64,000 nt of DNA from an uncultured delta proteobacterium (lineage in GTDB: Bacteria > Desulfobacterota > Desulfobacteria > Desulfobacterales > JAHEIW01): NCBI GenBank assembly GCA_963706575.1, contig CAVPNL010000015.1, positions 128,001 through 192,000 of the forward strand, given 5' to 3'. Below, in pieces: positions 1 to 64,000 of the stretch. The notes below the pieces were generated by a model. That model was not told where the DNA came from. It searched no databases and saw only the letters and a list, made by a program, of their open reading frames with translations. The translations under genes and the position numbers were made by a program. Position 1 is the stretch's first letter, and each line of letters begins with the position of its first letter.

Positions 1-27
1 GTGGCAAACAGCTTCCCTTGTGTTGCA

Positions 28-2127
28 TCAACCGCCCGCAGTGTCCGCCGGCTGCTCCTGCTGAAATGGCTTCTCAGGCGGTGTGAGGTCCTTGGCGCCT
101 GTCCCGGGCATCATCTCAAAGCCCAGGTCAAAGTGGATCAGCAGGGTCTTGAGGTCCTTGTAGACCTGCCGGTCGCCCTCGAGTTTGGCCTTGCCGGCGG
201 AGATCTGCTCATCTAAGCTGACCGCACCCATCATCGTCTTTTCCAGATCCTTGCGGTCGATGGTCACGGTCAGATCGGCGTCGTCCGCCTGAAACCCCTC
301 GATGTTGGTCAGGGTGCCGTTGCTCAGCTCCACCACGAAATTTTCTTTGTTGTCCGGTGTAACCAGGTTAATCTTAAACTGCTTGCCTTCGGCCTTTTTG
401 CTGTCCAGGCGGATGCCCAAAAAGTCCAGCCAGAGCTCGGTGGTCATCGCCCGGATCATGTCCGGGCCGGACGATTTCGGCGACGCGCCGGTCGGAATTC
501 CAGACCTGAGTTCTAAAGCGGCTGCAAGAAAACTGTTCCTTACGCTGGGGCTCTCCTGCTGGTAACCGATCTGCTCGAATACATCGGCCAAGAGGTCTTT
601 GGCTTCCTGATTTTTTGGCTCTGCATATACTAATTTGTTTAAGATCTCCTGGGCATGGCGGTATTTCCCCTGACTGTAGAGTTTCCGGCCTTTGGCGATG
701 ATCTTGCTCGCACCTCCCATCATTTCCACGTAAAGCGGGGCCGAGTCTTCCGGCGACAGCGGGATCAGGGTGGTGGGGTTGCCGTCCCAGTATCCCAGAT
801 AGCGGTTGATCACCGCGCGACTGTTATGTTCCACCGAGCCGTGGTAGCTGCGCGCCGTCCACTGCTGCTGAAGGCTCTTTGGCACCTCGTACACATTATG
901 CACCTGGTTGATCGTCACACCCTGGTTTGCCAGGTGCAGCACACCGTTGTTGAGGTGCGCATAAGTGTCCCGCTGGGCTCGCATAACCTCCTGGATGCGG
1001 TCGTTGCCCCAGCGCGGCCAACTGTGAGAGGCAAACATGACCTCGGCCTGCTGACCGTATTTGTAAAGCGCCACGTTAATCTGCTTGGACCATTCCAGGG
1101 CATCGCGCACCAGCGCGCCCCGAAGGGTGTAAATGTTGTGGATCGTGGCCACGATGTTCTCGGCCGCCCAGAAGGCCTTGAAATCGGGAAACCAGGTGTT
1201 CATCTCCGCCGGCGCCTCAGTTCCCGGCGTGTTCTGGAACTCCATGCGGACGCCATCGACAGTCAGCGACTCGAAATCCTTTGCGATGATGACGTTCGGC
1301 GGGATGAGGCCCAGGTTGCCGGCGGCCGTGTTTTTACCTATCGACTGGTCGACATGTCCAAAGGGGCTGCGCGGCAGCAATACGCCGTACTGGAAAAACA
1401 ATCGGCGGCTCATCGCATTGCCGGCATAGACGTTTTCCGATACCGCATGGTCCATAAAGCCGACCGGAGCGATGATCTTGACCTTACCACTTCTAACGTC
1501 GGCTTCATCCACCACCCCTCGCACACCGCCGAAGTGATCGGCATGGGAGTGGGAGTAGACCACCGCCACCACCGGGCGGTCACCGAGTTTCTCGTTGATG
1601 AATTCGAGCGCCGCTTTGGCGGTCTCTTTCGCGGTCAGCGGATCGAAGACGATCCAGCCGGTCTTGCCTTTGATAAAGCTGATGTTGGCCAGATCGAATC
1701 CACGCACCTGATAGATCCCGGGGATCACCTCATACAGTCCGTAGTTCATGTTCAGGATGGCCTGCCGCTGCAGCGATGGATGGATACTGTCAAAATCCTT
1801 GCCCTGCAGAAGCCACTCGTAACTGCCCATATCCCAGGCGACATGACCTGCTTCGGCCTTGATCTGTTTGTAATCAGGGGCTGCAATAAATCCCTTTTTT
1901 TGTTCCTCGAAATCCCTTTTATCGTCGAAAGGCAGGGATTGCCGCCACCTGTTCTGCAATTCTACGGTAAATTTGGACGGCATCTTTCCCTTCGGGTGGA
2001 AATGCTTACCTTCCATTGCGCCAGGGTCGGTCACTGCACCTCCACCACCTGCAGCAAAAGCCATATCTCCGAACACGCTAAAAATAGCAATAATCACCGT
2101 CAAAGCGAGTATTTTCGTAATAGTCAT
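28..2127 (-). CDS. Alkyl/aryl sulfatase (SdsA1/BDS1-type metallo-beta-lactamase fold, with dimerisation and SCP2-like C-terminal domains), exported
   Basis: 699 aa with N-terminal signal peptide; HSHADHFGG metal motif; SLQRQAILN, QVRGFDLANISF, TPGTEAPAEM, HNIYTLRGALVRDAL and YLGYWDGNP motifs; RBS GAGGAGG. Confidence 0.93.
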   Translation of the reverse strand: MTITKILALTVIIAIFSVFGDMAFAAGGGGAVTDPGAMEGKHFHPKGKMPSKFTVELQNRWRQSLPFDDKRDFEEQKKGFIAAPDYKQIKAEAGHVAWDMGSYEWLLQGKDFDSIHPSLQRQAILNMNYGLYEVIPGIYQVRGFDLANISFIKGKTGWIVFDPLTAKETAKAALEFINEKLGDRPVVAVVYSHSHADHFGGVRGVVDEADVRSGKVKIIAPVGFMDHAVSENVYAGNAMSRRLFFQYGVLLPRSPFGHVDQSIGKNTAAGNLGLIPPNVIIAKDFESLTVDGVRMEFQNTPGTEAPAEMNTWFPDFKAFWAAENIVATIHNIYTLRGALVRDALEWSKQINVALYKYGQQAEVMFASHSWPRWGNDRIQEVMRAQRDTYAHLNNGVLHLANQGVTINQVHNVYEVPKSLQQQWTARSYHGSVEHNSRAVINRYLGYWDGNPTTLIPLSPEDSAPLYVEMMGGASKIIAKGRKLYSQGKYRHAQEILNKLVYAEPKNQEAKDLLADVFEQIGYQQESPSVRNSFLAAALELRSGIPTGASPKSSGPDMIRAMTTELWLDFLGIRLDSKKAEGKQFKINLVTPDNKENFVVELSNGTLTNIEGFQADDADLTVTIDRKDLEKTMMGAVSLDEQISAGKAKLEGDRQVYKDLKTLLIHFDLGFEMMPGTGAKDLTPPEKPFQQEQPADTAGG

Positions 2128-2745
2128 TTTTCCTCCTCATAATATTTGCGAATCAAACCAGTTAACAATATGTGCACTAAATTGAAAATATCGTTAAACA
2201 TAGGAATTTTTTTTTACTTTTCAACGCTTAAAAGAAATTAATTATAGAATAGGAAAGGTGGATTCTCTTGCTGAAGTACTTGCTTTAGTCATTGAGTCCC
2301 CTGATTGTATGATGCATGCGCAAATCTCGAATATTTTGCAAGAACGGGATTTTTATATTTACGTGCCTGATGGAGGAATTTGGAAGGACGCGATATTTGC
2401 TGTATTTCCTGAGGTAATATAGCGGTTTGGGATTTTATGGATAGGATTAAAAAAGCTGAAATTTAATTAATTCTAGACGCTGGATATCATGACAGAAAAC
2501 CAAATGTCAGCAGATATTGATGAATAGAGAGTGTCTTTAAAAAACCATACTCTGATTACCTGTGATATAAAAAAATATCACAAATTTTCCGGACTGCAGA
2601 TATGAAGAGGGTATCAGATTCATGGCCGCTATCTACTGGTCACTGGCTTGCTGGCAAGCCTGCGACGAGCTCAGCCGAGTCGAAGTGAGAAGCAAGAAAC
2701 CAGAGGCCTAATCCCTGCTTTGTAAATTACCTGCAGAATGCAACA

Positions 2746-3063
2746 CTAAATATAACCGGGAAACCGTCTGCGAACCACAGCGCTGTAGACCCAATCTATC
2801 AGCGTTACGAAATCATAGATCGGCAGTCTGACTGCTTCCTGGACAGCCCGGGCGTGGGTGGGAAAAAGCGTGCATTCTAAAAGCATGGCTCCCACCTCCG
2901 GGTGTTCTTCCACCAAATCGCGTGCCAGCTGCATCAGCCCCTTTTCGAGCTGATAAACATTGTAATGTCCCTCACCGGCCAGAATTTTCTGCATCTCCGG
3001 CAAAACCTCTGCACCGCTGATAATCACCTGGGATGGATCATCGATCCCGCAATTTTTAAGCAC
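2746..3063 (-). pseudogene. C-terminal fragment of an Asp/Glu racemase-like protein
   Basis: VGAMLLECTLFPTHARAVQEAVRLPIYDF is typical of the C-terminal half. The N-terminal half and RBS are absent, and the 5' end abuts a truncated repeat element. Confidence 0.7.
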
Positions 3064-3064
3064 C

Positions 3065-3156
3065 GGTGCGCCGCGTGACGCTCAATCTTTTATAAAAATG
3101 ACAGAATGCCATAACTTTAGGCATTTTAGCTCACTTTAGTCACTTTAGGCACTTTT
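3065..3156. repeat. One-armed copy of the AAAGTG(A/C)CT inverted tandem-repeat element
   Basis: TTTAGGCATTTTAGCTCACTTTAGTCACTTTAGGCACTTT is near-identical to the arm at 36100-36139. Confidence 0.85.
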
Positions 3157-3159
3157 AGT

Positions 3160-4344
3160 TTAATCCAGCGGTAATCGCCGAAAGCATCCGGGATTTTCCG
3201 GGTTATAATAATGATCCATCGGGCCGTTTTCCTCATAATCCTGATGCCAGTGATTAAAGGCATCCCGATCCAGCTCGACACCGAGACCGGGGCCTTCCGG
3301 CACGGCCACCACATTGTTTTTGGGTTTAAAGGGACCGTCCTGGATGACATCGCCGATTTGCCAGCGCTTTAAGGATTGACTGGGTTCGTGTATCCATTGC
3401 ATGGCGGCGGTGACATGCAGATAGGCCGCCGTACAGATCCCCGCATCCCCGCTGTAGCACCAGAAGCCGACGCCCATTGCCTCACAGGCGCCGATAAATC
3501 GAATGGCCCGGTTGATGCCGCCCAGTACGGCGAAATTGGTCACAAATGTATCCGGTACCCCCAGCGCCACCGCCCGTCTAATGTCGGGTATGTGGGAGGA
3601 AAACGGAATGCTCGAATGCCGGCGCAGCGCTGCCATTTCCTCAAAGGTGGCCACCGGGTCTTCATAGTTGCGGATGTTATAGGGTTCGATTTCGCGCAAG
3701 ATCTGGCGGGCAGTCGACAGTGACCACGCCATGTTGGAGTCGAGCCGGAGCATCACTTCCGGGCCGAGTTTTTCACGCAGGCATTTTACCGTGGCAACTT
3801 CAAGGTGGGGATCGCCCAGAGTCAACTTGCCTTCAAACATGGTGGATCCATGTTCTTCCTTCATCTTGACACAATAGTCTGCAACTGCTTCCGGTGACAC
3901 CTCTCCGCCACGTCCATCCTTTTCCACCCGGTAAGCAAAGTATTCGGTAAATGGAATTTCCTTGCGTACGGCGCCGCCCAGCAATTCATACAAGGGCTGG
4001 TTCCATGCTTTGCCCCGGATATCCCACAGTGCAATCTCGATGCCGCCGAACGACTTGACGATGGAAGCGTCATCGGTGTTCTGGACCACACACCACTCCG
4101 GTAAGCAGCGCATCTCGCAGCCGGCGATATCGATGGGATCGCGGCCGATCAGCAGGGGTCCCATCTGGTTGTTGATCACCTCGGCGCAGTCTCCCGATGG
4201 GGACTCCCCGAGGCCGACAATCCCCTCATCGGTTTCGACCTCAATGATCGTCTTGGTCGTGCCCGGATAGGTCCCGACCGACCAGTAAATAGGAACCTCA
4301 AGGGGGATGTTGACGGGTGTCGCCCGCACTTGGGTAATTTTCAT
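3160..4344 (-). CDS. Enolase-superfamily (glucarate dehydratase-like / mandelate racemase family) enzyme
   Basis: IIEVETDEGIVGLGE, GIEIALWDIRGK...PLYELLGGAVR, LRLDSN, YEDP and PEGPGLGVELD motifs; ATG 4344 follows AAGGAGG. Confidence 0.9.
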   Translation of the reverse strand: MKITQVRATPVNIPLEVPIYWSVGTYPGTTKTIIEVETDEGIVGLGESPSGDCAEVINNQMGPLLIGRDPIDIAGCEMRCLPEWCVVQNTDDASIVKSFGGIEIALWDIRGKAWNQPLYELLGGAVRKEIPFTEYFAYRVEKDGRGGEVSPEAVADYCVKMKEEHGSTMFEGKLTLGDPHLEVATVKCLREKLGPEVMLRLDSNMAWSLSTARQILREIEPYNIRNYEDPVATFEEMAALRRHSSIPFSSHIPDIRRAVALGVPDTFVTNFAVLGGINRAIRFIGACEAMGVGFWCYSGDAGICTAAYLHVTAAMQWIHEPSQSLKRWQIGDVIQDGPFKPKNNVVAVPEGPGLGVELDRDAFNHWHQDYEENGPMDHYYNPENPGCFRRLPLD

Positions 4345-4437
4345 TTGGGGTCCTCCTTTCTTGGGATCCAAATTTATATCTGAATCTTGCGTACAAAATT
4401 CAGATTATAGCTAATTGAGGGGGCCGGGAGTTTTACC

Positions 4438-4536
4438 GTCATGCCCGCACCAAGCGGGCATCCAGGCCTTGTCCCTGCACAAGCGGGGATCCAAAATAGA
4501 ACAACCTTTCTGGATTCCCGCCTTCGCGGGAATGAC
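4438..4536. repeat. REP/RPE-like palindromic element (GTCATTCCCGCGAAGGCGGGAATCCAG type)
   Basis: GTCATGCCCGCACCAAGCGGGCATCCAG ... CTGGATTCCCGCCTTCGCGGGAATGAC form an inverted pair, with a third degenerate unit between them. Confidence 0.85.
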
Positions 4537-4585
4537 AAGTTTGCAATGAAAAAATTCTCCGACACCTGCTCTAATTATGATGTCG

Positions 4586-6478
4586 TTAATCTTGCTGTTT
4601 TGCCAGTTCACCCAGGCCCAAACGTTCCAGCGTCTCTCTGGTGGGGATTCCGTTATCATCCCAGCCCCTGGCCTTATAGTATTCATCCAGCAGAACATCG
4701 AGCTCGGCCTTTGTGAGGAAATAGCCCTCATTGGGGCCGCTGGGGATGGGTTCTTCGTAAAACCGGGCCGGAGGATAATCCAGACGGCGCCCGAAATTTT
4801 TGATTTCGCGGTTCGAAATGACACGCGTCAGATTCCATATCCGTTCGGAGACCGTCAGCAACTCCTGCCAGCTTTTCTTTTTGCCGGTGATCAGATGAAA
4901 GAGTTTCTCGTAATTTTCTTCCTCGAAACCCAGCTCCATGTACTGCAGCCGGCAAATGCCAAGGGCATCAAACAGCGGGCGAGTGTGCTGACTGTCGATC
5001 ACATATTGGGCGCATTCCGGCTTCACCACCGCTTTGGGCATTTTTTCCGAATCGCTGCCGCTGCTGATCAGTTCAGAAACACTGGTCCAGGCGCCGGTAA
5101 CATCGTAACCCAGCACCCATGCGCGGTTGTGGTGGGCGCCGATATCCGCCGTCATATAGGCCAGCATCATCGAAGGCGCGTTGCGGGTTTCATAGCCGGT
5201 CCATTCGAGGCCCTTGACATGAATGGCAAAGGCTTCGGAGCCCTTTCCAATCTTTCCCGAGGCCGCCTTGACGCCCTCGGCCAGCAGATCGCCGATTCCT
5301 TCGCGGCGGGCGATTTGATTGAGCAAAAATTCAACTGTACCCGGATCAGAAAACTGAATCTCGCGACCCACCTCTGAAGCGTTCAGGATTCCCTTTTCAA
5401 AACATTCGATGGCCCAGGAGATGACGGCGCCGGCCGAAATCGTATCGATGCCAAGTTCATCACACACATAATTTGCATAGGCCACTTCCGATATGGACTG
5501 CAGCAGGCAATTGCCCCCAAAAAGGGCGATGGTCTCATATTCCGGCCCCTCCACGTATGCGTTGCCCAGATCGGTCTTGGTATGGCCGTACTTGCCACAC
5601 GGCGTGGGGCAGCAAAAACAGCCCTTATCCGTTATTTTCAGCTGGTCGAGAATGGCTTTGCCATTGATCGATTTGTGGTGCTCGGCATAGGAGGTTTGAA
5701 AATTCCGGGTGGGAAAAACACCGACCGCGTTGGTCCAGTCGGTGATGCCGGCCGTCCCTTCGGGCGTCCACTCCTTAAATCCGGTTTTTGCAAATACCTT
5801 CTGATAGGCCTCCTTACCGGCAGCATAAGCCCGCTCCATATCAAAAACCGGCAGGCTGCCGGTGCCTTTGACGGCAATGGCTTTAATATTTTTGGACCCC
5901 AGCACGGCACCGACGCCGGTACGGCCGGCCTGGCGTCCGAAATCGTGGGAAATACAGGCAAACCGCACCCGGTTTTCTCCAGCCGGACCGATGGTCAGAA
6001 TTTGGAAATCTTCAGACAGGTCCTTTTTGAGCTGGGCTTCACACGATAAGGCACCCATTCCCCAATAGTTTTCGGCCGGGCGAATCTCCACCTGCTCATC
6101 ATCGATAAACAGATAGCTTGGCGTTGCGGCACTGCCCGTCAGCACCATCACATCATATCCGGCATATTTTAACGCCGGGCCGAAATGGCCGCCCATGTTG
6201 CTGTCCGCATACCCGCCGGTGGCCGGTGATTTGGTGCCGAAATGGGTTTTGCCGCTGGCCGGCAGAAAGTAGCCCGAAAGGGGGCCGGTCGCCGCCAGAA
6301 ACATATTTTCAGGGCTAAGGGGGTCGGTATTCGGCGGCAACTCGTCATAAAGTAATTTCGCCACGAAACCCCTGCCGCCGATATATTTATCGACCAGTTC
6401 ATCCGGCAGAGGCGTTTTGCTAACCTCACCGGAACTTAAATCTACTCTTAAAATTGATCCTGCATACCCGTCAATCAT
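4586..6478 (-). CDS. Aldehyde:ferredoxin oxidoreductase family protein (tungstopterin)
   Basis: GYAGSILRVDLS, KSPATGG, GPAGEN, GRTGVGAVLGSKNIKAI, CxxCxxxC (CFCCPTPC), GPEYET, DELGIDTIS and YYKARGWD motifs; probable start MIDGYAG after a GGAGGAG RBS. Confidence 0.95.
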   Translation of the reverse strand: MIDGYAGSILRVDLSSGEVSKTPLPDELVDKYIGGRGFVAKLLYDELPPNTDPLSPENMFLAATGPLSGYFLPASGKTHFGTKSPATGGYADSNMGGHFGPALKYAGYDVMVLTGSAATPSYLFIDDEQVEIRPAENYWGMGALSCEAQLKKDLSEDFQILTIGPAGENRVRFACISHDFGRQAGRTGVGAVLGSKNIKAIAVKGTGSLPVFDMERAYAAGKEAYQKVFAKTGFKEWTPEGTAGITDWTNAVGVFPTRNFQTSYAEHHKSINGKAILDQLKITDKGCFCCPTPCGKYGHTKTDLGNAYVEGPEYETIALFGGNCLLQSISEVAYANYVCDELGIDTISAGAVISWAIECFEKGILNASEVGREIQFSDPGTVEFLLNQIARREGIGDLLAEGVKAASGKIGKGSEAFAIHVKGLEWTGYETRNAPSMMLAYMTADIGAHHNRAWVLGYDVTGAWTSVSELISSGSDSEKMPKAVVKPECAQYVIDSQHTRPLFDALGICRLQYMELGFEEENYEKLFHLITGKKKSWQELLTVSERIWNLTRVISNREIKNFGRRLDYPPARFYEEPIPSGPNEGYFLTKAELDVLLDEYYKARGWDDNGIPTRETLERLGLGELAKQQD

Positions 6479-6518
6479 ATGGAACGCTCCTCCCCTAATT
6501 CGTAAATCCAATTGGGCG

Positions 6519-6944
6519 TCATGGGTTTTGGGTCATACCGCGCTGGATCTGGCCATCGACGACCAGTTGCAAAGCCTCACGGGGACAGATCTCGGCACAC
6601 TCTCCGCAAAGGGTGCATTTGATGGGAACATCCATCTGCCGGTGCTCAAATAAAACATCATGCGGGCATTCCTCGACGCATTGCATGCAGCCCGTACATT
6701 CCTCCGGATCAATAATAAAGGCGCTGTCCTTCATTTCGATGGCCTCCACCGGACAGACTTCGGCACATATCCCGCACTGATCACACAAATGAATCCGATA
6801 GTCACCCGGCGCGGGGAACCGCCCCTCTATCCGCAGGGCCGCCTTGGCAGGATTCACCTCGCGAAAATTCTCCAGGGCGCAAACCACCCGGCACACCCCG
6901 CAGCCGGAACAGTTTTCATGAATTGCTTTAAGCTCCATTGTCAT
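6519..6944 (-). CDS. 4Fe-4S polyferredoxin subunit of the AOR
   Basis: Four CxxCxxCxxxC motifs; immediately upstream of the AOR gene; ATG 6944 after AAAGGAG. Confidence 0.93.
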   Translation of the reverse strand: MTMELKAIHENCSGCGVCRVVCALENFREVNPAKAALRIEGRFPAPGDYRIHLCDQCGICAEVCPVEAIEMKDSAFIIDPEECTGCMQCVEECPHDVLFEHRQMDVPIKCTLCGECAEICPREALQLVVDGQIQRGMTQNP

Positions 6945-6984
6945 TCTAAACTCCTTTGCTTTTCCTAGTGTTGTATCGGCGCTT

Positions 6985-7692
6985 TTAATCTTGGGTATCG
7001 ACCACGCGCTGGAGCTCAATTCCCACCAGATCCAGGTGCGCTTTCATGCAGTGTGAAGCTTTTTCAGCCTCACCGTCTTCAATGCAGGCAACAATTTGCC
7101 TGGCGGTTAAAATCGCCTGTTCCGGCGGGCATAACCGATCCGGCATAAATTTCTCGTAGGATTCATGCGATTTTTCAATGATCTGCTTCATCGTTTCACA
7201 GATCATTTCATTGTGGGTGGCTTCCGCAATGGCCACGTGAAAATCGAAATCCGGATCATAAAATTTTTTGATGTCCGCTTTGCAGGCCTGCATGCGTTCA
7301 AGCGCTTCATGTATGCGCCGGATGTCCTTCGAACTGGCCCGCTCGGCCGCCAGTTTGACCGCATTGCACTCAAGGATTTCTCTGAGCTCCATTAACTCAA
7401 TGATTTGTTCGGCTGCCAATGCGTGCTGGAGATTCGATAGCGTCAAGTCATTCACCGGAAGGTTTTTTCGGATAAACGTCCCTTTTCCCTGAGAAGACTC
7501 TAAATAGCCCGAAAGAACCAGTGCCCTGATGGCCTCCCGGATGGACGAGCGCCCGACACCGAACATTTGCGACATATCGCGCTCCGTCGGCAGTTTGTTT
7601 CCCGGCTTTAATTCTCCGGATTTGATATGCTGAATAATTTCATTGATGATGATTTCAGGGGTTGAGCTTTTCTGGATGGTTTTAAATTGCAT
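6985..7692 (-). CDS. GntR/FadR-family transcriptional regulator
   Basis: GELKPGNKLPTERDMSQMFGVGRSSIREA winged HTH; FCD domain with DFDFHVAIAEATHN. Confidence 0.95.
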   Translation of the reverse strand: MQFKTIQKSSTPEIIINEIIQHIKSGELKPGNKLPTERDMSQMFGVGRSSIREAIRALVLSGYLESSQGKGTFIRKNLPVNDLTLSNLQHALAAEQIIELMELREILECNAVKLAAERASSKDIRRIHEALERMQACKADIKKFYDPDFDFHVAIAEATHNEMICETMKQIIEKSHESYEKFMPDRLCPPEQAILTARQIVACIEDGEAEKASHCMKAHLDLVGIELQRVVDTQD

Positions 7693-7785
7693 CAATTGTG
7701 ATATCTCCCGGTTTGCTATTTCTTTATGTTTGATGAATTGACCTTCTTAATGTTGTCTTGCAGTGCAGCAAAATCACAGCAACAA

Positions 7786-8682
7786 TTAGGCCTGGGATTC
7801 CTTGCCAACACATAGCTCCTCGCGGGTAAAACGGATGCTATCGACCACGGCCTGGTACTCCCGACGGCGGGCTTCTTCGCAGTCGTCGCCGGCGGGATCG
7901 AACTCAACTTCGATATTGAGGCGTTTCATATTCGGATTGGCCCGAATGATCTCATAGGCCTGCCGCATGGGGACGTCTCCCGTTCCGGTGGCGACGCCGA
8001 CAATCCGGCAGCCGTACTGGTCAAAAACAATGCGATGATCGGAAAAATGATTGGTGTAAGATACGGGTGCCAGCTTGCGAATCGCCGTCAGCGGGTCTTC
8101 GCCCACCATGAGAGAGTTGTTGGTGTCAACACAACCGCCGACGTAAGGGTGGTTAACCCGGTTGATAATCCAGAACACTTCGTCACTGAAGGCCTCGGTA
8201 TGATTCTCGAGACATATCCGCACCCCCGCATTTTGCGCAACAGGGGCAGCGGCTTCGGCTTTGCGGGCAATCTCTTCCAGTTGCGGAATCACCGCCGGAT
8301 GAAAGGCCGAGCCGCACACCGGGTGCGGCCGGTCGATATCCATGCTGATTTTTCCGATATCCGAACCGATTTTTTCAGCGATGGCGACGCCCTCTTCCAT
8401 GGTATTCGTCAGGCGGTCATCGTATTCGGATGCGTCAAGAGAAAAATTGTATTCCAGGAATAATTCCCTTTCTTCGGCGGCCCGACGCACGTCGCGCAGG
8501 TGCGCATCATCGGTTGAGCCCAGATCGGCCGCCGTCAAATGCAGGCCGTCGAGCCCCAGTTTTTTGGCCTCGTCCATCAAACCGAAGATGTCCCAGACCG
8601 GCTCCCAGGCAAGTTTGTAACCGCCCCAGTTCTGCCCCATGCCGTGTAAATGCAAACTATACGTATGCAATCCTAATAACAT
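7786..8682 (-). CDS. Sugar phosphate isomerase/epimerase family (xylose isomerase-like TIM barrel)
   Basis: LENH, DTNN, HFSDH, GTGDVP and NIEVE metal-binding pattern. Confidence 0.85.
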   Translation of the reverse strand: MLLGLHTYSLHLHGMGQNWGGYKLAWEPVWDIFGLMDEAKKLGLDGLHLTAADLGSTDDAHLRDVRRAAEERELFLEYNFSLDASEYDDRLTNTMEEGVAIAEKIGSDIGKISMDIDRPHPVCGSAFHPAVIPQLEEIARKAEAAAPVAQNAGVRICLENHTEAFSDEVFWIINRVNHPYVGGCVDTNNSLMVGEDPLTAIRKLAPVSYTNHFSDHRIVFDQYGCRIVGVATGTGDVPMRQAYEIIRANPNMKRLNIEVEFDPAGDDCEEARRREYQAVVDSIRFTREELCVGKESQA

Positions 8683-8763
8683 CGCCTACCCTCCTCTCCG
8701 AAAATTGAATTTTTCAATACCCACGGAGTGTTACAAAAAGCACAAAAAAAATTTGAATGACCC

Positions 8764-8964
8764 AGAAGCTATCTCAAAAATAGTAGATCACGTTCAAGGG
8801 CAAGGCGTCGATTCGGTTTTTAAGCGGAGCGTACAACGGAGTACGTGAGCATTATAAACCGAATTGATGAACTCCCTAATATTCATAAAAATAGAAGTGA
8901 AATCCCGCTTTCGCGGGGCAACGCAGCCATTGAGCGTGAGATGCTGTTTTTGTGATAGCTTCTA
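8764..8964 (-). mobile_element. Stop-codon-anchored palindromic (MITE-like) element, copy 1, with an internal insertion
   Basis: Terminal inverted repeats AGAAGCTATCTCAAAAATAG / CTGTTTTTGTGATAGCTTCT; core GCGGAGCGTAC..GTACGTGAGCA is shared with four other copies. Confidence 0.8.
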
Positions 8965-10164
8965 GTGACTCATGAGCGTCTTGCCCTTCTTCCCCAGGCC
9001 TTCTTTGTATCGCGTCGGTCTCAATGGATTGTCTTTAGGATCCATTGCGCCGGTCACCAGGTCACTGACCCATTTGCCCGCCTGGGGAGAGAGCATCACA
9101 CCGGCCCAGTAGCCGCAGTTGACATAAAAGCCGGGGACTTCGGGAACCTGGCCGATCAGCGGCTGGTCATCGGGCGTGTACATATAATATCCGGCCGAGG
9201 TGTCCATGTCGGGTTGCCTGACGGTCTTTTCAATTTCTTCGAAAAACGGCGTTAGACGCTTGACTTTGTCCAGGGTTAGGGCCGGAAACTCCCAGTCCGT
9301 CGGGACTCTCTCCGTCGGTTTACTGACCGGTTCATCCGCGTCCACCCAGCCGATAATCACACCGCCCGCTTCGGGGCGCCAGTAGCAATTGTTATTGACA
9401 TCAACTGTAAATGGCGCATCGGAAGGAATCGCCACCGAAGTTCTGACATAAACTTTTTGTCGGCGAACCGGCTCCAGCGGCAAATCCACTCCGGCCATTC
9501 GCCCGACCTCACCGGCAAACGGGCCGGCGGCATTTATCACGTTGCGGGTCTGCAGGATACCCCGATCGGTTTCCACGCCGCAGACCCCTTTTGCATCCGT
9601 TTGAATCCCGCTCGCCTTGGTGTTCAAAAAGAATCTGGCACTACTGCCTTTGGCAAATCCCTGGGTCGTTTCATGGCAGGACAGCCATCCATCCCGCTGC
9701 CGGAAAGTTGCGGCCAAAACCGAGGATGAGACAAACGGAAAGCGCTTGAGGATCTCTTCACCTTCTAAAAATTGTGAATCGGTAACCCCGAGGCTGTGTT
9801 GCTGGGTAATATTTTCTTTGAGATCATCCACGGTCTCCGGGTTATCGGTAAGAAAGAGATATCCCTGCTGCTTGATAGAAATGTTGTAGCCCGCTATCCC
9901 AATTACTTCGTCAAAATGCTCAAACATCTCGATGCTGGGTATGGCCAAAGACGCCATGGCCGGCTCCGTAAATTGCGCCCGAAAACATTCCGCTGAAGCA
10001 GGTGTGGTCAATGTTGACAGGCCATCCCGCATCTCGACTAAAACGACGTCCAATCCGGCCCTGGATAACCAGAAAGCCGTGGCCGTGCCCACAATGCCTC
10101 CGCCGATCACGACCGCATCGGTCTGGCCAAAATCGCTGTCAGTCGGTGTAAAAATCTTTCCCAT
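8962..10164 (-). CDS. FAD-dependent oxidoreductase (sarcosine oxidase beta / D-amino-acid oxidase family)
   Basis: VVIGGGIVG Rossmann motif, GYLFL, VINAAGPFA and YMYTPDDQPLIG motifs. Confidence 0.92.
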   Translation of the reverse strand: MGKIFTPTDSDFGQTDAVVIGGGIVGTATAFWLSRAGLDVVLVEMRDGLSTLTTPASAECFRAQFTEPAMASLAIPSIEMFEHFDEVIGIAGYNISIKQQGYLFLTDNPETVDDLKENITQQHSLGVTDSQFLEGEEILKRFPFVSSSVLAATFRQRDGWLSCHETTQGFAKGSSARFFLNTKASGIQTDAKGVCGVETDRGILQTRNVINAAGPFAGEVGRMAGVDLPLEPVRRQKVYVRTSVAIPSDAPFTVDVNNNCYWRPEAGGVIIGWVDADEPVSKPTERVPTDWEFPALTLDKVKRLTPFFEEIEKTVRQPDMDTSAGYYMYTPDDQPLIGQVPEVPGFYVNCGYWAGVMLSPQAGKWVSDLVTGAMDPKDNPLRPTRYKEGLGKKGKTLMSH

Positions 10165-10206
10165 TTCCGCAACCCTCCTTTTATTGAAAATGCCGAATCA
10201 ATAGCA

Positions 10207-10259
10207 TCTATAACTGCATATAATTGGTATGTCAATATGTTTTTCAGATGGTCTGACCA
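10207..10259 (-). promoter_or_regulatory. Sigma70 promoter with a FadR-type operator for the 10164-2746 operon
   Basis: Minus strand TTGACA (10235-10230)-17 nt-TATAGA (10212-10207); palindrome TGGTCTGACCA at 10249-10259 fits the FadR-subfamily TGGT-N3-ACCA box. Confidence 0.7.
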
Positions 10260-10567
10260 ATTTTTAGGTTTTTTTTAGATCGGCTTCTTTTCGATAAAAT
10301 CAAACAGTGAATCTAATTAATACTTTTAATAATTATTCAGGTAGGTTGTCGGATATTAAGAAAATTAGGCCAACTGTAAAGCATATGGAGATGCAAAGAC
10401 TGGTCAGCATGATGGGGGAAAACCAATTTTGGCGGTTTTAAAGGCTCGCCTATTGAGCTGGCTGGAAAACGAGTTGTGTAAAATCCGAGATGTGAAATAT
10501 TCCATTATGGACCGGACTCAGAGACTCGCAGTGAATCGAATCAGGTTGATCTCGTTGAAACAGCCCT

Positions 10568-11776
10568 TTACTGCTTCTTTTTTTTCCTGACTTTCATTGT
10601 TCGCTTCATCAGCCAGATCAACGGTTTGGTTAAAAAGCCCTCCATATCCTCCTGCACGTCATTGAGCAAATCCGGTATGGGAAGATGCTGGGGGCATTTT
10701 TCCAGACATTCTTCGCATTGCACACACATGGAAGCCAGTGATGGCTCGTCTGTAACAATTCCGCCGTTAAAAAAAACATACATTAATTTCGCTGCCTTAT
10801 CCTTGAAAGTATGCCTGGAATTGTAAAATTCAAAACAGCTTGGAATATTCACCCCTGCCGGGCAAGGCATGCAATACTGGCATCCAGTGCATCCGACCTT
10901 CATCACCCTTCTAAATTCAGCAGCCGCATCCTCGACCAATTTTATTTCTTTTTCAGAAAAAGAGTTTGGCAGGGCTTTTTCGGCCAGGGCCAGGTTTTCG
11001 TTTATGTGGTTATCGTTATTCATCCCCGATAGAACAACAGTGACCTCGGGATGATTCCAGATCCAGCCCAACGACCAACCGGCAGGCGTTTTCTTATGAT
11101 CGGCCTTTGCCCAGATATCTTTTACGGTTGATGGTGGGGTTTTGGCCAGATTCCCACCCCGCAATGGTTCCATGATGATCACCGCCATGTCTTTGGATGC
11201 CGCATATTGTAATCCGGCTGTCCCGGCCTGATTCTGGGTGTCCAGATAATTGTACTGAATCTGGCAAAACGTCCAGTCATAGTCATCCACGATGCCGTTA
11301 AATTCTTCCGCCAACCCGTGAAATGAAAACCCGGCATTGATGATCTTGCCCTTTTTCAACGCATCATCCAAAAACTCGATGACGCCGTTCCGCTTTGCCG
11401 TTTCCCAGAGTCCACCGCTCAGACCATGGATCAGATAATAATCGATGCGGTCGGTTTTCAGTTTTGACAGCTGCGCATCCAAAATATTGTCCATATCCTC
11501 TTTGGAATGGGTTCTCCAGTGGGGAAGCTTGGTGGCGATCTTTACCTTATCCCGACAATTATTTTCAGATAGGACTTTACCCAGAAACGGCTCGCTTTTA
11601 CCGTTATGATAGGGAACTGCCGTATCAAAATAATTTACGCCCCGATCCAACGCATAAATGATCTGCTTTTCGGCAAGTTTTTGATTAATGGATTGCATCC
11701 TCACCGGGAGCCGCATACATCCATATCCAAGTACGGATAGTTTATCCCCGTTTTTGGGCACTTCGCGATAAAGCAT
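10568..11776 (-). CDS. Aldo/keto reductase with C-terminal 4Fe-4S dicluster domain
   Basis: LSVLGYGCMRLP, GVNYFDTA, IATKLP, GFSFH, QIQYNYLD, IMEPLRGG, CTGCQYCMPCP and CVQCEECLEKCP motifs; ATG 11776 after AAGGAG. Confidence 0.93.
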   Translation of the reverse strand: MLYREVPKNGDKLSVLGYGCMRLPVRMQSINQKLAEKQIIYALDRGVNYFDTAVPYHNGKSEPFLGKVLSENNCRDKVKIATKLPHWRTHSKEDMDNILDAQLSKLKTDRIDYYLIHGLSGGLWETAKRNGVIEFLDDALKKGKIINAGFSFHGLAEEFNGIVDDYDWTFCQIQYNYLDTQNQAGTAGLQYAASKDMAVIIMEPLRGGNLAKTPPSTVKDIWAKADHKKTPAGWSLGWIWNHPEVTVVLSGMNNDNHINENLALAEKALPNSFSEKEIKLVEDAAAEFRRVMKVGCTGCQYCMPCPAGVNIPSCFEFYNSRHTFKDKAAKLMYVFFNGGIVTDEPSLASMCVQCEECLEKCPQHLPIPDLLNDVQEDMEGFLTKPLIWLMKRTMKVRKKKKQ

Positions 11777-11802
11777 CGTAATTCTCCTTTGCAATTTTAT
11801 GC

Positions 11803-12948
11803 CTAAATATCTCCGTCTATAACAGCAGTATTGATCACACCAATAGATAATTCCATCGGCTTTTCCCACCATCTTGCAGCGGGAATACTCACACCGTAAA
11901 CGGTGGTTTCACCCACAACAGGCGTTGCGATGTTGACATTTTTAAAATTCGCTGCGGCTGTTAACCGCACCATCGGTTCATACCAGGGATGCAGCGCAAG
12001 GTTAAACGTGGCCCAGTGAATCGGGTGCAAAACGTTTCCTTTTAGATCCAGGTGCGCCTGAACGGTTTGCTCGGGAAACATGTGCACCTTCGGCCACGAT
12101 TTGCCATACGCCCCGCATTCAACAAAGGTCATGTCGAATGGACCGTACCTGTAGCCGATCTGTTTAAAGCCTTCAAAGTAACCTGAATCTCCACTGAAAA
12201 ATAGTTTGTGCGATGGCGTTTTGATGACCCATGATGCCCACAGTGTTTTATTGCGGTCGGTGATACCGCGTCCCGAAAAATGCAGTGCCGGCGTTGCAGC
12301 TACCATCAAGTTTTGATCGAGCCGGTATTCTTGCCACCAGTCCAGCTCGACGATTTTATCCCGGGTTACCCCCCAGTCTATAAGCTGAGCACCGACCGCC
12401 AGCGGGACGATAAATTTATTTGACTTTTCAATTAACCGCTGCACGGAGAACTTATTGAGATGGTCGTAGTGATCGTGGGAAATAATGACAGCGTCTATTT
12501 TTGGAATCTGCCGGATGTCCAGAGGCACATCACCGTTAAAACGGGTCGGGCCAAATACGGATATGCGCTTTTCAAACACCGGGTCAATCAGAATTTTGTA
12601 CCCGTCAATATTGATCATTAGCGATGAATGACCCAGCCATGTGACGTTTAATTGATCGCTGCCCTGGTTGTTGAAGTGCGACAAATCCACCTGTTTGACC
12701 GGCAGCTCTGTGTCCGGTGTTCGATGATTTCTGGTGAAAAGAAAATCCCAGGTGGTCGAAACATAGTCTGTGAAGGACATATTCAGTGCATTTCCCATAT
12801 GGTTAAATTTTCCGTCTTTATATTGAGGCGAATCCTCTATTTTACCCGGCATGGAATAATCGGAACTACTCGCCACCGGGGTATCGGTGTTGATACACTG
12901 CAAAATGGCAATTCCTGTGATGATGCTAATGATAATTTTTAGTTTCAT
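11803..12948 (-). CDS. MBL-fold metallo-hydrolase (RomA / NAPE-PLD-like), exported
   Basis: TWLGHSS, ISHDHYDHL, HFSGRG, FSGDSGY, HMFPEQ and PIHWATF motifs; hydrophobic N-terminus. Confidence 0.92.
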   Translation of the reverse strand: MKLKIIISIITGIAILQCINTDTPVASSSDYSMPGKIEDSPQYKDGKFNHMGNALNMSFTDYVSTTWDFLFTRNHRTPDTELPVKQVDLSHFNNQGSDQLNVTWLGHSSLMINIDGYKILIDPVFEKRISVFGPTRFNGDVPLDIRQIPKIDAVIISHDHYDHLNKFSVQRLIEKSNKFIVPLAVGAQLIDWGVTRDKIVELDWWQEYRLDQNLMVAATPALHFSGRGITDRNKTLWASWVIKTPSHKLFFSGDSGYFEGFKQIGYRYGPFDMTFVECGAYGKSWPKVHMFPEQTVQAHLDLKGNVLHPIHWATFNLALHPWYEPMVRLTAAANFKNVNIATPVVGETTVYGVSIPAARWWEKPMELSIGVINTAVIDGDI

Positions 12949-12984
12949 GCGGTTTTAGATTTCCCATTTATTCAAAATTGTTAA

Positions 12985-13000
12985 ATGAACGATCATTTAT
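12985..13000. promoter_or_regulatory. Putative TetR operator upstream of the MBL gene
   Basis: ATGAACGATCATTTAT, an imperfect palindrome matching the site at 13599-13614. Confidence 0.65.
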
Positions 13001-13016
13001 AAATAAGGTAAATTTT

Positions 13017-13589
13017 TTATAACTTTATCGCATCCCAGGCTAACATGAATGCTGTTTCAATGTTTTCCGCGTTCAGTTCAAAATCCTGGCATAAACTTGG
13101 ATTGGCAAGAGCCGTTATGGGATAATACATGAAGGCCGTGAGAATATCAAAATTTACATTTTTAATGATCTTTTGTTCTATTCCTGTTTGCAGCACCTTG
13201 ATCAAGGGTTCATAATATTGTTCCACTTCTTGTCTATTCACTAAAGAACTGTAAGGCGAACTGGAAAATTGTTCGACAAATTTATAATATTCCAGGTTGT
13301 TAGAGATATATTCAAACATATTAAACCATACATTTCTGAATATATCCCTGATTGGCAGCTTGTCGTTAAAATCCTTAAGCAGGGCTTTGCTTAGATTCAG
13401 TTTTATTTCGATGTAGGTTGAAACTAAAAGGTCCTCTTTGTTTTTGTAATAAACATATATTGTGGCTGGAGATACACCGGCCTCCCTGGCAATTTTGGAC
13501 ACTGAACTGGAGGCGAATCCGGTTTCATTGACCAGCTTAACCGTGGCCTCAAATAGGGCTGCTTCTTTTGCATCATCCTTGGTTCTCAT
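13017..13589 (-). CDS. TetR/AcrR-family transcriptional regulator
   Basis: SVSKIAREAGVSPATIYVYYKNKEDL HTH; start MRTKDD at 13589. Confidence 0.95.
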   Translation of the reverse strand: MRTKDDAKEAALFEATVKLVNETGFASSSVSKIAREAGVSPATIYVYYKNKEDLLVSTYIEIKLNLSKALLKDFNDKLPIRDIFRNVWFNMFEYISNNLEYYKFVEQFSSSPYSSLVNRQEVEQYYEPLIKVLQTGIEQKIIKNVNFDILTAFMYYPITALANPSLCQDFELNAENIETAFMLAWDAIKL

Positions 13590-13595
13590 GGTTCT

Positions 13596-13624
13596 AAAAT
13601 AAACGATCATTCATTTATTGTCAA
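13596..13624 (-). promoter_or_regulatory. tetR promoter with overlapping operator
   Basis: TTGACA (13624-13619)-17 nt-TATTTT (13601-13596); palindrome ATAAACGATCATTCAT at 13599-13614. Confidence 0.65.
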
Positions 13625-13684
13625 GCAAATTCTCTTTTTTTGAATAATAATCCGTCTCATGTTCAGTAAATTTTTAAAAAAATT

Positions 13685-13721
13685 AAGCCCCAGATCTTTA
13701 CATAGATCAGGGGCTTTTTTT
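13685..13721. terminator. Intrinsic terminator-like hairpin downstream of ssb
   Basis: AAGCCCCAGATCT...AGATCAGGGGCTT flanked by A and T runs. Confidence 0.65.
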
Positions 13722-13802
13722 CAACCTATATAGTTTTATAATTCTGTATGTTACAATCTTTTCGGGCTATCCGAATCTTTACAAAACCTGCCGGGGTTCG
13801 CT

Positions 13803-14231
13803 TCAGAACGGAATATCATCATCCTCGGGAGCCTGCATGGGCGAACCGGGTCCCGCTCCGACGTCCGGGCCACTCGGTTTATAAGCGTCTCCGGAATCCC
13901 TCGATCCCAGCATGATCATCTGAGAGGCAACGATCTCGGTGGTATATCTTTTAACACCGTCCTTGTCTTCCCAGTCCCGGGTCTGTATTCGGCCCTCGAT
14001 GTAAATCTGCTTGCCTTTGGCAAGGTATTCGCCGCAGATTTCGCCCAATTTGCCGAAGGCGACAATCCGGTGCCATTCCGTGCGGGTTTCTTTTTCGCCC
14101 TCCTTGTTGGTCCATGTCTCCGAGGTGGCAATGCTGAAATTGGCAACCGCCAGGCCGCTAGGTGTGTATCGCACCTCCGGGTCCCGGCCTAAATTTCCGA
14201 TCAGAATGGCTTTATTCAAACCGTTGGCCAT
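13803..14231 (-). CDS. ssb: Single-stranded DNA-binding protein
   Basis: [42 protein letters not shown] and C-terminal DDDIPF. Confidence 0.98.
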
Positions 14232-14464
14232 TTTTTCCTCCCCCCTGTTGAAGTTAAAATGAATGATCTTTAGTACAAAAAAGGCAGTCCAATGTCAATC
14301 CAACCTTTTTAAAACCAAGGTGTTTTTTATCGCGAACGGAATATGGCCATTGGCAATATCTATTGCATGCCAGGGGCGAATGTGATTTTAATTCGAACCG
14401 GCACAACAATTTTGGGCGGTACCAAACCATATGAACGATCTAACCGCTGCCAGGCGAATAAATC

Positions 14465-15652
14465 ATGCCCATGACCTCTCCATTTTTCAAGCGCATCAAG
14501 CGCCATGTCATCGGCCGGGAACACACATTTTTTGCGGCAACGCCTCCCGGCTTTGAACCGCTTTGCCTCCAGGAGTTGTTGAATTTTCAGCCGGCTGTCG
14601 GCAATGCCCGGGTAACCCCCGGTGGTGTGGAATTTAAGGGGCGGCTCGATGACTGTTACCGTGCGAATTTAAATCTGCGCCTGCCCAACCGTATTTTAAT
14701 GCGCATCAGTGCATTCAAATCATCCAATTTCAGACAGCTTGAAAGAAAAGTGGGCGATACCCCCTGGGAACTGTTTCTGCACCCCGGGAGCCTTTTAAAG
14801 GTGCATGTGGCCACAAAGCATTGCCGATTGCATCATTCAGCCGCAATCTCAGAAAGATTTCAGAAAACCATCGACCGCCATCTTTCCGGACTTAATCCTG
14901 AAAAAAAGGACCCGGAGATCGCAAATGCGGAACAAAATATTTTCGTCCGCGGCAAGGATGATTGCTTCACCGTATCGATTGACAGCAGCGGCGAACTTCT
15001 TTACAAACGCGGACTGAAAAAACACACGGGCAAAGCACCGCTGCGAGAAACAATTGCGGCGGCTGCACTGCTGTTGGCAGGTTACGAGGGCAGTCAACCA
15101 CTGATTGATCCGATGTGCGGCGCCGGAACGTTTTCCCTGGAAGGCGCACTGATGGCCAAGCGCATTCCGGCGGGCTGGTTCCGCGATTTTGCGTTTGCGG
15201 GATGGCCCTCATATCTTGCGAAGCGATGGGACTATATCAGGCGTCAGGCCAAATCCGGCTTTGTGCAGCCCGAACAGCCAATGATCTTTGCTTCAGACAC
15301 GGATTCCGACGCCTGTCAAAAAATAGAGGATTGTGTTGAAGAATACAGCCTGTCCGATGCCGTCAGGGTATATCAAAAAGATTTTTTTGATCTAACTCCC
15401 CGGGAACTTACCGATCAGATGGGGGTCATTTGTATTAACCCGCCTTACGGCCGACGACTCGGCCAAAAGCATGATTCCCAAAAAATATTTTATGCCATTT
15501 GTGACAAACTCAAAAGTGATTACTGCGGATGGAAGCTGGTGCTAATTGCACCCAGCAGAAAACTGGCCGGCACGGTTCCTTTTGCGACAGAGGCTTATCC
15601 CATTGTGCACGGTGGATTGAAACTGACCTTGCTGGTTGGAAAAATCAATTGA
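14465..15652 (+). CDS. THUMP-domain SAM-dependent RNA methyltransferase (RlmL/YpsC-like)
   Basis: SIDSSGELLYKRG, APLRETIAAA, DPMCGAGT and NPPYG motifs. Confidence 0.92.
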   Translation: MPMTSPFFKRIKRHVIGREHTFFAATPPGFEPLCLQELLNFQPAVGNARVTPGGVEFKGRLDDCYRANLNLRLPNRILMRISAFKSSNFRQLERKVGDTPWELFLHPGSLLKVHVATKHCRLHHSAAISERFQKTIDRHLSGLNPEKKDPEIANAEQNIFVRGKDDCFTVSIDSSGELLYKRGLKKHTGKAPLRETIAAAALLLAGYEGSQPLIDPMCGAGTFSLEGALMAKRIPAGWFRDFAFAGWPSYLAKRWDYIRRQAKSGFVQPEQPMIFASDTDSDACQKIEDCVEEYSLSDAVRVYQKDFFDLTPRELTDQMGVICINPPYGRRLGQKHDSQKIFYAICDKLKSDYCGWKLVLIAPSRKLAGTVPFATEAYPIVHGGLKLTLLVGKIN

Positions 15653-15696
15653 AGTTTAATTAGATGGTTGTGTTTGACCAATTCACGCTTTTTTAT

Positions 15697-15782
15697 TCAC
15701 CACAAAGGCGCGAAGACCACAAAGAGTAATACAAAAATTTTTTACTTCTTAACTTTATGTCCTTCGTGATCTTCGTGGTTAA
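15697..15782. repeat. Inverted short-tandem-repeat element (CAC(A/G)AAG / CTTCGTG units)
   Basis: ACCACAAAGGCGCGAAGACCACAAAG ... CTTTATGTCCTTCGTGATCTTCGTGGT. Confidence 0.7.
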
Positions 15783-15783
15783 T

Positions 15784-15990
15784 TTATAGCGGTTCGGGAC
15801 CGCAAAGATTTTCAGCCTTGGCTGCCGCACGGCCGCAATTCTTACAGACGAATTGAGGGTTGCGCACATACTTTTTGTATTCTTCCAGATTGTTTTTCAC
15901 AAATCCGACATTTTCAGCCATGCACAAATGGGCCTCATGCCCCTCATGCGGCTCCGTCAGGTGTTGGGGAAGTGGAAACCACTCGGCCAT
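15784..15990 (-). CDS. Small His/Cys-rich hypothetical protein (possible metal binding)
   Basis: 68 aa; HEGHEAHLC ... FVCKNCGR ... NLCGP; RBS AAGGGGGTG. Confidence 0.75.
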   Translation of the reverse strand: MAEWFPLPQHLTEPHEGHEAHLCMAENVGFVKNNLEEYKKYVRNPQFVCKNCGRAAAKAENLCGPEPL

Positions 15991-16100
15991 AATCTCACCC
16001 CCTTAGTATTTTTCAGAATTTATTGAATCAACTGAAGATTCAAAACCTAATTTAAAAATAAGAACCAATATAGTGGTGTCAATTAGAGGCGATTTCATAT

Positions 16101-16129
16101 TTGACAGTCCGGCGCTTCTTATCTATTAT
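16101..16129 (+). promoter_or_regulatory. Sigma70 promoter for the M20 hydrolase / RAYT unit
   Basis: TTGACA-17 nt-TATTAT. Confidence 0.7.
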
Positions 16130-16149
16130 CACCACGAAACGACTAAAAA

Positions 16150-16256
16150 GCTGGCACAGAGGCCAGCCCTACACAAGACAAAAAATTGCATCTTGTGAAC
16201 AGTAGGGCGGCCCTCTGCGGCCGCCATTTCAAGCCCGCGCAGAAGCTCGGCCCTGC
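16150..16256. repeat. GTAG-type REP cluster (left)
   Basis: GCTGGCACAGAGGCCAGCCCTAC (16150-16172), GTAGGGCGGCCCTCTGCGGCCGCC (16202-16225) and a degenerate inverted partner. Confidence 0.85.
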
Positions 16257-16303
16257 ATGTAATTTAGCAAATCTGGTCGTAATGAATTTTATGGAGGTGA
16301 CCC

Positions 16304-17545
16304 ATGGATCTTAAAAAATTGCGCGTGAACGGCAAGCGCCTGCAACAGTCTCTTGAGGAAATGGCAAAAATAGGCGCAACCCCCGGTGGGGGCGTACAGC
16401 GCCTGACCCTGTCCGATGAAGACAAACAGGCCCGGGATCTTTTTGTAAAATGGCTCAAAGAACTGGACCTGGAGATTACCATTGATGAAATGGGAAGTAT
16501 CTTCGGCAAAAGGCCTGGAAAAAACAACGACCTGGAACCGGTAATGAGCGGTTCCCATATCGATTCCCAGCCGAAGGGCGGGCGCTTTGATGGGATCTTA
16601 GGCGTCATGGGGCCCCTGGAAGTATTACGCACCCTGCACGAAAATAATATCGAAACCGAAAGACCGTTTATCATAGTGGATTGGACCAACGAAGAAGGGT
16701 CCCGATTTGCCCCGGCGATGGTGGCATCCGGGGTATGGGCCGGAGCGCTCGAACGTGATTGGGTCTATGACCGTAGCGATATTACCGGCAAACGCTTTGA
16801 AGATGAGTTGATCCGCATCGGATACAAAGGAAGCGCACCGGCAAAAAAATGGCCGGTACACTGCTATTACGAATATCATATCGAACAGGGGCCGATGCTG
16901 GAACGCGAAGGCAAACAAATCGGTGCCCCCAAAGGGATCCTGTGTCTGCACTGGTATGATGTCTATCTCGAGGGAGAGGCCAACCAGGTCGGACCGACCC
17001 CGATGGAAGGTCGGCATGATGCGCTATGCGCCACAGCCGAGATGATTTTGAAAGTTAACGAACTCCCGGACCGCATGGGGGGCAATATGGTGGCCACTGT
17101 CGGCGAAATACAGAATTATCCAAATTCCAGAAATATCATTCCGGATAAAGTTCATTTCACGGTGGACATCCGCTCCTGGGACGACGACCATGCCTTAAAG
17201 GCCTGGGAAGTCGTCCGCAAAGACTTTGAAGATATTGCGGCTCGCAGGGGCTGCCCGATCAAAATAGAAGAAACCTGGCGGGTAGAGCATTCGCCTTTTG
17301 ACGAAAAGCTGGTACAGGGCATTCTGAACGCTGCTGATGATCTGGGTTATTCCAGCCTGCACATGGTCAGCGGCGCCGGTCATGATGCCAGCTATATGAA
17401 TCAGGTTTGCCCGACCGCAATGATATTTGTCCCCAGCATCGGCGGCCGCAGCCACGTCGAAGTCGAAAACACCACCTGGGAAGACTGTGAAGCCGGCGCC
17501 AACGTTCTGCTGCATGCAATACTGCAATCGGCCAATGAGAAATAG
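16304..17545 (+). CDS. Zn-dependent M20 amidohydrolase (beta-ureidopropionase / N-carbamoylase, PydC-like)
   Basis: GGVQRLTLS, GSHIDSQPKGGRFDGILGV, WTNEEGSRF, EYHIEQGP, SGAGHDA and GGRSH motifs; next to hydA. Confidence 0.92.
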   Translation: MDLKKLRVNGKRLQQSLEEMAKIGATPGGGVQRLTLSDEDKQARDLFVKWLKELDLEITIDEMGSIFGKRPGKNNDLEPVMSGSHIDSQPKGGRFDGILGVMGPLEVLRTLHENNIETERPFIIVDWTNEEGSRFAPAMVASGVWAGALERDWVYDRSDITGKRFEDELIRIGYKGSAPAKKWPVHCYYEYHIEQGPMLEREGKQIGAPKGILCLHWYDVYLEGEANQVGPTPMEGRHDALCATAEMILKVNELPDRMGGNMVATVGEIQNYPNSRNIIPDKVHFTVDIRSWDDDHALKAWEVVRKDFEDIAARRGCPIKIEETWRVEHSPFDEKLVQGILNAADDLGYSSLHMVSGAGHDASYMNQVCPTAMIFVPSIGGRSHVEVENTTWEDCEAGANVLLHAILQSANEK

Positions 17546-17623
17546 GGCCGGTGCTTGCATCCCGACTTATGGGCGGGGCCTCCGTGCCGGCGAGGAAACG
17601 GCGGCCGCAGAGGGCCGCCCTAC
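17543..17623. repeat. REP cluster upstream of the RAYT gene
   Basis: GGCGGCCGCAGAGGGCCGCCCTAC at 17600-17623 is the exact reverse complement of 16202-16225; degenerate partners precede it. Confidence 0.85.
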
Positions 17624-17643
17624 TCCAAAATTAATCGCATATT

Positions 17644-18102
17644 ATGCCATTGAGACACAGAAAAAATGTCCGCCTTAAAAAAGAAATATACTCAAATCAA
17701 AATCAAATTTTTAGCATAACCATATGCACAAAAGATAGGCGACCTATTTTCGGAAAAGAACTTTGGGCAAAGACGATTATTGAGACCTTTCAGACAGAGC
17801 ATTTCCACAAAAACACAAAATCTTATGCATATTGCCTCATGCCGGACCATTTACACCTTCTGGTTTCACCCAAAAATGACAACTTAATTGGCTTTATAAG
17901 AAGATGGAAAAGCTACACCGCAAATCTTTTGAACAAATCCGGTTTGGATGGACCTTGCTGGCAAAGAGGTTTCTATGATCATGCCTTAAGAAGGGATGAA
18001 GATATTCGAACCACCACCGAGTATATTGTTCATAATCCGGTTCGCAAACATATTACACAGCATTGGAGAGAATACCCATATTCCTGGCACAAATGGATGT
18101 AA
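17644..18102 (+). mobile_element. rayT: REP-associated tyrosine transposase (RAYT, HUH/Y1 family)
   Basis: ITICT, YCLMPDHLH (HUH), WQRGFYDHALR, EYIVHNPVR and YPYSW motifs; AT-rich relative to neighbours; flanked on both sides by GTAG REPs. Confidence 0.93.
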
Positions 18103-18203
18103 GGCCGGGCCTCTGCGCCGGTCTAAAGAAGGCGGCCGCAGAGGGCCGCCCTACGTTTCGACAAAGACAATTTGCGGGATGTAGGGCTGGCATCCGTGCC
18201 AGC
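18099..18203. repeat. REP cluster (right)
   Basis: GTAAGGCCGGGCCTCTGCGCCGG (18099), GGCGGCCGCAGAGGGCCGCCCTAC (18131-18154), GTAGGGCTGGCATCCGTGCCAGC (18181-18203). Confidence 0.85.
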
Positions 18204-18220
18204 CAGAAGTAGGCATAAAT

Positions 18221-18262
18221 AAAAAGGTGTAAGCGAAATTGTCTGCTTACACCTTTTTTTTT
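18221..18262. terminator. Bidirectional intrinsic terminator between rayT and hydA
   Basis: AAAAAGGTGTAAGC...GCTTACACCTTTTTTTTT. Confidence 0.8.
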
Positions 18263-18309
18263 AACCGCTAACGGGCTAACTGGACAAGGCGCTCAACCAG
18301 CTAACCCAA

Positions 18310-19701
18310 TTAAAAATTTTCGAAAGGCTCTCGTTTGATGAACCGCCCCCGGCCGATCTCACCGACAAACTCCATCTGATCGCCGTTCCACTGGGATACC
18401 TTTTTGCCGCGCGAATAAACCGCGCTGGGCATACCGGTAACCTCAAAGCCCTCATAGGGGGTATAATCAACATTCATATGCAGTTTGCTCTGGGTGACGG
18501 TAAACTTCTGGTCCGGATTAAAGACCACAATATCAGCATCCTTGCCCACCGCAATTTCACCTTTGTCTTTGAGGCCGAACATGCGGGCCGTGCCGCATGA
18601 AAGCACGTCCACCATTTTCTCAAGCGAGATGCGCCCTTTGGCCACGCCTTCTGAATGCAACATGATCAGAAGCGTTTCGATTCCCGGGGCGCCGTTGGGG
18701 ATTTTTTTGTAATCGTCTTTACCGTTCATGTCTTTTTTGCCGTTAAAATCAAAGGGGCAATGGTCGGTGGCAACGACCTGCAGATCGCCGCCGCGCAAGC
18801 CTTCCCACAGGGCCGCGTTGCTTTCCTTGGTTCTCAGCGGCGGGGACATGACATACTTGGCGCCGTTCCAGTCCGGTTCCTTGTATCGCTCTTCATCCAG
18901 CAGGAGATACTGCGGGCAGGTCTCGGCATAGATATGAATGCCCCGGTCGCGGGCCTGTTTAACAATCCAGAGGCCTTCCTTTGATGACAGGTGCACGATG
19001 TAAATTCGAGAGCCGCTCATCTCCACCATTTTAGACGCCCGGTAAATGGCCTCTTCCTCGGCCAGATTCGGCCGGCTGACCGCATGGTAATAGGGATCTA
19101 ATTTGCCTTCTTTTGCAAGCGCCGCATTCATGTGATCAATAACGTGAACGTTTTCCGCATGCACCTGGACCAGGCCGCCATACTGTTTGGTCTTTTCCAA
19201 AAGCTTGATCATGGTGGCATCATCGACCCTGAAGTCATAGACCATAAAGATCTTAAAGCTGGGGGTGCCGTAATCCTGGCAGGCGTTTTTGACTTCCTCG
19301 ATGACTTCCGGCCGGGGATCCATAACGGCCGGATGCAAAGAATAATCCACTACAACCTTTCCCTCGGCCAGCGCTTTTTTGCGCTCCAGGGCTTCGAGCA
19401 GGGTTTCGCCTTTTTGCTGCAGGTCAAAATCCACCACACAGGTCACACCGCCGCAGGCCGCTGCAATGGTTCCGGTTTCATAGTCATCCTGGGCATAGGT
19501 TCCCATAAACGGCATGCAAAGGTGTGTATGCGGGTCAATGGCGCCGGGAAGAATATAGTGTCCCTTGGCATCAACCACCTCATCTGCCGGGTTGTCCAAA
19601 CCCGTCCCGATCGTTTTTATTTTGTCGCCATCTGCAAACACATCAGCCACATAACGACCGGTGGCATTAACGATTGTACCGCCTTTAAATAACACACTCA
19701 T
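18310..19701 (-). CDS. hydA: Dihydropyrimidinase (D-hydantoinase)
   Basis: PGAIDPHTHL, SFKIFMVY, VHAEN, YIVHLS, AETCPQYL, MSPPLR, TDHCPF and IPNGAPGIE motifs. Confidence 0.96.
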   Translation of the reverse strand: MSVLFKGGTIVNATGRYVADVFADGDKIKTIGTGLDNPADEVVDAKGHYILPGAIDPHTHLCMPFMGTYAQDDYETGTIAAACGGVTCVVDFDLQQKGETLLEALERKKALAEGKVVVDYSLHPAVMDPRPEVIEEVKNACQDYGTPSFKIFMVYDFRVDDATMIKLLEKTKQYGGLVQVHAENVHVIDHMNAALAKEGKLDPYYHAVSRPNLAEEEAIYRASKMVEMSGSRIYIVHLSSKEGLWIVKQARDRGIHIYAETCPQYLLLDEERYKEPDWNGAKYVMSPPLRTKESNAALWEGLRGGDLQVVATDHCPFDFNGKKDMNGKDDYKKIPNGAPGIETLLIMLHSEGVAKGRISLEKMVDVLSCGTARMFGLKDKGEIAVGKDADIVVFNPDQKFTVTQSKLHMNVDYTPYEGFEVTGMPSAVYSRGKKVSQWNGDQMEFVGEIGRGRFIKREPFENF

Positions 19702-20995
19702 CGGGGCCCTCCTTTGTAAATGGCTCTAGTTTAATGTCTTTCTCCATATTTTTATCCATAACCGCAGTTTCCTGACGGTTCCAATCCCCGGGCATTTCCT
19801 TGTAGGAAATCAGATCCGGAACCGGGCAGACAAATTTGCACAGCATACAGCTCAAGCATTTATCTTCGATCAATTTCGGCCGCCGATTTGCCGCATCCCA
19901 TTCAATGGCCTGGCCGGCAGCATCCTGACAGACGATATAGCACTGGCCGCAGCCGATGCACTGATCCAGATCATACTGGGTAATTCCCTGACGCTCCAAA
20001 TCAAAGGCCTCGGTTTCGTGGAGATTCGGCAAGGCTTTGCCCACCAGATCCGAGATCTGTTTTACACCCCTTTCGGTCATAAAATCCGAAAGACCTTCGA
20101 TCATGTCTTCAACGATGCGATAACCGTAGTGCATAATGCCGGTGGTCACCTGAATCGTTGAGGCCCCCAGCAGGATGTATTCAAAGGCATCGACCCAGGT
20201 CTCGATGCCGCCGATGCCCGAAAGCGGCAGATTCAGCTCATTATTCTGGGCCATGGAGGCGATGAAATTCAATCCGATGGGTCGCACGGCCGGACCGGAG
20301 GTCCCGGAGATGGCACCTTTGCCAAAAACGTTGGGCGTGGGAACAAAATCATCCAGACCGACTGAGGAAATGCCCCGCACCGTATTGATGGCGGAGATGG
20401 CGTCCGCGCCACCATTTTTGGCATACATGGCCGGTTCATTCATATCCGTAATATTGGGCGTCATCTTCGCCATTACCGGAATAGATACCACATCTTTAAC
20501 GGCTGCGGTAAAGCCTTCGAGCAGCTTAAAGGCCTGGCCGACCTTATGACCGGCTCCCTCGATGCACATGTGGGGGCAGGAAAAATTAAGCTCCAGTATA
20601 TCGGCTCCGTTGTCTTCGGCGGCCTTGGCCAGATAAGCCCATTCATCCGTGAAAAAACCCATGATACTGGCGATGATGGGATGATCGGGGTAATTCTTCT
20701 TTAAATACAGGAACTCGGCGAGGTTATCCTTCAAAGAACGATCGGATATCATTTCAACATTTTGCACCGCCATTGCCTTTTTGCTGCCGTAGTGCACGCA
20801 GTGCATGCGGGGCGAGGGATGGACGATCGGCAGCCGATCCGAATTCAAGGTCTTAAATACCACCCCGCTCCAGCCGGCATCAAATGATCGCGCCACCATC
20901 TCGGCACTGTTGGAAACCGGTGATGATGAGAGCAGAAACGGGTTTTTAAATTTTACTCCGCAAAAGTCTATGGATAAATCGACATTGTTAACCAC
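19685..20995 (-). CDS. preA: Dihydropyrimidine dehydrogenase subunit PreA
   Basis: FCGVKFKNPFLLSS, NVEMIS, ELNFSCPH, KMTPNIT, AINT and SGIGGI motifs; C-terminal CIGCGQC and CLSCMLC ferredoxin motifs. Confidence 0.95.
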   Translation of the reverse strand: MVNNVDLSIDFCGVKFKNPFLLSSSPVSNSAEMVARSFDAGWSGVVFKTLNSDRLPIVHPSPRMHCVHYGSKKAMAVQNVEMISDRSLKDNLAEFLYLKKNYPDHPIIASIMGFFTDEWAYLAKAAEDNGADILELNFSCPHMCIEGAGHKVGQAFKLLEGFTAAVKDVVSIPVMAKMTPNITDMNEPAMYAKNGGADAISAINTVRGISSVGLDDFVPTPNVFGKGAISGTSGPAVRPIGLNFIASMAQNNELNLPLSGIGGIETWVDAFEYILLGASTIQVTTGIMHYGYRIVEDMIEGLSDFMTERGVKQISDLVGKALPNLHETEAFDLERQGITQYDLDQCIGCGQCYIVCQDAAGQAIEWDAANRRPKLIEDKCLSCMLCKFVCPVPDLISYKEMPGDWNRQETAVMDKNMEKDIKLEPFTKEGPDECVI

Positions 20996-21012
20996 GATTA
21001 TTCCTCCTTCTT

Positions 21013-21159
21013 CAAAGGCTCAGAGGTTCCGGGTTCAAGGACCTGTTCGATTGGTTTTATTGGTCTTATTGGTTAGATTGGTTGGCTTAAACCGAACCAA
21101 TTGAACGAATTAAACCAATTAAACAAATGTAACGGTTGAAAGCTGCCTGAACCCTGAAC
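21013..21159. repeat. Nested inverted tandem-repeat element (outer GGTTCA/TGAACC units, inner ATTGGTT/AACCAAT units)
   Basis: Fills the preT-preA gap; near-identical to 46354-46480. Confidence 0.85.
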
Positions 21160-22512
21160 CTACTTTTTTAGATATTCTTTAATAGCCCGGGCGGCTACTT
21201 TACCGTCCTGAACCGCCTGAACCACCAGAGCCGGCCCGCGAACGATATCACCACCGGCAAAAATGCCGTCAACCGAGGTTTTCCCGGTCTCCGGATCGGC
21301 TTTGATGAGCTTTTTACCATCAACAGCAACATTGGGATACCAGTCGGGAGATTTTTCTGGAGCAATGTTTCCAATAGCTTCAATCACGATATCGGCATCC
21401 ATGATCCATTCCGAACCTGGTATTTCTAGTGGCCTTCTTCTGCCGGATGCATCCGGTTCTCCCAATCGGGTTCGGACCAGTTTCAGTCCCTTGAGCCGAT
21501 TCTTTTTATCGGTCACATAATCCACCGGCTGATTCAGCAGCAGAAAATGAACCCCGGCTTCCTGGGCTTCAATACGCTCATCGGGCTCTGCCGGCATCTG
21601 GGAATAAGACCGCCGGTAAACCAGATAGACATCTTTGGCTCCCAGTCTGACGGCAGATTCGATGCAATCCATGGCCACCGATCCGCCGCCGATGACCGCA
21701 ACGGTTTTGTCCTTGAATTTCTTTTCCATTTGCTTGAAGCGTTCGTCGCTTAGCGCTTCCAAATAGTCTACCGACGAATACAGGCCCTCGATATTTTCCC
21801 CTTCCGGTTTGAGCGTAGCTGCATCCCACAGCCCCGGCGCCAGAAATATTGCATCAAAGCCATCTTTCAGGAGCTTTTCCGCTGCGTTCTTTCCTTCAAT
21901 CGGTGTATTGCACTGGAATTTAACGCCCAGCGCTTTAATGTCTTCCATTTCATGTTCAAGAAAATCCAGATCGAATCGGTAAAACACCACCCCGTAACGC
22001 AAAACACCGCCGGGTTCCGGTCGCGCCTCAAAAACCGTCACCTGATAGCCGTCTTTAGCCAGTTCGGCCGCACAGCTCAATCCACCCGGGCCGGAACCTA
22101 CTACCGCGACTTTTTCGGATCGCAGTTCAGGTTTTTCAAATATTTTGAAGCCTCTTTCCCAGGAATGTTCCACTAAGAAGCGCTGGATTTTACCGATCTG
22201 AATGGGCCGGTCAGCACCTTCGGGTCGATTCAGAGACTTAAACATGGCGCTGCATTTTTCTTCGCAAAGCCGCGACGTCGGGCAAAGAACCCCGCAGGCA
22301 CCTCCCATGATATTGTTTGCTTTAATGGTGCGGATGGCACCGGTGACATTTTTAAACCGCAGCTTGCGGATAAATTCACCCGGTTTCGTATCGGCCGGAC
22401 ACCCCTCTGAGCAGGGAGCGTCATGGCAAAGCAGGCAGCGGTCCGCTTCGGCAATGGCCTGGGCCAGATCAAGCCCTTTGCTCATTTTCTTAAATTTATC
22501 TAAATTACTCAC
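21160..22512 (-). CDS. preT: Dihydropyrimidine dehydrogenase subunit PreT (GltD-like)
   Basis: EADRCLLCHDAPCSEGCP, CGVLCP..LCEEKC, VAVVGSGPGG, VIGGGSVAMD and FAGGDIVRG motifs; directly upstream of preA. Confidence 0.93.
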   Translation of the reverse strand: MSNLDKFKKMSKGLDLAQAIAEADRCLLCHDAPCSEGCPADTKPGEFIRKLRFKNVTGAIRTIKANNIMGGACGVLCPTSRLCEEKCSAMFKSLNRPEGADRPIQIGKIQRFLVEHSWERGFKIFEKPELRSEKVAVVGSGPGGLSCAAELAKDGYQVTVFEARPEPGGVLRYGVVFYRFDLDFLEHEMEDIKALGVKFQCNTPIEGKNAAEKLLKDGFDAIFLAPGLWDAATLKPEGENIEGLYSSVDYLEALSDERFKQMEKKFKDKTVAVIGGGSVAMDCIESAVRLGAKDVYLVYRRSYSQMPAEPDERIEAQEAGVHFLLLNQPVDYVTDKKNRLKGLKLVRTRLGEPDASGRRRPLEIPGSEWIMDADIVIEAIGNIAPEKSPDWYPNVAVDGKKLIKADPETGKTSVDGIFAGGDIVRGPALVVQAVQDGKVAARAIKEYLKK

Positions 22513-22741
22513 AATTCTTCCTCCTTGCGGATAATATTAGGTTCAGCAGGTTAGCAGAAAGACATTTTGCCGGTTGAGGTAATCGGGTCTTGGGATCATG
22601 GGAATTTTTCATTTGGCGAATGTAACGAGACGATTTGTTTACCAAAACTGGAAGTTTAAGCTTTTCATAAATAATTGTCAATTGCTAATCTCTTTAAAGT
22701 CTGAAGAAGGATTCCTTTAATATTTTTAATTTTAAAAAAGC

Positions 22742-22770
22742 TTGACGGCAAATGATGATACCCATATAAG
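22742..22770 (+). promoter_or_regulatory. Putative sigma70 promoter for the nitrilase-permease unit
   Basis: TTGACG-17 nt-TATAAG. Confidence 0.5.
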
Positions 22771-22910
22771 AAAGCTAATTTATCAACCGTGAAGACCGCG
22801 ACTTTGATTCTTTAAGTCGGAACAACTGCATTTGCCTGCCAGTCAATAAAAAGCATCATTTTAAAATATAAATATCCATCTAACAATCATAACCACCTAA
22901 GGGGGAAAAG

Positions 22911-23783
22911 GTGTCCAGAATTGTAAAATGTGCCCACATCCAGGCATCCAACGCCAAACATGACGGAACACCGACTGAAATCAAGGAAGCCATGATCCGG
23001 AAACATATCCCGTTAATCGAGGAAGCCGGTAAAAAAGGCGTAAACATCCTCTGTTTGCAGGAGATTTTCTACGGCCCCTATTTTTGTGCCGAACAGGATA
23101 TCAAATGGTATCAAACCGCCGAGCCGGTTCCCGGGCCGACCACCGAACGTCTGGCCGAATATGCTAAAAAATACCAGATGGTCATGATTATCCCGGTCTA
23201 TGAAATGGAGATGGAAGGAGTTTATTTTAATACGGCCGCCGTCGTTGATGCCGACGGCTCCTACCTGGGAAAGTTTCGAAAAATTCACATCCCCCACACC
23301 TGGCCGGGATTCTGGGAAAAGTTTTATTTCAAACCGGGCAATCTGGGGTTTCCCGCCTTTGAAACCGCCTACGCCAAGATCGGCATCTATATTTGCTACG
23401 ACCGCCATTTCCCGGAGTGTGCCCGGCTGCTGGCACTCAATGGGGCCGAGATACTGTTTAACCCATCGGCAACCACATCGGGTAAATCTCAGTATTTGTG
23501 GGAACTGGAACAACCGGCTCAGGCAGTGGCCAACGGCGTATTTATCGGCGCCAATAACCGAATCGGTCTTGAAAAACCGTGGGAATTTGGCAAATTTTAC
23601 GGTTCCAGCTATTTCGTAGACCCCCGCGGCGAAATGCTGGTGAAAGGCAGCGAAGATAAAGACGAAGTCGTTATCGCCGACCTCGATCTCGAACTCATCC
23701 GCGAAGTCAGGGACGGCTGGCAGTTTTTCCGGGACCTGCGGCCGGATCAGTATACGGATCTGACGCGAACCGTCGGCTCATAA
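22911..23783 (+). CDS. Nitrilase-family beta-ureidopropionase-like hydrolase
   Basis: LQEIFYGPYFC, KFRKIHIP, FWEKFYFKPGN and ICYDRHFPE (Glu-Lys-Cys triad); WQFFRDLRP. Confidence 0.92.
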   Translation: MSRIVKCAHIQASNAKHDGTPTEIKEAMIRKHIPLIEEAGKKGVNILCLQEIFYGPYFCAEQDIKWYQTAEPVPGPTTERLAEYAKKYQMVMIIPVYEMEMEGVYFNTAAVVDADGSYLGKFRKIHIPHTWPGFWEKFYFKPGNLGFPAFETAYAKIGIYICYDRHFPECARLLALNGAEILFNPSATTSGKSQYLWELEQPAQAVANGVFIGANNRIGLEKPWEFGKFYGSSYFVDPRGEMLVKGSEDKDEVVIADLDLELIREVRDGWQFFRDLRPDQYTDLTRTVGS

Positions 23784-23927
23784 AATAGCAAGGCAAGACT
23801 CATTATTAGGCTAATCGAATTTGAAGATGCTGCGTTTAACGCTTCAAATTCGTCAGAAGGAGGGAGGTATTCGTAATTTTTAATAATCCCCGCAAAGGGG
23901 GCAAACGGATAAGGAGGTCAACAGATA

Positions 23928-25475
23928 ATGAGCGAAGAAAACGCACAGGAAAAGCAACACTGGATTGTTTATCCGCTTGGCAGTAAACCCAAGTGGCCGC
24001 TGGCGGTATTGCTGGGCATTCAGCAATACCTGACCATGTTTGGTGCCACGGTCCTCATCCCCTTCATTGTCGGCGGGGCCATGAAACTGCCCCCGGAAGA
24101 GCTGGCATTGATGATTTCAACCATCTTTTTTACGTCCGGTCTGTGCACCCTGATCCAGCAATCAGCTCTGGGCAATAAATTACCGGTTATTCAGGGTGGT
24201 ACCTTTTCGTTTCTGGGGCCCACATTTGCCATCATCGGCATGGTGGCCGCCAAGAAACTGACCGGGGCGGAACCCATGTGGCAAATTCAGATCCAGCATG
24301 TGGCCGGTGCAATTATGATCGCCTCGGTGTTTGAAATTGTCCTGGGATATACCGGCGTCATGGGCTATGTGCGCAAAATTATCAGCCCCATTGTAATCGG
24401 CCCCGTAATCGCCATGATCGGTCTGGCACTCTACGGCATTGGTGCGCCCTGGATGGCCAGCAATTGGATCATATCACTGATAACGCTGGTTGCCCTGATT
24501 CTTTACTCCCAGGTATTTTCGCAAAAATCGAAAGTTTTTATGCTCTTTCCGGTTTTGCTTGCCATCGCAACCGGCTGGCTTGTATCGCTGATCGGCACGG
24601 TAACCGGAATGATTTCTCCTGACAGTCCGGCCTATCTGAAAACCGATCTGATTGCAGCCACCCCCTGGTTCAGCCTGAAACCGCTGGTGCCGTTTAAATG
24701 GGGTTTTCCGGATCTCGGCAGTGCAACCCTGTGGGCCGGTGCATTCGGCATGCTGGCCGGTTATCTGGCCTCCATGATCGAGTCCATCGGAGATTACTAT
24801 GCCTGTGCCCGCATATCCGAGGCGCCGGTGCCGACCGGTCGCATGATCTCCCGCGGCCTGGGGGCTGAAGGCCTGGGTTGTCTGGTGGCCGGTATCCTGC
24901 AAACCTGCAACGGGACCACCACCTATTCCGAAAATATCGGTTCTATCGGGTTGACGCGCGTCGCCAGCCGACGGGTGGTGCGCTGCGGTGCAGCGGTTAT
25001 GCTGATTATTCCCATTGTGGCCAAGTTCGGTGCTGTTCTGGCTACTTTGCCCAAACCGGTGACGGGCGCCATGTTCGTGGGACTGTTCGGAATGATTGCC
25101 TCCGTTGGTTTATCCAACCTGCAGATTGTCAACCTGAACAACTCCCGCAACCTGTTTATTATTGGACTTTCTTTCTTTGCGGGACTTTCTGTGCCCTATC
25201 ATTTCAGCCCGATGCTTTCGGCAAACGCGGTGCCGATTGACTGGAGCGCAGCCGGTGGCTTTATTAAGGTGCTCGGCGATATCCTGCAGGCCATCTTAAC
25301 GACCGGAATGGCGGTGACCGCCATCCTTGGAATAATCCTGGACAACCTCCTGCCCGGTGCCACCCGGGCGGAACGCGGCCTGGAAGTCTGGGAAAAGGAA
25401 GCTTCCGAAGAAGCATGGGCGGAAGCTGAAGCCCAATGGGCCGCGATGAAGGAAGGTGAAGCGCGACCGGTTTAA
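23928..25475 (+). CDS. NCS2/NAT nucleobase (uracil/xanthine) permease
   Basis: GIQQYLTMFG, IESIGDYYA, TTYSENIGSIGLTRVASRRV (NAT signature) and SRNLFIIG; multiple transmembrane helices. Confidence 0.95.
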   Translation: MSEENAQEKQHWIVYPLGSKPKWPLAVLLGIQQYLTMFGATVLIPFIVGGAMKLPPEELALMISTIFFTSGLCTLIQQSALGNKLPVIQGGTFSFLGPTFAIIGMVAAKKLTGAEPMWQIQIQHVAGAIMIASVFEIVLGYTGVMGYVRKIISPIVIGPVIAMIGLALYGIGAPWMASNWIISLITLVALILYSQVFSQKSKVFMLFPVLLAIATGWLVSLIGTVTGMISPDSPAYLKTDLIAATPWFSLKPLVPFKWGFPDLGSATLWAGAFGMLAGYLASMIESIGDYYACARISEAPVPTGRMISRGLGAEGLGCLVAGILQTCNGTTTYSENIGSIGLTRVASRRVVRCGAAVMLIIPIVAKFGAVLATLPKPVTGAMFVGLFGMIASVGLSNLQIVNLNNSRNLFIIGLSFFAGLSVPYHFSPMLSANAVPIDWSAAGGFIKVLGDILQAILTTGMAVTAILGIILDNLLPGATRAERGLEVWEKEASEEAWAEAEAQWAAMKEGEARPV

Positions 25476-25504
25476 TACAGGTTGCTTGTTCATCTTATAA
25501 TTTT

Positions 25505-25542
25505 AAATGGGGGAAAGCGCATCGCGGCTTTTCCCCATTTTT
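25505..25542 (+). terminator. Intrinsic terminator
   Basis: AAATGGGGGAAAGC...GCTTTTCCCCATTTTT. Confidence 0.7.
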
Positions 25543-25567
25543 ACATTTTTCAAAGGACAGCCAAACG

Positions 25568-25948
25568 TTGCCGAAACCGCTGCTTTACATCATTTATGTT
25601 CTGATGATCATCATCGGGCTGGTGGCCATGTATTCGTTGCTGAATGCGGGCAACCCGGACAGCCTGCTGCGGCCGATTTTCCCGGACCCCAAATATGATC
25701 TGTATGTGGCCATGATCTCCTCGGTCGTGGTTTTTATTCTGGGGTTTTTTGTTTTCTTTTCGCGGGATCAGGAAAGCTTTCGGCAGCTGGTGGAACTGAA
25801 TGCTGAAAAAATAAGGGGGCTGCGCGAGGCCGGTAAAAAGGATGAAGAGATTGCCGATTCCATCCTCGCGGCCATGGGCAGCTATAGTGGATACAAGCAT
25901 AACATGGCCAGAAAGAAGTTGTTGATATATTTATCCGAGTTCAGATAA
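25568..25948 (+). CDS. Hypothetical membrane protein (2 transmembrane helices)
   Basis: 126 aa, two hydrophobic segments, AAGGA RBS before TTG. Confidence 0.7.
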   Translation: MPKPLLYIIYVLMIIIGLVAMYSLLNAGNPDSLLRPIFPDPKYDLYVAMISSVVVFILGFFVFFSRDQESFRQLVELNAEKIRGLREAGKKDEEIADSILAAMGSYSGYKHNMARKKLLIYLSEFR

Positions 25949-25954
25949 CAAAAG

Positions 25955-26092
25955 AAAGTGCCTAAAGTTTAAATTGCCTAAAATGCCTAGAATTCGGAAA
26001 GGGTCAAACCTAATTTAAGCATGAAGAGCACGCAAGATTCAGATCTCCTTCTGTTGATCCAATTTTAGGCATTTTAGATCATTTTAAATTTT
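25955..26092. repeat. AAAGTGCCT inverted tandem-repeat element
   Basis: AAAGTGCCTAAAGTTTAAATTGCCTAAAATGCCTAG ... TTTTAGGCATTTTAGATCATTTTA, directly after a stop codon. Confidence 0.75.
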
Positions 26093-26165
26093 TACCTCAA
26101 AGGCTACCAACAAACATTCCCGTAATCTGCATCTAAAAACGGACGCAAGGAGGGATTCCGCCATA

Positions 26166-26615
26166 ATGGATTTTTTAGGTGAACAGCAGTGGATTCTTAT
26201 TGCGGTCGTCTTTTTCGGGATCATCGGCTATATTGCCTGGATGCGCTGGCGCGACCGTAAGTGGATCGACGAGCGTTTCGGCAGCCGGCCGATTCTGGCC
26301 ATGAGCTTCGGGGTGAACTTTTTCGGAAAGGCCTCGGAGCCGGGCAAACCCAGCCGCAGCAGCGGCTTCTTGCTGTTGCTCTCCGATGCGCTGTTTTACC
26401 GTAGCCGGGTTAAGAAAATTGAACTGGAGATTCCGGGGACCAGCATCGCACGGGTTTATCACGACCGATCCCACAAAGGTGTGGACCTGCATCAATCGCT
26501 GGTTAAAATCGATTTTTTAAACGACCACAACCAGAAAGACACCGCGGCATTTAAAGTCCCCTACCCGCCCCAATGGATGCAGGCAATTGAAAACGCATTC
26601 CTCAAAAAGAAGTAA
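26166..26615 (+). CDS. Hypothetical protein with N-terminal membrane anchor
   Basis: 149 aa, one transmembrane helix, AAGGAGG upstream. Confidence 0.75.
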   Translation: MDFLGEQQWILIAVVFFGIIGYIAWMRWRDRKWIDERFGSRPILAMSFGVNFFGKASEPGKPSRSSGFLLLLSDALFYRSRVKKIELEIPGTSIARVYHDRSHKGVDLHQSLVKIDFLNDHNQKDTAAFKVPYPPQWMQAIENAFLKKK

Positions 26616-26758
26616 AGATTTAAAGGTCAGGGTTGAAATTAGCCTCAAATTTTTGCGCCCGACCAGGTCCTTAATCCCGCCAAAAGATCAGTTCCGGTTG
26701 ACATCTTATTTTTCATTTTTAGGTTTAGTTAAATGATCATTTAAAAAAGGAGAATATC

Positions 26759-27076
26759 ATGGATGTCAAAGACTACTGTGAAACGATGAACAGCGAACTG
26801 GCCGCCTGGAAATCAAAGCTGAATGAAGTATCTAAAAAAACGGATGCTTTAAAGGGAGCGGACAGGGAAAACGCTGCGCCGATTGTAAAAGATCTGAAGG
26901 TCATAATGGGCGACATCGATGAGCGCATCGCAGTGCTGGCACGTGAATGTCCGTCTGAATGGAGCGATGATCAAAGCATTATCGATTCAAAAATATTCCT
27001 GGCAAAGGACAAATGGAAGGAAGTCTGGGGGGCACTGGGCGAGGATGATTCCGAATACGGCATCGGCGGCGCCTAA
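26759..27076 (+). CDS. Small helical hypothetical protein
   Basis: 105 aa, strong RBS AAGGAGA. Confidence 0.8.
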   Translation: MDVKDYCETMNSELAAWKSKLNEVSKKTDALKGADRENAAPIVKDLKVIMGDIDERIAVLARECPSEWSDDQSIIDSKIFLAKDKWKEVWGALGEDDSEYGIGGA

Positions 27077-27219
27077 AACTGATTTCAAAATCCCGTCTAA
27101 TGTCCGAATTCTGTGTTGAATGCCGCCTCAAAATACTCACATACTATTGTGTATGCTCCGTTATTGAGTATGCCTACGCATTGCCTTCGAATATAATCTG
27201 GGGCTTTGAAACCAGTTTT
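27074..27219 (+). mobile_element. Stop-codon-anchored palindromic element, copy 2
   Basis: TAAAACTGATTTCAAAATCC / GGGCTTTGAAACCAGTTTTA inverted repeat; core AAAATACTCACATAC..GTATGCTCCG. Confidence 0.8.
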
Positions 27220-27304
27220 ACAATACTAGAAAAATTGCTCATTTCCAAATAGGATTGCTTAAATCCGAACTTCGCTTTATCAATTTAATTCAGTCCGTAT
27301 TCAA

Positions 27305-28795
27305 CTATTTTGTTTTTTTCTTTTCTGCAGGCATAAGCAGGCAGAGCAGAATGCAGAAGCCGGCAGCCACTGTCACCGTCCAAAAAACACCGCCGACGCC
27401 TCCCATAACTGCGTCTTGAACCATATGGCGCAGCGCATCGGGCATTGTTGCCTGAGCCTCCGGGTGCAGCAGGCTCTCTACCTGGCCGGGTAAATGACGC
27501 ATCAGGTCGGAGTTGCGCACCGATTCAAACAGGTTGGAGAATCGGGCTGCAATAAAGCTGCCGCATATGCCCACCCCCACAGCTCCCCCCAGAGTTCTGG
27601 CGAACTGGTTCGAAGAGGTGGCCACCCCCAGGTCTTTTTCATCCAGACATGATTGGACCACCAGAAGCGTGGAAAGTGCCACCCATCCCATTCCGATGCC
27701 GATCACGAAAAAATTGAAAAAAACATAATAAGTTGAGGTCGCCGGTGTAAAGGTCAAGGTCACGGCGCACCCCGCCATAAGGCACAAAGCTCCCGCCACG
27801 GCGGTTCCTTTGCGCCCCACCCGGTCGATAAATTGTCCCAGGACCAGGGCACCCAGGGACCATCCCAGGCTAAGCGAGAGCATGCTAACGCCCACTACCA
27901 TAGGAGATCGGCCTTGAGCTCCCTGTATAAATAGGGGAGCAAAGGCAAACATGGAAAAAATGACAAAACTGCTGAGAAATACCGCGGCGTTAGCGGTGCT
28001 AAATCCGCGTATGCGAAAAAAAGCGATGGACAGGATCGGATCTTTTGCTCGATGTTCAATCGCAATAAATGCGATGATGCAGGCCAGCGAAAGGATCAGC
28101 AGGCCAATGATCAGCGAGGAACTCCAGGCATAATTCCTTCCTCCCAGCAAAAAGGCGAACAGTAAAGCCAGGACAGCAGTAGACAGGCTGGCTACGCCGG
28201 CGAAGTCCATGGAAACCTTATCTTTTTTGGCCCGCACATCCAGAAGATAAGCCCCGATGCCCCAGAAGGAAATCAAGCCCAGGGGAATGTTGATAAAAAA
28301 TATCCAGCGCCACGAAAAATAGGAAACGATAAACCCACCCAATGTGGGTCCAAGAACGCTGGCAATACCCCATACTGAGCTGGCAAACGAAAGGGTGCGT
28401 CCCCGGCTCTGGGGCGGCGATACGTCCGCCAGGACGACATAAACCAGCGCAAAAATCGCTCCGGCGCCGATACCCTGAAACGCACGGGCAATGATCAATG
28501 CGATCATGTTAAAAGCGAAACCGGCAGCCACAGAAGACAAGATAAATAATCCGATTGCTGCAAGGAAGAGGCTTCGGTTTTTGTATAGATCGGCCAGTTT
28601 GCCAAAAATAGGAAGAGACACGGCTCTGGCAAGAAAATAGGACGAATACACCCAGCTGTACAGGTGCAGCCCGCCCAGTTCAGCCACGACCGTGGGCATG
28701 GCCGCAGACACCACCAGGGCATCCATGGCACCCAGAAAAAGAGCCAAAAGTGCCGCAATAATAACGGCCCAGCGCTGCGTTGGAGAAATCGTCAA
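27305..28795 (-). CDS. MFS transporter, DHA2 (14 transmembrane) drug:H+ antiporter family
   Basis: MDALVVSAAMPT, PIFGKLADLY, ARAFQGIGAG, GPTLGGFI..SWRWIFFINIPLG motifs. Confidence 0.93.
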   Translation of the reverse strand: MTISPTQRWAVIIAALLALFLGAMDALVVSAAMPTVVAELGGLHLYSWVYSSYFLARAVSLPIFGKLADLYKNRSLFLAAIGLFILSSVAAGFAFNMIALIIARAFQGIGAGAIFALVYVVLADVSPPQSRGRTLSFASSVWGIASVLGPTLGGFIVSYFSWRWIFFINIPLGLISFWGIGAYLLDVRAKKDKVSMDFAGVASLSTAVLALLFAFLLGGRNYAWSSSLIIGLLILSLACIIAFIAIEHRAKDPILSIAFFRIRGFSTANAAVFLSSFVIFSMFAFAPLFIQGAQGRSPMVVGVSMLSLSLGWSLGALVLGQFIDRVGRKGTAVAGALCLMAGCAVTLTFTPATSTYYVFFNFFVIGIGMGWVALSTLLVVQSCLDEKDLGVATSSNQFARTLGGAVGVGICGSFIAARFSNLFESVRNSDLMRHLPGQVESLLHPEAQATMPDALRHMVQDAVMGGVGGVFWTVTVAAGFCILLCLLMPAEKKKTK

Positions 28796-29008
28796 AACCG
28801 GTTATCCTTACCACAAAAAATTGCTTATTTTCATAATGTTTCTCATTTAGCCGGCATCTTGCAAGGTCAGAGGCAATAATACAAGATACCCAACCGACCT
28901 TTAGGGCGTTAGATCATGTTCGAGGGCATTTTAAAAACTAAACTCGTTTCAAAACACTTAGGTTTTGGTTCAGGGCTCCCGCAAGGCGCAATAATAAATT
29001 GAAAACAT

Positions 29009-29156
29009 TAAACCGGCTTTTAAGGCCTTAGATTTTGTTCGAGGGTAAGGCGCGAGCCGATTCAAAAGCGGAGCGTACACGTGAGTACGTGAGCATTTTG
29101 AAGCGGCTTGCAACGCAGCCATTCGGGCAAAAGATGAGGCCTTAAAAGCCGGTTTA
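29009..29156 (-). mobile_element. Stop-codon-anchored palindromic element, copy 3
   Basis: Perfect 20 bp inverted repeat TAAACCGGCTTTTAAGGCCT / AGGCCTTAAAAGCCGGTTTA; core GCGGAGCGTACACGTGAGTACGTGAGCATTTT. Confidence 0.85.
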
Positions 29157-29639
29157 GGGGAGGGCCGTGCCCCAATCGTACCGCCGCTTAATATACTTAA
29201 GGATTAAGGATGTCTCGGTTCGAACGACGCCGTTTATTTTGTATATTTTATTAAAGATTACATCATTGAGCTCATCTAAAGACTTGGCCACAAACTCGGT
29301 GTAAATGTCCGAATCTCCCGTGGCATGAACGACAAACCAGATCGATTTGAGTTTCGACAATTCCTTTGTAACGCTCTCAATTTTGTTGATATCAACCTTA
29401 ATCCTGAGAATGCCGACAATCTTAAAACCCAGCTTTATCGGATTGCTGACCGCCACGATCTGAATGAATTCTTCTTCAATCAGGCGGTTTAACCGGCTGC
29501 GTACCGTCGCCTCCGACACCCCCAGCCTCTTGGCAATTTCGGTATTGGGTATGCGACCGTCCTTTTGCAACAGCTCGATCATCTGACAATCTATCTGATC
29601 CAGCATTTTCTTTTTATTGGATGAATTATTCCGCTTCAT
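29154..29639 (-). CDS. Lrp/AsnC-family transcriptional regulator
   Basis: LDQIDCQMIELLQKDGRIPNTEIAKRLGVSEATVRSRL; ATG 29639 after GGAGG; divergent from mmsA. Confidence 0.95.
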   Translation of the reverse strand: MKRNNSSNKKKMLDQIDCQMIELLQKDGRIPNTEIAKRLGVSEATVRSRLNRLIEEEFIQIVAVSNPIKLGFKIVGILRIKVDINKIESVTKELSKLKSIWFVVHATGDSDIYTEFVAKSLDELNDVIFNKIYKINGVVRTETSLILKYIKRRYDWGTALP

Positions 29640-29714
29640 GGTTCCTCCAATTATGGAATGACGAATAGCTAGTTTCCATCCGGTCCGCCACAAGCGGATT
29701 TCCGGGGAACTAAA

Positions 29715-29801
29715 GCATAGCGCATGGCGCATGGAACAAAGCAGCATAGCGTTTTGAATAAAACGATGCGATGTATTTTTTTTCGCTCTGCGCCCTGCGC
29801 T
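29715..29801. repeat. Inverted heptamer tandem-repeat element (GCAT(A/G)GC / GC(T/C)CTGC units)
   Basis: GCATAGCGCATGGCGCATGG...GCATAGCG ... CGCTCTGCGCCCTGCGC. Confidence 0.65.
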
Positions 29802-29966
29802 TACCCCTTTGCGATTAAGTATGTTTCGAGGGAGACTCTACCATTGCAAAATAAAAAAAACAACAATTATTTGTTTGATAACGTTATATGTGGAACACAA
29901 ATTGATTTAATTCGTTTTTTTTTAACATTTAATTTTTATTTTTCGCAGAAAGATAAAAATTAATTC

Positions 29967-29995
29967 TTGACAACAAAATAGGATTTGCCTAAAGT
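29967..29995 (+). promoter_or_regulatory. Putative sigma70 promoter of the mmsA operon
   Basis: TTGACA-17 nt-TAAAGT, preceded by an AT-rich tract. Confidence 0.55.
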
Positions 29996-30174
29996 TGCTT
30001 AAAATTGATATTGAATCAAAAACCGTTTACCCTTTCAGGGTTCAGGGTTAAGTTCGCAATCAAGATGACCCGGCTCGGCTGCCTTCGACATGAGCTCAGG
30101 CCGCAGGCTAAACGTTTAACTCTGAAAATATAAATGATCACTGAGTATAAGAAATCAGCAAAGGAGGATGCGAT

Positions 30175-31629
30175 ATGTCACTGCCATTAATGAAAAATTA
30201 CATCAACGGTGAATGGGTGGAATCCAACTCTAAAACGATGGGGGATGTATGGAACCCGGCCCAGGGAGAAAAAATCGCCCAGGTCGCCTACGGAACCAGC
30301 GAAGACGTTGATAAGGCCGTCAAAGCCGCCAAAGATGCTTACTGGGAATGGCGCACCACGCCGCCGCTGACGCGTGCCCGTTATTTGTTCAGGCTCAAAG
30401 ATGCCTTTGAGGAAAATTTCGAGGATATCGCCCGGGTTCTGACCACCGAGCAGGGTAAGTGCATCGACGAAGCGCGCGGCGAAGTCCGGCGCATGATCGA
30501 AAATGTTGAGCATGCCACCGGTGTCACCACACTGATGACCGGCTATACGCTGGAAGACATCGCCAAAGACATCGATTGCATGGGCCATCGCCAGCCGCTG
30601 GGCGTTTTCGCAGCCATTGTTCCGTATAACTTCCCGGGAATGGTGGCCTGGTGGTTTTTGCCATATGCCATTGTCTGCGGCAACACTTTTATTGTCAAGC
30701 CATCCGAACAGGTTCCCATGACCCAGACCAAAATCTTTGAGATCATCGATGAGGTCGGTTTCCCCGAAGGCGTTGTCAACATGGTCCACGGCTCCCGCGA
30801 CGTCGTCAATGGGTTGCTGGATCATCCGGACATTGAAGGCATCTCTTTTGTGGGATCCACACCCACGGCAAAATATATCTACCAGCGCTGCGGTGCAACC
30901 GGCAAACGGGTTCAGGCGCTGGGCGGAGCCAAAAACATCGTGGCGGTCATGCCGGATGCCGAACTGGAAGCGTCCATGCCCTCCATGATCACTTCGTTTT
31001 ACGGATGTACGGGGCAGCGCTGTCTGTCCGGATCGGTGCTGGTGCCGGTGGGAGACGTTGCCGACGAGCTGGTTGAAAAATTTACATCTGCGGCCAAGGT
31101 GATGAAAGTCGGCAGCGGCCTGGATGAACAGTCCGGTATGGGACCCCTGGCAACAGCAGCCCATAAAGAAAAAGTATTGGGCTACATCGAAAAAGGTATC
31201 GAAGAAGGCGCGGATCTGGTTATGGACGGGCGCGATTTTAAAGTCGCTGAATATCCGAACGGGTTTTTTGTTGGACCGACACTCTTTGACAATGTCAAAC
31301 CCGATATGACCATCGCCAAAGAAGAAATCTTCGGCCCGGTGGTCAGTGTAGTGCGCGCCAAAGATCTGGATGAGGTCATCAACCTGATCAACACGCGCGG
31401 TTTTGCCAACGCGGCCTGTATTTACACCAACGATGGAGCCACCGCCCGCGAATTCAAATACCGCGTCATACCGAGCATGGTGGGCATCAATATCGGTATC
31501 GCTGCTCCGATGAGCTTTTTCCCGTTTGGTGGTTCCGGAAATTCGATGTTTGGCGACACCAAAGCGCACGGACAGGAGATCTTTAACTTTTTTACGGATA
31601 CCAAAGTCGTCATACAACGCTGGTTCTAA
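30175..31629 (+). CDS. mmsA: CoA-acylating (methyl)malonate-semialdehyde dehydrogenase
   Basis: PYNFP, KPSE, ISFVGST, KRVQALGGAKN, GCTGQRCLS, EEIFGPV and GINIGIAAPMSFFPFGG motifs. Confidence 0.93.
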   Translation: MSLPLMKNYINGEWVESNSKTMGDVWNPAQGEKIAQVAYGTSEDVDKAVKAAKDAYWEWRTTPPLTRARYLFRLKDAFEENFEDIARVLTTEQGKCIDEARGEVRRMIENVEHATGVTTLMTGYTLEDIAKDIDCMGHRQPLGVFAAIVPYNFPGMVAWWFLPYAIVCGNTFIVKPSEQVPMTQTKIFEIIDEVGFPEGVVNMVHGSRDVVNGLLDHPDIEGISFVGSTPTAKYIYQRCGATGKRVQALGGAKNIVAVMPDAELEASMPSMITSFYGCTGQRCLSGSVLVPVGDVADELVEKFTSAAKVMKVGSGLDEQSGMGPLATAAHKEKVLGYIEKGIEEGADLVMDGRDFKVAEYPNGFFVGPTLFDNVKPDMTIAKEEIFGPVVSVVRAKDLDEVINLINTRGFANAACIYTNDGATAREFKYRVIPSMVGINIGIAAPMSFFPFGGSGNSMFGDTKAHGQEIFNFFTDTKVVIQRWF

Positions 31630-31771
31630 ATTGGTTTTAAAAACTCATCTAACGCCCGCTGGCCGCGTTGCGAACCGGTCCGAAATACTCACGTACTATC
31701 GTGTAGGCTCCGTTTCCGAACCGGTTCGCGCCTTACCATCGGACATGATTTAAGCTTTTAAAACCAATTTA
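31627..31771 (+). mobile_element. Stop-codon-anchored palindromic element, copy 4
   Basis: Perfect 16 bp inverted repeat TAAATTGGTTTTAAAA / TTTTAAAACCAATTTA; core AAATACTCACGTAC..GTAGGCTCCG. Confidence 0.85.
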
Positions 31772-31797
31772 ACTATTTTTTTTAAGGAGAGGAAATC

Positions 31798-32226
31798 ATG
31801 CCTCTGGAGAATTTTGGAAGTATACTCAATTTTGCGGAAGAGCTGGAGCTGCAGGATCTGGGGTTTTACAAAACCGTGGCGGAGAATCCGGCCTGCGCCG
31901 ATCATAAGCAACTGTTTAAAGAATTTGCAGCGGCCATCGACAAAAATGTCAAAACCGTGCAGCGAACCCGCCGCGAAAATGTGACCGAAATGATTCTGGA
32001 ACCGATCAAGGATTTCATTCGGGCGCCTTTTTGTGAAGAATGTGACGGCGCCGGCTCGATGAGCGCTGCCGAAGCAGTTGATGCGGCCCGCCGCCTGGAA
32101 GACCGCGCGGTTCGTTACTACACCGAAGCTGCAGTAAAAATCAAAGCCCAGCCTGAGGTGGCGCGCGCCTTGAAGACCGTCGGGAAAAAGCATATTGCCC
32201 ATCTCAATAAGCTCAAGGAAATGTAA
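31798..32226 (+). CDS. Ferritin-like / rubrerythrin-like four-helix protein
   Basis: ILNFAEELE..FY and AARRLEDRAVRYY helix-pair repeats; RBS AAGGAG. Confidence 0.7.
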   Translation: MPLENFGSILNFAEELELQDLGFYKTVAENPACADHKQLFKEFAAAIDKNVKTVQRTRRENVTEMILEPIKDFIRAPFCEECDGAGSMSAAEAVDAARRLEDRAVRYYTEAAVKIKAQPEVARALKTVGKKHIAHLNKLKEM

Positions 32227-32365
32227 GTAAAGCGGATGAACCATTCAGCCTGATTCGTAAAACCACCTGACAGGCTTTGCTAAAAGGGCGCTCAGGCAGA
32301 TTGAACCGCCTTTCTTTTGGGAGGCGATATACAGGCAAACCCATATCAAAAAAGGAGCAGGCAAA

Positions 32366-33745
32366 ATGAGTGAAGCGGTCGAAAAAATCAAAGCGTTGAC
32401 GGATCACACCTACGGCACCTGGAATCGCCAGTCGGGCTGGAAAACGCCCATGCTGGTTACCGATGCCGAAGGGATTTATTTTTACAACGCGGATGGAAAG
32501 CCGTTCATCGATTTTTCTTCACAATTGATGTGCTCGAACCTGGGGCACAAGAACAAGGCCATTATCGAGGCGATTGTCAAGCAGGCTGAAAAACTGCCCT
32601 ATGCCGCTCCGGGATTTGTCACCGAGGCTTCCATCGCCGCGGTGGAAGCGCTTAAAACGGTGGTGCCGGAGCCGATCAACCAGTTCTTTTTCTCAACCAG
32701 CGGGACAGAAGCCAACGACGGCGCCCTGATAATGACGCGTCAAAGCAAGGCACCGGCCTATAAAATCATATCCCGCTACCACTCCTACCACGGGGCCACC
32801 TCCGGCGGGCTGTCATTTACAGGCGACCCGCGCCGCTGGCCGGCCGAGCAGGCACGCTATACGGTGCAGGGCGTTCGGTTTGCACCGGATAATTATTGCT
32901 ATCGGTGCCCGTTCAAAATGGACTATCCGCAATGCGACATCCAGTGTGCCCGCTACCTGGATTATATGATCAAGGAAGAGGGCAATGTGGCCGCATTTAT
33001 TGTTGAGCCGGTTGTCGGAACTAACGGCCGCATCGTGCCGCCGCCGGAGTATTTTCCGATTGTTCGCCAGATATGCGATGAAAACGATGTGCTGCTGATT
33101 GCAGATGAAGTGATGTCCGGCTGGTTCCGGACCGGTACGGCTTTTGCCATGCAGAACTGGAAGGTTGCTCCAGACATCATGACAACCGCCAAAGGCGCCA
33201 GCAATGCATACACCCCGGTGGCGATCACCATGACCACCGAAAAAGTCAAAAGCCATTTCGAAGATGAGTTTTTCTGCCACGGCCACACCTATGCCTATCA
33301 CGCACTGGCAGCTTCGGCGATTCCCGCAGCCGTCGCAGAATATGACAAATTATTCAAATCCGGCTTGCCCCAGAAAACCGCACAGCATCTGCAGAAAAAG
33401 CTTTATGAAATGGGCGATAAGCACATCTGCGTCGGTGACGTCCGCGGTATCGGGCATTTCTGGGCGTTGGAAATCGTTAAAAACCGCGAAACCAAAGAGC
33501 CCTTTGACTACAAGGCCGACAAATTGAGCGGCAAAGCGCTGATGACCGGGCAGATTGCCGGAGATGCCATGAAACAGGGTTTGTATATGGCCCCCTGGTA
33601 TGACACCCTGGTGATTGCGCCGCCGCTGATCATCACCGAAGATCAGATCGATGAAGCTGTGGATATTCTCGATAAAGCGTTAAAAATCGGCGATGAACAG
33701 GCAGTTGAAACCGATGTGGCGGCTTCACATAGCTCTGCATATTAA
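32366..33745 (+). CDS. Class III aminotransferase (probable beta-alanine / omega-amino acid transaminase)
   Basis: IDFSSQLMCSNLGH, SGTEAND, SYHGAT, FIVEP, LIADEVMSGWFRTG, PDIMTTAKG and HGHTY motifs; in the mmsA operon. Confidence 0.92.
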   Translation: MSEAVEKIKALTDHTYGTWNRQSGWKTPMLVTDAEGIYFYNADGKPFIDFSSQLMCSNLGHKNKAIIEAIVKQAEKLPYAAPGFVTEASIAAVEALKTVVPEPINQFFFSTSGTEANDGALIMTRQSKAPAYKIISRYHSYHGATSGGLSFTGDPRRWPAEQARYTVQGVRFAPDNYCYRCPFKMDYPQCDIQCARYLDYMIKEEGNVAAFIVEPVVGTNGRIVPPPEYFPIVRQICDENDVLLIADEVMSGWFRTGTAFAMQNWKVAPDIMTTAKGASNAYTPVAITMTTEKVKSHFEDEFFCHGHTYAYHALAASAIPAAVAEYDKLFKSGLPQKTAQHLQKKLYEMGDKHICVGDVRGIGHFWALEIVKNRETKEPFDYKADKLSGKALMTGQIAGDAMKQGLYMAPWYDTLVIAPPLIITEDQIDEAVDILDKALKIGDEQAVETDVAASHSSAY

Positions 33746-33786
33746 TAATTGACTTTTTTAGCTGAATTTTCCTAAATATGATATAC

Positions 33787-33824
33787 AAAAATAAGCCGGA
33801 AGCTGGTTCCCGGCTTATTTTTTT
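33787..33824 (+). terminator. Intrinsic terminator
   Basis: AAAAATAAGCCGG...CCGGCTTATTTTTTT. Confidence 0.75.
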
Positions 33825-33910
33825 ATATTCAAGATTTGGGGCCAAAATGCCGATGATACAATGGGCACAATTTTCAATGAATTTGAGTATTTGTTAATAA
33901 TCCTTTCAAT

Positions 33911-33939
33911 TTGACACTTTATAGACAGCTTTTTATAAT
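33911..33939 (+). promoter_or_regulatory. Consensus sigma70 promoter of mglA
   Basis: Exact TTGACA-17 nt-TATAAT, ending 9 nt before ATG 33949. Confidence 0.8.
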
Positions 33940-33948
33940 TATTTGATA

Positions 33949-34557
33949 ATGGCTATTATTAATTTGAAAAAACGGGAGGTTGAGTGCAAGATCGTGTATT
34001 ACGGTCCGGGTAGGGGCGGTAAAACATCAAATTTGCAATATATTTTTCAAAAAAGCCGCAAATTAATGACCGATGAAATGGTTTCGATTAAAACCAAAGG
34101 GGACCTGACGCTCTTTTTTGATTTCGTGCCCATGGGTGTAGGAAAAATTAAGGGCTGCGATGTACGGATTCAGCTGTATACGGTGCCGGGCCAGGTAAAG
34201 TACAGCTCTACCCGCAAACTGGTCCTAAAAGGTGCCGACGGCCTGGTATTTGTTGCCGATTCCCTTGAAGTCCGCCATGAAAAAAACCTTCTTTCCCTAA
34301 AAGACCTCGCCTTAAATCTTAAGAGTTACGGCCTGAATATCATGGAAATACCGCTTGTGCTTCAGTACAATAAGCGCGACCTCGCCGCTGAAGGAGTACC
34401 GCTGATGCCGGTCGAAGCAATGGAAAAGGCCTATAATCACCAGCTTAAAGTACCATCCTTTGCCGCCAGCGCCATTACCGGGCAAAATGTGAATGCAACG
34501 TTGAAGGAGTGTCTGGTGCGGACGCTGCGGTCCCTAAAAAAAGAAGCTGGCTGGTAA
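33949..34557 (+). CDS. mglA: MglA-family small GTPase
   Basis: KIVYYGPGRGGKTSN, TLFFDF, QLYTVPGQV, VFVADS and QYNKRDL motifs. Confidence 0.92.
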   Translation: MAIINLKKREVECKIVYYGPGRGGKTSNLQYIFQKSRKLMTDEMVSIKTKGDLTLFFDFVPMGVGKIKGCDVRIQLYTVPGQVKYSSTRKLVLKGADGLVFVADSLEVRHEKNLLSLKDLALNLKSYGLNIMEIPLVLQYNKRDLAAEGVPLMPVEAMEKAYNHQLKVPSFAASAITGQNVNATLKECLVRTLRSLKKEAGW

Positions 34558-34703
34558 AACTTGACCCTAAATGCCCATCTTTCGCCCGATGGCGGTGTTC
34601 CGATCCACTTCAAAATACTCACGTACTCACGTGTACGCTCCGTTGTTTGAACCGAATCGCGCCTAACCATCGGACAAAATCTGGTCATTTATGATCAAGT
34701 TTA
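34555..34703 (+). mobile_element. Stop-codon-anchored palindromic element, copy 5
   Basis: AAACTTGACCCTAAATG / CATTTATGATCAAGTTT inverted repeat; core AAAATACTCACGTACTCACGTGTACGCTCCG. Confidence 0.8.
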
Positions 34704-34779
34704 TCTTTTTTCTGAAAGAAGAAAATCGGCAGATTGGAGTTGTGAGGGTTTGAAGCCTTGATTGCTTTGGTTGATTCAC

Positions 34780-35826
34780 TTATGAGTCTTTAAATTCACG
34801 GCGGAAGACCTTGCCGGATCCCATCATGACGCTGATCGGATGCAATGTTTGAATATTTTCACAAACGATTTTAACTGCCGCCGCGATCGGGATTGAAAGC
34901 AGCGCCCCGACAATACCCCACAACCAACCCCAGAATAGAAGAGATAGCAAAACCACTACCGGGCTTAAGTTCAACTGATCCCCCAGGATCTTGGGCGCCA
35001 AGGCGTTTCCCATGCCCATCTGAATGGTGGCCACCGATAAAAGGGTGATCGCAGCAGGCCAAAAAGAGGGATAGAATTGAACCAGCGCAAGCAAAACAGG
35101 AGGTATAGAAGCGACTATCGAACCGACCGTTGGAATAAAATTAAGGAAAAACGCCAGCGCTCCCCAGGTCACAGCAAAATCCACCCCGATAAATTCCAGC
35201 GCCAGCCATACCAGAACGCCGGTAGTAAAGCTGATCAAAAACTGCAGTGAAAGATAGCGCCGGATCTGTCCGGTAATTGAAAAGGTAATACGGGCAATCT
35301 GGTCGGCATCTTCGGATGAAAAAGATTTAAGAATTTTATAACGGAAAAAGGGTTTGCCCAGTAAGATGAAGAAAAGGAATATGATTACCAGAACCAGCTG
35401 GGAGACAAAGGCGAAAATGGACCGCGAAAAGGATGCCAGAAAGCGCCCGATGTTCTGCCCCCAGTTGATGCCTGCGAGGGGATCAAACTCCAGATTCCAT
35501 TTGCTGGTTACCAGAGTAATCAGATCCGTGAATCGCGCATGGTATCTCGGATAGGCTTCGACAAACGCCGCAAACCGGGCATACAAAAATGTGCCGGATA
35601 AATAAAAAATACCGAGCAAAACAACGATGATGATTAAAACGGCCAGCGTTGTCGGTATTTTGCGGGCAGTCATGAAATTGATCGCCGGACCGATAAGAAA
35701 GGACAGCAGCCAGGCAATGATTAGAGGAAGAATGACCGATTGGGCGGTTTTTAACACAGCCCCTACAGCAACCATCACCAGGATGCCCAGAAAGATAAAC
35801 GTAATCTTGCCTCTATCAAATTCCAT
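34780..35826 (-). CDS. AI-2E family transporter
   Basis: AFFLNFIPTVGS, PKILGDQLNLSP and FWGWLWGIVGALLSIP motifs. Confidence 0.93.
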   Translation of the reverse strand: MEFDRGKITFIFLGILVMVAVGAVLKTAQSVILPLIIAWLLSFLIGPAINFMTARKIPTTLAVLIIIVVLLGIFYLSGTFLYARFAAFVEAYPRYHARFTDLITLVTSKWNLEFDPLAGINWGQNIGRFLASFSRSIFAFVSQLVLVIIFLFFILLGKPFFRYKILKSFSSEDADQIARITFSITGQIRRYLSLQFLISFTTGVLVWLALEFIGVDFAVTWGALAFFLNFIPTVGSIVASIPPVLLALVQFYPSFWPAAITLLSVATIQMGMGNALAPKILGDQLNLSPVVVLLSLLFWGWLWGIVGALLSIPIAAAVKIVCENIQTLHPISVMMGSGKVFRREFKDS

Positions 35827-35982
35827 CGTAAACTTTATATCAATTCAACCGGCGGATTAATTTCAGCCCACATTATCTTAAGCCTGCCCATTGGGTCAAC
35901 TGCAAAGTGGCAGGCTTTTTCTCAAATTAAATTTAGAACCTATCTCAAAATTTCACTATAGAATCATATACCCTAATTCAAC

Positions 35983-36139
35983 GAGTGACTAAAGTGAACT
36001 AAAGTTGGGAGTGACTAAAGTTTAGGTGTCGCTTCGCTCCGCCATTTATAAAAATAGATCGTTCGACCCAGAGGCTCTCGACGGGCAGAAAGCCTTAACT
36101 CTAGTCATTTTAGCTCACTTTAGTCACTTTAGGCACTTT
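35983..36139. repeat. Complete AAAGTG(A/C)CT inverted tandem-repeat element
   Basis: GAGTGACTAAAGTGAACTAAAGT...AGTGACTAAAGT ... TTTAGCTCACTTTAGTCACTTTAGGCACTTT. Confidence 0.85.
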
Positions 36140-36142
36140 GTT

Positions 36143-36889
36143 TTAGAACTTTTTGGCGGCCTCCTTTAAAAGCTCCCGCACCGCCGGATTGAACCAGCAG
36201 TCCAGAAACCTATCGGCATCCGCGCTGCCCATTTCTTCAAATCTGGATCTTACCGCCTCAATGCGGTTATTTTTAACTACCCTAATTCCGTATGGCGGCA
36301 AGGCGGCCAATTCCGCAATTTTAGCGACAGCCTTTTCTTCCAGATCTTCCGAATCAAAGACATCATCAACCAGACCGATTCCTTTCGCCTCTTCGGGCTC
36401 AACAAATTTCCCGCTAAACATCATATCAGTAGCGCATCGATCGCCTATGATTTGCCTCAACATTAGATCGGCTATATAGGGGACGGGCACGCCAATTTTG
36501 ACTTCGTTAAAACCGATGAATCTGCGGCCTGAGGATACGAAGCGGAAGTCGGAAGTCAGGGCAAAAATGGCGCCACCGGCAGTGGCATGGCCATTAATGG
36601 CGCAGGCGGTGGGCACCGGCAGGGTATAAAGATCGAAAATCGCCTGTTCAAACCGGACATAGAATTCGGTCATATCCGGTTGGTCTAATTCGAGCAGCGC
36701 CGGCAAATCCAGGCCGATGCAGAAAAACTTTTCCCCACCGGCCAAAACCATTCCGTTATATTCGCTCTTTATAATGTTTAGTGCTCCTACTAAATCATCC
36801 GCCAATTCAGGACTGATAGCGTTGGTAACACCATTGTTTAATCGCAAAACGGCTACGGCATCATGTGCCTCGAGATTTACTTTAGACAT
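36143..36889 (-). CDS. Enoyl-CoA hydratase/isomerase family protein
   Basis: FFCIGLDL, AINGHATAGG, IGFNEVKIG and EAKGIGLVD motifs. Confidence 0.93.
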   Translation of the reverse strand: MSKVNLEAHDAVAVLRLNNGVTNAISPELADDLVGALNIIKSEYNGMVLAGGEKFFCIGLDLPALLELDQPDMTEFYVRFEQAIFDLYTLPVPTACAINGHATAGGAIFALTSDFRFVSSGRRFIGFNEVKIGVPVPYIADLMLRQIIGDRCATDMMFSGKFVEPEEAKGIGLVDDVFDSEDLEEKAVAKIAELAALPPYGIRVVKNNRIEAVRSRFEEMGSADADRFLDCWFNPAVRELLKEAAKKF

Positions 36890-36940
36890 GGTTCCTCCTT
36901 AAATTATCTAACCAGCAGGGGATGGTAATGAACTGTAAAA

Positions 36941-37252
36941 CTAGTTTTGTTTTATGGATACGTCCAATATCTTGACCGGCTTATCGGAAGTTTTCCAGCC
37001 ATGCTTTATACCCGCAGGAGCAAAATAGGTTTCATTTTCTGCCAATATCTTATGCTCATCTCCGATAAACATTTCAATCTGACCCTGCACAACAATTCCG
37101 CATTGTTCAAAAGGATGCGCATGGCCGGAATCTTCCTGATGAGCCTCAATTTCCATACAGGCCATTATCAGCCCGTCGCCGATTTCGGCTTTGCTGAATA
37201 TTCCGGGCCGAAATGCTTCCAGTTTCAAATTCTTCAAATTCCAAAATGACAC
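36941..37252 (-). CDS. Cupin domain protein
   Basis: GHAHPFEQ ... APAGIKHG two-motif cupin. Confidence 0.88.
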   Translation of the reverse strand: MSFWNLKNLKLEAFRPGIFSKAEIGDGLIMACMEIEAHQEDSGHAHPFEQCGIVVQGQIEMFIGDEHKILAENETYFAPAGIKHGWKTSDKPVKILDVSIKQN

Positions 37253-37290
37253 TTTTCCCCCCTATCCGAATAAACCTGGAAAAATTTTAA

Positions 37291-37677
37291 TTATGCGACG
37301 ATCTTTTTGATCTCCTCTAAAATTCCTGAAAGGCCAAGGCCTGCTTTTTCCGCGACCACTAAATCCGCACCGGGAAATACGCGCTCGATGTTCACTTCCA
37401 CGATTTTGGCACCTTTCTGCTGAGCCAATACAGGCAGAGAAGCTGCCGGTTGAACCACCGCCGAGGTGCCGATGACCAGCATCAGTTTGCAGGTTGCCGA
37501 TTCATGATAGGCGGTTTCTAAAGCGCCTTCCGGCATAGGATCATATTTCTCCCACAAACCGCCTTTGGAGCGAAACGTCGGAATGCCGCTTTCAGCTGAA
37601 ATCCCGGCACCGGTTAAGGCCACACATGGCTTCAGTTTCACCATTAAATTGGCAATCTCTTGGTAAATGGCATTCAT
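37291..37677 (-). pseudogene. Sir2/CobB-family deacylase with a large in-frame internal deletion
   Basis: [20 protein letters not shown] is joined almost directly to [20 protein letters not shown]; the QNID, catalytic HG and Zn-Cys region is missing. Confidence 0.75.
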
Positions 37678-37773
37678 AAAGAACAAGCACCCAATGCAAT
37701 TTTGTTTTCATCATCGCGCGCCGGAAATAGCTCACTGGATTTTTCAATCAGGGTGAGGCCGGTAATCTTAATC

Positions 37774-38097
37774 CTAAACCACCAGCGCCGCCATGTCTCT
37801 TCCAAATAGGCCGATCCGGTCCCCCGATTTGACCGCGACTTCCAGATTCCAATCAAGCGGGTCTTCGTTAACCTGCTGATACCTCATCCAATATGCCATT
37901 TTACTGCGGGAAGCGAGCAGCTTGGAGTTGAGAAATATCGTATAAATTTCATCAAGCGAGATTCCGATCCGAGCCAAAAGTTGCTGCAGTGTTTCTTCTG
38001 GCTGAGGAGCAATCCGCATTAGATTGTCATGACCCGCTTCGGGTTCTTTGACAAAATGGCGAAGCTTACCATACAGACGAATATCAACCATTTCCAT
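37774..38097 (-). CDS. MoaD/ThiS-like beta-grasp protein (no C-terminal GG)
   Basis: VDIRLYGKLR, ETLQQLLARIGI, IFLN and VKSGDRIGLF; the longer start in the ORF track overlaps the upstream selenoprotein gene. Confidence 0.7.
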   Translation of the reverse strand: MEMVDIRLYGKLRHFVKEPEAGHDNLMRIAPQPEETLQQLLARIGISLDEIYTIFLNSKLLASRSKMAYWMRYQQVNEDPLDWNLEVAVKSGDRIGLFGRDMAALVV

Positions 38098-38180
38098 TGT
38101 CTTTCTATCGGTCCAAGCAAATAATACTCGATCTCCAGTAGCTGCTGTCCGGCACAGAAGCCAGCTGCCAGAAGCCAGGA

Positions 38181-38654
38181 TTAGACATCTTCCATCTTTA
38201 GTTCGGTCGTAATATCGATACTGCCCTTGATCGACCGGGCAACCGGGCAAAAATCAGCGTGGAATCCATGGACTTTTTGAGCGGTTTCCTGCTGATCCGA
38301 TTTTAATTTTAGATGATAGGTTACATGAATCCGGCGGATGACCAGCACCTTGCCGTCTTTTTCAATCTCTCCCCTTGCCTCTGAAATCAGTCGGCCCTCA
38401 CCGGCCGGAATTTCGCGCGCTTCCAGCGCGCCACCAAAGGTGCCGGTCAGTCAGCCGGCCGCGGCGGCGACAACATAATCCAGCGTGGTGGCATGGGGTT
38501 CGTGGACCTGAGGGTCAACGCCGTAGTGCTCGGCGATCTCGGAATGAACGCCAAACAGCACCGGTTCATCTTCCTGGGGTAAATAAGCCCGACGCAAAGG
38601 GCCTTTGACCCGTTCAATTTTTACCTTGGATGTATAGACAACTTGATCGCTCAT
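38181..38654 (-). CDS. OsmC/Ohr-like selenoprotein (157 aa, Sec at in-frame TGA 38453-38451)
   Basis: The frame stays open for 89 more codons after the TGA: ...DYVVAAAAG-U-LTGTFGGALEARE...IRRIHVTYHL...ADFCPVARSIKG...EDV-TAA. RBS AAAGGAGG. SECIS-like hairpin just downstream of the TGA. Confidence 0.88.
38400..38450 (-). promoter_or_regulatory. Bacterial SECIS-like element
   Basis: GCGCGCT-GGA-AGCGCGC hairpin (38431-38415) starting 19 nt after the UGA; lower stem ACCGGC/GCCGGT. Confidence 0.75.
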
Positions 38655-38677
38655 AGGGCCTCCTTTATGATTTTTTT

Positions 38678-38792
38678 GCCACGAAAGCACGAAAGAACAG
38701 AAACACGAAAAAAATAAACCCCACGCAAAGACGCTAAGACGCCAAATTTTTTAAAATATATTTTCTTTGCGATCTTTGCGACTTTGCGTGCG
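38678..38792. repeat. Inverted short-tandem-repeat element(s) (CACGAAA and CGCAAAG / CTTTGCG units)
   Basis: CACGAAAGCACGAAA..CACGAAA; CACGCAAAGACGCTAAGACGCC ... CTTTGCGATCTTTGCGACTTTGCGTG. Confidence 0.75.
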
Positions 38793-38798
38793 AATAAC

Positions 38799-40154
38799 CT
38801 ATCCACTATCTCCATTAAGCCGTTGGGCGATGGTGCGGGCAGCAAGAATGCCGGAGGCAGAAGCCTGGATCAATCCCCGGGTGATGCCGGCTCCATCACC
38901 TATGGCAAACAAATTCTTCACACCGGTTTCCAATTCCGGAGACAATTCAATGCGGTTGGAATAAAATTTTACTTCAACGCCGTATAGGAGCGTATGGCGC
39001 GAATATACGCCCGGTGCTATTTTTTCGAGTGCCTGAAGCATTTCAATGATGCTTTGAAGGTGTCGGTAAGGAAACACAAAACTTAAATCACCGGGGGTGG
39101 CCTCAGGAAGCGTTGGCCGTGTCAGACACCGATTGATGCGTTCAGGCGTGCTGCGCCGCCCGGCCAGCAGATCTCCCAGCCGCTGGACAATGGGCCCATT
39201 GCCCAAAAGATTTGCCAGCCTGGCAATGTACAATCCATAGCCAATGGGGTCGTCAAAGGGTTCCGTAAATGCGCTGCTGACCAAAATGGCGAAATTGGTA
39301 TTTTCACTTTTTTTCCTGGCATAGCTGTGGCCGTTGACTGTAACAACCTCCTTGGTTTTTTCAATGACGACCTCACCATAAGGGTTCATACAGAATGTGC
39401 GCACCTTTTCGTCGAATGTTTTAGAGTAATAAATCAGTTTCGATTCGTAGATAATATCGGTAATTTCCTTTAAGACCGCGGCCGGCAATTCCACCCGAAC
39501 GCCGATGTCCACCGGGCTGGCCTGGGTATTAAGCCCCAGGGATTCTGCTTCCTTTTTCATCCAGCCGGCTCCCGAGCGCCCCGGTGCGGCAACGACAAAT
39601 TGACTCGTAAGGGTCTCGCCGCTTTCCAATTTGACGCCCTGGATCCGGCCGTTTTCAGCCAGAAGACTTTCAACCGGACAGCTGGTGCGGGTTTCGACGC
39701 GATCCACCATCGATTGGCGCAATCGATCTAAGACCACCTGACAGTTCTCTGTTCCGATATGCCGGATGCGCGACGGGATTAAGTCCAAATTGGCCAGACG
39801 GGCCCGGTCGGCCAGATCTTCCAGTTTGGGTGATGGCTCGCCAAATACAACTTCAGGCGCACCGTGTTTTACCCAGATTTCATCTGAGGTTTGCAGGATC
39901 TGATTGAGCGAATCCGGCTCCAGGTACTCCCCCAGCAGCCCCCCGACCTCGGACGATAACGTCAATTTGCCGTCGCTATAGGCGCCGGCCCCTCCCCATC
40001 CGCAAAGCATATCATTCGAATTGCGGCGTTTGCGCTCACTGAGATCTTTGCCGAGTTCGAGCAGAAGAATCGGCTTAATCCCCTGATCGGCCAGGGTTAA
40101 GGCCGAAAAAATCCCGGCGGGGCCTGCCCCGACGATGATGACTTTGTAGTCCAT
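38799..40154 (-). CDS. Uncharacterised FAD/NAD(P)-dependent oxidoreductase
   Basis: IIVGAGPAG, GWGGAGAYSDGKL, RHIGT, VRTFCMNPYG, VNGHS, YGVEVKFYS and IGDGAGITRG motifs. Confidence 0.92.
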   Translation of the reverse strand: MDYKVIIVGAGPAGIFSALTLADQGIKPILLLELGKDLSERKRRNSNDMLCGWGGAGAYSDGKLTLSSEVGGLLGEYLEPDSLNQILQTSDEIWVKHGAPEVVFGEPSPKLEDLADRARLANLDLIPSRIRHIGTENCQVVLDRLRQSMVDRVETRTSCPVESLLAENGRIQGVKLESGETLTSQFVVAAPGRSGAGWMKKEAESLGLNTQASPVDIGVRVELPAAVLKEITDIIYESKLIYYSKTFDEKVRTFCMNPYGEVVIEKTKEVVTVNGHSYARKKSENTNFAILVSSAFTEPFDDPIGYGLYIARLANLLGNGPIVQRLGDLLAGRRSTPERINRCLTRPTLPEATPGDLSFVFPYRHLQSIIEMLQALEKIAPGVYSRHTLLYGVEVKFYSNRIELSPELETGVKNLFAIGDGAGITRGLIQASASGILAARTIAQRLNGDSG

Positions 40155-40191
40155 GGACTCCTCCCAGTTAAAGTCGATTATATTTTAAATA

Positions 40192-40388
40192 AGGTTTCGG
40201 GTTCTGAAATTTCGCTTCTGACCACTGGCCCTTTGGTTTGTTCGATTCGTTAATTGGTCGAATTGTCAAATAGTTTAAAATGATTGAATCCACTGACAAG
40301 TTGACTATTCAACTAATCAACTATTTAACTATTTCCTCTAACCTTTGAACCTTGAACCTTGAACCTATGAACCTATGAACTATGAACC
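40192..40388. repeat. Nested inverted tandem-repeat element (TGAACC(T) and CAACTA units) overlapping the pepF stop
   Basis: TTGAACCTTGAACCTTGAACCTATGAACCTATGAACTATGAACC; GACTATTCAACTAATCAACTATTTAACTA. Confidence 0.75.
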
Positions 40389-42197
40389 AAGCGCCTGATA
40401 GGCATCCATGAGCCGATCTACCAGGTCAGAAAAATACTGGATCGCCCGCTGAATCGGTTCCGGGGACCGCATATCAACGCCGGCATCAGCAAGTTCGTCA
40501 AGCGGAAATTTGCTGCCGCCCAGCTTTAAAAAATTTAAATATGCATCCCTGACGGATGCGCCTTCATTCACAACCTTATCGGCAAGCGCAATGGACGCTG
40601 AGATTCCGGTTGCATATTTATAGACGTAAAAAGCAGAATAGAAATGGGGAATTCTTAGGCATTCCAGACTTAGTGCCGGGTCCAGGACCAATGTATCGCC
40701 AAAGTAGGTTTGCAGCAGTTCGCGGTATGTACCGGTTATGACATCAAGGGTTAGCGGTGAATTGTCTTCAACGATACGGTGGGTGATCTTTTCAAATTCA
40801 GCGAACATGGTTTGCCTGAAAAGCGTGGCGCGTATATTGTCGATTTCCCGGTTTAGAATGTATGCCGTTTTGGCTGGATCGTTTTTGTAATGGTCCAGAA
40901 GATATCGACTCAGCAAGTTCTCATTAAAAGTAGAGGCGACCTCAGCGACAAAAATCGTGTAGTCATGATCCACATAGGGCTGATGTTTATTGGAATAAAA
41001 TGAGTGCATGGAATGACCGCCTTCATGCAACAGCGTATAAACGCTGTTGATATTCTGCGATTCATAATTCAGCAGAATATAGGGCGGTGAATCGTAGCTC
41101 CCCGCAGAATAGGCGCCACTTCGTTTTCCCCGGTTTTCATAGCGGTCCACCCACCCGCCGAGCAGGCCTTCCTGTAATATTTTTGAATATTCATCTCCCA
41201 GCGGACGCATGGCCTGGACGCCCATATCGACCGCCGCCTCGTAAGGGATGTCAAATGTAACATCACTGACGACCGGCACATAGGTATCATAAAAGTGAAG
41301 GTCCGATAAAGCAAGCGCCTGTTTACGAAAATTCAGATATTTGAAAAGCGGCGCCAGGTTACTTTTCACCGTTTCGATGAGGTTGTCGTAAACGCTCTCC
41401 GGGATGCGGTCGGCAAACAATGCGGATGCCCTGCAATTGTCGAAATGGCGAACTCTGGCATAAAACAGGTCTTTTTTAATGGCATGCAACAGGGTTGCCG
41501 CAAGTGTGTGTTTATGATTTTCGTAAGCCTGATAATATTGAAAAAATGACTTCCGGCGTATATCTCTGTTCGGGTTGATTAAAAACGTGCTAAAATTTCC
41601 ATGGCTTAATTCGATTTTTTTTCCGTCCTCACCTTCCAGGCTGCCGAAATTCAAATCAACATTATCCAATTGCCCGAATACCTGAGTCGGTGCATTGGCT
41701 ATCTCCTGGCTCATGGCCAGAACGTGCTCAACAGTTTCGCTGCGCGTGTGGGGTTTATATCGCAGGATTTTTTCAAGAAAGAATTTATATTCCGCAAGTG
41801 AATCATCGGACAGAAATGAATTCATTTGGTCATCCGGTATCGACTGAATCTCTGGGGTCACGAAGCTTGCAGATTCCGAAACCCGGGTATGTAAACTCAC
41901 GGCACGTTGATGAAGCCCCAGGTAAAATTGATTTGATTTGTCTTCATCACTTTTTAAATGTGCATAAGTGTAAATGCTTTCCATTTTACGTGTGAGTGAC
42001 AGATGAAAATCAAGGGCCTCCTTAAAAACGCCAACTGAATCCTTCAATCGACCCTTATAATCAGCATACAAATCGATACGGCTTTCAACCGCGGCAATCC
42101 CTTTTTCCCAATCTTCATTTGAGCGAAATAATGGTCTCAGATCCCACTTGTGTTCATCGGAGATATCTTTCCTCTCCGGAATTGTCCGCTCTGCCAT
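40380..42197 (-). CDS. pepF: Oligoendopeptidase F (M3B)
   Basis: KWDL, GKRSGAYS, TLLHEGGHSMH, FVAEVASTFNE and IPHFYSAFYVYKYATG motifs. Confidence 0.96.
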   Translation of the reverse strand: MAERTIPERKDISDEHKWDLRPLFRSNEDWEKGIAAVESRIDLYADYKGRLKDSVGVFKEALDFHLSLTRKMESIYTYAHLKSDEDKSNQFYLGLHQRAVSLHTRVSESASFVTPEIQSIPDDQMNSFLSDDSLAEYKFFLEKILRYKPHTRSETVEHVLAMSQEIANAPTQVFGQLDNVDLNFGSLEGEDGKKIELSHGNFSTFLINPNRDIRRKSFFQYYQAYENHKHTLAATLLHAIKKDLFYARVRHFDNCRASALFADRIPESVYDNLIETVKSNLAPLFKYLNFRKQALALSDLHFYDTYVPVVSDVTFDIPYEAAVDMGVQAMRPLGDEYSKILQEGLLGGWVDRYENRGKRSGAYSAGSYDSPPYILLNYESQNINSVYTLLHEGGHSMHSFYSNKHQPYVDHDYTIFVAEVASTFNENLLSRYLLDHYKNDPAKTAYILNREIDNIRATLFRQTMFAEFEKITHRIVEDNSPLTLDVITGTYRELLQTYFGDTLVLDPALSLECLRIPHFYSAFYVYKYATGISASIALADKVVNEGASVRDAYLNFLKLGGSKFPLDELADAGVDMRSPEPIQRAIQYFSDLVDRLMDAYQALGS

Positions 42198-42426
42198 TTC
42201 AGAATTCCTTTCGCCACAGAAGTGAAGAATAACACTACCAAAGTAAAAACTAAATGGCGAATTGCAAACGATTAAACCGCCATGTTTGAAAAATAGGTAA
42301 AACCCAATGTTTCAGAAGCCTTGAAATCCGCATCGTCCGTTTTTTGTTTTCGATAGCGCCAAGCCAAAATTTATATATGATTTCAGTAGTTTTTATTTAT
42401 TAAAAAATGCAGGCTATTGTAATATT

Positions 42427-45207
42427 TTGACAATCTCAAGTAAATTCAATATAATTATACGAAAATATAGATTATTTTTGCTGTCATCCCATCCAAATAA
42501 AAAATTGGAACCAAAAGCCTTAAAATTGAACTATCGCTCGGCCGAGCGATTCAGTAAAGACTATGCCCTGCTAAAAAGCGGGAGGATATTTCTGCCATCC
42601 AAAACCCTCCCTGCCTTAAAAACCGCCCTGACTTTAAATTTCACCGTCCCAGGAATCGACAACGTATTCACAGTCGAGGGGGTGGTTGAGAAAACCATCG
42701 ATGAGGAAGCGGCCGCCATACTCAATAAACCGACGGGTATAGTGCTCGCGGTGGTAGATGAACTGGATGTGTTTTTAAATAAATTGAACGCGGTGTTGTG
42801 CAGACACATCGAGTATCAGATATTGCTGGGATTGATGCCACCTGAGGAATCCGACACATCTGCTGTCGATATGCACCCGGTTTCACACCAAGCCGATAGC
42901 GAATTGAATGACCTGGATGAAGCCGAGTTCGAAGATGCCGGCGAGGCTAAACTGTCCCTGGATTGGCTGCGGAAAGCAGTCGCACAGGAAAAGGTTGTCA
43001 AAGAGGATGTGCCGCCACTTGAACTCACAGTTGCGCCGACCGCTGAGAAAAAGGATCTAACCCCGGAAGAACGAACAAAGGTAAAGCCCTCCGGTGAGTT
43101 TCTCATGGATCTAACCAAAGCGATGCTTCGAAGCGGCTACTATTCTGCGGAACATCCCGGTTCTGAAGGCGCCAAGCAGGGTTTATTTGAAAAGTTTCAA
43201 AGCTGTCTGGGCGAATCCAGACAGATCGAGATCACCAAGCAGGAAACCCGCCAAAAAGCAGATATCCTGATTACCGGAATTCTTGAGGAACCGGTTAATG
43301 TGCGAACACTCGTCGGGACGGGTATGGCTGAATTATTTCTTCCCAAGTTGACAGAATATTTCAAGCGCAAAGCGCTGGTAAGCTTCGCCATCAAAAATGA
43401 TATCACCCTGGAGCATTTCGAAAGCTTTGTGGATATCATGAGCGATCCCAAGGCCGACAGTGGTGAGGGCACTAAAATTGGCCAGTTGCTGTCCACGGCT
43501 CTGGTTGAACATGGGATTACCGAAATATCCACGGTTTTTATGGACGACCTGATCATGCTGGAATTAAACCTTCCCTGGCGGGTCGAAATGGCGATTCAAC
43601 GCCTGGCTAAAGATCTTAAAATGCTGCCCATGTTTCAGGGTGGTTCCGATGAAAATATCCGGACCTTAAAACTTCAAATTATCCAGGATATCATCCGTCC
43701 CCTCAGGCACCCCGAGTTTCTGAAAGACCTGGTCATCAATTGTTACATCATCGCCGAACATGTGGATGGCATTGAGAAGGAAGACATCGAGCAAGTTATT
43801 ATCGAATCTTTTCCCTTAGACACCCTGTTGCCCACTTCCAAGTTCATTTTTGCCGAACTCAATGACTTGCGGGAAAAGCATGCGCAAGATTTGGACAATC
43901 CGACTTTGGTCAGGCGGGTTGAGGGCGCCAAACGAATTCTTAAATGGGTCGTCAGTCGATTGGTAAAGGAGGATGTCAGCGGGGCGCAAAGCTTCCTTGA
44001 AGAACTCTATTTAAATGAAATCCTCACTTTTGAAGAACTGCCGCCGGATGTTCAATATCTGGTAAATACCTTGGTAATGACCAGAGATGCACAGGCCCAC
44101 CTTTCGGCCTATGTTCGCAGACTCCTGGGTGCTGAAACAACCGCCGATGCGGTGCTTCTGGTAAAATTTTGCCGAAGAATCTTTCCGACGCTTTTTGAAG
44201 ATAACGACTGGAAAATTGCCCTTTTGCTAACCCGGGCAGCGGATAGAGCCGGCAAAGAAAATCAGGCCTTTAAAAAAGACAGCAGCCTATCACCCACTCC
44301 GCAAAGATTTATTTACAAGAATTTGACTGAGGAGCTGGTGACTGCATATGAAAACGCAGAAGACGCCGAACGTAAAATTATTGATCAAATCGCCGGCTTA
44401 CTGGGACCTCAGGGAATTGAGATTTTAAGCAGAGTTCTCAGCGAGTGTGAAGATCGCCAGGCTCGCAAATTCGCAACCGATGCCCTCATCCAGCAGGGCG
44501 AGATGGCCCGTCTCTGGGTTCTCAAAGCTTTGGGCAATCCTGACCAGCCCTGGTATTTATTACGTAACACCCTGATGATTCTCAGATTTGTAGGCAAAGG
44601 TGAAAAAGGAATCGAGCGGGCGCGTCAATTTATATCACATGAACACCCCCGTGTGAGGGACGAGGCCTTACATACCTTCCTGACTTTAAAGGCCCCTGAT
44701 GCCGAACAAATCGTCATCGACGCACTAGAGGATCCCGATGACAAAGTTCAATGGCGGGCGACAGCCGCATTGAGTGAACTCGCCCCGCTATCAGAAACTT
44801 CTGTAGCCAAAATCATTCAAATGATCAAGGCCGAAATTCCGGAGGAAGAAGAAGCCGCAGCACAGCACAGCCGTAAAATATGTAATATCATCAGAACCCT
44901 GGGGACCGTAATCAATATTAAAAACATCCAAGGCGTCGAAGAATCTCTGATAAAAATCTCCCAGATGATCAACGGAAGAAATAAAGGATTTCTTAAACGG
45001 CTAAAAAAATCTTCCTCCCCGCATCATACCGCTATTCTATCAGCTGCCATCGCCACCCTGGGTAAAATTGGCACAGTCAATTCCGAAGCGTTTCTCAAAA
45101 AAATGGCAGGCACAAAGACAGCACAGGCAGAAGCCGCCCGCAAAGCAATCGAAGGCATCCGCCAGCGTTATGCCAAACAGCAGGACGGTGAGCCTGCCGC
45201 ATCCTAA
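42427..45207 (+). CDS. Large protein with N-terminal PilZ-like domain and C-terminal HEAT repeats (start uncertain)
   Basis: C-terminal WYLLRN, HEHPRVRDEAL and LEDPDDKVQWRA HEAT repeats; N-terminal LKLNYRSAERF..GRIFLPS..LTLNFTVPG..VEGVV. Confidence 0.75.
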   Translation: MTISSKFNIIIRKYRLFLLSSHPNKKLEPKALKLNYRSAERFSKDYALLKSGRIFLPSKTLPALKTALTLNFTVPGIDNVFTVEGVVEKTIDEEAAAILNKPTGIVLAVVDELDVFLNKLNAVLCRHIEYQILLGLMPPEESDTSAVDMHPVSHQADSELNDLDEAEFEDAGEAKLSLDWLRKAVAQEKVVKEDVPPLELTVAPTAEKKDLTPEERTKVKPSGEFLMDLTKAMLRSGYYSAEHPGSEGAKQGLFEKFQSCLGESRQIEITKQETRQKADILITGILEEPVNVRTLVGTGMAELFLPKLTEYFKRKALVSFAIKNDITLEHFESFVDIMSDPKADSGEGTKIGQLLSTALVEHGITEISTVFMDDLIMLELNLPWRVEMAIQRLAKDLKMLPMFQGGSDENIRTLKLQIIQDIIRPLRHPEFLKDLVINCYIIAEHVDGIEKEDIEQVIIESFPLDTLLPTSKFIFAELNDLREKHAQDLDNPTLVRRVEGAKRILKWVVSRLVKEDVSGAQSFLEELYLNEILTFEELPPDVQYLVNTLVMTRDAQAHLSAYVRRLLGAETTADAVLLVKFCRRIFPTLFEDNDWKIALLLTRAADRAGKENQAFKKDSSLSPTPQRFIYKNLTEELVTAYENAEDAERKIIDQIAGLLGPQGIEILSRVLSECEDRQARKFATDALIQQGEMARLWVLKALGNPDQPWYLLRNTLMILRFVGKGEKGIERARQFISHEHPRVRDEALHTFLTLKAPDAEQIVIDALEDPDDKVQWRATAALSELAPLSETSVAKIIQMIKAEIPEEEEAAAQHSRKICNIIRTLGTVINIKNIQGVEESLIKISQMINGRNKGFLKRLKKSSSPHHTAILSAAIATLGKIGTVNSEAFLKKMAGTKTAQAEAARKAIEGIRQRYAKQQDGEPAAS

Positions 45208-45267
45208 TGTCCGATTTGCTATTCTGGTTTATTTTCCACCAATTAAATTGTTGAACAGGAATTTATA

Positions 45268-45357
45268 CTCGTCCTCGTCCTCGTCGTCGTACTCGTAATC
45301 GATAAATCAAACACTCGCGAAACCCTGTCTCGAGGACGAGGACGAGAACGAGGACGA
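45268..45357. repeat. Inverted hexamer tandem-repeat element (CTCGTC / GACGAG)
   Basis: CTCGTCCTCGTCCTCGTCGTCGTACTCGTA ... CGAGGACGAGGACGAGAACGAGGACGA between convergent genes. Confidence 0.85.
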
Positions 45358-45427
45358 TGTGCTCATAAAAGATATGAATTAATTTATGCTTTCTTAACGG
45401 ACTCAACGGGCCAACCGGCAAGCCGCT

Positions 45428-46339
45428 TTACCCGGACTTGCGCATTTTTTTTGCGTAAGTTGCGGCTGCAATGCCGGCGACGCAACCTTCACCCACCGCC
45501 TTGGCCATTTGCCAGGGAGGGCCGCAGATATCACCGGCAGCAAAAACGCCCGGCACGTTGGTTTCCATTTTTTTGTTGGTTGCGATATATTTCATTTCAT
45601 CGTCAAATTGGATCCCGATATGGGTCGCCAGTTCCATAACGCCCCTGGCACCCAGTTCGATAAAAACGCCTGCCACAGGTATTTTTGACCCATCATCCAA
45701 AATAATCTCCTTAACACCGGTATCTCCGGAAATCTCTTTTACTTTTGTTTTTTCACGAATCACCACACTGCTTTTTTTCAGTTCTATGGCCAGTGTATCG
45801 GAGATGTCCAATTTCTCACAGATCAGGTTTACGGTTTTGGCATAGTTCAGCAATGTCAGCGCTCCGCTTACAGCAGCACTGGCTCCACCGATAACCACGA
45901 CATCTTCTCCTTTAAAAAAATTGGCATCGCATTCCACGCAATAACTGACCCCGCGGCCCAAAAATTCCTTTTCACCGGGAGCACCTAATTTGTTGCGGGC
46001 CGCACCGGTGGCGACGATAAGCGAACGGCAAGTAAGTTCTGTTCCACTCTCGGAAATAATTTTAAACTGCTGCCCATCAGGCAATATGTTCAAAACATCT
46101 TCGTCAAGTAAATCGGCACCAAAATTAGCAGCTTGCTGTCGACCGACATTCAGCATTTCCTCACCGGTGATATTGAAAATGCAGCAAAAATTTTCAACAT
46201 GGGCATGAAACAGGCTGCTTTTGGTCTCCTTGCCCAATACCAGCACGGAAACTTTTTTACGGGCGGCATGAATCGCCGCCTGTAATCCGGCCGGTCCGGT
46301 GCCCAGAATGATGACATCGTAGTCTTTTTTCTCTGGCAT
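45428..46339 (-). CDS. Thioredoxin reductase-like pyridine nucleotide-disulfide oxidoreductase
   Basis: GTGPAG, IVATGA, GRGVSYCVECD (CxxC), VIGGA and TNVPGVFAAGD motifs. Confidence 0.9.
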   Translation of the reverse strand: MPEKKDYDVIILGTGPAGLQAAIHAARKKVSVLVLGKETKSSLFHAHVENFCCIFNITGEEMLNVGRQQAANFGADLLDEDVLNILPDGQQFKIISESGTELTCRSLIVATGAARNKLGAPGEKEFLGRGVSYCVECDANFFKGEDVVVIGGASAAVSGALTLLNYAKTVNLICEKLDISDTLAIELKKSSVVIREKTKVKEISGDTGVKEIILDDGSKIPVAGVFIELGARGVMELATHIGIQFDDEMKYIATNKKMETNVPGVFAAGDICGPPWQMAKAVGEGCVAGIAAATYAKKMRKSG

Positions 46340-46353
46340 ATATCACTCCTAGT

Positions 46354-46480
46354 CAAAGGTTCAAGGGTTCAGAGGACTTGTTAGATTAGTTTTATTAGTT
46401 TCATTGGTTGAATTGGTTGGCTTAAAACCGAACCAATTGAACGAATTAAACCAATCAAACCAATTAAACAGTTGAAACAC
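46354..46480. repeat. Second copy of the 21013-21159 nested repeat element
   Basis: Shared ATTGGTTGGCTTAAA(A)CCGAACCAATTGAACGAATTAAACCAAT core and GGTTCA outer arm. Confidence 0.85.
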
Positions 46481-46498
46481 TAGCTGACTTGCTGACAC

Positions 46499-47152
46499 CT
46501 ATTTATTTAGCTGTTTTAGGGCCTCAACCGCCAGGATTTTCTTCTTTATGCGCGGCGGATAAAGCTTCTCGACTTTGCTGGTCTTATAGTCAAAGCGGTT
46601 GATGTAAGGCCGGCGAATGGGGCTTCCGTAAACACTGATCATAATCGTTGTGCCGTCAACCGGGTTTCCCGTTTGATGAATGCCTTCGTTTAACGGATGC
46701 GTCAGTTCGATCTCTCCGGGCTGCAGATAAACCGGGGCCGCCTGCAGTAATTGGGCGAATCCTTCAACGCTGCCGTCGTCTTCGCGTACGTAGCGAATCA
46801 CCCCCAGTTCTCCGACCGCCGTGCCCGAGACTCCCCAGGAAGAATGATCATGAATCGGGGTGTAGTCCCCTGGGCCGTATAGAAACATGCGAAGGGAGAA
46901 AAGGCGCTTTGGATTTAGATACAGCAGAATTTCATCATCGATCATCTGGGCCTGGCGCAAATCCGGGTAAGGGCTGCCGGCTTTGATATTTTTTAGCAGT
47001 TCCTCAAATACCGCTTGCTTCCGCAGAAAATCCGCCAGTTCGTTTTGAAAAAATTCCATACGCGCCGCATCCCCGGAAATATTTTCAATGGATTGAGACC
47101 ATCGATTGCAGATTTTCAGCAGCTCAATAGGCGGCTTCGGTGGTCTCGGCAT
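46499..47152 (-). CDS. Cysteine/thiol dioxygenase-like cupin
   Basis: TPIHDHSSWG ... GIH ... SVYGSP (3-His cupin pattern). Confidence 0.75.
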   Translation of the reverse strand: MPRPPKPPIELLKICNRWSQSIENISGDAARMEFFQNELADFLRKQAVFEELLKNIKAGSPYPDLRQAQMIDDEILLYLNPKRLFSLRMFLYGPGDYTPIHDHSSWGVSGTAVGELGVIRYVREDDGSVEGFAQLLQAAPVYLQPGEIELTHPLNEGIHQTGNPVDGTTIMISVYGSPIRRPYINRFDYKTSKVEKLYPPRIKKKILAVEALKQLNK

Positions 47153-47406
47153 CAGTGATTATCTCCCAAATTATTGGTGATTTATTAGAAAAATTATACC
47201 CTGCAATGGCGCCGCGAGCGCTGCGCTTAAAGAGCGTTTCACTTGAAGAGCGCTTCGCTCGATGTATCCACAACTTAGACTCTAACCTCAATCCGCCGAA
47301 GGCGGAGCTCCTCAAGGCTCGAAGAGCCGCTCCTAAAGGCCTGAAAGGCCGCTCCTCTAGTTCCACCGGAAGGGTGGAGACGCTCGTCCATCGAAAAGAT
47401 GGGCAT

Positions 47407-49335
47407 TTAGACGTTCTCCAATCTGACATACTGATCATAATAAGCAGCGCCGGAGCCGATGTCGGTTAAGCGGGCCTCAATCAGCTGATTAACACCGCCG
47501 CCCATACTGATCCAGTCTCCCCGGCGGTAAATAACAACATCAGGGTGAAGATCCGACAGCGTCTGCACGCTGACTTTCAGCCGCCCCAACGGTGAAACCA
47601 GCTCAACGGGTTTTTGCAGGTTCAAATTCTCCAGGCAGAGACTATCCGACGCCACCCAGACTACGGGCGGTTGTTTTTGATCCTCAGGCAATATCTGGGA
47701 ATGAATAGACTTGCGGCGCACCAGAGTTAACAGGCGCAGCGGGTATTCTGCCGGTGGTTCCGGTTCGGCATGCAGCAGATAAGGAAATCGGTATTTGCCG
47801 TCCTGATGCATAAACCGCAGACCGGCGTAAGCAACTTCAGGCCGATTGGAACGGACACAACCGCACTTCTGAATCTCCTCGAGGGTCGTTGACAGAAAGG
47901 GCGAATCCAAGGCAGCCCGCAGGCATTCTTCCGCGCTCGGCAGGGCAACCGGCGGATCGAGGCGTCTGGCAATTTCAGTCAGAATCCAGTAATCGTTTCT
48001 GGCCTCGCCGGGAGCGGGAAGCACGGGGCACACGTATTGAACCTGCTCATGCAGATATGAGCCGATAATGTCTTCCTGCTCCAGGATAAGGGTGCTGGGC
48101 AGCACCAGATCGGCTTGCTGGGCCGTATCATTCATAAAGGCATCGACCACAACCTTAAAATCAACCCTGGCGAATGCTTTTATGAGTTGCAGCGAGTCCG
48201 GCGCCTGGTTAATGACATTGGCGCCGTTGATCCAGATCATCTCAATCGGCGGGTTTTCCGCCGCCAGGATCTCCCGGCCGATCACCGGAAACTGAAAAGA
48301 ACGACGCGGTAGTTTTTCCAGCTCCCGCGTCCATTTTAGATTCAGGTTGCGATAGGAATGCAGCTGGAAATAGCTGCCGCCCCCTGATCGCCCGATATTG
48401 CCGGAAAGCAAGGCCAGCGCATTGATAAACCTCACATTTTCGCCGCCATATCGATAACGCTGCAGCCCGGCGCTGATCAGGGTGGCCACCGGATCTTTTT
48501 GTGCGTAGCATTCATAAACCCGCTCAAAATCTGCTTCGGACACATCGCAAGCATCAAGCAAATCGTTCATCGGCTGAGCTTTGATCAGCGCCAAAAACTT
48601 CTCCGGAGCTCGCGTGTGGCGTAAAACATTTTGATCAATCACATCGTTTATCATCAAAACCTGCAGGACGGCTGCTGCCAGGAATCGATCCGTGCCGGGC
48701 CGGATACGAATGTGCGCATCGGAATAGGCATGATTGCCATCCCCCCCCGGGGAGATGGTCAGCACCCGGGTGCCGTTTTTACGGACCCGTTTGACCAGCG
48801 CGGCCGTATGAACCGAACTGCGCGAAAAATCCTTGCCCCAGTTGATGATTCGGGAGGCATTGATCAGGTTGTTGATATCGTTGTTTTCCCGCGAGCCGAA
48901 ATCATGCACACCGGCCATATAACCGGCTGCATCACAAAGCGACCCTCTCACCCGGCTGGTTCCCAGTCTGGAAAAAAGAAGCGTGGTTGCTTCTTTTAAA
49001 ACGCCTTTGGCGCCCTCGTTATGGATATGCAGAATTGCCGTGGGCCGGGACCGCAAATTCTGGATCTTTGCGACACACAGATCGAGTGCCGAGTCCCAGC
49101 TGATGGTTTGCCAACCGGATTTGGTTTGCAATTGTGGCTGGGTAATCCGATGGGGGCTCTGGACTCTTCTGACATGATCTTTCAGTTTGGCGCAGGTAAA
49201 CCCGGAGGTGAACGGATTGTCTGGATTGCCCTGGACCTTCACCCTTCCATCCGCTTCGCGACTTACGACGATAGAACAGGCGTCGGGACAATCCATGGTA
49301 CAGGCAGTGATTGCTTTTTCTTTTTTTTCATTCAT
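47407..49335 (-). CDS. Molybdopterin-dependent oxidoreductase (DMSO reductase superfamily), cytoplasmic
   Basis: CTMDCPDAC...GFTCAK Fe-S motif, ISWDSALD, GSLCDAAG, IRPGTD, VVVDAFMNDTAQQADLVLP; no Tat signal; probable start MNEKKEK. Confidence 0.92.
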   Translation of the reverse strand: MNEKKEKAITACTMDCPDACSIVVSREADGRVKVQGNPDNPFTSGFTCAKLKDHVRRVQSPHRITQPQLQTKSGWQTISWDSALDLCVAKIQNLRSRPTAILHIHNEGAKGVLKEATTLLFSRLGTSRVRGSLCDAAGYMAGVHDFGSRENNDINNLINASRIINWGKDFSRSSVHTAALVKRVRKNGTRVLTISPGGDGNHAYSDAHIRIRPGTDRFLAAAVLQVLMINDVIDQNVLRHTRAPEKFLALIKAQPMNDLLDACDVSEADFERVYECYAQKDPVATLISAGLQRYRYGGENVRFINALALLSGNIGRSGGGSYFQLHSYRNLNLKWTRELEKLPRRSFQFPVIGREILAAENPPIEMIWINGANVINQAPDSLQLIKAFARVDFKVVVDAFMNDTAQQADLVLPSTLILEQEDIIGSYLHEQVQYVCPVLPAPGEARNDYWILTEIARRLDPPVALPSAEECLRAALDSPFLSTTLEEIQKCGCVRSNRPEVAYAGLRFMHQDGKYRFPYLLHAEPEPPAEYPLRLLTLVRRKSIHSQILPEDQKQPPVVWVASDSLCLENLNLQKPVELVSPLGRLKVSVQTLSDLHPDVVIYRRGDWISMGGGVNQLIEARLTDIGSGAAYYDQYVRLENV

Positions 49336-49618
49336 TATCCGTAACTTAAGCAGCATAAAAAATTTAGTCAAGAACGGGGTGGATTGAAAATAGGCGTGGC
49401 AATGCGGATGCTGCCTGCCGTCAAATAACAAATTTTTAGGTGGAATCGGCGTGGTGAAACAGATGGAAGGATAATGCAGGTATTCGTAACTTTTCGATTC
49501 GAGTGAAAAGGCCATCTATGACTTTTTTAGATGGCCTTTTATTTGGTAAAAATATAATTAATTTAAAAAAGGCTACAGGGATGGTCGGATTTGCTCTGAG
49601 AGAAGTTAATCCAAACCG

Positions 49619-49653
49619 AAAAATTTGTAACTTTTTGGGTCATTATTCGTTAT
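49619..49653 (+). promoter_or_regulatory. ECF-sigma promoter 1 (autoregulatory)
   Basis: TGTAAC (49626-31)-16 nt-CGTT (49648-51); the same motif occurs at 52141-52175. Confidence 0.75.
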
Positions 49654-49662
49654 ATAACAAAA

Positions 49663-50142
49663 GTGGTGAAATTCAGGTCATTTTACAACAGATATAAAGA
49701 TATGCTTTTTGCTTACCTGATGCGTACTAGCGGTGATTATTACCTGTCCGGCGACATCATGCAGGAAAGCTTTACCCGTTATCTCGACCGATACGGCAAA
49801 CGCGAACCGAGCGCGCCCCTGCTTTTTAAAATCGCACGCAACGCCCTGCTGGACCATCGGCGCAAATCGAATCGCACCTCCCAGTTCCGGGATGAAAACG
49901 AGCTTCAGGGCGGTAATCCGGAGCATCATCTGATGGTCAGGGACGAATACCGGCGTACGCTGTTAGCCATACAGCAACTGGAGGCGGCCGAAAGGGATAT
50001 TTTAAGCCTCGTTGTCAGCAGTGATCTGTCTTATCGGGAAATTGCAGAAATTCACCGTACCAGCGAGCAGAATATAAAAGTCAAAGTTCATCGGGCCCGG
50101 GTGAAACTCAGAGAAGCCCTTGGAGAAAGGGATAAGAAATGA
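49663..50142 (+). CDS. ECF-subfamily RNA polymerase sigma factor
   Basis: DIMQESF, LFKIARNALLDHRR (region 2); LSYREIAE...IKVKVHRARVKLRE (region 4). Confidence 0.95.
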   Translation: MVKFRSFYNRYKDMLFAYLMRTSGDYYLSGDIMQESFTRYLDRYGKREPSAPLLFKIARNALLDHRRKSNRTSQFRDENELQGGNPEHHLMVRDEYRRTLLAIQQLEAAERDILSLVVSSDLSYREIAEIHRTSEQNIKVKVHRARVKLREALGERDKK

Positions 50143-50696
50143 AGGATTATTTGATCAGTATGTTCATCGATGACGAGATGAATGTCGATGAAAAAATCGA
50201 GTTTGTCGAGACGGTCCACAGCGACGCGGCGGTCAAAGACGAAACCATCGGTCTCCTGCAGCAGGAAAAGGTGATTCGCGCCCGGGTGGTTGACCGAATT
50301 GGCGGCGCTCAGGTGGACATCCGGCCGACGCTGCATCTGCGATTTTGGAAGCCGGCCGCGGCTTTTATGGGTGGACTGGCGGCAGCCCTGATCATTGTCT
50401 TTTTTGCGCAGCCGGAGCCGAAAATGGCGGCCGTGCCTTACCGGTTCGTCATTTATCAACCCGATGCCGGTCAGGTTGAACTTACCGGCAGTTTCACCGG
50501 CTGGAACACCATCCCCATGAAAAAGATGGGGGCCAGCGGATACTGGGAGGCAACAATTGATCTTTATCCGGGTGAACATCATTACAGTTACATCCTCGAG
50601 GGCGGCCGGCGCGTGCCCGACCCGACGATTTTGACACGCGAGAAAGACGATTTTGGTGGCGAAAATTCAATTATAGATATACACAGGAAGGTATGA
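50139..50696 (+). CDS. Putative anti-sigma factor with extracytoplasmic glycogen-binding (CBM48 / AMPK-beta-like) domain
   Basis: ATGA overlap with the sigma gene; N-terminal LISMFIDDEM anti-sigma-like segment, one transmembrane helix, then VELTGSFTGWN..M..GYWE..L.PGEHHYSY..DP..DDFGGENS. Confidence 0.85.
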   Translation: MKDYLISMFIDDEMNVDEKIEFVETVHSDAAVKDETIGLLQQEKVIRARVVDRIGGAQVDIRPTLHLRFWKPAAAFMGGLAAALIIVFFAQPEPKMAAVPYRFVIYQPDAGQVELTGSFTGWNTIPMKKMGASGYWEATIDLYPGEHHYSYILEGGRRVPDPTILTREKDDFGGENSIIDIHRKV

Positions 50697-51019
50697 AAAG
50701 ATGGTTGATTCCCGTTTACGCCATACTGCTTCTGATATCAGGCTGCACCGGGCGCCTCTACCGGGTGGAGGATGATCGGGTGACTTTCTATCTGGACTTG
50801 CCGGCTGCGCAGCAAGTTGATTTTGCCTATTCTCTTGATGAATTCAGGTTGCATAAAGTTAAAAAAAAGCAGGGCGGCACATGGGAAATCGCCGTCCCGG
50901 CGGACATTGAATTCAGATATTTCTTTATTGTCGATGGGGTGGTGTACCTCCCCGGGTGTGATCTCAGGGAAGCAGACGATTTCGGCTCCGGAAACTGCAT
51001 TTTCGAGCCTGCCCGCTGA
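50693..51019 (+). CDS. Lipoprotein with a degenerate CBM48-like domain
   Basis: Lipobox LISG-C; VTFY..GTWEIAVP..FRYFFIVDG..EADDFGSGNC parallels the anti-sigma C-terminal domain. Confidence 0.8.
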   Translation: MKRWLIPVYAILLLISGCTGRLYRVEDDRVTFYLDLPAAQQVDFAYSLDEFRLHKVKKKQGGTWEIAVPADIEFRYFFIVDGVVYLPGCDLREADDFGSGNCIFEPAR

Positions 51020-51057
51020 CGGGCAACATCATAGAATGCGATGGAGCTTCACGTGCC

Positions 51058-51984
51058 ATGAAAAAAATGATGAAAAAATTCTGTATCACAGCAGGCATCC
51101 TGCTGCTGGCGACCACCATCGCCGGCGCGGATGCGGTGGAACAGGCCCTGTCCGACATTGCCCCGCAGGCGGTTGTGCAGAGCACGCGCGAACTGATTGA
51201 ATCCGGCCTGGTGTCTGAGCGCGCCATCGAAGTGACCCGGGACATGCTGCAAAATCGGTTCGAGACGCCGCAGATCGCCGCGGCGCACCGGGTGCTGCTG
51301 AAAGCCCAAAACCAGGGATTGCCGCCGGGCCCCATTATCGATAAAGCCCTTGAAGGCATGGCCAAGCACGTTCAGGCAGACCGGATTGTCCGGGCGATGG
51401 ACGCGGTTCGAGCGCGGTATGACTTTTCGCTCCATGAGGCCCGTAAACTCACCGCCCGCAAATCCCCAATGAATCAGATAGGGCATGTCATTGCCGCCGG
51501 GCTGAGCGCCGGATTGACCCCGCAAAGCGTTGAATCCATCACCGAAGGGCTTCAGGAACGATCCCGTGCAATGAATACCGACCAGCGAGACGCTCTGGCA
51601 CTGGAGACTTTTAAAATGGCCCGGGATATGGCGCGTCTGGGCGTATCCCCTTCGCAGACCGCAGCGGTGATCGGGCAGGCGCTGCAGCATCAGTTTAGCG
51701 TCAGGCAGATGCAAAATATGCGTACGGCCTTTCGAAACGATTCCCGTACGACCGCATCTCAGGGACTGGCGGCCACTTACGACCGGGCCATTCAGCAAGG
51801 AAAAAGTTTTGAAGGCCCCGGCGGCGGTCAGATGGGCGAAGGCCATGGCGCCGGGTCGACCGGCGGAGCCGGGGGCGGACCGGGCGGTTCCGGCTCCGAA
51901 GGCGGCGGCCCGGGAAGCGGCCCGGGCGGCGGTCCTGGCGGTGGTCCTGGCGGTGGAGGTGGTCCCGGAGGTTCCGGCAGTTAG
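51058..51984 (+). CDS. Exported alpha-helical hypothetical protein with Gly-rich tail
   Basis: Signal peptide (AGA-DA), GLPPGPIIDKALEGMAK segment, C-terminal GGGPG repeats. Confidence 0.85.
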   Translation: MKKMMKKFCITAGILLLATTIAGADAVEQALSDIAPQAVVQSTRELIESGLVSERAIEVTRDMLQNRFETPQIAAAHRVLLKAQNQGLPPGPIIDKALEGMAKHVQADRIVRAMDAVRARYDFSLHEARKLTARKSPMNQIGHVIAAGLSAGLTPQSVESITEGLQERSRAMNTDQRDALALETFKMARDMARLGVSPSQTAAVIGQALQHQFSVRQMQNMRTAFRNDSRTTASQGLAATYDRAIQQGKSFEGPGGGQMGEGHGAGSTGGAGGGPGGSGSEGGGPGSGPGGGPGGGPGGGGGPGGSGS

Positions 51985-52079
51985 TCTTAAAAACGATGGT
52001 GCCGTCCTGAAGCTTTCCGGATGACAGCAGCTGAATTTACCTGCCTGAGCAAACGCAGCGCTTTTAATTTCCTTCTCCG

Positions 52080-52109
52080 AAGCGGGGCCCATGGGGCCCC
52101 GCTTTTTTT
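52080..52109 (+). terminator. Intrinsic terminator of the ECF operon
   Basis: AAGCGGGGCCCCATGGGGCCCCGCTTTTTTT. Confidence 0.85.
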
Positions 52110-52140
52110 GGAGGAGGGGTCTGTGGGGAAAAAAAACATA

Positions 52141-52175
52141 AAAAATTTGTAACCTTTTCCAATGCGAGCCGTTTA
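52141..52175 (+). promoter_or_regulatory. ECF-sigma promoter 2
   Basis: AAAAATTTGTAACCTTTT (17/18 identical to promoter 1), 16 nt spacer, CGTT at 52170. Confidence 0.75.
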
Positions 52176-52297
52176 TGGTTTGAAACGCGCGCAAATATCC
52201 GCGAAAAAACTGGGCTGTCCGGGGCAGGAATTGAACCCGAAAAACGGAGAGGACCTGTTCCCGGTCTCCTGAGACAATTTCAGGAAAAGGAGGAGAA

Positions 52298-52824
52298 ATG
52301 ATGTCAAAAAAGATTATTTCCGCGATATGGCCGCTGATGGTGTTGGGCTTCATGCTGACGGCGACATGGGCGGCAACACCCGATGATTTTAATTTTCAGA
52401 AGCCGATCGCACTGAGTTCGCAAAACCGTGCGGTAGGCGGCTGTCCAATGGCAGCCGACATGCTGAGAGATCCGTTTGTTCTCGCCCAAGGTGGTGGCGG
52501 CGGTGGTGGCGGCGGTGGCGGCGGTCCGGTGACGCTGGCGGTTCGGGCGGCAGCGGTGGTCCGGGCGGTTCCGGTAACGGCCAGGGCGGCAACAGCGACA
52601 GTAACGGCGGCGATGCCCTGGGCGGCAGAGGACCAAAGGGCGGCCAGCAATCGAATCAGCAGCAGCAATTACAGCAGCATTTGCAGGTCCAAAATCAGCA
52701 TCAACATCAGCATCAACATCAGCACCAGCATCAGCACCAGCATCAAGAACAAGAACCGCAGGAGCAACAGCAGCACCACCAGTATCAACATCACCACCAG
52801 TACCGGTACGGGCAAACGCCTTAA
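52298..52824 (+). CDS. Exported Gly-rich, (Gln-His)n-repeat protein; one-base frameshift near 52525
   Basis: RBS AAGGAGGAG and signal peptide. Restoring one base in GGT(T)CC gives SGDAGGSGGSGGPGGSGNGQGG...QQQQLQQHLQVQN(QH)8QEQEPQEQQQHHQYQHHHQYRYGQTP-TAA. Confidence 0.75.
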
Positions 52825-52992
52825 TAATGCTCTGCTATAATATCTAACGGTCCCGGTAACGGCGGCTGAGCCGGTCCTCGGCGTTCAATGGTCGGTCAGT
52901 CGCCGCCGGGCCTGGCTCAAAGCCGCAGAGTTGACTTTCCAGCACTGGTGAGGTGTCTATTAAGCAGATGGAGAATTGAAATAGTTTAAATT

Positions 52993-53181
52993 AAAATGCG
53001 CCATCACACAATTTGTGCCGCAATAAAGTGTGTCATGTTACACTCGAAGCGCCGGCGTTTTTCCGTCAAACCCCTCGGATCATCAAGACTTGCTTTTCGA
53101 TAACTAATTGATATTTTAACAATTAATTCCAACACATTGAGAATCCGGTGTATGGAAGCTTTTTCTGGCACAAATCTTGTT
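52993..53181 (+). promoter_or_regulatory. Sigma54 promoter A: enhancer, IHF site, -24/-12
   Basis: Enhancer 52993-53042; IHF consensus match TAACTAATTGATA at 53101-53113; TGGCAC-N5-TTGT at 53166-53180. Confidence 0.65.
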
Positions 53182-53289
53182 TTACAAAATCTACAAGAGT
53201 CTTAGATTACGCAGCAGGTCTGTTAAGCGGTTTTCGATCCTAAAAACGGCAAGGCGCACGTTCTGCATTCATCACGGAATTGGCTGAAA

Positions 53290-53487
53290 ATGAACGATTT
53301 CAAAACGCTATCATCGGACAGAGGGAACGGAGAGGAAAAATTCTGCCCCGTGCTCATCGACCCCGAGCCGGACTGTTACTGCTTCAACCTCAACAGCCAG
53401 AACATTGCCTTTGCCCTGAAGTACTGCCAGGGCAACTATGTGGCCTGTGACATTTATCAGCGTGTGCTAAATAGAGAAAATCCCTGA
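53290..53487 (+). CDS. Small Cys-rich hypothetical protein
   Basis: 65 aa; FCP..PDCYC..YC..ACDIY; downstream of sigma54 promoter A. Confidence 0.65.
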   Translation: MNDFKTLSSDRGNGEEKFCPVLIDPEPDCYCFNLNSQNIAFALKYCQGNYVACDIYQRVLNRENP

Positions 53488-53825
53488 GATTTCTTGCAGT
53501 TCTCCTGACAGAAAAGCACTATTCCTGCAAATCGAAAACCGCAACATCTTTTGTATAATGGAATTTGATATATTCTGCCCGAGGCGCTTAACGGCTCCAT
53601 CGGGCGTTGTAGACTGCAAAGCTCAGCGGCGTTGCCCGCGATTGGTGGCGATAAGGGGCTTTGCTCGGCGGCTGGCACAATGAGGGAATATTCCACCTGA
53701 GTGAAACGATTTTTTTAAAAGCGGCTCTGCAGAGCCGCGTCCAAGAAGTCTTTTATCTTTACTGACCCCTCCAAGCCATTTCAAGGCCCTCGACTGACAC
53801 GGTCCATACGGAAACCTGGAAAGTC

Positions 53826-54422
53826 CTAGTCCTCGCTATTCGGTTTTTTCTTTCCCTTCTTGTTTTTGCCTATAGCCTTCCAGAGCACTTCCAGAGTCTC
53901 CTGGTTACGTAGAAGAACAGCGCTTACGCCGCCATTTGTTTTTACGACCACCCACAAGGCGATGAGATCTTCCCCTTCCAGACATGGATAGTAACCGATA
54001 GCAACATTGTCACCCGGCCTGGGTTGGGGAATTGCAGAGGTTGCTTCCATGACCGTATACTGTTCACTTTCATCAGTTATAGGCAAACAGTTACTATCAT
54101 CAATTTCCAGGGTAACAGCGTTTTCCCAATAAAACGCCGGCCCTATGCCCAAGATTGTCGTTACGTTCCCATCCACGCACTCATTGCAGTCGTCGTTGCC
54201 GTCTCCGGGGCAATCTATTGGCCCATCGTTCAGAGTCTCAATGTCACTGCAAATCGTAATTCCATCTTTTCTGTCATCGTGAAGCGATAGGACACACCCG
54301 GACACAACTTCTAATGTGTCCACATTAGGGCCCTTCTTAAATTCTTTACCAAAGGCCTGCACGGCTGCGAAGATCATGATGGTTGCCAATCCAACAAGCA
54401 CTATCCGGATAGAATTTTTCAT
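53826..54422 (-). CDS. Exported hypothetical protein (acidic, Cys-containing)
   Basis: ATG 54422 after AAGGAGA; signal peptide VQA; LGIGPAFYW segment. Confidence 0.75.
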   Translation of the reverse strand: MKNSIRIVLVGLATIMIFAAVQAFGKEFKKGPNVDTLEVVSGCVLSLHDDRKDGITICSDIETLNDGPIDCPGDGNDDCNECVDGNVTTILGIGPAFYWENAVTLEIDDSNCLPITDESEQYTVMEATSAIPQPRPGDNVAIGYYPCLEGEDLIALWVVVKTNGGVSAVLLRNQETLEVLWKAIGKNKKGKKKPNSED

Positions 54423-54449
54423 CGTAACGCTTTCTCCTTTGTTAATGTT

Positions 54450-54812
54450 TTGTAACTTCGCCATCCACGCTTCAACATTGCGCTCGGGATTGACGCCTCA
54501 GCCAACGATCGGGCCGCCTGCGGCCGAAACCCCGTGGCCTCGTTCAGGTTCCGTTCGGATTCCATCCCGGAAAGCTTACCGGCGCCGGTCTTGCTCAGGA
54601 TATATTCCAGATCGTACAGGTGGTCGATGCCATCATCCTCGGCCACGGGATCGCCGGTCCACTCGAAGGCTTCCGAATCGAAGCGATCGCTTTTGCTTTT
54701 GCCCACGACCATGAGACCACCGGCCGCGGATCCGAACTTATGGGCAGTTCCGGTGGCCACGCTGTCAGGCTTCTACCTGGAAAGCCCGCCCAGCGCTTTG
54801 TCACCCACTACC
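54450..54812 (-). pseudogene. Decayed duplicate of the C-terminal part of the adjacent repeat protein
   Basis: DSEAFEWTGDPVAEDDGIDHLYDLEYILSKTG aligns with DSEAFVWAGNPVLEDDEIGYMYDLEYILTKTG; has in-frame stops and a frameshift. Confidence 0.8.
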
Positions 54813-54961
54813 CGATGGCGCTACCATACAGGATACCATGGCGGCCCGGGCTCAAGTGATTGCCCCGCCCGGGAGACCCGGGCGGGGCAATGGCAATGTC
54901 CGGGGGGGCAGGACCGCCGGCCGCCATAAATTTTTTCGGGCCGAATCCTGCCCGGCCGGAG

Positions 54962-56370
54962 CTACTCGTGGGTGAAGACCAGCTCATCGAACGGGAAACC
55001 CGTAACCACCCAGGCTTCGACCCCGCCCTCGGGGTTGATGCCCCAGCCGACGATCCGATCGCCGGCATCCGACACCCCCGTGGCCTGGTTCAGGATCCAC
55101 TCGGAACCCATCCCGGACGCTTCACCGACACCGGTCTTGGTCAGGATGTACTCGAGGTCGTACATGTATCCGATCTCATCGTCCTCGAGGACCGGGTTGC
55201 CGGCCCACACGAAGGCCTCGGAGTCGTAGAGGATGCTCTTGCTGTAGCCCACCACGATGAGTTCGCCGACCAACGATCCGGTTCGATATGCGATGCCGGT
55301 CGCCGTGGCGTCGAGCTTCTTCTTGGAAAGCCCGCCCAGCCCCTTGACCACCCACTCTCCGGTAGTGCCGTCCACGAACCAGATGCAGGCCTGGGGGCCC
55401 TTGGGGCTGTCGCTGCGACCCGCGATGATCGCGCCGTCGGGCGTCATGGCATAGGCCTCGCTCCACTGGCCTCCGTCGACATTGGGCAGGACCACGCTCA
55501 ACAGCGTGATCGGGTCGGTGTTCGCGTCAACCACGGTGGTGACAAAGGCCCGGTTGCCCCGCTTGGTGCCCCCATAGCCGGCGATGATCAAGCCGTCCGC
55601 CGACACGGCCTCGGCCTTGGTCCACTGGAGAGTCTGCTCGGTGTAGACCGAATCGGTGATGGTCAGGCGCCTTGACCACCGGCAGCAGCGGGTCGGTCAT
55701 GTCGGCGCGGAATGCCAGCGCGCCGCGCGTGTTGTGGCCGTAGCCCACCATGATGAGCCCGTCGGTCGACACTTCCTTGGCCACCATCTCGGAGACGCCG
55801 CCGCCGAAGTCCGGAATGGTCGTGTAGTCCCCATCATCGACCGAATCGAGCACCGGCAGCAGCCATTGAACGGCGTAGGACACGGTCCCCAGGGTGTATG
55901 TTCCGACGGGCGTCGAGCCGCCCCAGTCGAGATTCAGGTTGGGCAGGTCGTAGCCGGTCGGCATCGTAGGTCATGTCCGAGGACGCATAAGCGGCGCTCG
56001 GCCGGGACGGGGCGATGACCCCGATGTCCTCCTGGACCTGGAGCTCGTTGTAGAGCGGCGGCACCCCGTCGTCGGTGGCGATGGCCCAGTCGATGTCGCT
56101 GCGCCAGGCCCGCTCGAAATCCACCACCACGGTCGAGCCGACGGCCGTCCTCCCGTCGCGGGAGATGCCCAGGGCCTTGGCCGAGTCGTGGGGGCCGTCC
56201 ATGTGACCCCAGCGCCAGAAGTAGAAATCGTCAATCGGCGTTTCGGGCGGAGGGTCCTCGTTCGGCGGCGGCTTCCCGGGGATGCCCCCTTTGGCCCCCC
56301 ATACGGTGGTGCCGGCCGCGAGGAACATTGCGCAAAGCACGATCGTTATAAGAAAGAGTTTTCTTTTCAT
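54962..56370 (-). CDS. Secreted HAF-repeat-like beta-propeller protein (two frameshifts, near 55960 and 55667)
   Basis: Signal peptide MKRKLFL; repeats SAKALGISRDGRTAVG, AKEVSTDGLIMVG, AEAVSADGLIIAG, AYAMTPDGAIIAG, ATGVSDAGDRIVGWG spread over three frames. Confidence 0.8.
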
Positions 56371-56614
56371 GATTTCCTCCTTTCGGATAGGTTGATAGGA
56401 AGACGTTAACGGCGGCTGCGGGTAAACCCGCGCCGGCGCGCTTATTTCCGGCGATCCCGTCCCCTTTTTCAAGCGGACTTCGATCGTCCGCGCGTCGTGC
56501 CCTGATCTGTACGCACGCAAACCGTGTCGTAGCGGCCCCCGTTTTCGGCGGGGGCCGCTCGAACTTAGCGTCAGGGCCTCCCGGCGCTCGATTGCGCTAT
56601 ATTGCGGCGCGGTC

Positions 56615-59600
56615 TTAGCGGTAGTCGACCCGGCGGAACATGATGTCGCTGCTGATGACATCGCCGTTGTCGTTTTTAGCTTCCTCCAGCCAGATGCCGT
56701 ACATGCGCGAGCCGTCCGGCGTCTGGCGCAGCTGGGCCGCGCCCTGCTCGGGCTTGTCCTTGGCCAGCGGGTTCCAGCCCTCCTGGGGCTTGCCGCTGCC
56801 GCCCTGGGGGGTCACGATCACGCTCTCGTAGCGCTGCCCCTTGTCTTTGGTGCGGCTGTAGTCGATGTCCAGCGGCATCTTGGGGTAGACGACGTCGTCG
56901 GGCAGCTGGTTCTGGTTGAACTCGAGGCCGTAGGCCAGCTGGTAGACGCTCTTGTCCCACTTGTCTTCCGGGTACTTGATGGCCCCGTCGGTCAGGATGG
57001 TCCCCGGCGTCTTGACCAGCCGCGGCTCGAGCACGCTGATGCGGTTGTTGCGCAGGTTGGAGACGTTGCGCGGCGGCTCGGCCGCCCCCGGCACGTACAC
57101 GGTGGTGACCACCTCCTCTTCCCAGAAGACCTCCTGATTTTCGTCGTCTTCGATCGGCACCCTGAAGACCACGTTGTGCTCGATGGGCACGGCGTCTGCG
57201 GGATCGGTCGTCCAGGATTGGCCGCCGTTGAAGGAGCGCCGGATAAAGAAGTCGTACTTGTCGTTGGCCTTTCTGCCCCAGTTGGGCGTCAGGCTGTAGC
57301 CGATGAGCAGCTCGTCGCCGTTGATGGCCCCGCGGTGGGCCCGCGCGTCGGTATAGGGGTTTTTGGCGGACGAATCTGCGAGGTTGGCCGCTGACCACCC
57401 CCACCGGAGCATCTTGACCGGCTTCTCAAGGTCATACGGGTTCTGCCACAATTCGGTCGGCTCCACACTGCTGAGGTTCTGGGCGCCGGGCAGGAAGTTG
57501 CCGAAGGCGTAAGGGTTGCCAGTGGCAGAAGCCACTGCGCGCCGCATGAAAATGTCGGCCGGCTTGCCGCTGCCCTCCTCGCCCTGGCGATAGAGGGCCA
57601 CCAGGACCGTCTTGGATGGTCCGGCCTTGGACTTGGGCTGGGTCACGAAGCGCACCCTCCGCGCGTTTTCGTAGGCCAGCTGCGGCTCGCCCTTCCAGTC
57701 AAGCAGCAAATCCCCGAACTCGTCGAACAGGTAGACCGGGTTGCCGTTCTCGTCGGTTTCCGGCAGGTTGACGATGCCCCCGCCGGCGGCGATGTCGGGA
57801 TTGGCGAAATCGAAGCTGTGGTAGATGACGTTTTTGCCCACGTCCGGTTTGTAGCGGTCTTCATCAGGCTCAGTCTCTGAACCTGCCACATCGGGATCAC
57901 AGGGGTCTTCATACTCATCATGGTCCGGGGGCACGCCCACGCCCTTCCTCTCCTCGTAGCCGATGATGGCCCAGGCGCTCTTGCTGCCGTCGGACTTCTT
58001 GTAGGGCTGCAGGAAGATGTTGGCCCGGGAGGCGCCGGTGTTGCCGTCGAGCAGGCGCCCGTCGGCGGTGACGCAGACGTGGTGGACTTCGCCCTTGGGG
58101 TTGGTTTTCTCCACGGTATAGGCGCACAACGGATTGGACCCCGGGAGCTCGGCCGTGCCGATGTTTTCGATGGTGCCGCAGTAGCGGTGGGTGCCCTCGC
58201 CCTCGCCGTCATAATCGTGCTCCCCGCTTCCCCCCGTGGGGACGATGTTCTCCTCGCTGCACATGTCGTTGTCGGAGATCTTCACCGGCAGCGACATGGG
58301 CGCCAGGGCCTTGACCCGTCCGGCCAGATCGGGATCGGTGTCCACGAGGTCGTCATTGTCGCCGTGGCCGCCCTCGGGGTAGTCGTAGTCGATCTTGCCA
58401 AAATCGCTCAGCTTGATGTAGCTGTACCAGATGTCGGTCTTGTTGTTCGTTCTGGCGCCGCTCCAGCCCTCGCCGGGGCCGTCGCCTTCACCGGGCACCA
58501 GGCCCTTGGGGTCCTCCTGCCAGACGATGGCGAACCCGACGCCGGTGCCCGCCCCGGCAAAGAGCTGGTGGGCGTCGCGCCGGCCGGAGGTGAGCCGCTC
58601 GGGCTTGAACCACTGGACATTGCCGCCGGAATCGACCACGCCCCGGGCCGCCCAGACGCAGCTGTAGGGCACCTCGCCCTTTTCGGGATAATCCTCGTAG
58701 ATCACCGAGCGCTGCGGGCCGCCCACGCCCGTAAAGGTCGTCGGCCCAGTAGGCGTCGTCGCCCGGGTAGTCAAGCGTGCACACGGTGCCCTCGGCGGTT
58801 TCGCGGCATATCTCACAGGGATCGGGCAGGCCGTCCCCGTCCGTGTCGGGGCAAACCTTGATGGCGTAGCCCGGCCGCCCGCCCCGGCAGTACTTGTCGG
58901 TCCAGGCCACAAAGATCATGTTGTCCTTGACCTTGAGCATGGGCTTCACGGACTCGCCGGGGTAACCATTAACGTCGAAAGACGACTTGCCGGCGGTCTT
59001 GGAGATGTTGCGGCGCTTCCAGGTCTCGCCGTCGTCCCTCGAGATGGCCACGAACACGTCCGAGGCACCCGTGTCCTCGACCTCGTCAAGATAGGCGACC
59101 ACGATCGGTTTGGCCTCGTTTCGCGTCTCGATCACATTGCCGTCCGCGTCGTGGTAGACGACAGAGGCAGAGCTCCCGTCCGAGCGCTGGGCCGGGACGT
59201 AGACCGGCATGATCTCGATTTTGGCCTTGTCGCTTTTCATATCGGGAGTCTTGGAGATGTTTCGCTTCATCAGGTTGCCGGCCTTCTGGCCGGAGTTGAG
59301 GTTCTCCCGGGCCTCCTCCTTGGAAACGGCCTTCAGTGCGACCTCACCGGCGCAGGCCGCCACCGTCGCGTTGATCAGGGCGCTGACGGCGGCATCATCG
59401 GCGAAGAAGACATCAAGCTCCGGGATCGGAGGAAGGCCATTCAGCGCGTTATCCAGACAGCCGATCACCGTTTCGGTGATGTTGATCGCGCCCTGCGCGG
59501 GGTTGCCGTCCGCGTCCAGGCTCTGCAGCAGCCGGGCCACGTTGAGGACCCGGTAGTCATCCAGGTCGCCTCCCTCGAAGAGGTCTACCGGCGAGACCCG

Positions 59601-60404
59601 GCGATCGGCCAGGACGTCGCCCAGGGGCAGGCTGCCCACGAAAAAGTTGACCCGCTCTTCAGGGATGAACCAGAACTGCCCGTTGTCGCCGGTCGTCCCG
59701 GACTGCGTGGGCGTCTCGAACCTCAGGCCGTTTACGTTGGCGTCGATGAAATGCCCCGGCTCGACCTTGGCCAGCGGGTAGGTGACGTACCAGGCCCACA
59801 CGGCCTCTTCTTTTTCGAGCCGGTCAAAAAACGTCAATTCGTGCTCGGCATAGGCGGACTGGGGGATGTCCACCCAGTTCTCCGTACCGTCGTCATTAAC
59901 GCCGTCTTGCTCATAAAGTTCGACGCGGACGATGACGAAGCGGTTGGGCGGGCACTTTTCCGGATCGACCCCCCAGCAGATCGAGTTTGCTCCCTTGGGA
60001 ATCAGATCTTCAAAGGAAATCACCTCTGTGTGGCCTTCGGCCAGATATCCGTAAGTCCCCAGGTAGTCCGTCTTGTAATCAAATTTGCCGGCGATGGGCT
60101 TGCCTTTTTTGTCTAAAACTTTTTCAAAGTCATCCGGGTCAACGACGACATGGATGTTGACCTTCTCGAGCCTATAACCGATAGTGGGAATGACTTCGAT
60201 TTTCAGTTTGTCTCTGGTGTTCCAGAACTTGACATCGCCCACATACACCCAATCATCAGGGGCAGCCCCATCAATCCAGTTCTTGCACATCAGCTCGGTT
60301 ACGATCGGCCAAAGCGGCTCCCCTTCGGCGCCGGCGCTGCCGCCAGGCAGGCACAGCGCGACAAACAAAAACAAGAGTAAAAATTTTGGTTTAGTCTTAA
60401 ACAT
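56615..60404 (-). CDS. Very large secreted Asp-box (BNR) beta-propeller protein, about 1260 aa; one frameshift near 58729
   Basis: Signal peptide; SRDDGETW and SFNGGQSW Asp-boxes; DTDGDGLPD Ca-binding-like motif; the two ORFs join by removing one G in TACGGGCGTGGGC. Confidence 0.8.
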
Positions 60405-60686
60405 GATTTTCACCTCCTTGTGTGTGTCCGTTATGGCGATCCATCCCGGGCCTCAGGACTGCGGCCCGAAGACCCGGATAAAGTATCCGATCGCCCCCAT
60501 CGTTCGATGCTGCCGGCCGGTCTGCCCGCAGCCCCCCTCCGTCGGCCGTAAATCTTCTGAGATGTCGGATGAGATGTCGGATTGATTTCGCGCTTTTAAT
60601 TATTGCTAATCGCATTCGGGCATCGGTATGCGGTGTCACTGCTGGTTTCGCGGTGTCGTGGCGGGCTTGATACCGAAATTTTTACA

Positions 60687-60864
60687 GATCAAAAAATGTG
60701 CCATGATGGAAATGCGCCGTCGATGGGCGCACCGAAATGTATGATTGTTTTAAATATTGGCGGGTTATCCGGTGGGTCGGCAGGCGGAAGTAAAAGATCC
60801 TGCCATGCGGGGGATGCGACATGGCACGGTATGAGACGGCAGACTTTGTGCCACGGCGCATTTT
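60687..60864 (-). promoter_or_regulatory. Sigma54 promoter B: enhancer and -24/-12
   Basis: TGGCAC-N5-TTGA at 60703-60689; enhancer 60864-60815 is 34/50 identical to 52993-53042. Confidence 0.65.
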
Positions 60865-61071
60865 CAAAACGAAGGCAATGGCCTTAACTGCTCTAAATAG
60901 GCCTTTGCTGAGTTCTGATTTCGGGCTTGCCGGGGTCCCTAAAGGTTGCAGCGAATCGGCCGCCTTGCCCTGCTTGCCGGTGCTGCGCTGTGGTGCGCTC
61001 CAGATTCGCCTGCGATCGACCCAATTGGTGCAGAAGCATAGGAAGGCATTGCGGCCGTCCGAACCCAACCC

Positions 61072-62782
61072 TCACGACAGCGCAATGCCGTATTTTTGCA
61101 TCTTGCGGTAGATGGTGCGGCGGCTGATGCCCAGCAGCCCGGCGGCCCGGGACTTGTTCCAGCGGGCTTTGCGCAGGGCCCGGCGGATGGCTTCGGCCTC
61201 CTGGTGCTGCGCTGCACGGGCGGCGACCCGGTCGGCACTGCCCGGTGAAGCTCGCGGAACTCGGCCGGCAGGTGGATCCAGGGTGATGACGCCGCCTCGT
61301 GGCAGCGGACAAAGGCGTGCTCCAGGGTGTTTTCCAGTTCGCGCACGTTGCCCGGCCAGTGGTGGTTCTGGAACATGGTCCACACGTCGGTGGAAACGCC
61401 CTTGATCTTTTTGCCGAACTTCCGGTTGAAAACGGCCAGAAAGTGCTCGACCAGCAGGGGGATGTCGTCGCGGCGCTCGCGCAGAGGCGGCAGCTGGATC
61501 TCCACCACCTTCAGGCGGTAGTAGAGATCTTCACGGAACTTCCCCCCGGCCACTTCGCCTGCAGGTCCTGGTTGGTGGCCGCCACCACCCGCACGTCCAC
61601 CCGGATCGGGGTGGAGTCTCCGACCCGCTCGAACTCCATGGTTTCGAGCACGCGCAGCAGGCGCAGCTGCATGCGCGGGGAGATTTCGCCGATTTCGTCC
61701 AGAAACAGGGTGCCGCCGTCGGCGCGCTGAAAACGGCCGACCTGTCTTTGACCGCACCGGTGAACGCGCCGACCACGTGGCCGAACAGCTCGCTTTCGAG
61801 CAGGTTTTCCGACAGGGCGGCGCAGTTGACCTTGACCAGGGGCCCGTTCCGCCGCTCGCCGCTGCGGTGCAGATCTCGACCACCAGCTCCTTGCCGGTGC
61901 CGCTCTCCCCGGTGACCAGCACGGTGGTCTGGACGTCGGCCAGGTCCTCGATCAGGGACTCGGACCTTGCGGATCTCCTCGCTTTTGCCCACGATGGGGC
62001 CGGTTCCTGCTTTCCTTGAGTCTGCGCTTTCCAGCTCGACAAGGCGCGTTTCATCGCGGATCACCATCACGGCGCCGGTGAACTCATCGGCCGGACCCAG
62101 CAGGGGGGAGGCGGTCAGGCTGACCACCTGGCGCCGGCCGGAGTTCGAACCGGCACTCGACGTAGCGGATTTCCACCGCCTGGCGGGTTTCCAGGATTTC
62201 ATGGAGCGCTTCGATGCACTTGCCCTGGCAGCGTCTGGCCAGCGCGCGGACGGGTTTGCCGATGACCTCGTCGCGCTGCGATACCGCAGATGCGGGTGGC
62301 GGCCTCGTTGATCTCGACCACCACCATGTTCTCGTCCACCGTAACGATGCCGTCCTTGACGCTGCGGAAGATCGCTTCGAAGTTCAGGCGGCAGTTTTCC
62401 TTTTCCTCGGTCACCGCCTTGTGCTTGAGGGCCAGGCGGCGGACCGCAGCAGGGTATCCTGGCGGATCGGCTTGATGATGTAGTCCAGGGCGCCGAGGCG
62501 CAGGGATTCGGTCGCGGTTTCGATGCTGGGCACCCCGGTGATCATGACCACCGGCAGACTCGGGCCGGTCTTCCCGGACCGTCTTGAGCAGGTCGATGCC
62601 GCGTTCTGCCTCCAGGACGATGTCCACGTACATCAAATCGAAGTCGCTTTCCTCGCATCAATGATGACCGCTTCGTCGTAGCTGGCGGTAGCGGTGACCC
62701 GTATGCCCTCTTCGGAAAGGAAAAGGTCGAACGTGTAACGGATGCTCTCCTCGTCGTCGACGACCAGAATTTTTCCATCCAT
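61072..62782 (-). CDS. Sigma54-dependent response regulator (REC-PAS-AAA+-Fis HTH), multiply frameshifted
   Basis: [75 protein letters not shown] and [20 protein letters not shown] across shifting frames. Confidence 0.88.
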
Positions 62783-62792
62783 GATTCAGTCC

Positions 62793-64000
62793 TCAGACGG
62801 TTTTTCCCTGTCCGGCGGGCAGATCGACGCTGACGCGGGTGAACTCGCCTTCACGGCTGTCGATCGTCAGTCGTCCGCCGTGATCGTTCACGATGCCGTG
62901 GCTGATGCTCAGCCCCAGCCCGGTGCGTTTGCCTTCGGTTTTGGTGGAAAAAAACGGATTACGTACCTTGCCGATGATCTCTGGCCGGGATCCCGGTGCC
63001 CTGGTCGCAGAACGACATCCGAACATACGGACAGCCGAGTCGCCCTGTGACGTTTCGGCGATGATCTCCAGCAGCTTGTTCTTATCAGGCTGCGGGATAC
63101 TTCTGGTTCAGGGCATGGCGGGCGTTGCTGATGATGTTGACAAACACCTGCTCGATCTCATGGGCCTGGGCCCGATCAGCGGGGAGATCTGCCGGCGATG
63201 TCCTTCTTCACAACGATGTTGTCTTTGCGCATCTGGGCGCCGGTCAACGCCAGGGAATCGGCACAGGACGTCTTCCACCGCAACCAGTGCTTTTTCCTCC
63301 TGCGCCGGGCGCAAAGGACAGCAGCCCCTCGACGATCCGGGCGATCCGGTCGCCTTCTTTGATCATGCGTCCGCCAGATTCGTGGACCAGGCTGTTTGCG
63401 CTGCTTTTGTTGACCAGAATCTGGGCGTAGTTGATGATGCCGTTGATCGGGTTGTTGATTTCATGGGCGACCCCGGCCGCCATCTCGCCCAGGGCCGCCA
63501 GTTGCTCGGCGCGCATCATGGCGGCCATGGAAGCCTTCTTGGCGGTGACATCTCTCAGCAAAACGACTACTTTTTCTTCCTCATCCACATCCCTGACCGG
63601 TGTATAGAGCCTGTTCAAAAGACCGGCCGTCCGCTGTTTCAAACTCGTGCTGTTGAATCTTACCGGTCCCGAGGGCCTCTCGCATCAAACAGGGCTCACA
63701 CGGGGTGCCCTTTTGCCGAAAGGCACTGAAGCAGGGTTTGTTCTGGCAGTCACCGATACATTCTTTGAGGCTCTTATTCTGGTATTCAATAACCAGATCG
63801 GTGTTGACGATGCTGACCCCTTCCGTCAGGTTGGACAGGATCCGGTTCAGCTTGTCGCGTTCGGACAGAATCGCCTCTTGAGCGTTTTTGAGGTCGGTGA
63901 TATCCTGAAACGATTCGACAATCCCGACGACCTCCCCGTCCGATCCCGAGAAGGGGGTGGCGGTCAGGATGCTCGGGATACTGATCCCGTCCGCCCGCTG
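62793..64000 (-). CDS. PAS-domain sensor histidine kinase, 3' part, frameshifted; continues beyond the window
   Basis: LAALGEMAAGVAHEINNP H-box, NPFFSTK..RTGLGLSISHGIVNDHGG ATPase motifs, upstream PAS/PAC segments. Confidence 0.88.

Follow-up and report, generated by a model that had tools for sequence, protein, structure and literature searches.

A TA-bounded hairpin repeat family with a strand-specific fold in a Desulfobacterales genome, and its kinship with RPE-1 and probably RSA

Why should five copies of one repeat each begin on the stop codon of the gene upstream, with arms that differ from copy to copy and yet pair within each copy? The window in which they lie, a stretch of 64,000 nucleotides from an uncultured delta proteobacterium, was initially annotated as carrying either a structured 3'-UTR RNA or a REPIN-like element mobilised as a single strand. 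Our preferred reading, to which we give about an even chance, is that of a non-autonomous, TA-bounded hairpin MITE of the ERIC/RSA/RPE type that an IS630-family transposase probably mobilises in trans. Double-stranded DDE transposition alone leaves the strand-specific interior of the element unexplained.

The window copies and the genome-wide family

All five copies were re-located by sequence, each starting on the TAA or TAG of its upstream ORF in one shared orientation. They and their surroundings are as follows, the upstream genes all being assigned to the host.

8763..8964, minus strand: copy 1, starting on the TAG stop of an oxidoreductase gene and carrying a nested insert; 70.5 bits with the family model
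8866..8918, minus strand: nested insert of about 53 bp in copy 1, a CCCGC-loop-GCGGG hairpin adjoining the left-arm CAA bulge; boundaries approximate
8962..10164, minus strand: FAD-dependent oxidoreductase gene upstream of copy 1; all profile matches under curated cut-offs
26759..27076, plus strand: 105-aa ORF upstream of copy 2; no NCBIfam match
27074..27220, plus strand: copy 2, starting on a TAA stop; model match of 122 bits on the minus strand
28901..28989, minus strand: two remnants immediately behind copy 3, each a right arm from another family member, read by sequence, one of them profile-scored
29009..29156, minus strand: copy 3, starting on a TAA stop, with a perfect 20-bp terminal stem; 159 bits on the plus strand
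29154..29747, minus strand: Lrp/AsnC-type regulator gene upstream of copy 3
30175..31629, plus strand: methylmalonate-semialdehyde dehydrogenase gene upstream of copy 4 (TIGR01722, above cut-off)
31627..31771, plus strand: copy 4, starting on a TAA stop
33943..34557, plus strand: gene for a small GTP-binding-like protein upstream of copy 5 (weak TIGR00231)
34555..34703, plus strand: copy 5, starting on a TAA stop; model match of 140 bits on the minus strand

Copy 1 owes its extra length to the insert nested inside it, a module with 66 matches genome-wide, 38 of them within paired elements and 18 close to lone ends.

The search for further copies located about 200 in the genome, the family comprising 166 complete (paired) copies and 78 lone ends. 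The elements are multi-copy, encode no transposase and have a modal length of about 146 bp, which matches the hairpin MITE class of ERIC, RUP and RPE, repeats of 100-200 bp with terminal inverted repeats and TA termini (Table 1 of PMC2229807). TA stands at both termini in 112/166 copies and, at either single end taken alone, in 137/166. In the copies with TA at both ends, a pyrimidine precedes (88/112) and a purine follows (87/112), giving a Y-TA-R context. The third base is repeated in just 39/112; the duplication is therefore one of 2 bp, and a 3-bp target duplication is ruled out by the same counts. End sequences are of the TAGAA/TAAAA type, and the left-end skeleton TA.AA....T.T..AAA is kept in 20-25 of 25 distinct end types at each position. 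In two young subfamilies, each numbering about 30 copies, the ends are nearly fixed. Thus, where the initial annotation saw conservation of pairing and not of sequence, the pairing is indeed kept, but the ends retain a fixed skeleton.

Identical copies on two contigs proved to be redundant assembly segments, and sequencing-run contigs contained at most 31% of the element words. The search for an autonomous form gave only two cases in which a lone left and a lone right end are separated by kilobases (6.7 and 11.7 kb), both enclosing unrelated host-sized genes; a third such pair is a 60-bp collapsed copy.

With respect to genes, the window is a local over-sample. The claim that the elements start exactly at stop codons describes its five copies well, but genome-wide the left end is a stop codon in 40/166 copies and the other end touches one in 12/166, both lower bounds given that genes were called with our own caller. 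Over a target-matched null these counts represent 7-fold and 2-fold enrichment, respectively. About 70% of copies lie away from stops and 31/166 between divergent genes; the family is almost wholly intergenic and dispersed near housekeeping genes. Orientation tracks gene bias and not GC skew, and replication-strand bias is absent. The Y-TA-R preference bears directly on the pattern, since TA followed by a purine is TAA or TAG, that is, a stop triplet. Rarer copies are more often at stops than young ones (23/63 versus 20/103, p = 0.018), and for this reason we suggest that the orientation and stop bias would arise from target choice together with better survival of copies in that orientation.

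A fold that favors one strand

Each of the four insert-free window copies adopts a rod-shaped fold (RNA z -4.4 to -13.3). Across 24 diverse copies from the genome, 91.5% of cells pair and double changes occur at 39/51 pairs (relatedness uncorrected); none of 500 shuffles reaches the observed value, and slid controls pair at 36-46%. Covariation of the stems, as first noted on the five copies, is thus real. In 96/96 copies the better fold, as RNA and as DNA alike, belongs to one strand, the one antisense to the abutted gene, with a mean gap of 15.7 kcal/mol as RNA and 6.9 as DNA, which upholds the single-strand part of the initial reading. G.T outnumbers A.C by 107 to 17 within modelled pairs and by 516 to 298 in a structure-blind count. 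On the strong strand the outer pair of motifs forms tandem G.A/A.G in 18/24 copies, while in the core a G.A pair is invariant and one G is bulged (24/24). Motifs that had been described as unpaired are so on the strand then read, but on the opposite strand they form these G.A/A.G and core G.A pairs.

Such covariation might be a by-product of replication, in which template switching lets one arm of an inverted repeat correct the other, the fold itself being functionless. Arms do co-vary in single, stationary copies, and some copies have shrunk to 26-bp palindromes that join end to end, an outcome expected of hairpin-driven deletion. Template switching is strand-blind, however, and can give neither an excess of G.T over A.C nor G.A loops on one strand; nor does it give a core kept across phyla. 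We regard it as quite unlikely to be the whole account, but it may operate alongside the transposition reading and contribute part of the arm covariation.

The strand asymmetry also bears on a role in the host transcript. A cis-acting 3'-UTR RNA, selected by the host for, say, mRNA decay or termination of the kind reported for Yersinia ERIC, would sit well with the enrichment of left ends at stops and with the excess of rarer copies there, and ERIC does alter the stability of upstream mRNA in an orientation-dependent manner (PMC2229807). Most copies, however, are off stops, many are flanked by divergent genes, and close relatives lack a copy or carry a replacement. Moreover, in the stop-abutting orientation the strand that enters the transcript of the abutted gene is the poorer-folding one, with A.C and pyrimidine mismatches; because the strong fold is antisense in 96/96 copies, the 3'-UTR reading put forward initially becomes improbable, and such a role would be no more than a secondary function in a subset of copies.

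Could the folded molecule be RNA of the strong strand, serving as a functional small RNA or as a transposition intermediate that a host or intron reverse transcriptase copies? Features characteristic of RNA, namely G.U wobbles and tandem G.A pairs, are present, the strand gap is larger as RNA than as DNA, and the genome has one reverse transcriptase. Against this, a scan of copies 2-5 found no sigma-70-like promoter in or beside them pointing into the strong strand, and precise TA-to-TA ends lacking a truncation series better suit a DNA transposase. No Rfam family reached its gathering threshold in the window, and 14 loci likewise gave none at threshold but two weaker matches, one of V_AS5 to an ERIC copy and one of sX9. 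We consider an RNA of this kind very doubtful.

On the preferred reading, a MITE moved in trans, the transposase would read the gapped end skeleton and tolerate change at other end positions, so that the arms could drift. Its interior would not be inert: one strand forms a rod whose fixed bulges and G.A pairs are probably recognized by a protein. This is the weakest step of the proposal, but such recognition would account for the retention of pairing in copies that stayed where they were.

Occupied sites, empty sites and described relatives

Occupancy of orthologous sites varies. At the copy-1 site, 13 informative relatives comprise three with full copies (variants), two to four with a remnant and six without trace. 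At the copy-4 stop, four relatives carry a different family member and one has a 26-bp collapsed palindrome. Intergenic sites at the genus level are too diverged to define a base-exact empty site, but target-site duplication is seen at two other places. At locus L272 a copy interrupts a broken IS630-family gene and is flanked by two TA. In Escherichia coli a related repeat covers the hemE stop in 309/5426 genomes; the empty record (one aligned) is 147 bp shorter, and the stop triplet flanks the insert on both sides. Two orthologous copies differ by five compensated and five G.T changes, with no broken pair, and each arm variant occurs only once in its own genome. Single copies that have not moved thus retain their pairing at the site, and the folded core is conserved across phyla.

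The family is no orphan, because its model matches described repeats: RPE-1, probably RSA and, more distantly, ERIC. Rickettsia RPE-1 gives a full-length match of 77.4 bits, measures 146 bp between TA ends and shares both the core and the better-folding strand. The copy in question is identified as RPE1 by TIGR01045 (56.7 bits, cut-off 30), and RPE-1 is given as 105-146 bp long (PMC2229807; PMC10969869; TIGR01045). RPE-1 often lies in frame inside genes, whereas the window family is almost wholly intergenic with stop triplets at both ends, and the open frame of TIGR01045 has no match in the window genome.

A 150-bp repeat of E. coli and Klebsiella is also matched over its full length (62.5 and 60.6 bits), folds as a rod and has a near-identical core. 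The E. coli repeat occurs in 5426/5426 E. coli genomes at a median of five places each, and is probably RSA, a name applied from size and copy number and not from sequence (150/151 bp, six copies; table of PMC5172473). At hemE it is a polymorphic insertion on the stop codon, oriented as in the window family. It differs in its end sequences and outer stems and in having about five copies as opposed to about 200, and its strand preference is small in the one copy tested (DNA -45.5 versus -44.9 kcal/mol).

ERIC and its kin (IRU, RU-1, MITEEc1, MITEPlu5) have TA at both ends and the core and side motifs in common with the window family, as judged by eye for the ERIC consensus (PMC2759123 Table 1a) and by alignment for fetched ERIC-type copies. 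ERIC is also high in copy number with proven indels in Photorhabdus (PMC2759123, PMC6267812), and ERIC-type repeats are occasionally inserted into stop codons (PMC6267812 supplement). However, it measures 127 bp with TATACCC-type ends (PMC2759123, PMC6267812) against the 146 bp and TAGAA/TAAAA ends found here; ERIC-type loci score just 24-32 bits on the family model and the canonical copy L205 is unmatched. On length and end sequence, ERIC sensu stricto is excluded for the window family.

It is tempting to speculate, though we think it unlikely on balance, that ERIC, RSA, RPE-1 and unnamed repeats of 120-150 nt from at least eight bacterial phyla form one superfamily on a single folded core, in which the core acts as an active single-strand signal, the element is extruded as a hairpin with its paired arms serving as transposon end, and a host or IS630-type protein binds the bulged core, keeping stationary copies paired and steering them to gene ends. 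Were this so, repeats known for 35 years as ERIC would gain a mechanism, one that combines DDE with single-strand transposition. The movement of ERIC, RSA and RPE is proposed rather than shown in PMC2229807, and PMC6267812 offers end similarity only. Here, a family that connects three named repeats by way of a single core supplies about 200 diverged copies in one genome, whose covariation pins down the structure and which reveal the folding strand. Concrete leads follow in a candidate IS630 subgroup and in a hemE site that is filled in some E. coli strains and empty in most. In the open-access literature, whose coverage leaves the primary ERIC, RSA and RPE papers outside, we found no paper that describes the window family or unites ERIC, RSA and RPE, and the preprint of Bertels and Rainey makes no mention of ERIC.

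Candidate partner enzymes

The initial annotation contrasted the family with DDE-type MITEs. That contrast is overstated, because TA duplication and a conserved end skeleton resemble those of one IS630 subgroup (L424 and relatives; NF033545). A TA duplication is the hallmark of IS630/Tc1 elements (PMC6267812 supplement), and precedents exist in MITEPlu5, an ERIC relative linked to CCC-type IS630 ends (PMC6267812), and in RUP, linked to IS630-Spn1 (PMC2229807). Element ends partially match those of the L424 subgroup, which is present in other families. This subgroup is TA-bounded, its ends are in register with subfamily B at positions 5-17, and its left and right ends likewise vary at positions 7-9. 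Its ends score up to 8.9 on the element-end matrix, where 99.9% of TA 18-mers from the same IS630 loci fall below 6.9; the resemblance was noticed post hoc, differs at positions 3-4 and lies far under the median of 17.2 for real element ends. Flanks of the subgroup are not clearly Y-TA-R. Its members are autonomous and about 1.1 kb long, with no family-model match inside or beside the IS loci. The enterobacterial IS630 left end shares a weak 13-nt match with copy 1, in one subfamily only.

Distribution counts against the L424 subgroup. It was not found in the window genome or in any of 12 other family genomes, nor its end pattern in any of 22 genus genomes (incomplete assemblies in both cases), despite the young subfamilies in the window genome. 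IS630 as a whole shows no co-occurrence, with 4/23 element-positive and 25/98 element-negative genomes having it. Seven genomes combine L424-subgroup transposases with a model search, and three of them (G253, G410, G025) lack a model match; G271 carries multiple identical IS copies together with 37 element matches, but its element ends do not follow the IS ends.

Movement as a folded single DNA strand, through an enzyme of the HUH/RAYT, integron-integrase or GIY-YIG Ssn-like kind that reads bulges and G.A pairs, is an unlikely alternative. Integron integrases read the bottom strand of attC. The strand-specific fold with its invariant bulged G and G.A pair speaks for such movement, as does a core that is constant across phyla while the ends differ; side motifs left out of the search query stand in place in 39/92 rods against 1.2 expected. 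The IS630/Tc1-type duplication stands against it, as does an orientation set by gene bias and not by GC skew. REPIN/RAYT and NTS/SsnA systems have hairpins of 20-50 nt flanking the gene of an enzyme that acts on single-stranded DNA (PMC11893778). Their hairpins are dispersed and strand-asymmetric, as in the window family, which differs in being a 146-nt rod with TA duplication that flanks no gene. RAYT-like genes show no co-occurrence (15/23 element-positive versus 58/98 element-negative genomes), and the RAYT gene of the window, 9 kb off, is flanked by its own, different repeats. The suggested REPIN/RAYT link is accordingly unsupported: the repeats neither flank nor co-occur with RAYT.

More generally, copies enclose or flank no partner gene in the window genome, at 61 viral loci or at 139 loci from other genomes. 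The viral neighbors are only prophage structural genes, and no gene family recurs beside copies in the window genome or at the 139 loci. The initial picture of a mobile element is supported, and no partner gene was found beside the copies. A PD-(D/E)XK_2/Rpn partner was found in 0/121 genomes. The window genome has eight GIY-YIG matches and one each for IS110 and reverse transcriptase, none bracketed by coordinates. An integron attC cassette array was set aside, as copies are dispersed and form no series of ORF-site cassettes next to an integrase; the regular arrays seen in G102 consist of composite repeats and have no cassette genes.

Two minor observations may be added. A lone right end lies about 200 bp from one small GIY-YIG gene, and the 53-bp insert nested in copy 1 is the component that more closely resembles the REPIN/NTS class.

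A mobile family biased towards stop codons

The 146-bp TA-bounded hairpin element is established as a mobile family with TA duplication, target and orientation bias and a one-strand fold. All five copies reported in the initial annotation, each opening on the stop codon of a same-strand reading frame, are present in the sequence; four measure 145-149 bp, and a nested insert brings copy 1 to ~202 bp.

Element copies and nested module (window coordinates)
8763-8964, minus strand: copy 1
8866-8918, inside copy 1: nested module of ~53 bp, a CCCGC-loop-GCGGG hairpin, with 65 further profile matches in the source genome
27074-27220, plus strand: copy 2
29009-29156, minus strand: copy 3
31627-31771, plus strand: copy 4
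34555-34703, plus strand: copy 5

The upstream genes are mutually unrelated host genes, and the Rfam check of the window returned no match. All four insert-free copies form rods on both strands, the fold always being better opposite the strand of the upstream gene. The ~53-bp module, loosely like NTS/SRM repeats, has two mirrored insertion points in the element and takes the opposite orientation at the second (24 and 14 cases within paired copies), a further 18 profile matches in the source genome lying near lone element ends; it is possibly a parasite of the element.

Left-arm and right-arm profiles run on the 5.67-Mb assembly recovered 166 paired elements as well as lone ends (41 left, 37 right). 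The count includes two pairs that lie on redundant contig segments, and one element enters it twice; the reversed genome gave no arm-profile match. Segments of 5-6 kb with 97-98% identity are duplicated near contig ends (C13:1315-8036 vs C14; C16:1-5750 vs C17; C5:1990-7230 vs C6), likely reflecting strain redundancy of the assembly. Two young subfamilies of ~30 copies each are the dominant types, and genome-wide subfamily comparison places the window copies among rare, diverged types.

TA stands at both ends of 112 of 166 copies, a pyrimidine being preferred before the element and a purine after it, and the third base at the ends is not duplicated. TA followed by a purine reads TAA or TAG, which makes stop codons natural targets; of the 32 left sites that abut a stop, 26 remain stops if the element is removed. 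With the 4870 genes predicted by our own caller, 40 left but 12 right ends of the paired elements lie exactly on a stop codon (p = 1.3e-4). Relative to non-coding Y-TA-R sites, stops are enriched 7-fold for left and 2-fold for right ends (43 and 12 at one-base tolerance), and the next 15 bases past the stop 3.5-fold for left ends. The earlier rule that elements start exactly at stops therefore survives as a real genome-wide bias, but as one that covers 40 of the 166 paired elements at the left end, the window's five of five being a local over-sample. Rare types occur at stops more often than young types (23/63 vs 20/103, p = 0.018); survival bias would favour copies there.

Fold, covariation and the same sites in relatives

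Among 24 diverse copies (four from the window and 20 of the 21 genome copies fetched), double changes occur in 39 of 51 pairs and 91.5% of cells are paired, with kinship uncorrected; none of 500 shuffles reached this level, and slid controls gave 36-46% pairing. Pairing is thus conserved as first proposed, but so is a sequence skeleton at the left end: because each position of TA.AA....T.T..AAA is kept in 20-25 of 25 distinct end types, the end sequence is conserved, with gaps.

One strand folds better in 96 of 96 simple copies, as RNA and DNA alike. On this strong strand, antisense to the gene whose stop adjoins the left end, G.T exceeds A.C by 107 to 17 where the model pairs bases, a tally biased in the model's favour, and by 516 to 298 in a structure-blind comparison; A.G exceeds C.T by 790 to 103. 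Being antisense, the strong strand is absent from that gene's mRNA, which argues against the rival reading that the host uses the copies as 3'-UTR structures; an RNA form of the element is another rival. The motifs CATCT and ATCT, previously called unpaired, are there, but their complement forms a tandem G.A/A.G pair (18/24 copies). An invariant G.A pair and a bulged G mark the core, which may be recognised by a protein.

The copy-1 gene occurs in 14 of 21 other genus genomes. Its flank is visible in 13, with three full elements, two clear and two doubtful remnants, and six sites without trace. Between two of the full copies there, five changes are compensated and five are G.T, and no pair is broken; the other comparisons show 2-7 broken pairs, part of them because the insert was removed imprecisely. 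Each arm variant occurs once per genome (assemblies 79-87% complete), so these changes likely arose in place; neutral correction between the arms is a rival account of such paired change. At the copy-4 site, a different family member sits on the same stop in four of five relatives, with pieces of an older member behind in three. At the copy-2 and copy-3 sites, the same copy is missing from the stop in all three gene-bearing relatives. Behind the stop of the 105-aa gene that marks the copy-2 site, three loci (L138-L140) carry another rod hairpin, whose core is a variant of the family's. Palindromes fusing left end to right end are likely scars of internal deletion.

Palindromes of 26 bp
C1:406183-406208, source genome
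C3:137752-137777, source genome
L029, behind the MMSDH gene (copy-4 site of one relative)

Relationship to RPE-1 and to the 150-bp repeat of E. coli

A covariance model of the family was built and searched at genus, order and phylum level, matching 18/18 genus genomes, 7/12 other order genomes and 23/121 in the phylum; near-identical copies occur in Desulfobacterales records. BLAST with copy 3 led to an enterobacterial 150-bp repeat, which the model matches end to end and which is present in 5426/5426 E. coli genomes (median 5 places). In size and copy number it agrees with RSA as tabulated in PMC5172473, and it is probably RSA. In 309 of the 5426 genomes one copy sits on the hemE stop, oriented as in the window, an empty record being 147 bp shorter.

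L035:301-450 (E. coli hemE-nfi): polymorphic 150-bp repeat at the hemE stop, a natural filled/empty pair

The core pattern matches ~45,000 sequence stretches in GTDB. Symmetric rods surround 92 of 128 examined matches vs 22 of 384 flank-shuffled controls, and two side motifs outside the search pattern occur in 39 of the 92 rods vs 1.2 expected. By their record titles, the examined loci belong to Pseudomonadota, Bacteroidota, Bacillota, Nitrospirota, Planctomycetota, Acidobacteriota, Myxococcota, Campylobacterota and Deferribacterota. Among 54 core loci with long flanks, 33 have a reading frame that stops at the weak-strand arm and nine have one that stops at the opposite arm (raw counts, no null). 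The family is akin to the E. coli repeat and to RPE-1, one core-matched locus belonging to RPE1; several others are ERIC-type with weak model scores, L205 being missed by the model, and scores of core-matched loci are inflated by their selection on the core pattern. The family is a large new representative of an already known kind of element; its structure, with a conserved core, is better defined than that of its named relatives. One genome, G102, holds tandem arrays of 355-390-bp composite repeats with one family core each (L037:3685-4543 and 12672-13885, L038, L039), and further copies adjoin rRNA operons (L041-L043).

Candidate mobilising enzymes

Across the source genome, viral loci and loci from other genomes, no gene was found flanked or enclosed by elements. 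Neither RAYT, IS630 as a whole nor PF12784 co-occurs with the element, and the first of these negatives leaves the proposed REPIN-like reading unsupported. The window's own RAYT gene is bordered by short GC-rich inverted repeats (~17575-17625, ~18100-18200) unrelated to the element.

Transposase-related features
Window 17644-18102, plus strand: REP-associated tyrosine transposase (NF047646, 115.5 bits, cut-off 80)
L267:1252-2430 (genome G017): intact IS630-family element; its right end and transposase stop share a TA with a family member
L272:232-381 (genome G008): young-subfamily copy inside a broken IS630-family transposase gene

Whether an IS630-type enzyme mobilises the element is, in our judgement, evenly poised, an enzyme acting on ssDNA being a rival. 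In one IS630 subgroup (L424) the ends are in register with subfamily B of the element, and their best score of 8.9 is modest, against an element median of 17.2 and with 99.9% of background under 6.9. This subgroup was detected in 39 of the 401 order genomes searched, none of them from the source genome's family; four of seven checked carriers have the element. The G017 IS630 is unrelated to it (29% over 94 aa); in G507, a single element end looks, by eye, like the end of this G017 IS. In G271, element ends do not track IS630 ends. PMC6267812 describes comparable IS630 end similarity for the ERIC relative MITEPlu5. Copy 1 has at its right end 13 bases that recur in the left end of enterobacterial IS630 at nearly equal TA distance (L300 and 18 other IMG/VR matches), possibly by chance.
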